Positions 1 to 64,000 of a stretch of DNA of 64,000 nt are shown here, in pieces. The position numbers and the translations under genes are program-made. The stretch lies in assembly GCA_036785375.1 (NCBI GenBank), contig JAWMAR010000079.1, positions 930,001 to 994,000 of the forward strand. The letters run 5' to 3'. Positions within the stretch are counted from its first letter, which is position 1, and every line of letters begins with the position of its first letter. A model generated the notes under the pieces. That model ran no database searches, had not been told where the DNA came from, and worked only from the letters and a program-made list of their open reading frames with translations. This DNA comes from Leucoraja ocellata. Taxonomy: Eukaryota.

Positions 1-798
1 ATTAGATATTCTGAAAAGGAATATATAAAGGGCGAGGAAAAGACAGAAAATGAAATTGGAGAAGAGGGCATGGCACTATTTATAATAAATGCTTCATTTT
101 GTGACTGTTTCAATGAGCCTATGAATTACAGTTTTACTAATCAATAAGGACATACTCTAAACAAAAGATATATATGTGACTACATGTAAATATTTGTCAG
201 TAATTTATAAAGCAGCCTATAAACAATTCCAATAAATCTAAACATTACTGAAAACAGAGGACCTTCAATCTTGCAGTGGTGTAAATGGATCCTTTCCAAC
301 ATATATTGGGAATGAGCTAAACCTCAGTTCGCTTGCCTGTCATTTTTGCTAAATTCAGTTGATCATTGAACAGCATAATTAATATTAAAACAAAATGGAA
401 TAGGCTTTTTATAAAGAAAGCTCAATTAATTGAGACTTCCTTACATTTGTCAAATGCTGAGCACAAACACCATAATGCATTACACCACTCATGGTGACAA
501 AACTCTCCTTCCTTACTCCAAACATCATAAATTCTGAATAAGGTAATATTTTCTAAAAAAGCCTTTTAATAAGTTTCCCACTATAATTGCTGTGAAATGC
601 TGATTGATAATATTGCTCCAAGGTACCCTGGGGTATTTTACTGCATTAAAGTAAGTTATGAAATTGCTATACAATTTTAATCTTTGAAGAGGTTTGAGTT
701 TTAAAACCCATGAAACTGAAGCAATTTATTGGAAAGTGTAAATTTAATAGAATTCTTTGAGGAATCAAACACCATCAATAAAAAGCTTTCTTACTTAA

Positions 799-1013
799 GG
801 GCCTGTCCCACTTTCATGACCTAATTCACGACCTTTTTTACTCGTGGACCTTTTTCATCATGCTAGAAAAAACGCTCTGACCTGCTTGATGCCACGAGTA
901 CCTACGACTAGCATCACGACCTACATACGACCTCCCACGACCATGCTGCGAGTATGAGTCAAAGGCAAACTCGGCAGATGTCGTGAATTAGGTCGTGAAA
1001 GTGGGACAGGCCC
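799..1013. mobile_element. 215-bp MITE (non-autonomous DNA transposon) flanked by TTAA
   Basis: 34-bp TIRs GGGCCTGTCCCACTTTCAYGACCTAATTCACGAC (1 mismatch); TTAA at 795-798 and 1014-1017; internal ACGACC repeats. Confidence 0.9.
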
Positions 1014-1428
1014 TTAACTCAGTTATTGGAAAACAAATACGCTTGCTGATGAACCAGTGTGAGATTCGGTTAGCATCTGGCAGGCTGCGAAATATTGTGG
1101 TATATGCAGATTCAATTTGCAATTATACATGCAATTAACTCCAAAGAGCATCCATGATAAGATCATAGTAATGATTGATCTCAAACAGGTGAGGAACCCT
1201 GAGGGCAGTGACTCAAATGCGTTTTGATCCTCAGTGGTCATGCTATATGATACATGGTACAAAATGAGGTATGAGTAACTTTTTTAAGGACACAATCAGT
1301 ATAAAACATATATTTCACCATACATCATTTTTTATTCCCTGCATTTGAATGGAGTGATTGGGTATAAATGACAGCCTACTGTATGTAATCTATTCAGTAT
1401 AATCCATAGGCTACTCAAAGCGTCTCAC

Positions 1429-1584
1429 CTCCTGGCTGCATCAGAAGCTCCTGGATTTGTTTGTTGAGAAAAGTCAACGTAAGGTTCAGAAGTTGTTCAG
1501 AGAACTGCCTGCTCTGAGTTTCAGAGTCGTGCTCCTTGATAGCTGAACACAGCAAGTCCAAAGCTGGCTTAATTTCCTCAATGT
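1429..1584 (-). CDS. SPG11: Spatacsin exon 9 (156 nt); the gene continues beyond the window start
   Basis: NIEEIKPALDLLCSAIKEHDSETQSRQFSEQLLNLTLTFLNKQIQEL, close to human NVEELIPALDLLCSAIRESYSEPQSKHFSEQLLNLTLSFLNNQIKEL; gcag| acceptor and G|GTGAGA donor. Confidence 0.97.
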
Positions 1585-1659
1585 CTGCAATAAGCAAAGA
1601 CATAATGTCTGCATAAAAACAGAAATTACTGGATACAATCTGCACATCAGGATCAGGTA

Positions 1660-2490
1660 AGGGAGGTTTTGGATAGAAAGATTGTTGGATAAAAGCCAGT
1701 GATGAAAAGACTAAAGGGGATGGGGGAAGAAATGGTGAAGGAGGGGGCGGGTTTATTGTTACCTGAAATTGGAGAATTCAATGTTCATACCGTTGAGTTG
1801 TAAGTTACCTTAGCGGAATACGAGGTTGCTGTTCCCCCAGTTTGCATGTGGCCTCACTCTGGCAATGGAGGAGACCCAGGACAGAAAGGTCAGTGTAAGA
1901 ATGGGAAGGGGTGTTAAAGTGGTTTGAAACCGGGAGATCTAGTAGACCTTGGAAGACTGAACGCAAGCATTCAGCGAAAGGGTCACCAAGTCTCTGCTTG
2001 GCCTTGCCGATAGAGGCCAAATCAGGAACTCTGGATGCAGCAGATGTGTTTAGAGGATGTGTACGTCCTCTGCCTCACCTGGAAGGACTGCTGGGGTCCC
2101 TGAATGTATGCGAGGGAGGAGAGAGAGGGATAGATGTAACATCTCCTGCAGTTACTGGGGAAAGTACCTGAGGAGGGGGTGATTTGGGTGAAAAAAGGAT
2201 GAGTGAACCAAGGAGTTGTAGATGGAGTGATCTCTGCGGAAGGCAAAAAGGGGTGAAGTTAGGAAGATGTGACTGGTGGTGGGATCACGTTGAAGGTGGC
2301 AGAAATGTTGGAGAATGACGTGTTGGTGGCTGGTGGGATAAAAGGTGAGTACCAGGGGAACTATATCCTTGTTCCGTCTGGGGGAAGGGACAGCGAGGTC
2401 AGAACTACAGGACACAGAGGAGACGTGGGTGAGTGATCCATCTTCGACAGCAGGGTGGAAACCATGTTTTCTAAAGAAATCGAACATCGC
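1660..2490 (-). mobile_element. Penelope-like retroelement 3' fragment (decayed GIY-YIG endonuclease region)
   Basis: Translation IGKAKQRLGDPFAECLRSV...DLPVSNHFNTPSHSYTDLSVLGLLHCQSEATCKLGEQ and IVPLVLTFYPTS; frameshifted. Confidence 0.85.
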
Positions 2491-2682
2491 TTTGGGGGAC
2501 TCCATTCAAATGAATGTGGCTGCTCTAGATATGCCATATACAGCTAGCATAATGCCGAGGGGCCAGATATGAACTTGTTACAATCAAAAATCACTGCTGG
2601 GCTCACTGCAGTACCATGTGACCTCCAGTGTGCTTAGCCTTTCCTCACCGAGGTGTGGATAAGGAATGCCAGAACATGACCA

Positions 2683-2985
2683 TGGCACCACACTGGCGGA
2701 GCTGGTAGAGCTGATGCCTCACAGCACCAGATACCCAGGTTCAATCCTGACCACGGGTGCTGTCTGTGTGGAGTTTGCACGTTCTCTCTGTGACCATGTG
2801 GTTTTTCTCCAAGTGCTCCGGTTTCCTTCCACATCCCAAATAGGTTAATTGGCCTTTGTAATTTACCACTAGTGTGCAGGGAGTGGATGGAAAAGTGAGA
2901 TAACATAAAACTAATATGAACGGGTGATCAATGGTTGGAGTGTTCTTGATGGGCTGAAAGGCCTGTTTCCATGCTGTATCTTACA
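2683..2985 (+). mobile_element. tRNA-derived V-SINE (HE1-like)
   Basis: A/B-box head, gtggagtttgcacgttctc V-core, CR1-derived tail ggcctgtttccatgctgtatct. Confidence 0.85.
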
Positions 2986-3397
2986 ACCGAAAACAAACTG
3001 ATGTATAGAATGCTGACATATGTCAGTTCCACATCATTGTCACCATCTCATGAAGTTTCAGTCAAATTAAACGTTAGCAAATTTAATTAAGTACATCTAT
3101 CCTACAATTGGTAACACAGATAGAGAGTTGCCCTCTGGTGTATGTAATAATTCTGAAATTTGGTTCTGCAATTTAATGACGTCAATGGAACCAAATTTCA
3201 GTGTGCAACACGCCCAAATTACTCCTTCATCTGCTCAATGGAGGCAACGCAGAATTAATTTCTATCCTCAAGTAATTAATGAGATCAGTTAGTTGGTGTA
3301 AATGGAATCATTAAAAAAAAAGCAGTGACATATATTTGCTGTGAATATTCCATCAGCCACACATTGAAGAGATTGCATTTTACTCCAGGTGACTTAC

Positions 3398-3533
3398 TTT
3401 TTAATTGTGCCCATGAAGTGAGCGTGGCTTCAGAATTCTCCTGCTTTAAAAACGCCGCTGGAGCGGAAAAAAGATTTTCTTTGCTCTTCAGGAAAAAGTC
3501 CACCGTGTCCAGCTGCCTGTTTTCAATTCCAGC
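3398..3533 (-). CDS. SPG11: Spatacsin exon 8 (136 nt)
   Basis: AGIENRQLDTVDFFLKSKENLF, close to human AGIENRQLDTVNFFLKSKENLF; ctag| acceptor and A|GTAAGT donor. Confidence 0.97.
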
Positions 3534-3882
3534 CTAGGATATTCAAGTGAAACTAATTATTTATTTCCTTTTAGCAGGCAGTGAATCACCACTCATTAAT
3601 CACGCTGCGGCACCTACTCGATGAGCCCCTTGTGAAACAGGGTCACAGGGAGTTGTCATCTGATTGACGATACCATCTACAAACCCTTGCACCTCTCTCC
3701 CTGGCCATCAATTATGTAGCTCAATTTTATTGATATTGCTCACACTCCCCAAATTTCCACATTAGGTACTTCTAACTTCAGGTCTGTCTTTGTTACCACT
3801 GTGTTAAGAATAAAGCATGCCACTGTTTCATACCACGATTCTTTCTTGGCTATAACGTCCTTTTTTATTTTGAACAGATATA

Positions 3883-4172
3883 TTAAATACAGCATGGAAA
3901 ACATGCCCTTCAGCCCACACGGGCTATCGATCACCCTTTCCCAGAACTATGATTTCCCACTTTCTCATTCACTCCCTACAAACCCGGGGTAATCTAGAGG
4001 CCATGTAACCCACACGTCTTAGGTATGCGGGAAGAAACCAACCACCCAGAGTAAACCCATGTGATCACAGGGAGAAGATGCAAACTCCACAAAGACGGCG
4101 CCTGAGGCCGGGATCGAACCCGGGTCTCTGGAGCTGTGAGGCAGCAGGTCTACCAGCCAAGCCAATGTGCCA
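3883..4172 (-). mobile_element. HE1-like V-SINE
   Basis: Reverse complement of the same consensus. Confidence 0.8.
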
Positions 4173-5084
4173 TCTCCTTCAACAGTCCAACATTTATTTC
4201 TCTCTTTGTTTTATCTATCGATTAAAATGCCTTGTGTTTAGCACCGACCTCCTGCCATCAAATTTCCATAATTCCTATCAATATTGTTTGGTCCCATTCA
4301 GCACTTCTATAAGCATCTGAACAGATGACTATTCTCCTGGCATTATCCCCATTCCTGACCCCATCCAAGCTCTGCAATATTCTCCTCTGGACTTATACTT
4401 CCTAAGAAAATTCATGATTTCATATATTTTACATTTTAATTAAAATAATAAATGAACTGTGTATTATAAAGTAAATTAAAACCAGCTCCCCGCCAATGCT
4501 CGAGAGTGCAGCCAGCTTCCCTGGGTCTTCATTACTTATGGGGCTCTACTATAACTGCTGACATGGTTCATGATAACAGTATCAGGAAATACAGTCCTTT
4601 AATTAATCATAGCTCATATATTGTCTCAGTACCGAGCTGGGAAACAATAAAATGGCAGGGTAGACAGAAAAGTCATGAAGGGTTACAACTTCTAATCTTA
4701 TACAATCCTATCTCCAAAAGTAAACATTCTCCTGAGTGTTATCAGATCCCGCTGGGAAATGTCTGGGATTAACTATTCATTTTTCAAGCCTCCTTTAATC
4801 TTGTGGTGCACCTTAAAGACTGTAGTGAATCTGGCTCCTCTGGTGTAATTGTCCATGGCACTTATCCCAAAACCTTCTGATCCCATCCTAGTTCCAGCTT
4901 TGAACCAAAAAAAAGCCTTTTCATCAAGCTTGCCCTAACATTTACACCATGACTCAGGGTTCATTTATTTTTAAATGTTCTTTATTACTTCTTGGATGTC
5001 TAAGGAAATAGATAAAATACAAGTTGTTATTTAATAAAACTCTACTGGTCTCAAAGGAAGTACATGGGGTGGTGGAAAACCAGG

Positions 5085-5620
5085 ACAATTACACTAAAGT
5101 ACTGGTACAATAAATATCTTGCTTGCAGCAGCACCAGACACACAAGACACAAATCATATATAAATTACATGTAAAACTATAAAGCAGTGAAAAGAAAAGA
5201 CTGCAAAAAAACAAAACAACACATGAGTGCATAAACACCCAATTAGAAAACAAGACCATGATAGAGCAAGAGGTGATTTTTTTTGGCATTCCATTGGCAA
5301 GATTGGATTAGGGATCTGGAGGTCAGTGCAAGTACTCGATAGATGGAATGATAGCACTGAGAAGAGCTCATGATAGGAAGGTGGGGATCCTTGATGATAG
5401 ATGCTTCCTTTTTGAGGCAGTGTCTCATGTGGGTGCTTTCGATGGCAGGGAGGACAGTGCCTATCATGGACCACGGCGAATCCACCACTCTCTGCAGACT
5501 CTTGAAGTGTCCACACCAGACCATAATGAACCAGTTAGGTTATTTTCTACAGTACATCTGTAGAAGTTTGTTAACAAATTTGGTGACATGCCAAAACTCT
5601 TTAAACTTCGCAGAGAGCAG
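5085..5620 (-). mobile_element. Rex1/Babar-type LINE 3' fragment
   Basis: LQRVVDSPWSMIGTVLPAIESTHMRHCLKKEASIIKDPH resembles the Rex1 RT C-terminus. Confidence 0.7.
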
Positions 5621-5659
5621 AGGTAAAAAGCAGAAAATAGTGCAAAGCTATCACAATGT

Positions 5660-6870
5660 GAAAACCATATCATATAGCTGCTGGAGATACTCAGCAGATC
5701 AGGCAGCATTAGTGGAGAGTGAGAAACAGAGTTTCATTTCAGGTCAATGACACTCAGTTCAGGTCAGAACTGAGAAAGAGAGAAAAGTTGCAGAGAGGTG
5801 AGGAAGGAATGGATAGGATAAAGGGAATATCTTTGCTAGGGTGAGGCCAGGATCCTCTTGTTGATTGAATTCAAGCTGTAGATGAATTCTACAATATATT
5901 GTATAGATCAAAGTCAGAATATTGGCTGATCCCGTCGTCTATTACATTGCAAGAATTAAGCCATTACAAGCAACAGCAATGGCTGAGAGGTGAGAATGCT
6001 AGAAGCACTCAGCAGACCAAGCTACATCATTGGAGAGACAGTGTCATTTTCTGGCTCAAGGACCCTTCATCAAAATTAGAAAAGTTAGAAAACAAGTGTG
6101 CTTTAAATTGCGGAGACGAGGATGAAACCAACAGAGGGTATAGACCAAAGTTGTCACAATAAATTGTAGTTGAATAAAGGGAAAAAAAGAGAAACAAATT
6201 AAATCAAAATGGTACAGCATTATCTGAGAAGAGAGAGGGGATTGTTAAATGCAATCTTGAGTCCTGGGGCACCAATATGTCCAGACGCAAGATAAGATGC
6301 TGTTCCTTGAGTTTACATTGTCCATTGTTAGAGCAATGTAGGAGGCCGCAGATAGAGATTAGAGTGGGAGTGGGGCAGAGTATCAAAATGATAAGTGACT
6401 GAAAGCTAAAGGTCACCCTTGCAGATTGAATGCAGCTGCTCTGCAAATCTGTTTGAAGACGACATTGTTACAACCAAATGCAATGCATTAACATTAGCAG
6501 TATATGCTTCACTTGAAAGGTCCCTAAATAATGGGAAGGGAAATGCTAGAGGAGCAGACAGTGAATCACTGGCAGCTGCATGGGGAGGTGCTGCGGTTGG
6601 TGAAGTTGCAAGGGGAACGGTGGCTTTGCATGAATTCTATCGATGGTGTCACAGGTTATGAAGGATGATCCATTGAATGTGGAGGCTCGTAGGGTGGAAG
6701 GTGAGGATGAGGATAGTCCTATCTCGGTGGTGGCTGAGAGGAGTGGGGTGAGAGCAGTAATGCTGGAAATCAAGGAGCCAAAATTGAGGATTCTGTAGGG
6801 GGAGGCCACAGGTAAGGAAAGACAACGGCACTTTAAAAAGTACTAGTGTGGAAAATCCCATATTTGGAGC
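5660..6870 (-). mobile_element. Old Penelope-like element remnant with terminal-repeat pieces
   Basis: GLLHCSNNGQCKLKEQHLILRL and TILILTFHPTSLHIQ motifs homologous to the copy at 1660-2490. Confidence 0.7.
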
Positions 6871-6879
6871 AGAATAGGA

Positions 6880-8550
6880 GCAGCTTTATAAAATATTGGT
6901 TAGGCCACAGTTAGGGTATTGAAAGGTGATTACTCTATAGGGGGTGCAAAAGAGATGCACCAGGATGTTACATGGGTCAAATCTTTCAGTAATGAGGAAA
7001 GACTAGATAAGCTGGGTTTGTTCTCCTTGGAGCAGAGAAGGCTGACGGGGCACCTGATATAGGTGTACAATATTGGAAAGGGCAGGGATAGGATAGATAA
7101 TACTAAATTTCTTTTACTAGCACAAATGCACAAAAAACACAGGATATGGATTTAAGGCAGGGAGGAGAAGGTTTAGATGATATCTGTGGATTTATTTCAT
7201 CCAGATGGTGAACAGAAGCTTGAACGCACTAGCTGAGAGGATGGTGAAGACCAAGACACTCATTACATTTAAACATCAGAGGAGAACTTGGATCATCAAG
7301 GCACAGAAAGTCAGAGGCCAAGTACTGATAACAAAACACTGTAAAAAGAATAATAGAATTGAGCAGTATTAGCATAGATATATGAAAGGAAAGTTAATTT
7401 GACAAATCTACTGAACTTCTTTGAAGGATCTGACTGGTTCAATAGGGAAGGAGGAAGCAGAGGTTTTAGATTTTCAGGTAGCTTTTGGAAAAGTCTAACA
7501 GGACATTGATCAACAAGGGTAGGGTATATAGAGTAACACACTGACATAGACTGAGAAACAGTCATTAAACAAAAAGTAAATAATGGGAATAAATTTGTTC
7601 TTTTCAGGCTATGACAACTGGCACCTCCGGGATAGATGCTGGCACCCCAGCTGTTGATAATGTACATCACTGATTTGCCTTTGAGCACTTCGAGTCATAT
7701 TTCCATATTTGTTGATGATACAGAACTAGGTAGGATTGTGAGGAGAGAGGAAAATGTAAAAAGACTTTGAGGGGAAGTAGACAAACTAAGTGACCAGACA
7801 ACAACGTAACAGATCTAAAATAACTGAAATAATAAATGAGGTTATCCACTCGGGTGCCCAAAGATAATATTTTTAGTGGTGAAAGAATGAGCATTGATGG
7901 TGTTCAAAGGGATTTAGAATTGTACAAAAGGCAGTGAAAGCCAACATGCAGGAGCAGGCAAGTAGTCGGGAAGGTATATGGTATGTTGGCTCTATTGCAA
8001 GAGGGTTTGTGTACTTCAGTGAAGATGCCTTACTGCAATTAAATAGAGCTTTGGGAGACCACACATGGAGACATTTATACAGATTTATACCTTCAGGTCC
8101 TTATATATGGGATATACCTTCATAGAGAGGGTGCTGGGATAGTGGATTGGCTCTGTGAGGAGAGATTACATTCCATGGAATTAAGAAGAATGAGACAGCT
8201 CATTGTAATTTATTAAACTTTTACAGGGTTCATCAGGGCTGATGCAGGGATGATATTTCCCCTGACTGAAGAATCTAAAATCAGGGATCAGTCTCAGAAT
8301 TACAAGGAAGCCAGTTATAACACAGATTAGGAAAAATTCCTTCATACAAAGCCTAGTGAATCTTTGGAATACAGTAATCTGGAAGGTCAGATATTGAATT
8401 TATTCAGAGAAATCAGGTTTTCTGGATATTAAGGAAATCAAAGGTAATGAGGCAGGAAAATTATGCTGAGAAAAAACATTAGCCATGATATTGATGATAG
8501 CAGGGAAGACTTGGTGCCAAATGGCCTGCTTCTATATCCTATGTATTATG
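6880..8550 (+). mobile_element. Two adjacent decayed CR1 fragments
   Basis: ttggttaggccacag, ctgggtttgttctccttggagcagagaaggctg, tttgttgatgatac, ending at atggcctgcttctatatcctatg. Confidence 0.7.
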
Positions 8551-10339
8551 TTCATAAACTAAGCTTGCAAACAGTCAAATAAAACTCATCTGTATTTTCA
8601 AAATGTCTCTTTCAAATGTAGGACCTGAACAATTATCTTTTGTACTTTCTCTATCTCCCATGATAGTGATTGGCTGCTGTGTTCTATATTAATGTTACTC
8701 ATAAAAGTCTTTGCTGATCACTGTTGGTCAATATTTTGTGACTATGCTGGAATTTTAGCAAGATGGACAAGCTGCTCATGTAGAAACAAGGAACTGCAAG
8801 TGCTAGTTTACAAAAACAGGCTGTTGAAAGTGGGAAAGTGCTGGAGTAACTCAGCAGATCATGCAGCATACAAAAAAAAGAAACAAAGTACTGGGGCCTC
8901 TTTCCTTCTTCATGTAGAAATTATACTAATCACAATCCTCAATCTCACCTCTTTTTCTTGCTACGCACTCTATTGGAGCGAGAATTATAGCTGTTGAACA
9001 TCTACTAATCTTTAAGCAATGGGGATTATTAAGAGTTAGACATAGGAGGTAGGCTTCACAAATTCCACCACACATTCATTACTCTATTGGCTGTGCAGCA
9101 AGAACAAATGTCCCCAGACCAGACTTTTCAAATTGCAAGATTAATTTACCTATTAAGACACTCACAAATTTCAGGTACTTACGTTATTTGCACTGGGAAT
9201 ACAAAATAAAATTAAACAGTGTCAAGAGACATTAATATTTTATGTAAAAATGCTCTTCTTCAATATATTTTCCACCACCCCTCCAACCCCAACACTGCAC
9301 TGTTCCGGTTTAGTAGCTGCATGGCCCACTATGATGACATTCCTGCAGCACTAAATCAAGCCAATATCAGAGAAGCTCACAATCTACAGTAAGCCAGGAC
9401 AAGGAGATTATTGTTAACATTTAAAATGTTTGTCCAAATATGTTCTGCTGAAATCTTTTCTTTTCCAGATGGTGCAGAAATCTAATAGTATAAGAAAGAA
9501 ACTCGAAACCATGGCTGCTAAGACATAGTGGGTATGCAGATATCATATTCCTTCCTGAAACTGGAGATTAAAGGTCATAATAAACGGCTCAGCACAGTGA
9601 CTACAGCCCCCCCACTGTTGTAAAGTAGATGGAGTTCCTCCGAACATGGGAGAACTTTACCAAACCAAACACATTAATGTCACCATGCAGGTTAGATAAA
9701 TATTTCCAAGGGGATTTATGACTTTGTTTTTTTTGGCTCAGTTACAACGTGTTCTACTGTTTCCAGACAATTTGATGTCGGGGAAAAATATTTTAGAAAG
9801 ACAATTAATAACCACAGCGCTACACTTGTCAATTCCCAACTTGAAAAGTTGTGATCAACACAGAGAACTTTGAGAGGAAGGTATGCAATTAGTTTTGTGT
9901 AAAACCGTGTAATGGAAATAAATCAGCACATCACTCAGCAAGTTTCATGAAAATCCAGAAATGTAATAAAAAAAATATTAAGCAGCGTTGGCAGATGTGG
10001 CAGTTAACAAAGCGCTCAGTTTTCATACCTAATTCTTTCAACATAACATGCTTCAAGCAACGGCAACGGGAGCGATAATTATTTATTTCACTTTCAGAAT
10101 GCGGGCATTACTAGCAAAGTAATAGCTGGTGAAGAGAGGGATTGTTGGCCCTTTCAGAGTCCACCACACTGTTGTGGGTCTGAAGTCACATACAAGCCAG
10201 ACTGAAGGGCACTGATGAACCAGATGGGGGTTTTATGACAGTCTGAGAGTTTGCACTTCTAATGACCACCTTTATAATAAAATCCAGCTTATTTATTAAA
10301 CTCAAATTCCAGAGCCATAATGAAGTGATTACAATTCTC

Positions 10340-10381
10340 GTCTCTCGATTGTCAATCCAAGTCTCTCGATTGTCAATCCAA
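10340..10381. repeat. Exact 21-nt tandem duplication
   Basis: gtctctcgattgtcaatccaa x2. Confidence 0.95.
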
Positions 10382-10886
10382 TGATCCTACCATATATATC
10401 ATAGAGAAAACCAATTGTGATTTTGTTATAAGTAAGGAAATCATCAGACAAATTTCAAGTAAATTAGGAAGAGCAGTTGAGTTGTTCTTTACTCATTTAC
10501 ATTGTCGGGGCAAAATTATACACAAAAGGAATTTTAAATCAGGGAAACTTATCAGGGAATCAGGAGCATCCATGGCAAGTGAAGTGGTTCAACATTTCCT
10601 TCAACTTCTGCACATTAATGATTACAATATTGTGCATAAAACTGAACTCATCCAAAACCTTCCTTCCTTTATCCTATTCTGTTACTCATCTTACAGATTC
10701 ATATTTGCTCCTGGATTGGCAGTATTGCAATCTGGTAATTTCTTCAGAGCACCATTTTGTTACTTTAATAGGTACTATAGTATATACATGCAAGCTATTA
10801 TTAGATCGACATGCATGTTTACCCAACATTTCCATTAAAATATTACTGACATGCTTTTAAATTGGAAGCCTTCAGTCTCCCCTTAC

Positions 10887-11032
10887 CTCTAATGCATGAA
10901 TGGGAATTGAACACCGATTCCAATTATTGAGATGGCACAATGAGTCAACGATGCCTGCTTTCCCATAAATCATTAAACGATTCAAGAGGTCTTCTTGTGA
11001 GAAACCAAACACCACCATGGAAAGGCCAGCAT
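10887..11032 (-). CDS. SPG11: Spatacsin exon 7 (146 nt)
   Basis: GLSMVVFGFSQEDLLNRLMIYGKAGIVDSLCHLNNWNRCSIPIHALE, close to human GLSLILFGLTQEEFLNRLMIHGSASTVDTLCHLNGWGRCSIPIHALE; tag| acceptor and |GTAAGG donor. Confidence 0.97.
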
Positions 11033-11739
11033 CTAAACAAATTAGATTTGAAATACATAAGTGAATGTTTGTATTAAAATTAATGAAGGCTTCGAAGCTT
11101 ATTTTAGTCATTTTATGGCATTTCACTTCCCAAATGGAAAACTTAGTAAACTTCCCAAATGACTAATTTGACGCTGGGCAGTCTGCATCACAACTTTCAG
11201 GAAGGTGCTGATGGATTTGCAGTTAGTCTGGCAATACGGGAACTCAGTTGGGAAGGCAACAGTTCGGGGTAGTTGACCTCAAGATCTAGGAAATTGGTGC
11301 ATAACAGCTATCCTGCTGAATGGACACATTGGTGCACTTTAGGCAAATAACTGTCAAGATGCAGATATTAAAAATGACGACAGTTCCTGTGAATTAATCG
11401 CCCAGCACACCAAAAGGAGGGGGTAGGGAGGACAGAGTACAAGTGAGAGGCAGAACAGTTAATGAAGATATATGTTGAATGCAATCATTATTCTGTCAAT
11501 TCCATTTAGGATCCATTCCTTTTGAAATTATGCAGCTCTCACTCATTGGAGTACTTGAGTGTTACCATAGCAGCTTTTAAACAATTGGGGCTTTTGGGAT
11601 TACAGGTCCTCCCTAGGTTACGGCAGAGTTCCATTCCTGAAGACTGACATAACTAAAAAGTTAGACCACAGCATTCAACTCGGATTTAAGCCAGATATTG
11701 CTGCAAACTGGGTTCACGCACAGCTGCATCCCAGCAATA

Positions 11740-12020
11740 GGGCGGCACAGTGGCGCAGTGGTAGATTTGCTGCCTTACATCGCCAGAGGCCCGAGTTCGA
11801 TCCTGACTAAGGGTGCTGTCCGCATGGCAGTGTGGGCTTTCTCTGGGTGCTCCAGTTTTCTCCCACACTCCAAAGACGTACAGGTTTGTAAGTTAATTGG
11901 CTTCTGTCTTAATTGTAAATTCTAGTCTGCAAGACAGTGCTAATGTACGGGATGATCACTGATCGGCATGGACTTAGTGGGCTGAAGGGCCTGTTTCCAT
12001 GTGGTATTTGGAAAGTCAAG
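11740..12020 (+). mobile_element. HE1-like V-SINE
   Basis: gggcggcacagtggcgcagtggtaga...gagttcgatcc...gaagggcctgtttcc. Confidence 0.9.
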
Positions 12021-12231
12021 TAAAGCCGCCAAATCCATCCCACCGGGTTGCAAAACACTTGGTTGTATGAATGGGTTGTACACAAGCCAGGTGTTCATAA
12101 TCATAACTGTAAGAGCAAAGTGCTTGTGATTTTCTGTTTTGTAGACAAATGGTTTATGATCACTCTACCCCTTTAGAACCCAGTTTCAGAACATTAGAAG
12201 GGCTGGGAGTGGGATGAATGGGATAGGAGAA

Positions 12232-12877
12232 GAATTAGGCCATTTGGCCCATCAAATCTACTCCACCATTCCATCATGGCTAATCTATCTTTCTCTCTCA
12301 ACCCCATTCTCCTGCCTTCTCTCCATAACCCCTAATACCCTTACTAATCAAGGATTTGTCAATCTCCACCTTAAAAATATCCATTGACTTGGCCTCCACA
12401 GCCGTCTGTGGCAATGAATTCCACAGATTCACCACCCGCTGACTAAAGAAATTCCTCCTCATCTCCTTTCTAAAGATACATCCTTTTATTCAGAGGCTAT
12501 GGCCTCTGGTCCTAATTCATTCAAGGTGCCTGTCCAAGCACGACATGCTAAGTGATTTCCTTTCAGTGCTATGCCATGATGAGATGGGTTAAATGGGCAT
12601 GCATTTATCCCAAATAATCTCTGCACAACTTTGTTCTCGGCTCAAATCAGAGAGAACACATTACATGTGTTATCATTTATTATTATTATATATCATTATG
12701 TGTTATCATTATCATTTATCATTTAAAAATAAATTGGATAGTTATATGGATGGGAAGGGAATGGAGGGTTATGGTCTGAGCGCAGGTATATGGGACTAGG
12801 GGAGATTATGTGTTCGGCACGGACTAGAAGGGTCGAGATGGCCTGTTTCCGTGCTGTAATTGTTATATGGTTATATG
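12232..12877. mobile_element. Two CR1 3' ends (12232-12512 on -, about 12718-12877 on +)
   Basis: CR1 3' UTR motifs ggccatttggcccatc and gatggcctgtttccgtgctgtaattgttatatgg. Confidence 0.75.
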
Positions 12878-13378
12878 TCCTGGTCCATGCAATACACAAT
12901 TCACAGCTAGCCTGTTCTCATTGTTAATTATTCTGTTTCCTGCACATAGATCCAGCAAGTAGGACTGCGGTGTATACTGAAACACTGATATACTACTCGT
13001 GTCAGTATGACCCTTAATGGGAATGAGGATTTGAAAGATTAAACGTCCTTCAGCTAATGATGTTAAATTGAAATTCCAGCTGTCTGCTGCACGTTCCATC
13101 TGCCTTGGTGGAGAATTAATATTACTATCTACTTTGCAACCACTTCACAGCCAACCAACCTCATACCAAGACACACTGCTGGGGGAAAAGCAGCATCAAT
13201 CTCATTCTTCTCATAGTGGTCAATAGAACACTGCTGGCATGGAACAGGAGCTGCATTCGGCCAGCAAGGAAGACATCTCAAAATAGTGAATTAACACGAA
13301 TTGCTTGGAAAAGTATATGATAGAAGTGATTTTTTTTTAAACTGCATAAATATATATTTAAAAATATCAAACGCTTAC

Positions 13379-13800
13379 CTGTGAGAAACAGACATAATTC
13401 ATCCTTGCCGTCTCCTTCCACTGGCAAGGAATGGCCATCAATGTGATGGTACGTCACTTCTTCGGTTTGTAAGTCCCAGAATGCGATGGTCAACGCTCCA
13501 GAGTCGGGAGCAACAAGGGTGAGTAAAACACTGAATTCCGAAACAGATACGGTCTCTATAATCATGGATTCCTTGAGTCCCCGCAGGTGCAAGACTCTGT
13601 GCCATTTACTTTCTTGACTGTTTAGGTCCTCCATCTGTCCAAAAGTGTTAGGTTTATGAGAACGGATGTGACAGGGTGCAATATTTGAATTGGAACTGGA
13701 CACATCATGATACCAGGGAGTGGATGATCTTGTCAGGAATTCTTCTGCCAATGAGACTTTAGTCTTATTGTAGAAAGCTCGCAATCGGGCTGCCCAGGAT
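13379..13800 (-). CDS. SPG11: Spatacsin exon 6 (422 nt)
   Basis: taag| acceptor, G|GTAAGC donor; SWAARL...PWYHD...TIAFWDLQTEEV...PVEGDGKDELCLFLT resembles human SWKAQL...PWFQD...TITLWDLETQ...QLCFVLT. Confidence 0.93.
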
Positions 13801-14060
13801 CTTAGTCAAACATAAATTATTTAATTTACTTACAACTATAAATTCACAGTTGCATACAATAAACTTTGTATTGCTGTAACATGTTAATCAGCTATTGAAC
13901 CTACATATTAAAATACGTTAGGAGCAAATGTGCAATATAAAACCATAGAGCACAGAGAAGACCATTCAATCCATTGTATATGCTCTGAACATTTGATGAA
14001 GCTTAGCATCAGCCCACTCTCCAGCTCTTTGCACAAGGCCTTACAAATTTCTTCTGTATA

Positions 14061-14363
14061 CTTTACTTTTGGACTTTAGAGATACAGTGCAGAAACAGGC
14101 TATTCGGCCCAACAATTCCCTGCCAACCAGCGATTACCCCGTACATGAGCAACATCCTACAAACTAGGGACAAATTACAGAAGCCAATCAACCTACAAAC
14201 CTGTACGTCTTTAGAGTGTGGGGAGGAAACCACATCACCCGAAGGAAACCCACGGGGTCACAGGGAGAACGTACAGACTCCGTACATACAGCACCTGTAG
14301 TCAGGATCGAACCCGGGTCTCTGGTCCTGTAAGGCAGCAACTCTACCGTTGCGACACGGTGCC
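14061..14363 (-). mobile_element. HE1-like V-SINE
   Basis: Full-length reverse copy. Confidence 0.9.
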
Positions 14364-14576
14364 TCTCTGTTTCTTTTGAAAGTTCTTAATTAATTTGCTT
14401 CCTTCTGCCTTTCAAGCAATACCTTTCAGGTTATAAAGGACAGCATAAAAACATCTAAATCTCCCTTTGGATCTTGTCCCATTATTTCAAAATAAACATT
14501 TATAATATTTGTAATTCCTAACTCATTTCACTTGAAATAAATTAACGTGCAATCAGCTCTGAGTTTTCAACCTTAC

Positions 14577-14717
14577 CTATCCGGTTGAAATGGTAAATTG
14601 AGCACTTTTTCACTATAAACAGAACTAGTAAGGTCATCCTCATCGACGCCAGTGGGAGCTCTCAAAGAGTCATTATTAGAACCTTTACTGGTGCACAGCA
14701 AGTCATCAGGATGTTCT
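14577..14717 (-). CDS. SPG11: Spatacsin exon 5 (141 nt)
   Basis: ttacag| acceptor, AG|GTAAGG donor; EHPDDLLC...APTGVDEDDLTSSVYS...FQPDR resembles human QHPGHLLC...GPKGVDEDDPVNSAY...FQIDR. Confidence 0.93.
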
Positions 14718-14812
14718 CTGTAAGAAGAATAACACAACATGATATTTCACATATAAATATATCCTCAATTTTTAATGAACCTCCACTAAAGTAGAAGATC
14801 TTTAAACTATCG

Positions 14813-14884
14813 TTTTAATCACCAGTGAACCTTTAATATTATCCTCGACTGAGGATAATATTAAAGGTTCACTGGTGATTAAAA
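14813..14884. repeat. Perfect 34-bp inverted repeat with 4-nt spacer
   Basis: ttttaatcaccagtgaacctttaatattatcctc-gact-gaggataatattaaaggttcactggtgattaaaa. Confidence 0.97.
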
Positions 14885-14984
14885 TGTGATTTCAAAATTG
14901 TCATGCATTATTTCATCTCTGTAAAAGCGCACAATGGCTACTGTAATTATAATGTAAAGCACAACAGATTACAATCTACTGCAA

Positions 14985-15210
14985 ACCCTCTGACTCCCAG
15001 TTATCTTGACTACACCTCCTCATTCTTGCCTCTTGCAAGGATACCATCTATCCCTTGCAATTTCTCCATCTCCACCACATCTGTTGAGGCATTCCATTCT
15101 AGCACATCCGAGAACCTCTCCTTACCCGACGTGCGTTTTATCTCCTTTACATCTCTAGTCTTTGTCCACCCATCTGTCAATCAAATCCCCATCTACCTGT
15201 GACTTGCCAG
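14985..15210 (+). mobile_element. Penelope-like fragment
   Basis: SYLDYTSS motif followed by decayed sequence typical of the same family. Confidence 0.55.
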
Positions 15211-15540
15211 ACTCAAACTTCCATTTGGAGTCTAATACCCAAGGGGCAAAAGTGTCAAGTGAAGCATTCCAGTAGTGTCAAGTGAAGAGTCCTACTAAAG
15301 TCAACATTTAGCTCCAGATGAAAAAAAAAACAGGCATCAGTTGACATGGGGCACTAATAGACAGGAGTGAAAGGAATCATGTTATGATGCCAGAAGCAGT
15401 ATTTACAGAGGATAGAATTGAAGTATCTTCTCGTGTGATACATTTCTCACATTCTATTATTTTGTGAAGCAACTTGATGAATAGTGATGGATATTCTGAT
15501 GATTTCTACCTTGATAGTAAAAATATAAAAACTAATATAC

Positions 15541-15739
15541 CTGAAAAAATTATTCAAGCTGACACAAATAGCATGGTTAAAGCAGTTCACAGCCACAGCA
15601 ACATCCAAGTCAGGCGATAACCCAAGTCTGGTTAGACAGGTTAAGTCACAGGCATCATGAGCATCTTCGCACACTCCCATCTGGCAGAGTGCAAGATTAA
15701 CATTCCCAAGCTGTTTGCCATCTACAGTATCATAAATAT
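15541..15739 (-). CDS. SPG11: Spatacsin exon 4 (199 nt)
   Basis: YIYDTVDGKQLGNVNLAL...LGLSPDLDVAVAVNCFNHAICVSLNNFFR resembles human YIFDVVDG...VSQDLDVAVIVSSSNSAVALNLNLYFR; donor AG|GTATAT. Confidence 0.95.
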
Positions 15740-17810
15740 CTGAAAAAGCATAATATTAAGGAATTTTATAACAATGGATAAACAGGTACTAAACTCAGCA
15801 TTGGCTTCAATCTGGCAAATCTGTGTTTGGATCCAGTAAATCGGGATGTTTTGGGCCAGCACCCAAAATATTAGCATAAAAATCTCAGTTGTAAAAATCC
15901 AGCTGGTTCACTGAAAGAAACCACGGCTTTCATGACTCTCATGGGTTTGGCCGACACATACCTCCAATCTCATGTGAAAGACTTCACACCTCACAAGCCA
16001 CTCAGTTGCCAGAATAACAAAACTGATCTGGACAAGTGCCACATAGATCCGCTGCAAATTCAAAGCACAGCTGTTAATTTGTGCGGGATTGCTGCCTTTG
16101 CAGCTTAGCTTTTACCTATATAATATTCATAGGTGTGTGTATGAATCAGGTTTCAATATTCTGAGCAGAACATGTTTTGTTTTACAATCACAAGATAACC
16201 AAGGCAGCTCTGCCACTCAAAGATCATAAAACACAAAGTATGGTTATACTTTATATATCAGTTGATTAGCAAAGAGGAGCAAAATAATACTTGATAAAGC
16301 TTTTCCTGTTTTCCTTTCCTGCTACTTTAGTGCATCTATGAGTAGGTTCCATTGCCTTTCATGCTTGGCGAATTAGGTGCCTCGTCTGTCTTTCAAATGT
16401 TCATACGAAAATCTGTTTTTAGGTCTATTTCCTCCAAGTGATAAGCTAAACATAAGGCAGCAGCGTAGGCAATGAGATCCTCATTCTATAATTAACTCTC
16501 CCAAGTCAAATGTAATTGGGAGAAAAAAAAGTAATGTTGGGCAGAGGTGAAGCAAGATTCCCGAAAGGTAAATATAAGCAAACTTGAAACTATCATCCAC
16601 AGTACCTTGGAGCTATGGAGAAAAATAAACCGTCAGAAATTAAGTTTGGAGAATGGCAATTAATCTTTTTAAACTAACAATCAACAGACAATTTTTTCAA
16701 AATTAATGTGCATAAAGATGTACTGTGATATGCTGTTCTTTCAACTCTGCCATTCAAATTCCTTTTAGCAAACCAAGACAAGTCAAGTTTACAGGTCATT
16801 ACTAAAAATACGGTGAGGTACAGGTACAATATCTTGCTTGCAGCAGCATCACAGGCACATAGGAAAGTAGATGTTACTGAGCCTGGTGGGATGTAACCTT
16901 TTAGTTTAGTTTAATTTAGTTTAGAGATATGATGCGGTAACAGGCCCTTTGGCCCACCGAGTCCGTGCCGACCAGAGATCCCCCATATAGTAGCAGTATC
17001 CAACACACACTAGGGACAATTTACAATTTTTACAAAGCCAATTAATTTACAAACCTATACATCTCCGGAATGTGGGAGGAAACCCCCATTCCCACGAGGT
17101 CACAGGGAGAATGTACCAACTGTTTACAGATAGCACCCAGAGCCAGGGTCGAACCCAGGTCTCTGGCACTGTAAGGTAGCAACTCTACCGCTATGTCACC
17201 GTGCTGCCCAAACTTAAAGCTTCTGGACCTCCTGCCCGATTACACATTTAATTACAACCTAATTAAAACCAAATTATAGTCTTAATTTAAAAAAATATAG
17301 ATATTTTATTAAATGCATCTAAACACTGGGGTGAAAGCAGCAATACTCAAGACCCATTGCATCTGAGTGTTCTGACGATAAATAGAAATCTTTCACTGAC
17401 CGTTTCATTTCAACTGAAAGCACGCTACTCCCACTCTGTTGGAATCTATAACCAAGCTAAAAACCCCATTCAATGAATACCAGTGAAAGTAAATACCAAT
17501 AAAGCAATTGATGCGCTGAAGCCGGTGAGTGCAATTGAAAACTGGATAATTAAATTTTTGAATTTTTTTTTTTTTATAAATCACCTTGTTAGATTTATCA
17601 ACATTGAAATCCCAAATGCGTTTTCAACAATTTCTCTTTGTCTGTACATCATCCACTATGATCCAAGATGACTGATTACATTTCTGCTCCAAGAGTACTC
17701 CTTCTCTATAGTGAAAGAGGACTTGCAGCTCATATATTAAAGACTCAAAGCAGATCGGCTTTAGTTTGTCCAGTGGTTTGCATTAAGTTGTTCAAAACTA
17801 CAAAGGATAC
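15740..17810 (-). other. SPG11: U12-type (minor spliceosome) GT-AG intron 3 of SPG11
   Basis: 5'ss GTATCCTTTG (17810-17801); branch point TTCCTTAAT (15763-15755) about 15 nt before the cag acceptor; junction T|AT gives the Tyr of the conserved GWIY motif. Confidence 0.9.
16899..17209 (-). mobile_element. HE1-like V-SINE with (TAAAC)n tail
   Basis: Full-length reverse copy. Confidence 0.9.
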
Positions 17811-18038
17811 AAATCCAGCCTGCGCTGTCCAATAGGAAAAGCATTTCCTGGCAAATCTGTCCATCCGTTATTCTCCCAGAGGCCTCAGGAGACAGACAAA
17901 GTTTAAAGCCATCGAATATATCTGCTTCAGAAGCGCCTTCCAACCAATACAGGTGAAGCAAGGTGCAATTATTGAGCAGTATGAAGGATGTGCTATTTTT
18001 AAACGATAGAATCTTCATAGTGAAGTTTGATTGTAGAC
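17811..18038 (-). CDS. SPG11: Spatacsin exon 3 (228 nt)
   Basis: tttacag| acceptor; KILSFKNSTSFILLNNCTLLHL...QICQEMLFLLDSAGWI resembles human RILSFHNNTS...QLCRGILFVLSSLGWI; donor T|GTATCCTTTG. Confidence 0.95.
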
Positions 18039-18279
18039 CTGTAAATCAAAACCATTTTAGTTTGTACGCATCTGAAGAACTTGCAAAATGTTTTAATTCA
18101 AATTTATGCAAGGTCACTAAGACTATGGCAAAAAAAGAGAAATCTTAAAACTGATTAGAAATGCTCGATTAAACCAACACCTATTTTCCAAGAAACTGTA
18201 AGAGAGAATTGAAAGCTAATTAGCACAACATCTGCAACAAAAAATGCTAGAATCCATTGTTCATTGTTAAGGATATGTT

Positions 18280-19520
18280 GATTTAACACTAGTTAAATAA
18301 AATAAAGCGTTGTTTTGAGGATCCATCTGGTAGAATAGATTTTAGGGAGTTTTAGAGGAATTCAATACGGTGTTGTAGAAGAGCTTGTCGCACAACATGC
18401 AAGACTCATGAGACTGGGAGTGAGATATTAACTTGGATTGAGGAATGGTTACGAAACAAAAGACGGGTCTTCTCCAGAACTATGAATGTTGGTAAATCTC
18501 ACGGGCCTGATCAGATTAATCCAAGGACACTGTGAGAAGTTAGAGAATTGCAGGAATCCTGGCTGAGATATATGAATCATCGTTAGACATGAGTGAGATG
18601 CCAGAAGACTGAAGCGTGGCTAATGTTGTACCTCTATTTTAAGAAGATCTGCAAAGAAATCCAATACCTGGGGTAGGAAAGTTACTGGAGAAGATTTTGA
18701 AAATATACATGAATTTGGAAAGACAGGAGTTGATGGTGGATAGTCAGGATGGTTTTGTGCATGTGAGATCGTCTCACGAATTTGATTGAGATTGTTGAAG
18801 AAGTAAACAAGAAAGTTGATGAGTGCAAGGGCATAGAGACTATATGGAATTCAGCAAGACCTTAGGTTCCGTATGGTAGGCTGCTCTGGAAGTTTAGATC
18901 TTATGGGATTCAGGGAAAGCAAGCGAACTACATGCAAACTTGGCTTAATGGACGGAAGCAGTTGGTGATGACGGTGGATGGTTGTTAGTGGTTGACTGGA
19001 GGCCTGTGACGAGTGGTGTGCCTCAAGGATCAGTGATGAGTCCATTGCGGTTTGTCATCTATATCAACGATTAGGATGAGAATGTACAAGGCATAGTTAG
19101 TAAATTTGCAGACGACATTAAAATACGTGGTAAAATTGAATGATTGTCAAAATTTTGATCAGCTGGGCAAGTGGGCTGAGGAAAGGCAAATTGAGTTTAA
19201 TTCAGATATGTGTGAGGGGTTGCATTTTGGGAAGTTAAATGAGGACAGAACCTTCACACTGTATGGTAAAGCCCTGGGGAATGTTGTAGAGGCCAAGCAC
19301 GTAGTTTCCTGAAGTAGCATCACAGGTACATACAATGGTGAAGAAGATTTTTGGCACACTTGCCTTCATTAGTCAGGGAATTGAATATAGATGTTGGAAC
19401 GTTATGTTACATTTGTACAGGATATTGGTGAGGCCACACTTGGAGTGTTGTGTTCAGTTTTGATCACCCAGCTGTAGAAAATAGGCCATTAAGCTGGATA
19501 AAGTGCAGAACGAGGATGTT
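18280..19520 (+). mobile_element. Decayed CR1 reverse transcriptase region
   Basis: gtgacgagtggtgtgcctcaaggatc (VTSGVPQG), aaatttgcagacgac (KFADD), gtgaggccacacttggag (VRPHLE); stops and frameshifts. Confidence 0.85.
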
Positions 19521-19786
19521 TTACCAAATGATTTTGACAATGTGTTCAGGGAACCACCAACTCTTTCTCCAGCAGAGCTTCCAGGATATTCTGAGCCGAC
19601 TACTGCCTATTGGACGTGGTCAAAGGTTATTCTCCCACTGCAACTATGTTCTCTGGTTATCAACCTTTCTACTATTGGAAAACATATTTACGTAGCAACA
19701 TTCCTGCATATCATGGCACACAACCACCTCCTAATGCTATTTTGATCAATGCGATTTTCTTTAACAAACACAGTCGTATCACTCAC

Positions 19787-19971
19787 TCAGGTTTTTGTTT
19801 TCCACCAGTTTCTGCAGTGCCTCCTCACTACAGCTGTGAGTGTTGGTAACGTCACAGATGCCATCCTGGACACAGTACTCGTAGATCCCCAAATCGTTGC
19901 GGTTAGTCAGAGCAAGAAGACGTCCCCTGTTGGGCGAAGTCTGCAAATTCTCCGTTGTTTCCCAAACAAAG
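19787..19971 (-). CDS. SPG11: Spatacsin exon 2 (185 nt)
   Basis: cag|C acceptor, A|GTGAGT donor; FVWETTENLQTSPNRGRLLALTNRNDLGIYEYCVQDGICDVT...SCSEEALQKL resembles human FLWEDS...KLLALGENYELLIYEFNLKDGRCDAT..SCSREALQKL (recalled). Confidence 0.95.
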
Positions 19972-21019
19972 CTGCCAAACATAAATATCGCAAGCAGAGA
20001 AAATACATCAGCTAGAGGAGCAGAAACACATCAAACCCCTAATGCTTACACCATCTGTGGTTACACCAGACAGCCATTCGTACCAGGAAACTGGCAATAG
20101 TTGAGCAGAGACTTTTTGCAGCATTTAGGCTATGTCAGTGATATACACAAGGTTTCACAATATTTCAAGCAGTCTCATCGGTTAGCACCTCATTAGGGCA
20201 TGATTAGCTGAATGGAAGCTATTTCTATACTTAATTACTACAATCAAAATCAAGTTTTAATATAAGAAAGAACAATTACAAACACTGGAGGGAGAAGAAA
20301 CTACTGGAACAAACAAAAAGTAGAATGTAGGACTTTTGAGTTTAATACATTGTGGGAGCTCGTTCATTGGCAAGGGTGTCAATATTTTAATGTTCTTAAC
20401 CCAAGGATAGCCTGCATTCTGCTTCAGCTAGCTTATGATGTTTATTTGTAATACATTTAAATAAAAGATAATGGCACAGGAGTTGCGTGCATGCAAAAAT
20501 ATATACTATAAGCTTGTTCTGCACTGTTGTACTGATTCAATTTATCACAATTGCAAAACCATAAAACAACTGACATTCTAAGCATTCTCTCTATGTAATT
20601 TTTTTTTAATCTTACAAGATGCGCTCACATCTTGCCCTTAAACAGTAATAAAACCTCACAAGAAACCTTAGAGATGAGCAAAATAGCCAGGTGCAGAGCT
20701 GTTGGGGAGAAAGGACTGTGAACAGTGACCTAAATGGGGTCAGATAGGACGAAATAGTGGACGAGAAATAACCAGAGAAATTATTTTGGTGTCACTGCAG
20801 ACTGCACGTTAGAATCTAGAGCATAAAACAAACTGCTGGTGGAACACATGGTGTCGAGTAGCATTCACAGTGGGAAATGAGCAATTGATTTTTAGGTTGA
20901 GACTCTTCCTCTTGTAAAGTAGACTAGCTTAGATGAGCATATGATGAGCATGAGAGGTTGGGCCATGGAACCTTTTCACTGCTGTACGACTATGATTCTA
21001 TTATCTGGATTGTGATGGT

Positions 21020-21564
21020 TTTATTGAAAGGAAACATATGGTATGCTTGCCATAATCGGGCCAGGCATTGATTAGAAGAGTCAGGATGCCACAATACAGC
21101 TTTAAAAAAACTTTTTTTAGGTTCAGCTGCATTTGGAGTATTATGTGCAGTTTTGGTCACCTCATTAAGGAAGGATGTGGAGGGTGCAGACGAGGTTTAC
21201 CAGAATACTGATCAGAAGGTACTAGCTATAGGAGAGGTTGGATTGCTTCTACTGGAGTCTTGGAGGTTGAGGAGAGACCTCACAGAAACATATAACATTG
21301 TGTGAGGCATACAATAGGTGGAAGCCTAGACTAAAGGGCATGAGGGAGAATGATTAAAGGAGATAGCTGCACAGGATGTGAAGGTGGCTCGAACATGCTG
21401 CAAGGGAGGTAGTGGTAGCAGATGTGACAGTTGCAATTACGTGGCTTTTAGATGGATATGAACAGAATGAAGGGATATGGATTATGTGCAGGCAGAGCAG
21501 ATTAGTTTAATGGCATCGTATTCTGGGCAATGGGGCCTGTTCATATGCTGCTCTAAGTTCTATT
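21020..21564 (+). mobile_element. Older CR1 3' fragment, tail-to-tail with the young copy
   Basis: Decayed ggagtattatgtgcagttttggtc ... gggcctgttcatatgctg. Confidence 0.75.
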
Positions 21565-22172
21565 TAGAAACATAGAAATTAGGTGCAGGAGTAGGCCATT
21601 CGGCCCTTCGAGCCTGCACCGCCATTCAATATGATCATGGCTGATCATTCAACTCAGTATCCCGTACCTGCCTTCTCTCCATACCCCCTGATCCCCTTAG
21701 CCACAAGGGCCACATCTAACTCCCTCTTAAATATAGCCAATGAACTGGCCTCAACTACCCTCTGTGGCAGAGAGTTCCAGAGATTCACCACTCTCTGTGT
21801 GAAAAAAGTTCTTCTCATCTCGGTTTTAAAGGATTTCCCCCTTATCCTTAAGCTGTGACCCCTTGTCCTGGACTTCCCTAACATCGGGAACAATCTTCCT
21901 GCATCTAGCCTGTCCAACCCCTTAAGAATTTTGTAAGTTTCTATAAGATCCCCTCTCAATCTCCTAAATTCTAGAGAGTATAAACCAAGTCTATCCAGTC
22001 TTTCTTCATAAGACAGTCCTGACATCCCAGGAATCAGTCTGGTGAACCGTCTCTGCACTCCCTCTATGGCAATAATGTCCTTCCTCAGATTTGGAGACCA
22101 AAACTGTACGCAATACTCCAGGTGTGGTCTCACCAAGACCCTGTACAACTGCAGTAGAACCTCCCTGCTCCT
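21565..22172 (-). mobile_element. Young, 5'-truncated CR1 LINE (ORF2 C-terminus open at 21654-22148, plus 3' UTR and tail)
   Basis: YRVLVRPHLEYCVQFWSP...LRGDLIETYKIL...FFTQRVVNLWNSLP; ends in ttctatgtttcta. Confidence 0.95.
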
Positions 22173-22729
22173 ATATGAAAGCTAACATACCATTCGCAAC
22201 ATACACCAAAATTTGGGTGTATATATTGAACAATCATTGTAAAACAGTAATTAATTTAGCAAACTGCAATTCCCCCAATTGTACAGCACAAGGTTTCCAT
22301 GGACAGGCAGAAGATGCTGGAGGTTCTGACTCTCTTGCCACCTGTGGAGTGTTAATGTTAAAGGTGGTTGATGCATTTTTGAGAGTCAGAGGTGTCCAAG
22401 GGGGGGTGACAAGCATGTGGATTGATGGCACAGAACCACTCAGGTCAAGGGCAGGCGGTGAGTGCCGGAGGTCACGAGAGTCCGCGTGATTGCCAGAGGA
22501 AGACGGGCCCGAATGAGTGACTGACACACCGTTGAGAACAAAGAGGGTGCTGGAGTTGGGGGTCATCGAGAACAAGGGGGTACCATTGGGTCTACTTTAT
22601 AACTTTGTCGGGGGCCCTATATGTGGCGACTCTTTGCATACTTGTGACTGCAAAACAAAGAATCTCACTGTGCCAGGTCACATGTGATAATCAAGTCTCA
22701 TTCCGATCCAGACCATGAGTTCATTGAGT

Positions 22730-23240
22730 GGGAGAGGTCACGTGACTGGTGATTTCGCCCCCGGGACTACAACTACCAGAATGCCGAGTTCTGTGGCCAC
22801 GTGACGCCCTCGGGCCTAGTGCTGCCCCACCCACCGACTCACTCGGTAAACTCCCCGCCCGCAGCAGCCACCGTCCTCCGGCAGAAGCGGCCGGCGTCCT
22901 TGCACAAGGCGGTGAAGCATAGGCCGCTGCTCTGCCCCTCGCCCGGCCGCCACAGCCCGCACAGCGCCCGGCAACAGCCCACAGCTCTGGGCCGCGACAG
23001 GCCCTTGGCGTCCCTCCACTCGGGCGAGGCGTCCAGCAGCACCTCCTGGACCTTGGCTCCCGTCTCCATGGCGCGGCGCGGCCCGGGGCCCGACTGTTTA
23101 CGGGAGGCCCGGAAACAACTGCCGCCACAACCTAACCTGATGCCAGTGGCTGACTGACAGCCACGTTAACCTATCACCTGCATGGAGCTGGGGGTACGCT
23201 CCGTCAGTCGGCCAATCAGTGAGCAAGGGGCGGGATGAAC
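22730..23240 (-). promoter_or_regulatory. CpG-island promoter of SPG11
   Basis: Sharp GC/CpG-rich island in an AT-rich background covering exon 1; CCAAT box (ggccaatcag, about 23210), GC box (ggggcggg, about 23227), ETS-like ccggaa, E-boxes at 22737 and 22796. Confidence 0.8.
22843..23069 (-). CDS. SPG11: Spatacsin coding exon 1 (ATG at 23069; 227 nt, ends phase 2)
   Basis: gccATGG Kozak start inside a CpG island; METGAKVQEVLL...GGEFT; donor GA|GTGAGT; frame joins exon 2. The N-terminus is divergent from human, so the call rests on frame and position. Confidence 0.85.
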
Positions 23241-24989
23241 AACATCAAGCTTGGTTGAGTCGAAAGCAAAGTCAGGCAGAAGCAATCAATATCACATAAC
23301 GAGAATCGTGGATATCCCAACAGAAGGCGTTCTGTCCATCGCATCCATGCGCGTTTCATGAATGAGTTACCTAATATTTTCTCAAAGACCTGCAAACGTT
23401 GTACCTTCAAATATTTGTCCAATGCATGATTCATTAACCGTGCAATGGTTAAAATTCTTGCCTGTACTGATACTAGATGGGAGTGAAAGAATAAAGCCTT
23501 ACTAGTCTTTTTGTGAATCATAAACTGGGACAACCCCCCTTCACCCAGATTACTTTGTAGCTCATAATCCTGCACTCACCACTTAGTTTAGAGATACAGC
23601 TTGGATACAAGTCCTTCAGCCCACCATATCCATGCCAACCATTGGTCACCATTCACACCAGTTCCATATTATGCCACATTTGCATCTGCAGCCTCCACAC
23701 TCGGATCAATTTTACAGTTTCAAACTAACCTACAAACCCACAAGTCTTTGGGATTAGGAGGAAACCAGAGCACCCAGAGGAAACGAACAGAACATCAATG
23801 GCACTGTTGCCAATGTCATATCTCCCACCATGTTTTGTCCACTCATCACTACTGTGCCTGCTGGCGGTTCCCCACTCAGTCAATCCTCGGTATCACTGAC
23901 CGACACCTTCAGCATCAATGGCAAAGGCCAGACTGATTCAGTATAATTTACAATGTGTGGGAATGAGCTGCCTTAAAGGAAGTTTGGCTCAACACAATCC
24001 ATAATCGCTTCCTTCAGTCAATCACACGGAAAAAGGCCCTTCGGCCTCTTGCCTTTGCCGACCAAGAGGTCCCATCCATGCCAGTCCCACCTGCCCCATA
24101 TCCCTCCAAACCTTTCTCATCCATGTACCAGTCCAAAGGTCTTCCAAGTTTTGTTTTAATTTCTGCCTCAACTACCTCCTCTGACAACTCATTGGATATA
24201 CCCACCCTCTATGTGAAAAAAGGTGCCCCTCAGGTTCCTCTTAAGTTTCCTTGATCACCCTGCGTCCTAGTGTGCCCAGCCTCTCCCTATAGCTCAGTGC
24301 AGTATGACCATTAGGTGGGACTAGTATAAATGTGGAATATTGGTCAGTATGGGCAAAATGGGCCAGTTTCCATGCTGTATAACTATGACACAGGCCTGCA
24401 AGTGCTGGTAAAATCCGCACAAATCTCTGCGCTCTTTCCAGCTTAAAGACATTGAAATATATATTTTTTTCCTGCCAACATGGACAAGATGAAAAATCTG
24501 TGCAATTATACTGCTCTCTTGAGGCATGCTCAGTTGTACTATTGTTCCCAATATTCGAAGATGTTTCCCCCATCATCAACACCATGTGCATTGCCATTGA
24601 CTAAAATTTCAAAAGACTAGCCCCATTTCATCTGTCTTAGATGGGTGACATCTTGCATTCAAACAGTGACCCTTGATTCCTGACAAGAGGAAACATTCTC
24701 TCCCTGTCCACCATATACATATCCCTTAGGATCTCTTGTGTTTAAAACAAGACACAAAGTGCTGGAGTAACTCAGCAAGTCAGGCAGCATCTCTGGAGAA
24801 AAGGAATAGATGGTGGTTTGGGTCGCGACCCTTCTTAAGACTATCCTTCTAGAGAAATTTGGAAACAAAAAATCAATGCATCAACTGCCCCACTAGCCAC
24901 TTCTTTACAGACCCTGGGATGGTCCATCAGGACTTGGAAAATTGTCATCACAACACCTCCAGTTGCGTCTGTACTCGATGTGTCAGGGC

Positions 24990-25051
24990 TGGCAGACCCG
25001 GAAGTTTAGCTTGTAGCAGTCTTGCAGCTGCGGCAGCGTAATGGCTGAAGG
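24990..25051 (+). promoter_or_regulatory. CIAO2A core promoter / 5' UTR with ETS (GABPA-type) site and upstream ATG
   Basis: CCGGAAGT at 24998-25005, about 50 nt upstream of the ATG; out-of-frame ATG at 25041. Confidence 0.55.
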
Positions 25052-25175
25052 ATGGAAATAGTCTCTGGGCTTGCGTCCTTTGCCCTGGCAAAGTTCCTCT
25101 TTCTTTCGCGGCTATCAATTAAAGAAGATGCGGAGAAAATCAGAAAAATGGAAGAGAAATCGCTAGAAGTCTATG
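25052..25175 (+). CDS. CIAO2A: Cytosolic iron-sulfur assembly component 2A, exon 1 (124 nt)
   Basis: MEIVSGLASFALAKFLFLS...MEEKSLEVY resembles human MQRVSGLLSWTLSRVLWLS...MEEKALEVY; donor G|GTAAGG. Confidence 0.95.
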
Positions 25176-26555
25176 GTAAGGATTTATGCTCCCAGCATAA
25201 ATTGGTCGTAGTTCTGTGGACAGTCAAATTGTTGTCGTAAACTTCAGCTCATCATAGGACAGTTTTACAACTTTTACAAGAACGATACTTGTTCTTTATC
25301 AGTCACTCGAATGCAGAAGTTGGTCAAAGAGGTCGACTTGGAACATTTATAGACACTGCATTTGGGAACTGGCACAATCGATCATGTTTGAAACGACAGA
25401 ATAACACCACTTTTAAATATATTTTCGAAAGCATAATGGTACCTCACCCTTGATGATGCCTTTGTACATGGCAAATATGTATATTCCTATCAACTATTTT
25501 ATTTATTCGTTTTGGGGATCTGGACATCACTGACAAGATCAGAGTTTATTGCGCATCCCTGATTGCACTTGTGGGGGGCGATTTAGCTTCCAGAACCACT
25601 GCAATCCGTCTGGAGTTGGCATAAGTGTTCCAAGATTTCGACACAACAGCATTGAAGGACTGGCGATGTGTTACCAAGTTATGATGGCATGCAACTTGGA
25701 GGGAACGTGCAGAGTTGATGTTCCCATGCACCAAACGACCTTGTCCGTTTCAATGGTAGAGGATATGGATTGCAGTGGAGTAATGGTTCCCCAAGTCATG
25801 TGATCCAACTGATAGCCACATTGTTTCAAAGAGTTACACGTTAATGGCCTCAGTCAATTTAATGAGTCGTATCCAGCTATCATTTCGCAAATGCCAGCAG
25901 TGTTATTGCACAACAGGTAGTCGTTTAGTTACAAGGCATACTGATGGCTCGACATTGATCTCTCAGCATCGTGTTTATTCACCCACCAGGATGCACCACT
26001 ATCACCACACTCTCTGGCAGACGGTCCTGTCAGCTACTTGACCATTAACAAAGATTGCACAGATGCATATTCAAAGCTGACAGTCCTCCCAATGAGACAT
26101 GCTGAAGATTGCACGACTCACTCCAAACAGTAGTATTGTGTTGATTAACTGAATGGAACTGAAATGACTTTGTTCCAGAAATCCACAATATGCAGGGGAC
26201 ATTAAGCCAATTTGGTTTGATGCAGACTTTGTGCTGAAATTGCCCCAACGTTTATTAATCATTTATCCTATTCATGTAAATAATTAATGAACACAGTGTA
26301 CAAATGACAAATAAAGGTTTGATACAACTACCTCTGCTGTTACTGAGCATACTAAGAACTCTCAGTAAATAGCAGCAACTCTGGAGAAAACAGACAAGTG
26401 GCGTTTCGGATCCAGAAGAAGTTCTTGACCAGAAATGTCACCTTTCCATTTTCTCCTCAGAGATGCTGCTTGGCCCACTGAGTTACACCAGCATCTGCAG
26501 TTCATTTGTATTATAAAAGTAATCCATTGTAGTTGGTGTCTCTCTTCTTTATCAG

Positions 26556-26720
26556 ACATTATTCGTACGATTCGTGATCCAGAAAAGCCGAATACCCTGG
26601 AAGAACTGGACGTGGTTACTGAAGAATGTGTAGAAGTGAAGTTGTTAGCTGATGATGAATATCTCATCATTATTCGATTCACACCAACAGTTCCTCACTG
26701 CTCTCTAGCTACTCTGATCG
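26556..26720 (+). CDS. CIAO2A: CIAO2A exon 2 (165 nt)
   Basis: [21 protein letters not shown]...[18 protein letters not shown] (DUF59/MIP18 signature); tcag| acceptor and G|GTGAGT donor. Confidence 0.98.
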
Positions 26721-28635
26721 GTGAGTGAATAAAGAAACTTTATTTCGGTGAAATGAATGGTCCCGACCAAAAGCATTGTCTGTCCATTTCCTATCATGGA
26801 AGCTGCCTAACCTATCAAGTTCATCCAGCAGTTTGTTTAACTGTACTTCAGTAGCAACTTTCACAGACTCAAATCTCACAAAAAAGACTAAAGCACTTGA
26901 AGGTCAGGCAGCATTTATAGATAGAGAAGCAGTTAATGTCAATCATTTTGCATCAATTCTACATAATGCTGCAAGACCTACTGAGAGTTTCCAGCATTTT
27001 CTGGTTTATTTCAGATCTGCAGTTTTAAAATGTTTCAATTGAGAGAACTGTTCCTCTTTGAATTAGTGCCATGAAATAATTTTCACCTAGAAAGGGACAG
27101 GGCCTGTGCAAACAATTCCCCTGAAAGATGGCATCGCCAGCAATAGAGCATTCTCAAGGTATTGTCATAGATTCATACAGCATGGAAACAGGCCCTTCTG
27201 CCCAACTGGTCCATGCCAACCAAGATGCCTCATCTATGCTGGTCACATTTAACAGTGGTTGGCCCAAATGCCTCACAACCTTTCCTATTCTTCCCCATGT
27301 CCTGAAGAGTCGGGTTAGAGTTCATGTTTGTCTCTTGAATAGGACTGGAATCCACAACCAACAAACTTGGGAGCAAGTGTTATTCATTGCGCTTTGGGAG
27401 TGAGAAGGGTTGCAATAAACTTATCTTAGGTATCTCCTTAGTTGTCCTTGGTTAGCATGTCACTAGCCTATCAACAGGTTGCTTGTCCATAGAACATAGC
27501 ACAGTATAGCACAGAAACAGGCCCTTTGGTCCATAATGTCTGTGCCAAACTTGATGCCAAGATAAATTAAATCTCTTCTGCTTACATATACAATTCATAT
27601 ATACCTCCATTCCCTGTATAACCATGTGCACATCTAAAAGCCTCTTAAACATCACTATTGTATCTGCCTCCACCACCACTCCTGGTTGAACATTCCAGGC
27701 CCCCACCACTCTCTGTGTAAACAAACCTTTGCTCCCCATCACCTTAACGTTATGCCCTCTGGTCTTTGATATTGTCACCATGGGGAAAAATGGTTATGAC
27801 CGTCCACCCTACCAATGTCCATCTGGTATCAGGAGAAATGAATGTGTGTGGAGACTAGGAAAATGGGGAGAGAGAGTACAGAGTCTCTTGCTCATTGGCA
27901 AAACTTTTCTAAAACAGAACTTCTACCAGATCTGCTGTACTTATCCATTTTCTTAAAATAATGCAGATCAAGGTCCTGGCAGGAGGGGTCATGTAATACT
28001 ATCAATAAACTTTTAATTCTGCCACCCCACTCTTATCAGCACTCAGTGCTGTTTCCACGCTTCTGCATTTGGGATGTTTCCTGATAGCAAGGGTTGATGA
28101 GTCATTTATCTACCTTGACACACGATGTCACCATTCTTTCATCCTCCAAAAAGAAAACTCTTAAGACTCATAGCTGGGTGCACTGCATTCATTTATTTTA
28201 TTTTATTTTTTTTAAGTTGTAGGATTCTCAGTAGACCAGAGTCAGAATGGTTTCATTCTTTACCATTTAAATTTGATATTACACCCAGATATAAAACATG
28301 CAATGACTAGAAAGTTGTAAACTTAAAAACAAACAAAAAAAATAGATTAATGCATGAAAATAAAAACGTCAGTGTATGGGGAACAAACTAGGAGTGATGG
28401 AATGGGACTAGTTGGCTCCGTCAGAAAACACGAGCTGAATGGCCTCTTCCTGTACTATTTAATCCTATAATTCAAAGCGTATCAGCATTCATCTGTTGAA
28501 TATAGTACTGCTCAAGCTGCATGAAGTCCAGGCGTCCAATTATAACCATAAAGAAAAGAGAATCTTATGCAGGCAAACTCCATTTACTAATTTGGTTGTA
28601 TAGAGCAGCTAAAATCACACAATAATATGTTGACG

Positions 28636-29045
28636 ATAGATACAAAAAGCTGGAGTATCTCAGCGGGTCAGGCAGCATCTCTGGAGAAAAGGAATTGTGA
28701 CATTTTTGGTACCTTCTTCAGACTGAGAGTCAGGAAAGGAAAACGAGGGATATAGGAAGTACATAGAACAAATGTATGAAAGATATGCAAAAAGCAACGA
28801 TGATCCAGGAAAGGTGGAGCCCACAATGGTCCATTGTTGTCTGTGGGGTAGATGATAACAAGTTATACAGACAGTGAAACTCAACAGGACGACAGTGAAA
28901 CTAGTACAACGGAGGAGGGACAGAGAGAGAGTGGATGCAAGGATTACTTGAAATTAGAGAAATCAATATACATATGTCTGGGTCATAAGCTGCTAAAGTA
29001 AAATACGAGGTCCTGTTCCTCCAATTTGCTTTTGGCCTCACTCGA
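28636..29045 (-). mobile_element. Penelope-like element 3' end joined to the hammerhead-bearing terminal repeat
   Basis: Endonuclease C-terminus (SEAKSKLEEQ...DFSNFK*) contiguous with the ctgaagaagg...gatgctgcctgacccgctgag repeat. Confidence 0.8.
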
Positions 29046-31206
29046 GGATTGTCAATAGCATCACAATGATGGCATTCAACTCTAACCTCAGTTCTTCATA
29101 TAGATAACATTGATGTCAACATAGGAGAGGTGATTGATTCTGTTTGGACGAGGTTGCTAAAGGCGTTCATGAATCTCTTGGCTTCACCTGTGGGTCAAAG
29201 TTTCAGGCTCACAGGAGAGATTGGCAGGAAAATAAATGGCGAAGAACATACCCCATCTTTTGTAAAAGAAAAGTTGGTGAATAAGATCTCTTAATCTTCC
29301 AGTAGTGGCTGTTTGGATAGTTCTGGGCAAGTGGACATCCAGTGGTGAACTGTGTGTCTAAGGTACAACTCTGCTCTCATGTCAGTTGAAACAATTTTCC
29401 ATTTCTCCTCCATTTTCCTTCATTCCCACACACTTCAAGAATCCAGTTGTCAGGGTGATTTGCTGACCCTTACTGAAATCCTAACAAAACAGATTAAAAA
29501 GGATGCTGTTTGATTTCTTTGTGGCATTAATGCCACAGCATTGAAGCTCAGCTTTGAGCAGGTGTCAGTCGGTAGCCTTCCCAGCCTCTCGTTTCTGTTT
29601 GTAAGATTCTGACCTTCCTCGATCAGAGTTAACCTAATTTTATTCTGTGCTCAGAACTGTCACTCTTCGATGAACAAAATGGGGCTCCAGTTCCTGCAGA
29701 TTCTGCTTCCCGTTTCATCGTTGTAGCAGGTTATGACCCACGCTAAACTATTTCAAGTAATTGTCTCAGGTTAAAAGGTTGGAGGTCAAAGGGCATTGAA
29801 TTAAGTTTCTTGTCAGGAGTTGAAAGTATTTTCGCACAGTTGACCATCAAAGCTTTTCTTCCTCTGAATAATCCATTGATGAAACCAATTAGTTGTTGCC
29901 ACGGCATGGGAACCAAGAAACAAAGAAAAGCTTGGACGTGTATTGTGCCTTTTATGGTGATGGGGCACCCAAAGCTCTTTATTGACAAAATACTTTTTGA
30001 AGTCACTGCTATGATTTAGGAAGTCCACCAACCAATCTGTGCAAGCAGGATCCTACAAACAATAAGATGTTAATAACTAACGGAATTAATAGTGGGGTAA
30101 ATATTTACCAGGAAACCGTGGGGAACTGCCTTGATTCTTTACAAAAGAATGCAGTGCAGTCTTTTTATACCCACCTGCAAGAATAGACATGGCCAGTGTT
30201 TAACAACTCATCCAGAAGAAGGTACTTCCAACACTACATACATACGACTCTGCAAGTCATTTCTCAAATTAATGGATGCACTCGACATGGATGTGCTCAG
30301 GTGAACTGAAACCATTAAAGGATTAGTTTGGACAAGATATGCTTTTTATCCTGGTCACTAATCCCTAGTTTTATTGATCCAATAAAAGAGGCATTTGAAC
30401 AGAGATTGCTTGCTCTCCAAGTACTGTCACCATAATAATAGTCTTTCTTGGGACAGTATTGGGAAGAGTCTTGGTGCAACAGGTGCATGGCAAGGTTGCC
30501 ATCTTCCTCCCCTTGTGACAATGCAGCACTCCCGTGGCCCTGCGCTGTATTTATCAGCATGAAGCCTGCTGTTATGCTTTAAATGTGAAAGAAGTTGAGG
30601 AAAGATTGTTTTGGCTGGGCACCAGGCTGCAGTCCCATCTCCAGGGTTCAGCTTGGATCCACTGAACACGCTGCTGAAATTCTTCCAAGTTACCAGTATG
30701 CAAGGGACCAAAGTAAACTTGGCCATCCTTTGTATGCCCAGGTCGCACAAGTGTGCCTAAAACACCAATCTTGCCAAAATGCAGGAAATGGAAGTTGTAG
30801 GATTGTATTCACAAGTGTGGTCTTAGTCTGGATTTGTAGACATTTTGAGGACCTGCATTCTTGTGCTGGTAAATGGCAAAGGGGATTAGATCTGCAGTTT
30901 TTACAGTCACTTCTCATGCATCATTCCTCTTAAGAGCACAGCACCTCAGAACAAGTTGTGCTCGATATTAACTTTGGGCAGCATTCTCCAGCCAATCCCA
31001 TTGGAAGTGCAAGTGAGAATGGGATCATCTCTGCCATCGTAGAGCTTGCAAGGTCTGAAGGAATTTGGTATCATGGGGACTGAACCAGTAAACTGTCAAA
31101 GCCTTTAAAAGATGAAAGCTAAATGGCAACGAAGGAATTAACTTCTGTGAATGATATTGCTTGATTTTGCACAATGTTTATACAATTATTGTATTTATAC
31201 TTGAAG

Positions 31207-31256
31207 GTCTCTGTCTACGAGTCAAGTTGCAACGATGTTTACCTTTCAAACACAAG
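31207..31256 (+). CDS. CIAO2A: CIAO2A exon 3 (50 nt)
   Basis: GLCLRVKLQRCLPFKHK; gaag| acceptor and AAG|GTAAGG donor. Confidence 0.97.
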
Positions 31257-32915
31257 GTAAGGAGAAATGGCTTTTTGATCGATCCCTCTAGTCGTTATTA
31301 AGAAGGATCCTTGACAATCGAGTTTGCCAATGGAGTTTTAATTTCTCTGGAGCTTTCAAAATCTCTCAGCTCTAGTTTAGACAGTCAATGTCAAACCTCT
31401 GTCACAGCTTGATGATATGGATGGATCCAAGCAGCAGGTCAAGGTCCATCGTCATAATCATAATTAGGAATTAAAACAAAATGTAAGAGAAAGGAAGGGC
31501 CTACGGCAGTTCTTGGGAAAGCACGAGTTCCGATCAGTAGTTTGTTTGAGGGTAATATCATCTGAACTCACTGGCCTTCAGTGAGATGTAGACACAAGAG
31601 ATTGCAGATGCTGAAATGTTAAGCAAAAATAAAACACTGCTGGAGGAATTCAGCCAGTCAGGCAGCATGCGTGAAGGAAAATGGACAAATGACATTGAGG
31701 CACAACTTTTCTTTGGACTGAAGAAAAACTCTCACCGGATAAGTCATCTGTCCATTTTCCTCCAAGATGCTGCCTGATATGCTGAGCTCTTCCAGCAGTT
31801 TGTTCGGGGGATGTACTTTGGAATGGGATTAGACATTGAGCCTGTTCTACTGTGTTGATCTATATCATCGAGTCATTTAGAACAGAAGAGGCCCTTTGGC
31901 CCATCACGCCCACAATAACTTACGTTGATCTATTCCAATTCCATTTGTCCCTCATTAAGTCATGGCCTTCTGTGTGTTGACAATTGAAATGCGATAACTG
32001 GTTAATCCAACAAAGTGCTTTGGTAGTTGATTTCTGTTTATATCTTCTCTGACCCGATTTCACTCTTCCCGTTGTATCATCCATATAGACTCCCCCCCCC
32101 AACCTATATTCATCTCATGTTGCCTTGTTTCTATGACGTCGGAATCACACACAAGAACAAATTTGGTAATTTCTTTCTGCAGTTTTACACATCATCTTTC
32201 TCCCTCCACTTCCTGCATGTATGTATATCCTACCTAGAGAATAATCTTTTCTCAATTCACTTAGACATACACATTCAAAGTCTCAGTTACCCAATGTCTG
32301 ACATAATTATTCAACACGGCATTCGTGTCACTACAAGTCTGCTCAACCAAACTCGCATTCACCCTTGCCATTTTCCTCAAGTGACTCCTAATGTTCCTAA
32401 TCCAGTACCTGCTTAGCAGAAATTGATTCCATCCAACTTTGGGTATGATCAAAACCATTTTCACAGTCCCAGTAAGAAACCTCAGTTCATAGCCATCAAT
32501 TCAGTTAAGCAATTCTTCCGTGTTAACAATCTTATCCTTAATTTCAAATCCCTCCATAACCTCACTCCTCTAATCTCCAACTACAACTCCCCAGAATCTC
32601 TGCAAATCTCCAACTTGGTTGGAGACCTCATGGTTCTCCAAGAACAGATTTGCTATACCTGAGCAACTACTGTATGACTATATTTTCTTACTGCCTTTGT
32701 CTGTGTTAGCCCATACCTGTCGATTAGAGTTTTTTCCCCAGCTTTAAAGATTAAGACAGACTTTTACTTGAGCCTTTCATGGCAAACTCTGCTCAGTATC
32801 TACTCAGATTCAATTGGTAAATTCCCCCTGTAACATGGTCATCTGTATTACTTGTTTTCTGTTTTGACTGTCATTTCCTTAAAAAGTTGTCCGATTGCTT
32901 ATTGACCTTGACGGA

Positions 32916-33230
32916 GGACGGCACGATGGCGCAGCGATAGAGTTGCTGCTTTACAGCGCCGGAGACCCGGGTTCGATCCCGGACTACACGGGCTGTCTGT
33001 ATGGAGTCTGTATGTTTTCCCCGTGACTGCGTGGGTTTTCTCAGAGATCTAAGGTTTCTCCGAGATCTAACGCACACGCCAAAGACATACGCTTGTAGGT
33101 TAATTGGCTTGATACAAGTGTAAATTGCCCCAAGTGTGTGTGGGATAGTGTTAATATGCGGGAATCGCTGGTCGATGCGGACGCGGTGGGCCAAAGGGCC
33201 TGTTTCTGCGCTGTATTTCTAAACTAAACT
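32916..33230 (+). mobile_element. HE1-like V-SINE
   Basis: Full-length, CpG-retaining, ctaaactaaact tail. Confidence 0.9.
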
Positions 33231-33539
33231 CCTAAATCTGAAGCAATACAACATAATACAATACGGTTTTATTCATCACATTGCACATAAAGTGCAAGTG
33301 AAATGAATTTGCCAGCAGTGGTACAATGATAAAGAACACACAATACACAATAAAAATGTAACACAAACATCCACCACAGCATTCATCACAGTGGTGGAAG
33401 TGACAACATTTGGCCAGTCCTCCATTAGTCTTTTCAAAGTTGCTGCCCGACCCGAATATTCTCAGCACTTTGTTTTTGTTTTAGATTTCCAATATCCGCA
33501 GTCTTTAGCTATTTGATTGACATGAGTGTTGTTTTACAG

Positions 33540-33585
33540 TTGGAAATCTACATCTCTGAAGGGTCACACTCCACGGAAGAAGATA
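33540..33585 (+). CDS. CIAO2A: CIAO2A exon 4 (46 nt)
   Basis: LEIYISEGSHSTEED; tacag| acceptor and A|GTAAGT donor. Confidence 0.97.
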
Positions 33586-34612
33586 GTAAGTATGTTTTAA
33601 TTAGGCTTTGAGGGATTTGATTTTTATCATTAAATAATGATAAATGACCCAGTTCACCCACGCTCTATTCCCTAGTTTAAAAACTGTTGTTTATCATCAC
33701 ATGTATAGGGCATTGAACAGAACTCTCCATTCTGTTCAGCTGCACGCTGCAGATTGCAATCGTGAACAATTACTTTATGCATCATTCAAGTAAAAATTTT
33801 ACCTCAAATCTTAAAGCTGTCAGATTATCGCTCACCTTTCAATACTTTGTAGTTACTGGGGAAGGTCATCAACTGTAATAATCTTGGATATGTGTAATCC
33901 TAACTATTCAAATGGAGAAAAATGGAAATTAATGCCTAAAAATAAACATAAATCGCATGATTGTGGCACAGAAGGAGACCACTCGCACCATCCCGTCAAT
34001 GCTGGCTCATCTTTGTTTTGTCAAAATTATCAGCTTTTAAGTTTGCCGAACATTGTTTTAATTACGTAGGAAGGAACTGCAGATGCTGGTTTAAACTGAA
34101 GAGAAAAAAAAAAAATCTACATTTCAGTTGCTATCAGAAGGGCAAAATGGGGAGACAGATATCCTTGGTAAATAAGGCAAAAAAGAATCCTAAAATGTTC
34201 TATGTATACTGGGACTGGCAGAGGTCGGCACATTGTTTGGCATGGACAATTTGGACCAAAGTTTCTATGCTTTATCATTATGACCCTAACATCATTGTGT
34301 CATCCAACTAAGTAGCATTAACCATTTGTAGACCAGGCTATTTATTGCATTAGGGGTTGGTGAACAAGGTTGAGTACAGCTAACGCACATTTTGTTCCCC
34401 GTTTGTTTTTAATGGGACTGTTTGCCTGTAGCTTTTGGATTTGTCACGGCATAAATGTTGACATTGTTGTATGTGGTGGGTGGTTTTCAGAAATAGGCTC
34501 CAATGCCCTGTACTGATGAGACAAAATACTGCCTTGGGTATTTAGATTTGCTGAAGGCAGTTTTCACCACATGTTGCTGATTCCCCCTCATTTCTTCTTT
34601 TTTTTTTTTAAG

Positions 34613-34713
34613 TTAACAAGCAGATTAACGACAAGGAGCGAGTGGCAGCTGCAATGGAGAACCCAAATTTGCGGGAGATAGTGGAGCAGTGCGTTCTGGA
34701 GCCCGATGATTAA
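34613..34713 (+). CDS. CIAO2A: CIAO2A exon 5 to stop (total CDS 486 nt, 161 aa)
   Basis: Poly-T tract then taag|; [33 protein letters not shown]. Confidence 0.98.
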
Positions 34714-35000
34714 CAACTGCCAGGCTCGCTGGGGAAAGGACTCATAGGCAGCCTGCAGTTCACCAGGTCTGCCAGTACAAGGACTGTCCACCGGGGGCTC
34801 CACTCTTGCAACAAACTATAATGCTCTGGCAATCATTTAAAAAACATCATCTTTGTTTTGTATTCATGTTATGTGATGAGATTTCCATATTATTTCTATT
34901 GTTTTACATTGAGAAATTCATGCAAAACAAGAGTCTCTTTTGATATACGTGGAAATGAATGCATCAGAATATTGCTCCAATGCAAATTGAGTGTTCAATT

Positions 35001-35006
35001 ATTAAA
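35001..35006 (+). terminator. Candidate polyadenylation signal (ATTAAA) of CIAO2A
   Basis: ATTAAA about 290 nt after the stop, followed by T-rich sequence. Confidence 0.45.
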
Positions 35007-38000
35007 TCAGTATTTTTTTATAGAATACAAGAGATAACACTGAAGAATGTCAGCCACTGAGCTGAATTGTTGTGATCCCAGCAATAGGAGAGGAAAGGTA
35101 TCGGACCCCTTTTGGTCCCATCATACCCAATCAAAAGGGAACGCAGTCTCAGGCACTTCTTACAAAGCTGTATGGTGGTTGAAAGAAAATTTAAAAATGC
35201 TAAAAGTGTTCAGCAGGTTAGGCAGCATCTGTGGAGAGAGAACTGGTTAATGTTTCAGATAGCTGACCTCTCATGCTGCTGACTATTTCTCAGCATCCCA
35301 ATTTCTCAGCATCCCAATTTCAGATCTGCAGTGTTTTATAGGCTCTATGGAGTGATGTGAAAGGATTGCATGTGAATATTAACATTGTATATTTATGAGA
35401 TTTGGTTCCCGAGGCCTGGGTCCAGCCACTGTATCCAACGTTATGGGAACAGACTATATATCACTGTATACACTATATATCACTGGCCTAAGTGCTCTGT
35501 GAGCCATCTTCCTGGTTCCAATTCTTGGTACCCCTCAGGGTCTCCCAGTGCTAGGGGAACAGCTAGCTGTTGACACGGAATGGGTAATTTCCCAACCTTC
35601 AATGATATAGGCAGTGACATTACCAGAGAACAAATATAAAGCTTGATACCAAATGATGGCATCGAAGCATACCTGAACACAAGGTTGTTTTGCATCTTAA
35701 AGCCCACACGTTGTGCTTGCAATACAGAAGTGGCCAAATAGCACGTGGATACTGATATTTGAGAGATGCATTTCCACAGATGCCATGATTGGGCCCAGGT
35801 CTGTCCACAGTGGCCACTGGATAGCAATCAAAAACAGAGATTGATGACTTTACCCCTCAATCCAAGGGCAATGATACCAATGGTCCTCCCCCAACAGGAA
35901 CTTGGACCTCCCAGTCTTCATGACTTGCTGGTACTGACCGAGTTGCATGGCTGAGATGCTTCAAACTGAAAGGGCTTCTCCCCACCAGGTTAGCACACAC
36001 TCAGGTGGTGTTTGTAACTTCAGCAATTAGTGGAACTGAACTTCCTGCCATCCCAGTACATTGTCCTGCTTCCCCTTTTTAAACTTGCATTTCAACTTTT
36101 GTCATTGAACAGTAGATGAAGCCCCACTTGGTGCAGAACTGCACCCTCGTGTATCCAGCATTCCCATCAATACCTGTTGACTGTTTGTCTCAACTATCCT
36201 GTGTATGGCTGTCAGTTCTATATTTTTGTAGGTCTGAGCATTCAGTTTTGAATGGTTTACCTGCAGGGGTTTCTATCAATTTGGGATTAAAGATGCTTTG
36301 CACTGAGCCATGGTTTCAATGTAATTACAATGGGAGTATTTTCCAACTCAATAACTTCCAAGATGTCACATCTGCTTATCTTACATTGAGTTTCTAAATC
36401 CTACTTACTGAAGGGATTGCAAACCCATGTCTCACTGTTCTGTGGTGCCATTTAATAAAACAGCCCGATCTTCTTACTTTACTACACCTACCATGTGGAG
36501 CTCAGTATCCACATCAGTCTGGTACATTCAACAATCACCCACAGCCCCGGAGGCTGGAGAATTCCAAGGATTCCAAGACATTTCTCATCCTGACTTCTAG
36601 CCAGAAATAAACATTGTACCCGCACTTTCGCAGTCTTTCTGCAACCAAGATACTTTCTCTTCATTGTTCCTTCATTTGTTCTCTCCATCTAATTCTTGGC
36701 CATTAATGACTCCTCTCTATCCCAACACTTGAACCCAAATATCATCAACACATTTCCTTCCATACAAAGAATGATTTGTGCCCAGAATTCACTCGCTCAC
36801 AATCTACATTTACTTGCATTTGTACATGTAAACACCTCAATGCCCACCAATAAAATTCGATCCCAATTCGTGCAAGGAGAACATTTGGAGCAGATGTCCA
36901 GAAGCTTGTTTAAAGGATTAAAGAGTTTGTTCAAGAGTAGAAAGGACAGAGAGAAATTTAGAGAGGAAATGAAAGGGGTTAGAGCTGGTTTAAGTGAAGA
37001 CATGGCCTCCAATGCTGATGTAAAAATGTCCAGGAGGAACAAGAGGTTAGGGTTGGAGTGACAACAAAGGGTTGTAGAACTGGGGAAAGGGAGAGGGGTT
37101 AGAGATTACAGAAGGATGGAAGAGTAGGGTTGAGGATAGAGGCTTTTATAGAACCACGTGCAGTTGGATCATGAAACCACACCATTGAGATTATGAACCA
37201 AAACTTGGAGCAACTCAGGTCAGGCAGCATTTATGGAGGAAATGAACAGACGCCATTTCGATTTGGGACTCTTCTTCAGCAGTCTGATTCATGCTCACAA
37301 TTCCAGCATCTGCAGTCACTTGTGTCCTCATTGATTCAATGGAATGGTTTTGTTGTTTTCTTTGTGTGTCCCACTATGGTCCACTAAAGTACCTTTCCCT
37401 CCGTGAGGAATTGTTATACTCTTATCGTTTGTAAGTTCATAACTGCACTGCACCCCATTGCTTGCTCTCTTGATTTCCATCTGTAGAGTGGTTTCCCCAG
37501 TTAGCCCCAGAACACAATGGTGAAAGTCTGGAAATCTTTGATGCTACTATTCACATGCATTTCCCCATAGAATTAAACATTTTACCCCCTCTCCAATCTT
37601 TGCACATCCCCAATCCTTTCCACTCGTACTTTAAATTCCTGTATCTTGTGTTTTATGACTGCTGGCAGATCAATTTCCCTCCTGGGATAAATAAAGTTTT
37701 ATCGTATCGCAACTAATATTTATTTTTCTCCCATTTTAATTTTCAATTTGGGGAATTATATTTATGAAAATATGCATCGAAACAGACTGGTTGCCAGCTG
37801 TAATCCACTACCGAACAAGTTAAGTGTTCAGATTTATAAAACAACAAATTCACCGTCCACCACCCATCCAAATCCCAGTTAAGAGCCACCTCTTGTGTGG
37901 AGCCGGGCCAAGTGTGGAATAGGTAGACAGCTAATTAGTTAAACAGACATGTGTTGACTCAGGTGCTGGAGCTTGATTTACTGAACTGCCACTGGCCTAA

Positions 38001-41000
38001 TAAATAGTTTAAACGTGTGGTGACTTCCCTATGTCTCAATCGGATGTCAAGGCCATCGATCATTAGCAACTGGGAATAGATATCGTCGCATTGAAACTCC
38101 TGGTATTGCCTTTCCTAAACTCTGTCCCTTTATTGTGCTTTGAGAAGTGTGGTTGGACTCGCTTTGAATTTGTTTGCTTACGTTAATCCTGTCACTTTTA
38201 TTTGATTGCATTTTCCCTCTTCCTAGCTGTTAGGGGCATAATCCCAGGCAAAGGTGACTCGGTAAATAAGACTGGAATCCCTAAAATGTAGCAGGTTAAG
38301 GACAGATTTGATTTTTACGATTGAGAAAATAAATGAGGAGAGTTTTTTTTCCGGCTTACGCCAAGATAACTGTGGAGCTTTAATATCAGTGGCAATCCTT
38401 CAGAGAGGATGGACAACATTTTGAGAACTAACCTCAGCAGGGAAGAGGTTAGTCCACCAAAGTTGAATGGCACTACCCTTTTCTGCAGATTTAATGGTTG
38501 GGAATGGCACAGAATGAGTGAAGGGCTGCATGTTCAAAGGAGTGAGATTGGAATGGGCGAGGGGATGGTTGATGTAACAGCAGCAGTTGGCAATGAAAAT
38601 GTGGAGAGAGTGGACAAGGCTGGCAGGAGGTGTCCATGAGGAAGTGGTGGAGACTGGAGAAAGGATATTCTGTAGGGGAACAAAGATTCCTCGTCAAATA
38701 AATAGGGCGCAGAGGCGACAGAAGAGGAGAATAACCTCGTGGTGGGCTCAGAAGTCATTGAGGAATGGGTGCAGGACTCTAAAGTCAAGGCTTCCATTGG
38801 TAGCAAGACCAAACCAGTACGTTACATTCCAAATGTGGTCTGACCAGCCCCAAAGTAATTGGAATGTACTGTGTAAAGAACATAACATTCCCATCTCTTG
38901 GTTTATACCAGGTTGTCCTAGCCACACTTTCCTCAAATGCCACATTAAAATAACCACTGACCGATCAGATTGCAGTCAGCAATATTACACTATGCAGACT
39001 AGATTGTCTCGTGCAAAACCCAACCTGGACAAAGGAAGTCATGTAGTAAAGAATGTATTTGTAGGATGAAGTGAGCATTGATGAGCGAGATGGGGAACAT
39101 CCATACAGGATGGACAGTGCTTATGTGAGAGATGGGGAGAAATTAGAAATATGTGGGCTGGCACATAAACAAAGCTAAACACATAAACCAAGGGTGGAGT
39201 CCTGATCTCCCAATCTACCTTGTCATTACCATTGCAATTTTTCTCATATGCACTTTCACCCGCTGTAAAGCTATTTTGCGCTTCGGTTATTTCTCCTTTT
39301 GCACTCTTTGTACATGTGTATGGCTTGATTGTATTTGTGGATAATATTATTTGATTGAATAGTGCACAAACAAATTTTCACTGTATTTTGCTACAGATAA
39401 CAATCGAACTACACCATTTTGAGCACACAGCTCCACATTAAATCCTGACCTGTATGTGTGAAGTTTGCACATTCTCCCTCTGACCAGTTTCCTCCTGGTG
39501 ATCTAGTTTCCTCCCAGATCTTAACAATGTGTGGGTTGATAGGTTTTGTTAATAAGCCTTTGTATTTTCCCCCTGATGTGTTGGCAAGTGGTGCTATCTG
39601 GGCAGTGTTGATGGGAATATGGAGAGAATCAAATGGATTGAGGTATTATTGGAAGAGGGATCAAGCACCCATCAATGCAACTTTGCGGGCTGAAGGGGCA
39701 CTTTCCACGCTTTGACTCAGTTTCAGAAATACATTGTTCCTGTTTGTTTCAGACATGCAACACAATCTGGGACTTCAATGAAAGTCAACTCCAGAAGTGT
39801 GCAAATACTACTGCACTCGGAGGAAGAATTTAGCCTGAAGGAAAGGGAAGAAGGCAAACAATGGATTTGCAATCTAACATTGCTAGTTCTATTTATCTAA
39901 AGAACATGGAAATATATTAATTAGATTACAGCCTTGTAAGCACTCTTGGTACTCATTAATCTAAGGAATCCCGAGTAGAAGTAGATATTCAAACTGAAGC
40001 TACACAGGCTCTGTGCGTTTCCTCTTTAGGCTGCTTTAAACCTTCATTTTTCACTTCTCATTACTTTCAGTTCAGCTGTTTTTCCAGCTGTTTCCCTGTG
40101 TGGGCATCTCCACATCTGTTGTACATTGGAGTTTCATCATTTGTTGCATTTTCTGGGACGGAGCGAGGGGGGGGGAGGGGAATCCCTTCAAGACTTTTTC
40201 TGCCGCAGCTCAGGAAACTTCTGTGATCACGGAGGCAGAAGCAGCTGCTCAGGGGATCAATGAACAGCAACGTATTTAGTAAAGGACAAAGGCTTTTCTT
40301 CTTAAAGCTTTCTGTGCACGGAGCCCATTCAGCAAGCAGCCCAAACATCGCAGAACAATGCTTCACAAGTTGTGGAGCACACTTTGGGCATTATTGCCCA
40401 AGACATACCTGTAATATCTCCCCTTTGCTGTCATTAAGCCAGCCTCCAGAGAGCTTGTTTTAAACAATTTCAGTATACAAATACCCAAACTATTCAAGAA
40501 CAATTTTCCTTATAACAACCAATGTGTTGCAAGAGGAGCCACAGGAGTGTAGTACTATGTTGGCTCAGTCCAAGGGTTTGATTTAAGGAAAGTCTCTTCC
40601 ATGTAGAAGAGAACTGGGGAAGGAATTTCAGAGAATCAAGCCTTATCCTGGCATGGATTCTCCCAACATTATAATGCCCACCATTTACCTGGCAATGAGT
40701 TTGCATACCTCCGCTATGCAAGGAACCGCATTCAATGCTCTGCCCAATATCTCTGTAGAGGGATCACAGCAAACTTCCTCTGCAATGCTCCAGTGAAGTT
40801 CCTCGTGTTGAGGAGACTGGAGTAAATCCAAATCTGGGAGAAGGAATCAGCTCGTGAACGGTGTGGGCTCAAGGATGAAGGATTGGGTATCACTTGCCTT
40901 CCCAAGATTAAAGGACTGGTGGGATCAGCTGGTGGGTACACTGCCTGCAGCTGGGGCCAAATAGCACTGACCCAGATCTGAACCTAGTCATGGGTGGTCT

Positions 41001-41692
41001 CAACAGCTCGGATACACCCTTCAAATGCAAGGCCATTGGCAGATCCTAGCGAAGTGAAGCTGGAAGGCCGATTGAAACCACACTCATTGAACCCAAACCT
41101 CAGATTGAATTGTGTTGCCTTGCTTGAGCATGTTGCACAAACCCCTCAAACTAACAATATTCCCAATAAAACCATCAGCTACACAGAGACTGAAACTAAC
41201 CAGATGTCTCCCGTGACCTGCAGTGGCTTTAGGCTACTGCCTTGGTTTAGTGACTTCTTTTTTGGCTCAGCAGGATTAATGACATTCAATGACAGGTGTG
41301 GTCTGAGTGCTAGTCTCAGATCCCAGAGGAGTAAACAGATCAACTGAAAACCCTCAGGGAAACGTACAATGCAATTAAGCCCTAATAAAGGAAACAGAGG
41401 AAACGTTTTAACACCAAGCGCTGGAGGCCCACTGTGGACTGGTGATCTCTCTCAGTAACTGTGGATCGTAAAGGATGAAGTATTGAACAAATACCATTTG
41501 CTGTCTCAGCTGATTGTGCTACTGCAGTCTGTGCAGCAAGGTAATAGGTTCTGGATTTTGGGCTTCAGACCGTGACCAGGACTTTGTGCATCAGTGGGCT
41601 GTGCTTTTGCCCCAATTCAGATACTGGAGCATACAGTTAAGGTGGGGGGGGGGTGGGGTAGCTACTCTGTCAGTGCAGATATCCCCCCTCAA

Positions 41693-41963
41693 GACGGCAC
41701 AGCAGTAGCATTGCTGCTTCACAACGTCAGATACACAGGTTCGATCCATCTCTGCAAGTAGTTTGTACATTCTCCCCATGACCTGTGTGGGTTTTCTCCA
41801 GGTGCTCTGGTTTCCTCCCACACTCCAAAGATGTACATGTTTGTAGGTTAATTGGCTTGGTATAATTGTAAATTGTTCCTAGCTTTAGTGTGCGTGGATC
41901 ATTGGTCAGCATGGACTCGGTGGGCCGAAGGGCCAGTTTCCTCGCTGTATCTCCAAACTAAAT
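41693..41963 (+). mobile_element. HE1-like V-SINE
   Basis: V-core and tail intact. Confidence 0.85.
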
Positions 41964-44900
41964 AAAGCCCCCATTAAGATCCCTGCTGCCTTCATTTGGG
42001 GTCTCGTGTTATGGATAAAGTAGCTGCTGCACTGCCAACATTTAGTTTTGTATTGTCACATGTACCGAGGTACAGTGAAAAGCTTTTGTTGCGTGCAATT
42101 CAGTCAAATAAAAGATTAGCCATTGTTACAATCAAGGTGTCCAGTGTACAGATACAGCATGAACAGAACAATTTAAAAGATAGTTCAAAGGACTCGGAGG
42201 TAGATGGGTGGTCAGCACGACACTAGCAGGTGAGAGGACTATCAAAGGGACTATCTCTTAAAGGATAAGAACAAATGAATCAACTGTGGAAGTCAGGGGC
42301 AGATTATACTTCTTTGCCCAAGTCACAAGTTGCTACTAGCAGGGCTAATGGACTTGCCAAACAGGTTAGGCTGTACTAATAGAGACAAAATCTGAGCCAA
42401 TGTCACAGATAGATGACTGGCAGAAATGTAATTGTGCTTCCCTGTCAGGGAATCACACCTGAAATGTTGACTGGTTTTCCTTCCACAGATGCAGATGTAA
42501 GCATTTCCAATTAATGCATCTGCAATTCGTTTCCTTTTCAAAATCGTGGTCAATCTCCCCAGCACCCACTTTACTGGAGAAAGTATCTCATAACTCCTCA
42601 CTATGAAAGATACACAGAAATTGGTTCCCCAAATAGGAGAGGGTGGACCTATTGACCCCAAATATCCAGAGAAAGTAAATTAGAAAAAGCCAAGGTTCTT
42701 CAACATGTAGCAAAACATAGAAACAGCCCTTCAGCCCACCTCGTTGCTGAACAAATTGACATATTGGGTTCATCCCACTTACCTGCATTGGCCCATAGCT
42801 CTCTGAACTAAGGATTTCGCCCCAAAACATTGCCTATTTCCTTCACTACATAGATGCTGCTGCACCCGCTGAGTTTCTCCAGCCTTTTTGTGTACCTTCT
42901 TCATATATCTGTCCAAAATTATTTTAAAAGTTGTAATTGTATCCATTTCTGTAGCACTTAAAGAAACCATTTTCCCCATTTCAGAGACAGACCAGGGAAA
43001 GAGGCCTCTTGGCTTAACAACTGTGCCTTTTAGCTTAAAAGCTGCCGTGCCTGCTGTAAGAAAAGTGAAATATCTCACAAAGCATAATTAACAGCAGTAT
43101 GACGTCCATTCCATTCCTATTATTTATTCCCTTCCAGAGAATTATCATTACTTTAGCTCAGCGAAGTGGGCAGTATAATGCATGTGCCACACTGCTCACT
43201 GTGTAATGACATTCTCATTGTTTGATAATGGACTTAAGGAGAGGAATATCAAAGAACGAAGAATATCAAAGTTAATTCATGACCATTACCAAGAAGGAAA
43301 GTGTGCAGCAGATTTACTCAAGAATTGGGTCAAAGGTTGAGAGCATGAAAATGGAGATTGAAACTTTAATCCAATCAATAACAAAGAACAAGTAGAGTTT
43401 CTAAAGTTTTGATGACTCATTGAAGCCCTAAGCACGGAAGTAGGTATAGACGTCCAACTCAATCTTTGTTCCCACTCTTTCCCAACAGTAGTCTCCTTTT
43501 CAAATTCACCAGGACATCATGGAAATGCAAGGGAAATTGACATGGGCATTAATCAGGTGATATAGACCAGTAAAACATTCTGCTGTAATTCTAGGTCGTA
43601 TTCAGGTCTCTCCAATTGATCCTCATGGACGGGTGGAAGGTCAGCCTGGGTTCCAAGGCAGTATCGGCCCTGTAGGATCTTGTGTGGAAGGAAAGCCAGA
43701 AGATCTCCAAAACAGAGCCCCTCTCCCCCCAGGCCTGGAACAGAGACAGTTATCCTCAGCCCCGCTCCAATAGGCTATTCCTAGATCAGGAACCAAAACT
43801 CACTTCCTCCAGGGAACTCTCCAAATCAGCTTTTGGTTGGAATCTTCCTTTGCAAGAACAAAGCATAACACACACCCCATCCCCACAGTAGGTGCCCAAT
43901 GAACACAAAGGAGATAACATTGGATGGGGCTCCTTCTGCACAGCGTTAGGAAATCTTGAATTCCTGCCTTGAAACACCAGGACATCCACATTTAAAACAG
44001 GTAGGGCAAGTAGCTCCAACACATCGTCTAGGCGCCAACTTTGTCCGAGTGAACGATTCAGTGTTTCCAGAGTAATCAGGACCATGGGAGCTCCGTTAGA
44101 TTGACTAATATCATGAAGGGTGATCGCTCGGCCACTGCCAGGTAGCTTTGTAAAGAGGTGGGAGGAGAAAAACAATGCAGTGCGGGATGTCGGATCAATC
44201 ACAAGTACACTACTTGCAATCTGGTACCTCCAGCGGAGAGCACAACAATACCACGGGAGAAAGGAGTGCGCCTAGGTCGGGGAACTCCACCCGTTTACAC
44301 CTCGCCTACCCTTCTGCAAGTTGGGCTACGTAAACACAACATCCCTCAACACCCACCCCACCTCTAACATCCTCCAGCCCCACTATCCTGGCCTAGAACT
44401 CTATTCCCCTATTTACTGCGGCTCCACAGTTTCACTCACCGGTGAATTAAATCACACAAGGATGGAAGACCTTGAAAGGAGTGCAGAGGATTCAGCAGAA
44501 TGGTCCCAAGAATGCCAGTGGAGTGGCTCGGAGGAGAAGTCGAGCCAGCCGAGGATAAAGGACAGCTCATTCAGTCGGAGAGATACAGCACAGAAACAGG
44601 ACATTTCCAATAGCTGTCCACGGACACAAACATCCACATACACACTAGGTGCAATATACAGTGGAGAATTAACCCAGATTTTTGGGATGTGGGAGGAAAC
44701 TAATCTGGTCACAGGGAGATCATACAAACTCCATACAGGTAACACCCAAGGACAGGATTGAACCCAGGTGTCTGCATCCTCTGCCATTTAAACAAAGGCA
44801 TTGAAAACCAGCTGAAGGGTCTCGACTCAAAACATCACCCATTCCTTCTCTCCAGAGATGCTGCCTGTCCCTCTGAGTGACTCCAGTATTTTGTGTCTTT

Positions 44901-45121
44901 CTTCGATTTAAACCAGTATCTGCAGTTCCTTCCTCAACATTCAAAACCAGATTGGCTTGACTGATGGAGTGGAAAACTACAGGGTCAGGAGTGTGTGTCA
45001 CTAGTGAAGGCAGTGGGTAAAATTATATACTAAAAAGCCAGAGCAAGGGCAAAGCAAAAAACAAATCGCTGCTGGAAATTAGCACATCAGTGGAGGGTGA
45101 TTTTTCAGGTCTGGACCCTCC

Positions 45122-45435
45122 TCAAGTCAAGTCAAGTCAAGTCAAGTTTATTTGTCACATACACATACGAGATGTGCAGTGAAATGAAAGTGGCAATGCT
45201 CGCGGACTTTTGTGCAAAAGACAAACAACAAAACAACCAAACAAATTATAAACACAATCATAACACACATATTCTTTTACATAATAAATAATAGAAGGAA
45301 AAACGTTCTGTAGAGTTAGTCCCTGGTGAGATAGGCGTTTACAGTCCGAATTGCCTCTGGGAAGAAACTCCTTCTCAACCTCTCCGTTCTCACTGCATGG
45401 CAACGGAGGCGTTTGCCTGACTGTAGCAGCTGGAA
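45122..45435 (-). mobile_element. Rex1/L2-type 3' end with (CTTGA)5 tail; similar tails at 33244-33425 (-), 37570-37710 (+), 48500-48617 (+) and 53720-54040 (+)
   Basis: Microsatellite tail, AATAAA and a preceding stem-loop. Confidence 0.65.
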
Positions 45436-46154
45436 CCGATGGAGAGCTTTTACATCAATGCTTGGTTGTGATGTGCAACACGCCATTATAAATGGCAGAG
45501 GATGCCGATCTGGTGAGAAATCTCAAAAGGGGGTTGTATGAAACTAAAGAGCGCTGGCAGATATTTGAGACACAACCGGACAAATGGCCTCATTCTGTGC
45601 TCTTGGATAATGAGTAATGGTTGTTTACTGAAACTAACAGGCGGGGGCAGTAGAGAGCCACAGAGGAAATACAGATTTTAATCAGTAAGCATCTTCTTTA
45701 AAATTTAACCTTAATCTCAGAAGAACTATTTGAACCATTGTGAATTTTATAAAGCAATGTTCATTTTAGCCACACACCCTAGATTCCCGAATAATCCAAT
45801 TGTTCACTAGATGCTGCTTGTGAAGCTATTTCACCGACATCACAACCAAAGGCACTTAGAGTCACAGAGTGATTCAGTATGGAAACAGGCCCTTCTGCCA
45901 AACTTGCCCACACTGGCCAACATGTACCAGCTACACTAGTCCCACCTGCCAGCATTTGATCCATATCCCTCCAAACCCGTCCTATCCATGTACCTGTCTA
46001 ATTGCTTCTTAAATGTTAGGATAGTTCCTGCCTCAACTACCTCCACTGGCAGCTTGTTCCATATATCCACCACCTTTTGTGTGTAAAAATTACCTCTCAG
46101 GTTCCTTTTAAATCTTTTTCCCCTTCACCTTAAACCCATGTGCTCTGGTCATAC

Positions 46155-46360
46155 TAATGTCAGGGGAGTGGATGGGACAGAGATAGAATCTCCGACTACA
46201 TTTTATCTCTGTACTGCCCACACCCCTGACATCAGTCTGAAGGGACTCGACCCGAAACGTCACCCATTCCTTCTCTCCAGAGATGCTGCCTGTCCCGCTG
46301 AGTTTCTCCAGCACTTTGTGTCTACCTTCGATTTAAACCAGCATCTGCAGTTATTTCCTC
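46155..46360 (+). mobile_element. Penelope-derived terminal repeat with damaged hammerhead core; further decayed copies at about 24750, 26380, 31590, 35195, 37200, 42800, 44810, 49160 and 56680-56925
   Basis: cagtctgaagggactcgacccgaaacgtcacccattccttctctccagagatgctgcctgtcccgctgag. Confidence 0.8.
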
Positions 46361-47563
46361 CACATTACAATCAAGCCATTCAGTGTACATATACACAAGG
46401 AATCTTGCTTGCTGCAGCACCACAGACAAGTACACAAATTACATATTTAAAAAATAAAAACCAAACCAAAAAAGATATTTATTCTAGACAAATTGGCATG
46501 ATTTATGGCAAGACGAAGGAGTGATAAAGGGGTCCTCAGGTGGAAGCTTTATTCAATGTACATTGCACGGCTGATATCTGGAACTCAGGTACAATCACTA
46601 CATTTAAGTGATATTCAGACAGGCATTTAAATAGGCAGGACCTAGAAGTCTATTGACCCAATCTTGGCAAATAGGATTAATGTAGATGGGCTAGAAGGTT
46701 AGCATGAACATGGTGTGACGAAGGGCCCGTTTCTATACTGTACAAATATCACACTGCGACACAGTGCCCATCTATTTCCTCTCAATCTCAATTCCTTTCT
46801 GCATTTACCTGCATTAGGCTAATCTACAATGGTGGATTAAACCACCAGCACTTTGGTATACGAGGCAGTGGGGGAGGGGGAAACCAACACATAGGACGGA
46901 ACCTATGCGTTCATTGGAAGAGCATACAAACTCCACAAGGACAGCATTGGAAGCAGGGATTAAACAGACAGCTGGAGCAGCGTGGCAGCAGCACTAAACA
47001 CTGTGCCACACTTACAAGAAGCTCAGCATGCAGAAGGATCACTCTGTCCCACATCTTCCTGAAGAAATAAGATCAGAGTGTGGCAACTCTTTGCATTCTC
47101 TTCCCACAGGAGGATGGCCCATCACCTGTTACAACAGCCCTACTCTTTTAAATCTCTTTTTCAACCATATGCTGTACTACCTTCCCCTTTGCTCCACCTA
47201 TTGTACTTACATTGGACATGATCATATTTATGTGTAGTATCATCTAATTCAATTGGATAGCATGCAAAAGAAAAATCTTCTCACTGTACCTTGGTACACG
47301 TGACAATAATAAATATGAACCACCCCACAGCCCTCATGCATTCTGCACTACGCGGGAGACACTGACTGGAGGAACAACATTAGCAGAGATAATGGGATTG
47401 CCAATCCTCAAGGGACAAACAGGAATTGAAATTTAATCTCAGGATTCTGCCAGAGGCCAAAAGCAACAACAGTAAAAGGTCATTCAGGCATGAAGATAAA
47501 AACGTCTGTTTTCCTTAAAAATGGGCTTGGAATACTTTCTAATTAAAAGTTAAGACAAATCAC

Positions 47564-48131
47564 TTAGTTTAGAGATATAGCATGGAACCAGGCCCTTTGG
47601 CCCAAAGAGACCATCGATCACCCATTCACACTCGTTCTCATCCATCCCCTACACTCATGGGGCAATTTACAGAGACCAATTAGCCGACAAACCCACACAT
47701 CTGAGATGTAGGAGAAAGACCATGCAGTCACAGGAAGAACGTTCACACTCCACAGACAGCACTCGGTCAGGATTGAACCTTGATCTCAGTCGCTGTGAGG
47801 TAGAAGCTCTACCAGTTGTTCAGCACACTGATAAGAGAATGGTTTACTTTAGAGATATAGTGAGGAAACAGGCCCTTCGGCCCACCAAGCCTACAATCAC
47901 CAGCAATCCTCACATATTAACACTACAGACAATTTAAAATGGTACCAAACCAATTAACCTACAAACCTGTACGTCTTTGTAGTGTGGGAGGTAACCAGAG
48001 CTCCTAGGGAAAACCCATGGAAGTCACGGGGAGAACGTTCAAACTCTGCCTTACAGCACCTGTAGTCTGGATCAATCCCAGATTTCTGGTGCTATAAGGC
48101 AGCAGCTCTACCACTGTGCCACCGTGCCTCC
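47564..48131 (-). mobile_element. Two tandem HE1-like V-SINEs
   Basis: Copies at about 47564-47820 and 47842-48131. Confidence 0.85.
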
Positions 48132-50487
48132 CAATGTTGTGATTGACAGAATCTGTGTCAGGGAAATAAAGGCGAGTTCAGTGGGAAACTCCGATTTCAG
48201 ATGCCAAGGTGGCAGCAGGAACGGAGCCAGGAGTGACCCAGCAGTTAGCACAGCTGCTGTGTGAAGGTGCTGGGGAGACGGACCCATGTCTCACTGTTGT
48301 CCCCGGCACCTCCCAGAATTACAGCCGATAGATACCGCAATGTTCAGAACTTGCCTCATAATTTCAACAGTTCTCATCGACATGACAGCAAGCGAGAAGA
48401 ACCCCAGATCTCCCATAGAAACTCAGAGACATAAACGGTTCCCCGTGGAACAGAATTCAGCTGCAAAATTGTGTGCACTGCACTGCACTGGTGGATATAA
48501 ATGAGTGTTGATTGTGTGTATTTGTCATTTTTTTATTATATGTATGACTGCAGGGAAACTAAATTACGTTCAGACCGAAAGGTCTGAATGACAATAAACA
48601 AATCTAATCTAATCTAAGTTTCCACATACAGTGGCCAGAAAGATTGGATTTTTTGACATTGGTAGAGATAACCGTTATCCAGACACACAGGATGGTGTCT
48701 TGCTTACTCTTCAAAACTGTACACATTTCTGAATAGGATAATGTCATCTCTGAAAGCAGGCACCTCCTAAACCTGGAGGAGTATGCAAGATATTGGGACA
48801 GGTGATCGAAAGTCTAGTTAAATGTAGTAAACTCAGACATTGTATTTGCAATAAATAGTGTCCAAAGCAACTTCTTTAGTTAGCAGAACGTTGGCCACAA
48901 TGCATTCAACAGATTCTAGTTATTGAGCAGTTAATGCAGCAGGTAGTTAAGAGTTTCACAGGGAGATTAGACAGGGAGATGATTGCACATGAGACCTCAT
49001 ATACAAATTCATGCAAGATATTAATATAGTTTTTAAGGGACATATCAGAAGAGAGAGAAAATTCCAATGCCCAGGCACCTGTAAACAATGGTGACCAGTG
49101 GTGAATGGATGCAAACAATTAGGATCAAAGAATTCTCAAAGGATAGAATCTCCAAAACAGGGTCTCAACCCAAATCATCATCCATTCCTTCTCTCCAGAG
49201 ATGCTGCCTGTCCCGCTGAGTTACTCCAGCATTTTATGTCTATCTTCGGATAGAATCACCAAATGGAAAGGGCGTTCATCTCTTCCTGCCCATTGAAAGG
49301 CCCCGACTATCCTCTCTACATCACCCACCCATTTCTAAATCAATGCCGGAGATTTCCTTCCAACATCTTTCAGACAGTCATGACTTTGAATTGGAAACTT
49401 AGAGATTTTTCACATTTCCTCACTGCCTATAAAATGGCCATAATTTACAGTGACCTTCGCAGACTCTGCCGCACAGATCAATCCATCATCATCCTCTCAC
49501 ACTGCTGAGGCACATGAGAGACCTGCAATCTGGACTTTGTCACAAGAAGAGTACCCATTTACACACGGGCTTCAGCTCCACTTCTCTGCCTCCCTCTTTC
49601 TTGAAGCTCAGCCGTCTGACAAAGCCCATGATGACATGCCTGTGTATCTCATGGATACATCGCTGTGTATCGTTTGCAATCGTTTCCTGAAACAACAGTT
49701 CAGTTCATTGTCACGTGTATCGAGGTACAGTGAAAAGCTTTTGTTGTGTGCCAACCAGCCAGCGGAAAGACAATACGCGATTACAATCAAGGCATACCCA
49801 GTGTACGGGTAAAGAAAGAAATGTGGCTGTAGGAGTACAGATTTAAACGTGGGGTGATTGTAATATGTGATTGTAGATCCACTTCTTGCTTGCACACAAA
49901 TAGTCGCCTGGGTTGGGCACCATCTTGGAAGTGTCTCTGGTGCAACTTGGATTTATATGGTATTATCAATGTAAAATATATCTCAAGGTGCCACATAGAA
50001 GAGTGGGCAAACAGAAATTGGCACTAACCCTCCAAGTGGATGTCAGAGCAACTGACCAAATGCTCAAAGAGGTGGCCTTGCTGTTGTTAGTCGAGGTGTG
50101 AATTCTAAGTAGGAGGGTGTGAGTGGTTCAGAGTCACACTAGCCATGGTTGAAGCAGTGGAGGATGCAAAGCCAACGGACAAACAGGAACCAACACAGCA
50201 CAAAGGAAAGCTCAACTCTCAGAAATGCATCTCTGTCTGTTCAGTCCCCACAGAGCCTTTAAAACAGAATCCCACGTCCTATTTTCTGGAACACCGATAA
50301 CTCCACTGATTCCTGTTAAGTGGATTTCCTGTGCGTGGTGTTAGACCAAAGGATTTGACAGCAGAAGCAGATGGCCATCTCACACGGCCAGCCCAGCACG
50401 ACTGCGGCATTGCCTTTTCACTGGTAGATACAAAATGCTGGAGTAACTCAGCGGGACAGGCAGCATCACTGGAGAGAAGGAATGGGT

Positions 50488-50515
50488 GACGTTTCTGGTC
50501 AAGACCCTTCTTCAG
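50488..50515 (-). ncRNA. Minimal hammerhead ribozyme motif (helix II mismatch)
   Basis: Reverse strand CTGAAGA-A-GGGTCTTGACCA-GAAA-CGTC. Confidence 0.55.
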
Positions 50516-50799
50516 TCTTTTCACTTTCAGGACCAAAGGAACAGTTGCGGCGTCCAAACTCCACGAGAGGAAATGTAATGAATTTGGCAGAAGGTAGCCC
50601 CTTGTGAGAATCCAGATATCCTCCGGTTCAAGAAGCTAAATAGAACAGTCAGTACCGCCTCTCAGTATATAGAATCCTACAGCACTAATCAGAGCCTTTT
50701 CCATTCACCTTGTCCAGGTGGACTGTGACACCCAGCTCCACTCATCCCATTTGCCTGCATTAACCCCGTATCCCTCTGCACCTCTCCTATCTACGCACC

Positions 50800-51103
50800 T
50801 TTAGTTTGGTTTGCAATAGAGCACTGAAACAGGCCCTTTGGCCCACCGAGTCCACACAGACCAGCAATCACCCCGTACACTAGAACTATTCTACACGCTG
50901 GGGGCAATTTATAATAATAGCCAAAGCCAATTCATCTACAAACCTGTACCTCTCTGGAATGCGGGAGAAAACCAGAGTACCTGGAGAAAACGCTCGCGGT
51001 CACAGGGAGAACATACAAACTCTATACAGACAGCACCCCTAGTCAGGATTGAACCTGGGTTTCGTGTGCTGTAAGGAAGCAGTTCTACCACTCCACCACC
51101 CGT
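50800..51103 (-). mobile_element. HE1-like V-SINE nested in a CR1 3' fragment
   Basis: CR1 tail sequence on both sides (50670-50800, 51105-51350). Confidence 0.8.
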
Positions 51104-52624
51104 ACAAAATGCCCGTCACATGTTGTGAATATATCCACCTATATCTCCACTGGCAGCTTGTTCCAGATATTCATTACCCTCTGCGTGGAGAACAATCTCT
51201 CCCCGCTCATCTTAAACCCGTCTTTCTAATTCTACAGCTTCTGCCCTGGGAAAAAAAGATTATGAGTACTCTTCACTTTTATGCAACTCTGCCGAGTCAC
51301 CACGTAACCTCATATGTTCCCGTAAGAATAAACCCAGTTTATTCAATCTCTAGCAAATGCCTAATGGTCATATGTACCAACAACAGGACATTGAAATTCT
51401 TACTTGCAGCAGCTTAACAGGCCCATCAACACAAATAATATATAATAATTATTTAAAAGTTTCATAAATTAATATTCATACAAATATAAAATAACCAAAG
51501 CCCTTAGTGCTTATAACTACAGCTCTCCCATTCCATGAATTGTCCAGGTGAACCGCTTCTGCACTCACTCCATTGCTACCACAACAGCCTTCTTGCAGTG
51601 TGAACAAAAGTGTGCATCATACACCGACTCCAACCAACATTTCATACAACGGCAACACAATATTCCAACTCTTAAACTCAATACATCAGCTCATGAAGCC
51701 AAGCCACCTTTACTTCTCCTCCGTCCCAGCCTATCTCCACATCTCTTAGGGACCAAAGCGCTTCTGATCACATTCTTGAATCCATTCAATGGCTGAGTAA
51801 CAACACCTCTCTGGAGAATTCCAAATATAATGACAACCTGGGTGCAGAAGTTAGAATAATAAACAAGAGGAGGCCATTCAGCCCCTCAAGTCTGCTCTGC
51901 CATTCAATACAATCATGACTGAATATCTCTCCCAATGTTATCGTCCTGCTCTTTCCCAATGCCCGTCAAGATCTCTGTACTAGATAAATATTTCTAGCTC
52001 CTTCGTAACTTAAAATCAGCAAACTGGCCTCCACTTGTGATGGAGAATTTCACAGGCTCACTCTCAGATTTCTCTTCAGTTCAATTCAGCCCTAAATAAC
52101 TTACCGGTCAAACCACTCACTCTTTGCCAGCCCCTCAAACCGTCTCCAGGCAGGAGGATTGACGACAAATCATTGCTGAGGAAGTTTCACTAACAACAGA
52201 GCCTCTTAAAACAGGAGAGTGACACAGGTGATTCACATTGATCACACCTGGGGAAGGGTCATCCTCATTGATTAGCAACTGCCTGGTATTAATCACAGGT
52301 GGAGCGTGTGATTTGCTCCTGATTAGGTGCACTATGGTTTATTTGCTGCAATGAAGGAGTCTCTCATGTAAAAGTGCAATTCTCAGGCAGCAGACTGCTT
52401 CATGCATGACACACGAGACACCTGTAGGAATTGCCACACTGTGTTCAAATCCCCTGTCCTGTTTGCATTCACCAAACTTGTTTGACCCTAGGGAAGTCCT
52501 AAAAAGTGTGAAAGGGTTTAATGTTGGGTAGATATGAGGCTTATAAAACTAGGAACCCTAAATATCAAATAGTTATAGTGAGTGATTTCAGGAGAGCTTC
52601 TAGCACTCTCAGATTGAGGAGAAT

Positions 52625-52749
52625 GGAGGGGGGAGGGGAGGAGGGGGGAGGGGATAGGGGAGGAGGGGGGAGGGGATAGGGGTGGAGGGGAGGAGGGGAG
52701 GAGGGGAGGGGATAGGGGATAGGGGATGAGGGGGAAGGGGAGGAGGGGG
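52625..52749 (+). repeat. G-rich polypurine low-complexity tract
   Basis: Many G3-G7 runs separated by a, ata or t. Confidence 0.95.
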
Positions 52750-54119
52750 TAGTGTGCTGATGAGATTGAGGGGGCTCAGACCCATGGGAGGAGAAGCTGG
52801 ATAACGGTGGAGATGGGGAGGGGTGGGAAGAGCCTGTGTGAAATATACACGTGAGGAAGGACTGAATGGCATGTTTCTGTGCTGTAAATTCTATGTATCT
52901 AATCATCTTTTCCTGTCAAGGTTGGGCTGGTTTTTTCTGGTGCTCCTCTTCCTTTGCAGCTTTCAGAAGGATAACTACCAGCAGGTCTTGATCCTGCCTC
53001 AGTGAGTCAGGCCCCCACCTCATCCCCAGAGCTGGAGATTGTCCACGCTGAGTGTGGTCCCGCTGCAGGGGAGGTGTGAGACAGACTCTATCTGCCTTCG
53101 CCTGCAGCTGTAAGAGATCTTACTGTTGGGCAACCACTCCCAGCCCCAGAACAGATAGTTATCGCCCAAGCATTGCTGACACAGGTTGGCTGGACAATGT
53201 CATGTTTCTGTTGTAAATCCTACCTCACAACTACACTCCAGAATTACTCCAGCTGGTGAAAGATGCAACAGCTCATCTGTTTGCACATCTTCACCAGATA
53301 AATACAACCCTTTGTTTCCACTGTTGGTGATTCACCAGCTGTAACCTGAAGGCATGGATCTGACAGCAGCACCTGGGATTCGTTCCTCTTGATTCTTGGC
53401 AGAACATGCACAGGCTGTTCGAACCTTGCCTCTATGGGCAGAAATCTGACCTGAACGTGCTCTGATCCACCACTCTGATCCACCAGCTCTCCCTAACCCC
53501 ATCAGCACAGCTTCCCTGACCCACCCCTTCACTAAACTACACAGTCAGTTGTGGGGTTTAAACCTTGCCCAGATGAGGCTCTTACCTTGAAGCCTGCACT
53601 CAGGTAGAATGGTGTTACCAACATGTTTAACCTACAGGGGGCGATCTGCAGTGGTCGTGGACAGTGACATCTTGGTCCCTGTTACTACCGAGTCCATGGA
53701 ACCCTTGTGTTGGTAACATTGGGAAGAAGGTACATGAGTTTGAAATCCATGACCTCCAGGTTCACGAACAGCTTCTTTCCAACAACCATCAGGGTCTTGA
53801 ACGCTTCAAACACAAAGTGAACTAAGAACGACAAACTGTCTTGGTTGCACAAGGGACTTTTGGAGTTTGTTTTGCATTAATATTGTTTTTTTTACTTTAT
53901 TCCACTTTGTTTTGTTTATTATGTGATCGATGAGTACTGAGTAATTTGTGTTTACAGACCTGTTATACTGTAGCAAGTGAGAATTTCATTGTTCTGTTTA
54001 TGGTACATATGACAATTAAACACTTTGACTATAGACTCTTGATTATTCTCTCATGGTGGGTGTACACACCATCTGTGCCTAGACCACCTCCAGGATAACA
54101 CCGTCTCTGTTTTCACTGT

Positions 54120-54410
54120 GCAGTGCTCCAACATCACCTCCCAAGCCCGCAGCCTATATCTCCAAGGACAAGAGCAGCAGGCACACAGGAACACCACCGC
54201 CATCAGCTTCCCCTCCACCTCCCGCACTCTCCATATTTCTTCACTCTGGGTCTAAATCCTGCAACTCCTTCCCTGACAGGGCTGTGGGAGTATCTTCACC
54301 ACTTCAAGGAGGCAGATCATCCCCACCTTCTCAAGGCCTGTCGGGAATGGACAATAAACACCGGTCTTACCTGCACTGCCTAGATCCTGAGAAATGAAGA
54401 TTAAAAATCA
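54120..54410 (+). mobile_element. Ancient CR1-type 3' end; reversed relatives at about 10080-10400 and 25500-25800
   Basis: caggaacaccacc...cttcaaggaggcag...ccaccttctcaagg...caataaa tail. Confidence 0.55.
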
Positions 54411-54611
54411 GTCCTGCCCTGTGCCCAGAGGGGTGTGGTAACACTAGCCGCTGGTCAAACTACTGACCGCATCTCAGAGTATTACTGGAGGCGACAGTGT
54501 AACCTTAGTGTAAGGAACAACATCACAGATGGTGAATAAAGAAATAGCTTGCATTTATATAGAACCTTATACATCCACAGGACAAAGCAATAGCATATTT
54601 CTTGTGACAGA

Positions 54612-55095
54612 CTGAGTGTCATACAGCATGGAAACAGGCCCATCGACCCAACTTGCCCACACCAACCAACATGTCCTATCTGCATTAATTTCACCCTGCA
54701 TTTGGCCCATATCCCTCTAACCGTATCCTATCCATGTACCTGTCTAAATGTTCCTTAAATGTTGCAATAGTACCTTGCTCAACTACCTCCTCCAGCAGCT
54801 TGTTCCATACACCCTTTCTGTAAAAACATTACCCTTCTGGTTCCGAATAAATCTTTCCCCTCCTCACCTTAAACCTATGTCCTCTGTTTTTCAATTACCC
54901 TACTCTGGGGTAGAGACTCTGTGCGTTTACTCAATCTATTCCTCTCATGATTTTGTACACTTCTATAAGATCACCCCTCATCTTCTTGCGATCCAAGAAT
55001 AAGAGTCCTAGCCTGCTCAAGCTCTCCCGATGGCTCAGGGCCCTTGGTCCCTGGCAACATCCTCGTAAATCTTCTCTGCACCTTTTCCAGCTTGC
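54612..55095 (-). mobile_element. CR1 3' fragment; related pieces at 24015-24245, 27490-27820, 45858-46150, 60775-60990 (-) and 61320-61720 (+)
   Basis: KLEKVQRRFTRMLPG and KMRGDLIEVYKIMRGID translations; tail shared with the SINEs. Confidence 0.85.
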
Positions 55096-56240
55096 AAGGT
55101 TGTGAGTGCTGTAATGTAAGAACTGCAGAAGATGACTTGTAATACAGCAGATCCCATCCAAAGAAATGTGATAACGAATAGATAATCTGCACGATTGAAG
55201 ATCATAAAAACCGCTGAAAATCTGTGACATAGGAACAGAAAGCGCTGAGAATTCTCCGATGGTCAGCCTGTGTCTGTGGAGAGTAAAACTGTATTCATAT
55301 TTCAGGTTCATGACGTTCCATCAGAACCTGTTGTAATTGGGATAAAGATCGACACCGGGAATCATTCTCCATCTTTAGTCCAAGTCCCAAGGAGTATTTT
55401 CACGTCCTCAGCTTAATGCAACATCTGAAAGGTTCAATCAGAACCGCCCCTCCACTCAGTATTCCCCCTCTGACACTGTAACACTCACTCAGTGCCCAGG
55501 GCATTCTCACACAGCTCTCATGTCTAGACTGTGGTACTCATGAAATCTGGTATTTGCAGCCAGCACTGTGAGCATTCATATTTCTGCAAAACAAATTATT
55601 ATTTTTTGTTTCTTAAAAAATTTCAGGAAAATGTTTTAGTAATTTTCATGAAATCCCTCTCTCTGTTCTTTCACTTATTTGATCACACTCCAGAACGTGA
55701 GAGGAGAAATTTAACTGGATCGGGTTCATTTCCTTGTTGAAACATTTACCAAACGTCAAGCTTTCTTGATGTTGTGCCAGATATTCCTGAAAGCTTCTCC
55801 TGAAGTCGGCACGGTTTCCGTCTCAGGGGCTGATCAGGGAAATGCAGAGGCAGAGCAGATTGCATCGCCATTGCTCAGTAAGCAGGCGGTGCATGTGGAA
55901 AGCCCTCACAAATGGTCCCTTAAGAGCCGTGTCAGTGTGAACACGATCGCTTTTCCAGGAGTGGATGTGTAAAGACTCAAATGTTTGCCTGTGCGGGGCG
56001 TTTTGGGATTGCAAACTTTTCCTTGCTCCCAATACAGCAAACCCTCACAGCCTCCTGCCATTTAAATCCCTCTGCAGCTTCACCCTAGGTATCTCCGTAA
56101 CCCCCTCCAGGTCTCTGTGCTCTTCCACCCCTGTCCTTCTGATTAAGAAGGAACTGCAGATGCTGGAAAATCGAAGGTACACAAAAATGCTGGAGAAACT
56201 CAGCGGGTGCAGCAGCATCTATGGAGCGAAGGAGATAGGC

Positions 56241-56268
56241 AACGTTTCGGGCCGAAACCCTTCTTCAG
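56241..56268 (-). ncRNA. Minimal hammerhead ribozyme motif in an inverted-repeat mini-element (about 56144-56325)
   Basis: Reverse strand CTGAAGA-A-GGGT(TTCG)GCCC-GAAA-CGTT. Confidence 0.65.
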
Positions 56269-59060
56269 ACTGAGCTCCATAGATGCTGCTGCACCCGCTG
56301 AGTTTCTCCAGCATTTTTGTGTACCCTGGCCTTCTGATCATCCCTCAATGTGATAACATCGTCGTTGGCAACCCTGGCCCCAGTTGCTGAGGTCTCAAGC
56401 TCAGAAACTTCCCCTCCACCCCTCACTAACTCTTTTCCACACATTTTGATATTCTTTAAAGCGTGTCACTTTGTACAAACCTCTTGCCACCTGTCCTGGT
56501 GTCTCTGCAGCCAATCTCAGTTTTATCCAAATATCTTCCAGTGAAGTGCATTGAAACATTTTATTAAAATAAGAGTACGAGGCAAATGCGAGATGTTGGC
56601 ATTTTCTCGCAGCAGTAGAGGAATTCAATGGGGGAGGCAAGAATAGAGATTCTGTAACTGGTATTTGATTGCAAAACAAAGAGGCAAAGTGCAAGAGGGT
56701 CTGGCAGCATCTCTGGAGAACATTGATAGGTGTCATTTTGGAACAGGACCCTTGTTAATTTTAAAGATAGACACAATACTCAACGGGTCAGGTAGCATTT
56801 CTGGAGAAAATGGATAGATGACGTTTCAGGTCAGGACCCTTCATGTCACCATATGCTGCCTGACCCGCTGAGTTACTCCAGCATTTTGTGTACATCTTTG
56901 GTATGAACCAGCATCTGCAGTTCCTTTTTATTACCCTTCATCATTTTAATTTGTAAATGCGGTGGCTAAACAGCTAAAGGAGAATTCAGTGAAACTGTGC
57001 CAACAATTTTACAAAAGGATTAAAATTCCACATGTGTGAATCTTTTGAGGACCTTCCAGCAAAAACGTAACATCCATCCACTGGGTCTGTGAGCCAATGA
57101 CTCTAAATCAATGGATTCAACATCAGTAACACTCATTTATACAGTGCCATTGTGGTGGTAAAAACACACAGGCGAGCGCCCACTGAAGGAACCTGTCTCT
57201 GTGGAGTTTGCATGTTCTTCCTCTGATCTTGGGTGCTCCAGTTTCAAAGCCGTTTGATTTGGTGGGTTAATTGTCTACAGGGTTAAGTTGGGTAGTAAAA
57301 TCTGGGAGGCATTGAGGGGCAAGTAGGGGAAATAAAATGGGATTAACGTAGGTAGGAGCTCGATGGTTAGCTTTTTCCACTGGTGAATGACTTGAAGACT
57401 ACAGCTGACCATCAAAGGCACAAGAGCAATAAGAAATGGAAGATGGCCAGTGATAGCCACATCGAAGGAGACAATAAAAATCACTGTTACTAAATCCTGA
57501 GGCACAAAATCAATCTGCGACAATTAGGCTAAAGATTTTGATAAAACAAGTTTAATAAAAGAACTGTAAACATGTAAAAGTTGCCTGAACACTGAACCCA
57601 ACAGCCTGACTTAACATGCAAACTACAGGCAGGTCTCTGGACTACTCCTGGGACACAGCAAGATGGATACAAGATTTCTTGCCTGGCGAGAACTCAAATG
57701 GAACATCGGTGAGGCACGGATGAAGTTGGGAGAGGCTTCATGCTTGTCCTGGTTAAATGAGGGGGACAGAGCTGGATAATGAACTTTGTTCCACTTTATT
57801 TTGCATTTTAGATTTAGCATCAGGTATTTTCAGATTAGGTACAGCTGAGGTCAGAGGGAGAGGCAAATATGTTTCCCACTCTTTCTCCCTCAGGCAGTGC
57901 AGTGGCCCAGGTTCAATCTTGACCTCGGGTGCTGTCTGTTAGGAGTTTGCACGTTCTCGGTGTCACTGCACAGATTCCCCCAGGGTGCCCTGGTTTCCTC
58001 CAACCTGTGCTAGTTGGTTGAGTTGGCCACTGTAAATTGCACCCCCTCGTGCAGTTAGGTTGCAGAAGACTGACGGGAATGTTGGTGGGGATATGTGGGT
58101 GAAGCAGCTGTATACTAGAGGGACAAAAAAATAAGGAGGGAAAGGAATTGAAGAGATTATTCTGCTGCCATGGATTAGACAGCCTCCATTTGTGTTGTTT
58201 GTTAAACTCAAGGCTGGAAAATTTAAGGACGTAATGCACACAAAAGATTTAATGTTGTCTCAGGGAAGTATGCACTAGAGACCCAAATGCCATCAACAGC
58301 TGTTGTTCATGACCCTCGTTGCAATAAGACAGAGTATTTGCTTCTGTGGTAACATACTCCCACAAATACATGACTCAGTTCAGAGATCAGTGTGGCCTGT
58401 GCGCTGCTGCGTTCGGTATAAGTTGTGTAACGCTCCTTAAGTACTAGCACCACAGCTCCGTTTCCGGAATAATGCATGTTATTCAGAATGATACATGCTC
58501 AACTAAAACTTCTTAAAAGTTGAAATAAAATAGGTTTTTATATTTAAAAAAAATTGTTCAAGTATGAAAAGTTTCTGTGCTGTCCGGCAACACCAGGGAT
58601 GGGTTACAGGACACTTGTCAGATATGGAGCCCCAGGACACTCCTTCATTAACTCTCCGTCGCCGCGACACTTTCAGGGGAGGGCTGAGGTTGCGGGATCC
58701 AATGGCGAAGGTGTCATTCTTCAAACGACAAAGCACCAATTTTACTTGAAAGGACAACACGTAACCATAGCAACCACGGGTCTCGGGCCCAGTCCTGCAA
58801 CCCCAACCCTGTAAATCCTGGCAGCAATCAACAGCTGGGGTTGTTGTCCTGTCAAATGGTCGCATAAACAAGAATACTGAAAGAAAGTCTCTCTCATTTA
58901 TATCTATACATAAATATTAAAAAAACTTCAGATTTTCTTACACATCTTTCTTTTTTTTCTCCTGAATTGCTTCTGTGCCTTTCAGTCCCTGTAATACCTT
59001 CTCCCCATAGTTATTTTCTTAAAAAGTCTCTTGCTTTCTGCGTTGCACCCCCTTGGATGC

Positions 59061-59218
59061 TCATCTCCGTGAGATGCGCTCATCACCACGGTCTCTTGGT
59101 CCATGTCGTTGGCACGTTCGGCAACACTGTGCCCGGACGGTGTGAAGGTAACATCGGTCCAACAGCTTCAGGGTCTGGCAGAAGGTGAAGGTCAGCCGAT
59201 CTCGCTCGCAGACGTAGC
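59061..59218 (-). CDS. ADAMTS7: Last coding exon (PLAC domain plus C-terminus) of an ADAMTS7-like metalloprotease; upstream exons appear to lie beyond the window end
   Basis: CERDRLTFTFCQTLKLLDRCYLHTVRAQCCRTC...DERISRR* resembles human ADAMTS7 CERDRLSFGFCETLRLLGRCQLPTIRTQCCRSC...HQRVARR* (recalled) more than ADAMTS12; pyrimidine tract plus cccag| acceptor, CTAAC branch about 30 nt upstream. Confidence 0.85.
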
Positions 59219-59353
59219 CTGGGTGGGGAAGAGTGCGGGTAAAAGTCACCTGTTAGTGAAAAGTAGTCGACTTTCTGTCCCCTCTCCCTCTCTGAATCTC
59301 CCGCTCTGAGGTACAGTTTCATTGATAGCTCCCATGGTTGCTGGCCCATCCAG

Positions 59354-59589
59354 CAAGAGCGGAACTCGCTATCAAAACATGGAGGGGACGGGGGACACAA
59401 TTTTTTTGGCGGCCCCGCGCGCATGCGCACACTCACACACGCGCGAGGCTTCGGAGGCTCAACCCAGCGCTAAAAACGGAGATTTTAAAATCGGGATCCC
59501 AAAAACTTGGGGGGGGGGGATGTCTCCCACCTCTCAAAACAAGGGGGGGACGTGTCCCCCCCTGGCCCCCCCCGGGTTTTCCGCCCCTG
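59354..59589. mobile_element. 236-bp hAT-type MITE with perfect 8-bp TSD
   Basis: TSD CCATCCAG at 59346-59353 and 59590-59597; imperfect TIRs CAAGAGCGGAA / CAGGGGCGGAA; CpG-rich interior. Confidence 0.85.
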
Positions 59590-59597
59590 CCATCCAG

Positions 59598-60410
59598 TGT
59601 TGTGATACTTGGAGAACATTGTTCAAGGTCGGCCCCGGCGTGCCGTGGTCATGCCCGACATCAGGCCCTGGCCTGCCCACCCCGAATCCTGGAGACCGCC
59701 TGTAGAGGGGGGGGGGGGGGGGTCACCGAGCCCAGCTTCTGCTCAACAGGAGGGTGATTAATGGAATACCAGTGGGCGAACCGGCTGTAGGAGGCAGTGC
59801 TGTGCACCTTGATGGTGGATTGGGCCACTGGAGGCCCAGCAGCAGACTGGGGTTTGGCTGGACCGGGCGCCTCTCCAAGAGGCCTAGCACGTGGACTGGA
59901 CACAGCCTGCAGCGGCACAGAGCGGTGGAGGACACCAACGGCCATTCTTGGCTAGACTGACCCTCCAACACTGCCAGGAAAACAGGCCTTCATCATTGTT
60001 AGGTTAAGAACTCTACAACTATAACAACTGAGACTTGAAAATGGCGCCATATCCGGCGACTCTCTATACTGTTTCAGTGTACTATTACTAGAGACCTAAG
60101 ATAGACACAAAAAGCTGTAGTAACTCTGAAGAAGGGTCTCAACCCGAAACGTCACCCATTCCTTCTCTCCAGAGATGCTGCCTGTCCCGCTGAGTTAGTT
60201 CAGCTTTGGTCTATCTTCGGTTTAAACCAGCATCTTAAACCAGTTCCTTCTTACACATATAGACCAACTGTATCTAAGATGCATCTAAGATGGATCTAAG
60301 ATGGATCTAAGTGCTTGTGAATAGTGATACTTTTATGGAACTGCATACAAAAATGAATCTCACTGGACCTCGCTGTGACAAATAAAGTAGAATTGAATAC
60401 CAGTGAATAC
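59598..60410 (+). mobile_element. GC-rich non-autonomous repeat with a Rex/L2-like tail, interrupted by a hammerhead mini-element; related sequence at about 22430-22705
   Basis: Shared tggcgcc..ggcgactct and aatctcactg...gtgacaaataaag motifs. Confidence 0.45.
60126..60153 (+). ncRNA. Minimal hammerhead ribozyme motif within a Penelope-derived repeat (about 60100-60255)
   Basis: CTGAAGA-A-GGGT(CTCA)ACCC-GAAA-CGTC. Confidence 0.7.
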
Positions 60411-62255
60411 CATTGAAGGGTTTTGACAGAGTACAGAACTGTTTCTGCTGATTAGAGGGCTGTTCATGTGCTAATAATCAGTGTATATTCCTGTTCTTAA
60501 AACTCTCCAGGCAACATCTGTTCTCACATCTGCTCTGCCCAAACCAGACAAACGTAAAACTGCATAAAACTTTACAAGTGGATGGAGCATACCTATTATC
60601 CCTTGTGTCCAGCTGAGGCTGAGCAGGTAGCTCTCTTCCTGTGTGTTAACCGCTTCAAGCTAGACACAGGGGTGCAGCAGGTAGTGATGCTTCTTCACAG
60701 TTCCAGTGATCCAGGTTCAATCCTGACCTGCAGTGCTGCCTATGTCTGTCTGCCATAGATTTGTAGAGTTACAGTCAAAGAGTCTTAGGGCATGGAAACA
60801 GGCCCTTCTGCCCAATGTGTCCATGCCAAGCGAGATGCCCATCTAAGCTTGTCCCATTTGCCCGCATTTGGCCCATATCCCTCTAAACCTTTCCTAACCA
60901 TGTTCTTCTCCAATTATCTTTAAAATGTTGCTATCCCTGCCTCAACTACCTCCACCCTCTGAATGAAATACTTACCACTATTAAATCATTCCCCTTTCCT
61001 ACAGCCCAACACGTCCATACTGACCAAGATGCCAACCTGAGCTAATGCCTGCATGTGGCTTGAATCCCTCTACACTCTACAAATCCCTCTACAAATGCTC
61101 TTAAAACATTGTAATTTCATTTACCTCTACAGGTTCCTCTTGTCCCTGACTGTATAAGGAACTACAGTTCCTGTGACTGTATAAATGGATACTGGTTTTC
61201 TCCCACATCCCAAAGAAGTGCGGGTTGTTAGGGCAATCGTATGGATGAGTGCAGTTGCAACTAAAGAACTCGACACCAGAGTGTTGTGGATATTGCCCAG
61301 TCCATCCCACAAACCAGTCTTAGATAGGTTGGTGAAATTTTCTTTGGCGCGTAGAAGTCTGAGGGGTGACCTTAGTGGAGATTGACCTTGTTGAGGTGTA
61401 CAACATCATGAGGGGCATGGATAAAGTGAAGGCTTGTAGTCTTTTTCCCACGATAGAGTATTCTAAAATTAGGGGGGAATAGGCTTATTGTGAGAGGGGA
61501 GATGTTTGAGGGACCTCAGGGGCAAACTTTTGAAAGGGTTGTCCATATTTGGAATAAACCAGCGGATGTTATAGAAGTGGGTACATGTTCGACTGCTAAA
61601 AGACATTTGGACATATATATGGGTAGGGTCATGAGGGATATGGGCCAAATGCAGGCGAATGGGACTAGTCAAGTTAGTCAACATGGACAAAGTTGGCCTG
61701 TTTCCATGTGGGATAGGACTATGGTCGAAAAGTCTCTTCACACACACTCTCCATGAGAGTGGGCCTCATATTTCTCTTGAATTTCTTCCTGGCTCCTTGT
61801 TCACATCTCACCTACTAGTGGACGAACCTTTGCTCCATCCACCCTGTCCAACCTTTCATAATCTCAAATAATTCTCCCAGTTCACCCACCAGTCCTCCCT
61901 TCACCAGAGAGAAGAGCCCCGGCCTGTTCAAAGTAGCACGGGAAGGGGAACAAGATCAAGAGGGTATATTTGTTGTGTGTTCCGGACAGCGTTACATGCC
62001 TTTTTTTGTAAACCAGCATCTGCAGTTCCTTGCATCCATATTGACCAGTCAACTGGACAAACTGATGTGACCAGCAAGGGACTTCTCAGGGATCAATAAG
62101 GATGACTAATGATCACCCAACAAGTACCTTTTATTGGGCACCAAGTACATGGAATCGTTCAGTCAAATACTCTACTCTTGTTGGATGAGAGCAGCTCCAA
62201 CAACTCAAGATACTCACAACAGGACAGGCAGCATCTCTGGAGAGAAGGAATGGGT

Positions 62256-62283
62256 GACATTTCGGGTGGAGACCCTTCTTCAG
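62256..62283 (-). ncRNA. Minimal hammerhead ribozyme motif (palindrome mutated)
   Basis: Reverse strand CTGAAGA-A-GGGT(CTCC)ACCC-GAAA-TGTC. Confidence 0.6.
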
Positions 62284-63214
62284 AGTGTCTTATCGTCGGT
62301 TTAAACCTTGTGTTCCTTCCTACACAACTCAAGATACTCATCATGGCCCAGGACAACACAGCCAGACATTCACACCCTGTCCACTGGTCTAAATGCTCAT
62401 TCCCTCCACCACTAGCTCAGCATTCCTTCAGTGTGAAGCAGCCATAATATATGCTGACTTTGACTGGTGATCTTACATGCAGAAGGACAAGCACAGCCAA
62501 GACATGAAAATGACCCCTAGTCACACACTAACCTGACTTGCAAATGTCATTTATTCATCCAAACTCTGCAACTCGCTGCCCAGCGAGTGGTTCAAATGGC
62601 CATGATTCTCAATTCAACGGGGAACTCCAGTGGAATAAACAAGAGCTCTAACTCAACACAGCAGCAGGACATGCTGCGCACAGCAAACGGCTTGATGATA
62701 GGAAAGGGGTGAGTTCCTGGCCCAGTGTATTGCTCTTTCACACAGAGCTTCAATCCCTTGTCAACAACTCGTTTTTTTGCTCCAGTGAACAGGAATTGTT
62801 GATTGCGTCCTGGCGGCTAAGCTGCAGGAGTGCAACGTTGCTTAGTAGGGGAACAGACAGTGGATTGAGCAAATCAGGTCAAGGTTCAGCAGTTAGTAAA
62901 TCCATGTGGTGCGCTCTGCTGAATTTATAGGTACAACGCTGTTCCTGCTTAAGTGCAGTAATTAATAGGAGAGATGATAATAAACTAGTCAGGACACTGA
63001 AGTACAATGGAAACTGCGCTGCAGACCGATAAAGAGGCAGTGTTATTGATCTGAAACGCAGCAACTCTTTGGGTCCTTTTGTTCTTCCTCAGCAAAATGC
63101 TTTCTTGCTTCACGCTGAGCTATGCATCTTCTTCCACGTTACCCATAGCTCTAGGCAGTTAATTAATCTCAACTCTGGCTCCATTGCAGCATAACAGAGA
63201 TGCAACTCACTTTA

Positions 63215-63529
63215 GGGCAGCATGGTGGCACAGCGGTAGAGTTGCTGCATTACAGCGCCAGAGACCCGGGTACAATCCTCACTACGAGTGTTTGTCTGTA
63301 CAACGTTTGTACTTTCTCCCCGTGACCTGCGTGGGTTTTCTCTCGGATCTCCAGTTAGCTCCCACACTTGTGCAGGTTACTAGGCTAATTGGCTTGGTTA
63401 CAGTGTAAATTGTCCCTACCGTGTGTAGGGTAGTGTTCGTGTGCAGGATTGCTGGTAGGTGCGGACCCGATGGGCCGAAGGGCTTATTTCCGCTCTGTCT
63501 CTCTAAACCATACTAAACTAAACTAAACT
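63215..63529 (+). mobile_element. HE1-like V-SINE; partial copies also at about 23585, 39440, 44580, 46800, 57180, 57890 and 60665
   Basis: Full head, core and (CTAAA)n tail. Confidence 0.9.
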
Positions 63530-64000
63530 CACAGTGAATAACAGTCATGCCTTGAGAGTGTGACATCTTGGGTCCGAGTCCCACCCAAGAGATTCTCCAG
63601 TGCAGAGGTAGCCACCTTACAGGTGAGACGTATTTGAAGGTGCCCTAATGTTAAAGATCTCATGGCAATACAGAGATTTTCACTGTCTTTTCACAGAAAA
63701 TCTGACAGAAGTCATTTGGCCCATTATGACCACCCCCATTGAGATGAGACCACCCAACCACCACACAGCAGTGGTATGAGATCGCTGCAGGTCATGGCTC
63801 TCCAGGTATATATCCGTCCTTTTTCAGTGTTACAATGGTTTTTGCTCACCCACCTTTACAGATAGAGATTTTGAAAGGAGACCTCTTCAGCTCCCCTCTG
63901 GTCCTTCCACCAATTCCACTAAATCTTCCCCCCTTCCCACAGAACACAGAACAATACAGCACAGGAACGGACTCTACAGCCCACGCCCAACATGATGCTC

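Follow-up and report, generated by a model that had tools for sequence, protein, structure and literature searches.

The 64-kb stretch of skate DNA analysed here (the window) holds many copies of a short repeat that carries the core of a hammerhead ribozyme, and this raises the question of whether such copies spread by themselves, through the ribozyme, or are made by a larger element. Minimal hammerheads that stand alone or lie on opposite strands, derived from truncated Penelope elements, have been known since 2014 (Cervera and De la Pena, PMC4209133), and the available portion of that paper describes mostly single motifs, ascribed to truncated elements, in thousands per fish, coelacanth or frog genome; the same portion names no cartilaginous fish and no common 5' start. 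The value of the present family is mechanistic, bearing on the copying mode of Penelope-like elements (PLEs) and on the role of their hammerhead.

A dense family of Penelope terminal repeats

An initial annotation had described more than a dozen copies of one repeat of about 130 bp within 24750..62320. With a model built from eight window copies, nhmmer returned 40 matches at E<=10 (31 at E<0.05) in the 64-kb window and zero in the reversed window, and merging nhmmer, blastn and tblastn gave 27 loci, which bears out the recurrence. Twenty-two of them lie in 24750-62323; the remaining five, further upstream (1616-20912), extend the family beyond the annotated range. Nor is the unit uniform in size, the inserts between target-site duplications (TSDs) measuring 91, 92, 107, 126 and 180 bp. 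All family counts rest on this single 64-kb window, in which there is one insertion per 2.4 kb and entire insertions are often just 90-240 bp long. Pattern scans of metagenome, prokaryote genome and viral contigs gave 0 loci.

The ORF is absent from 24 of the 27 loci. At the other three, all on the minus strand, tblastn places a GIY-YIG end directly upstream of the repeat: 1616..2489, an internally deleted copy with a broken ORF end (1762-2489; Cys-rich linker and GIY-YIG), a 3' UTR and a decayed terminal repeat whose hammerhead core is deleted; 5993..6747, with a GIY-YIG end (6228-6747), UTR and decayed core; and 28632..29051, which has the last 35 codons of the ORF (28947-29051), a UTR of ~220 nt, a 5-nt deletion in the core and no tail. 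Pfam searches with the window's ORF fragments alone, 28947-29051 included, gave no match, and a word-index protein search and the ESM Atlas returned nothing for them. The fragment 28947-29051 matches relatives of the longer remnant 1762-2489, which carry a YIG motif; nine of the 25 relatives scanned match Pfam GIY-YIG at E<=0.1, one of them above the curated cut-off, and those that are named are elasmobranch proteins (full HMMER search). We conclude that the repeat represents the pLTR (terminal repeat) of a Penelope-like element from elasmobranchs, in agreement with the earlier proposal that the copy at 28636-29045 is fused to a GIY-YIG C-terminus, and that as a repeat the family is ordinary, belonging to a known Penelope-like kind.

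No RT domain is reached in the window's 5'-truncated copies, and the parent element is therefore not seen whole. A Cys-rich stretch at ~2150-2130 is intact in the relatives P0007, P0040 and P0031, and a Cys-rich linker ahead of a C-terminal GIY-YIG is a feature of the Neptune/Nematis type (Craig et al. 2021, bioRxiv 2021.04.23.441226). This stretch, decayed in the window copy, may correspond to the Zn-finger-like linker between RT and EN in that clade. The best-preserved solo subfamily has no ORF-linked copy in the window; 28721 is 80-90% alike to its members. An old copy at 5678..5860 (minus strand; upstream limit approximate) retains a pyrimidine-rich UTR and a decayed core.

The hammerhead core decays neutrally

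The pattern CTGANGAAGGGN5-14CCCGAAA matches three times in the window (56268-, 60126+, 62283-) and never in 100 shuffles. Judged by its sequence features, the motif is a minimal type I hammerhead, as had been proposed. It shares with the metazoan PLE motifs, as far as the available text of PMC4209133 describes them, an extra base after A9 (between 9 and 10.1), the G10.1-C11.1 pair, a short helix I, a palindromic helix III (15.2-16.2) that lacks a loop, and pairs on opposite strands; helix II has 4-5 bp here, against 7-8 bp in the schistosome families treated in that text.

The full core (CUGANGA, 4-bp helix II, GAAA, UH) is intact in three of the 23 arms examined, and the CG palindrome in two of these three; positions of the core's C3 were set by hand and a few may be off by one, the affected arms being broken in any register. 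Four copies had been named as best preserved, among which 56268, 60126 and 62283 hold up, while 50515- has ACCA in place of RCCC and a broken G10.1-C11.1 pair; the CGTC/CGTT ending given for 62283- is likewise imprecise, as this copy reads GAAATGTC, not CGTC. Helix I had been called very short and is: 1 bp at 60126 and 62283 and 2 bp at 56268, with 53.6% of cells paired across the alignment and its 5' strand missing from most copies. Helix I has 2 bp in D. virilis (PMC4209133), within a class range of 2-5 bp.

Conservation was compared between the core and the rest of the repeat. At non-CpG sites substitutions reach 10.0% in the core and 10.1% elsewhere, which rejects an excess conservation of core bases; over all sites the core is, if anything, more decayed (21/114 changed, against 79/690 elsewhere) because it contains two CpGs. 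The hammerhead core thus decays neutrally, at the background rate. Helix II is 82% paired, well above slid controls, among 14 decayed copies; in the same copies, which give low power, covariation of the hammerhead helices does not exceed shuffles (0.196 against 0.183 shuffled; 150/500). An Rfam scan of the window gave no hammerhead family at E<=5, its best match (56193-56307) being a fold-back stem. In the read consensus of two abundant subfamilies the core is kept from G5 or from helix II onward, the ends of the consensus being loose.

No support for retrozyme-like mobility

The initial annotation had further suggested independent, retrozyme-like mobility, which the data do not support. Animal non-LTR retrozymes (PMC7229834; Li et al. 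2026, bioRxiv 2026.07.22.740005), reported also in one chondrichthyan genome, resemble our family in having a type I hammerhead, a derivation from PLE pLTRs and dispersed monomers; they differ in that their definition rests on hammerhead-bearing units in tandem, the motifs being mostly canonical, and on circular RNAs. The window shows none of these features. None of the 20 tandem rows of the window consists of units with complete hammerheads, and the cores of the one partial tandem (56694-56845) are broken. The copies begin before the core and continue through the uncut GUC/GUU site. Because tandem arrays are absent and the cleavage site is passed uncut, these copies are probably not retrozymes. 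A start at the cleavage site was considered and rejected: of the arms with a downstream start, none comes close to it except the old pair at 26899-27020 and perhaps the 56847 arm. Hammerheads of PLEs reportedly cleave as dimers (Luense et al. 2017); dimers in cis were rejected here, the intact same-strand cores lying 6 kb apart.

Duplications, tails and fold-back loci

Solo copies with TSDs of their own were found at five loci. The highest score among 150 random pairs was 9; of the 25 loci tested, four exceed it, with 11, 13, 14 and 17, one more equals it, and 20 give no TSD above the null. Three of the five are solo stubs: 44812..44937 (plus strand, 126 bp, tailed; 13-bp TSD at 44799-44811 / 44938-44950, one mismatch), 49157..49247 (plus, 91 bp, tailless, start at +6; 16 bp, one mismatch) and 50423..50514 (minus, 92 bp, tailless, starting at C3, the closing pair of helix II broken; 11 bp, one mismatch, borderline). 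The other two are fold-backs with arms on both strands: 56144..56323 (180 bp; 15-bp TSD), whose minus arm has a tail and an intact core (C3 = 56268, triplet GUU), and 62217..62323 (107 bp; exact 17-bp TSD), with a near-intact core in the minus arm (C3 = 62283) and a plus arm made of the tail with an internal deletion. Solo copies are therefore separate insertion events in their own right, bounded by TSDs of 11-17 bp, compared with 8-10 bp in Adineta vaga (PMC3846280).

On their 3' side the copies stop at one of two fixed points, which differ by a tail of ~35 nt. In all eight fold-back loci tested the tail is on one arm only (chance at most 0.5^8 = 0.004), tail scores being above the 99th null percentile at six loci, two of which supplied tail queries, and above the 95th at two. 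Besides the two fold-backs above, arms on both strands occur at 26362..26507 (plus arm with a core-edge start and tail), the old 26899..27020 (both arms begin downstream of helix II; plus-arm tail weak), 31598..31803 (core-edge start in both arms, quasi-palindromic junction, minus-arm tail), 37198..37325 (long tailless minus arm from C3 at 37279, short tailed plus arm), 56694..56930 (short tailed plus arm, with the broken partial tandem arm at 56694-56758) and 60097..60258 (plus arm with tail and intact core, C3 = 60126, GUC at 60151-60153). By eye only, a ninth fold-back with a one-sided tail can be made out, the old locus 35194..35337 (both strands) having a tail-bearing inverted arm. At 37279, 56845 and 62283 either arm has sequence that its partner lacks; one self-folding cDNA is therefore impossible there and two primings are needed, and these three loci exclude self-priming fold-back as the general origin of the inverted loci.

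This architecture resembles that of EN+ PLE insertions (bioRxiv 2021.04.23.441226; PMC3846280), which likewise show head-to-head arms, TSDs, palindromic or microhomologous junctions, an inverted 5'-truncated copy and a one-sided tail of 30-40 bp; the short whole insertions and their high density, given above, set our family apart.

A common 5' start at the edge of the core

Twelve of the 17 callable long arms begin at -6..+6 from the first base of the core, whereas the rate of stops further upstream predicts 0.6-2.6 (P 1e-14 to 4e-7; by-eye calls underlie several of the 5' ends). The solos are thus not simple, random 5' truncations, their starts piling up at one point, and the same start recurs across several subfamilies of different age. 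Solo stubs at 24750..24842 (minus; start at ~-3, core broken, tailless) and 42801..42899 (plus; GUU subfamily, inside another repeat) begin at or near the core edge, as apparently, and tentatively, does the old stub 20826..20912 (minus). The tailed stub 46222..46366 (plus) extends ~14 nt into the UTR and has a 3-nt deletion in its core. Starts are tentative for the old stubs 26752..26837 (plus; core broken), 45052..45127 (minus) and 55235..55330 (minus). Two short tailed stubs, 8790..8869 (minus) and 33429..33510 (plus), begin downstream of the core, and 34068..34113 (minus) and 62009..62042 (plus) consist of the tail only.

The start adjoins a TCAGT that resembles an initiator and lies three bases ahead of the core. 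CTCAGT agrees with the consensus of the human initiator (BBCA+1BW), a six-letter degenerate motif that is weak alone; following a pyrimidine tract, the same letters also read as a splice acceptor. Tract and CAG precede the core in two families, and the Penelope element of Drosophila virilis has the end of an intron exactly here (PMC4209133). Bulk RNA reads drop ~8-fold across the boundary (1499 to 182), as measured on a copy with a core deletion and local mismatches; the drop is just ~3-fold in a single-cell run and 2-fold in DNA contigs. Over a decayed copy, neither of two RNA runs shows a pile-up of read starts or ends, the libraries being of a kind that loses small circles. The single-cell run shows a strand bias, which priming on A-rich antisense stretches could cause and to which we give no weight. 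In the openly accessible papers covered we found no elasmobranch description and no fixed 5' start. The common start likely marks where the copied RNA begins.

Discussion

We consider it probable that the repeats are inserted copies of the terminal repeat, made when the parent protein primes inside the front repeat of an uncut mRNA and runs off the start of the RNA. The unit copied would be a terminal repeat of 90-130 bases from a Penelope-like retrotransposon with GIY-YIG, whose protein would prime reverse transcription in the repeat at the mRNA front and run off the RNA's start. The two 3' ends, with and without tail, may correspond to the pair of internal sites at which the anole element primes, and at fold-back loci synthesis would proceed from both cut target strands, short microhomologies then serving to join the two cDNAs. 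The common 5' start would be transcription initiation at the TCAGT, and any role of the hammerhead would lie in the RNA of the parent, the scattered copies being inert.

The anole element, Poseidon PAc studied in vitro (Frangieh et al. 2024, PMC11167929), offers a model for these steps: in the part of that report available, it primes internally at two tail-defining sites, both strands are cut and extended, RNA downstream of the priming site is required, and uncut RNA is inserted whether the hammerhead is functional or not. Its two 3' ends are likewise separated by ~35 nt and fall some 100-130 nt 3' of the hammerhead, on an uncut template; PAc is of another clade (Poseidon), and run-off stubs with a fixed 5' end are not described in that part.

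If copying started instead at the 3' end of a full-length Penelope RNA, the stubs would be 5'-truncated copies and their common start a block to reverse transcription, imposed by a bound protein, by a splice-acceptor complex or by the base of a hairpin in which the core is masked. Plain truncation does occur, as the shorter stubs and tail-only pieces show, and pyrimidine tract and CAG stand before the core in both families; predicted folds pair the core with a downstream pyrimidine tract in a hairpin that begins at C3, and in the four best copies this makes them 4.6-7.6 kcal/mol more stable than the best core-free alternative. However, a polymerase going 3' to 5' would reach the other foot of this hairpin first, its z-scores are -0.9 to -1.2, hairpins of the cDNA are weak (-3 to -8.7 kcal/mol), and its covariation, not above shuffles (254/500), was rejected; we regard such a block as unlikely. 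Somewhat less likely still is a short non-autonomous master, SINE- or retrozyme-like, with its own transcription and moved in trans by the Penelope protein. Fixed ends, own TSDs, the preponderance of ORF-less loci and the lack of an ORF-linked copy of the youngest subfamily in the window would suit it, as would a terminal segment whose depth in four runs is 17-47 times that of the ORF end, a ratio of contig depths, which are no copy numbers, for a segment common to several subfamilies. Against it, tandem arrays are absent, units are not delimited by cut sites, most copies lack the 5' strand of helix I, the core is neutral and without covariation, and the closest same-strand intact cores are 6 kb apart; moreover, the young-subfamily member 46237 extends into the parent's UTR, and one start in several subfamilies of different age is unlike the outcome of a single master. 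That solos are leftovers of longer insertions after deletion or recombination, as solo pLTRs without TSDs have been explained in Adineta vaga (PMC3846280), would accord with the 20 of 25 loci without a TSD above the null and with the internally deleted 1616 copy; with TSDs directly bounding five short loci, and as recombination between repeats would retain upstream UTR and not yield head-to-head arms with a single tail, we hold this to be very improbable.

For run-off copying, the dense family with its fixed 3' ends, one-sided tails and sharp start lets the anole in vitro model face genomic data. More tentatively, and with somewhat less than even confidence, most PLE insertions could be "strong-stop" by-products, run-off cDNAs of 90-135 nt that end at a cap three bases before the hammerhead. 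If so, elasmobranch genomes would preserve a very dense fossil record of the start site, of both priming sites and of priming on two strands, and the hammerhead, as the first structure in the mRNA, would normally be masked within an inactive hairpin. If the common start is indeed the cap site, it would account for the excess of solo minimal hammerheads over full elements in animal genomes, and there would be no need for independent, ribozyme-driven mini-elements.

Repeat copies and their link to Penelope-like elements

We searched the window, and the reversed window as a control, with a repeat profile built from eight copies. The search returned 40 matches at E ≤ 10, with 31 at E < 0.05, and none in the reversed window. 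Together with blastn and tblastn it resolves 27 repeat loci in the 64-kb window, one per 2.4 kb, in line with the initial annotation's count of more than a dozen copies; 22 of the 27 fall in the range 24750..62320 proposed there and five lie upstream, so that the family is wider than stated. The strict core pattern occurs three times in the window, as opposed to none in 100 shuffles, and an Rfam scan of the window left the motif undetected.

The ORF stretch from which a GIY-YIG end had been claimed is only 35 codons long and unrecognised by Pfam. A longer ORF remnant is present at 1762-2489, a 64-residue piece of which has 90 relatives at E ≤ 0.001. Pfam reports GIY-YIG at E ≤ 0.1 in nine of the 25 relatives scanned (one above the cut-off), and a Cys-rich linker, described as a mark of Neptune/Nematis elements (Craig et al.), precedes the YIG motif in those whose sequences were inspected. 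Of 10 relatives looked up, 8 come from little skate, whale shark, a stingray and a sevengill shark, which makes an elasmobranch host likely. By tblastn, the relatives match three repeat-linked places (1762-2502, 6228-6747 and 28926-29069), and therefore 3/27 loci are linked to GIY-YIG ORF ends, upholding the suggested Penelope origin; no ORF-linked copy in the window reaches the RT. Five predicted elasmobranch proteins (P0001, P0007, P0032, P0038, P0083) join Penelope GIY-YIG pieces to unrelated domains (GPCR, NYAP, RTP, DUF4518), most likely as gene-model artefacts from intronic copies.

A sharp 5′ start at the core edge

Taking the longest arm (repeat copy) per locus, 17 arms extend into the core and have an end that could be called, and 12 of these stop at -6..+6 of C3, the first base of the hammerhead core. 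Most of these ends are set by a target site duplication (TSD), by the junction of an inversion or by a host repeat that can be recognised, and some were called by eye. One other arm stops at about -14 and four extend 90-800 nt upstream. The upstream stop rate predicts 0.6 stops in this interval (P = 1e-14), or 2.6 when upstream lengths are capped at 100 nt (P = 4e-7). Five more old arms, apparently starting at the core edge, were excluded as uncallable. Starts downstream of the core edge occur at five loci (8790, 26899, 33429 and two pieces consisting of the tail, an extra ~35-nt 3′ stretch).

Depth of the terminal segment versus the ORF end, on a decayed reference and with contig depth not equal to copy number, is 38x in X1, 42x in X4, 47x in X24 (bulk RNA) and 17x in X22 (single-cell). 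With the same two limits, depth drops across the core's edge 8-fold in X24, 3-fold in X22 and 2-fold in contigs; no pile-up of read starts or ends was found on the decayed reference. The CTCAGT beside the start fits the initiator consensus BBCA+1BW (PMC5287114), placing +1 at -3, a match that is weak alone and also readable as a splice acceptor.

Insertion anatomy

TSDs of 13, 16, 15 and 17 bp (scores 11-17) exceed the null maximum, a score of 9 among 150 random pairs, at 4 of the 25 loci tested; a fifth locus has an 11-bp TSD with a score equal to that maximum, and 20 of the 25 have none above it. Repeat 3′ ends form two classes ~35 nt apart. In all eight fold-back loci tested (two head-to-head arms), the tail is on one arm only, with six loci above the 99th null percentile, two of which supplied the tail queries, and two above the 95th. 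A ninth one-sided tail is visible at 35194-35337. This is the layout published for Penelope-like elements. At 37279, 56845 and 62283 the tail is on the short arm and the core on the long arm; therefore neither arm was copied from the other, and two priming events are needed. For PAc, the anole Poseidon element, cutting and extension of both target strands are described, as are two internal priming sites that define the tail (PMC11167929).

State of the hammerhead core

The motif fits the minimal hammerheads described from Penelope-like elements, with an extra base after A9, a G-C closed helix II and a palindromic, loop-less helix III (PMC4209133). According to that source (Cervera and De la Pena), each fish, coelacanth or frog genome has thousands of them; they are mostly single and probably from truncated elements, with some opposite-strand pairs, and have low activity even as dimers. 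The kind is already known. Our literature search, with supplements, subscription papers and repeat databases outside it, found no elasmobranch description and no fixed 5′ start; supplementary figures S2-S4 in PMC4209133 could be relevant here.

Animal retrozymes are described as tandem units with one hammerhead each, whose linear and circular RNA runs from cut site to cut site (PMC7229834; Li et al. 2026). The window holds no tandem array of the repeat, the copies begin ahead of the core and pass through the cut site, and in most of them flanking DNA replaces the helix I 5′ strand. On these grounds the copies are not retrozymes, and the retrozyme-like units that had been proposed are not supported.

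An intact core (CUGANGA, 4-bp helix II, GAAA, UH) is present in 3 of the 23 arms reaching this region (60126+, 56268-, 62283-); 50515-, also listed as best preserved, lacks the G10.1-C11.1 pair. Helix I, already suspected to be short, measures 1-2 bp. Among nine young arms compared with the majority base, one core column being dropped as a gap, non-CpG sites differ as often in the core (8/80) as elsewhere (64/636; P = 1.0), so excess core conservation is not seen; at CpG sites the values are 13/34 and 15/54. Across 14 arms, helix II is 82% paired, exceeding slid controls, and covariation of the hammerhead helices is not above shuffles (150/500). The predicted fold of the best copies pairs the core with a downstream pyrimidine tract, with weak z-scores and no covariation support for this hairpin. 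The best reading of the scattered copies is that they are inert. In the read-level consensus of two abundant subfamilies, helix II and GAAACGTC are retained and loop II and the downstream flank vary, a weak sign that the motif persisted in the parents.

The neighbouring copies 44812+ and 46237+ share the sequence CTGAAGGG, in which one GAA of the core is missing, through either a still mobile dead-core subfamily, repeated slippage, or truncation in 44812. A head-to-tail derivative of the repeat, 66 nt long (joint 28688 to 28649), has GAAACGTC without CUGANGA; it is represented by 1158 bulk RNA reads with 193 starts and by DNA contigs from two runs, does not occur in the window, and is likely a minisatellite that arose from the repeat.

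Other features of the window

Spatacsin (SPG11) exon-like stretches lie on the minus strand at 1418-1600 (E = 1e-15) and 13390-13760 (E = 3e-4), and a GC-rich island at ~22.7-23.2 kb may be the SPG11 promoter. The five repeat loci below 21 kb are all on the SPG11 sense strand. A near-perfect palindrome with ~30-bp arms (14805-14892), giving several sub-threshold miRNA models, is possibly a small inverted-repeat element. LINE ORF remnants lie at 21654-22181 (minus strand; 175-codon open frame, no Pfam match), which we take to be CR1/HER1-like, and at 18994-19427 (plus strand; matches an RT piece). At least two other abundant short SINE-like families, presumably HE1-like, occur window-wide (e.g. 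4028-4154, 14221-14347, 45927-46068, 47843-48045), and the 42801 stub sits within a copy of one of them.

Origin of the fixed start

Whichever of the four explanations of the common start holds, it is near certain that the repeats are Penelope terminal-repeat insertions. A block to reverse transcription at the core edge would place the stops there, and we consider it a less probable, though serious, candidate. Somewhat less probable still is a non-autonomous master from which the stubs come, and it is very improbable that they are deletion remnants.

We moderately favour a run-off account, in which mRNA start, internal priming and fixed-end stubs are taken together. An internal promoter is described as driving transcription of D. 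virilis Penelope from within its upstream repeat. PAc priming is reported to be internal, slightly more than 100 nt past the hammerhead, to require RNA further downstream and to use uncut RNA as template, with templates shortened at the 5′ end giving shorter products (PMC11167929). On the run-off account, the elasmobranch parent mRNA would start just ahead of the core, and priming within the front repeat would yield run-off cDNA of 90-135 nt with a fixed 5′ end. Full-length copies would then require a tandem repeat downstream.
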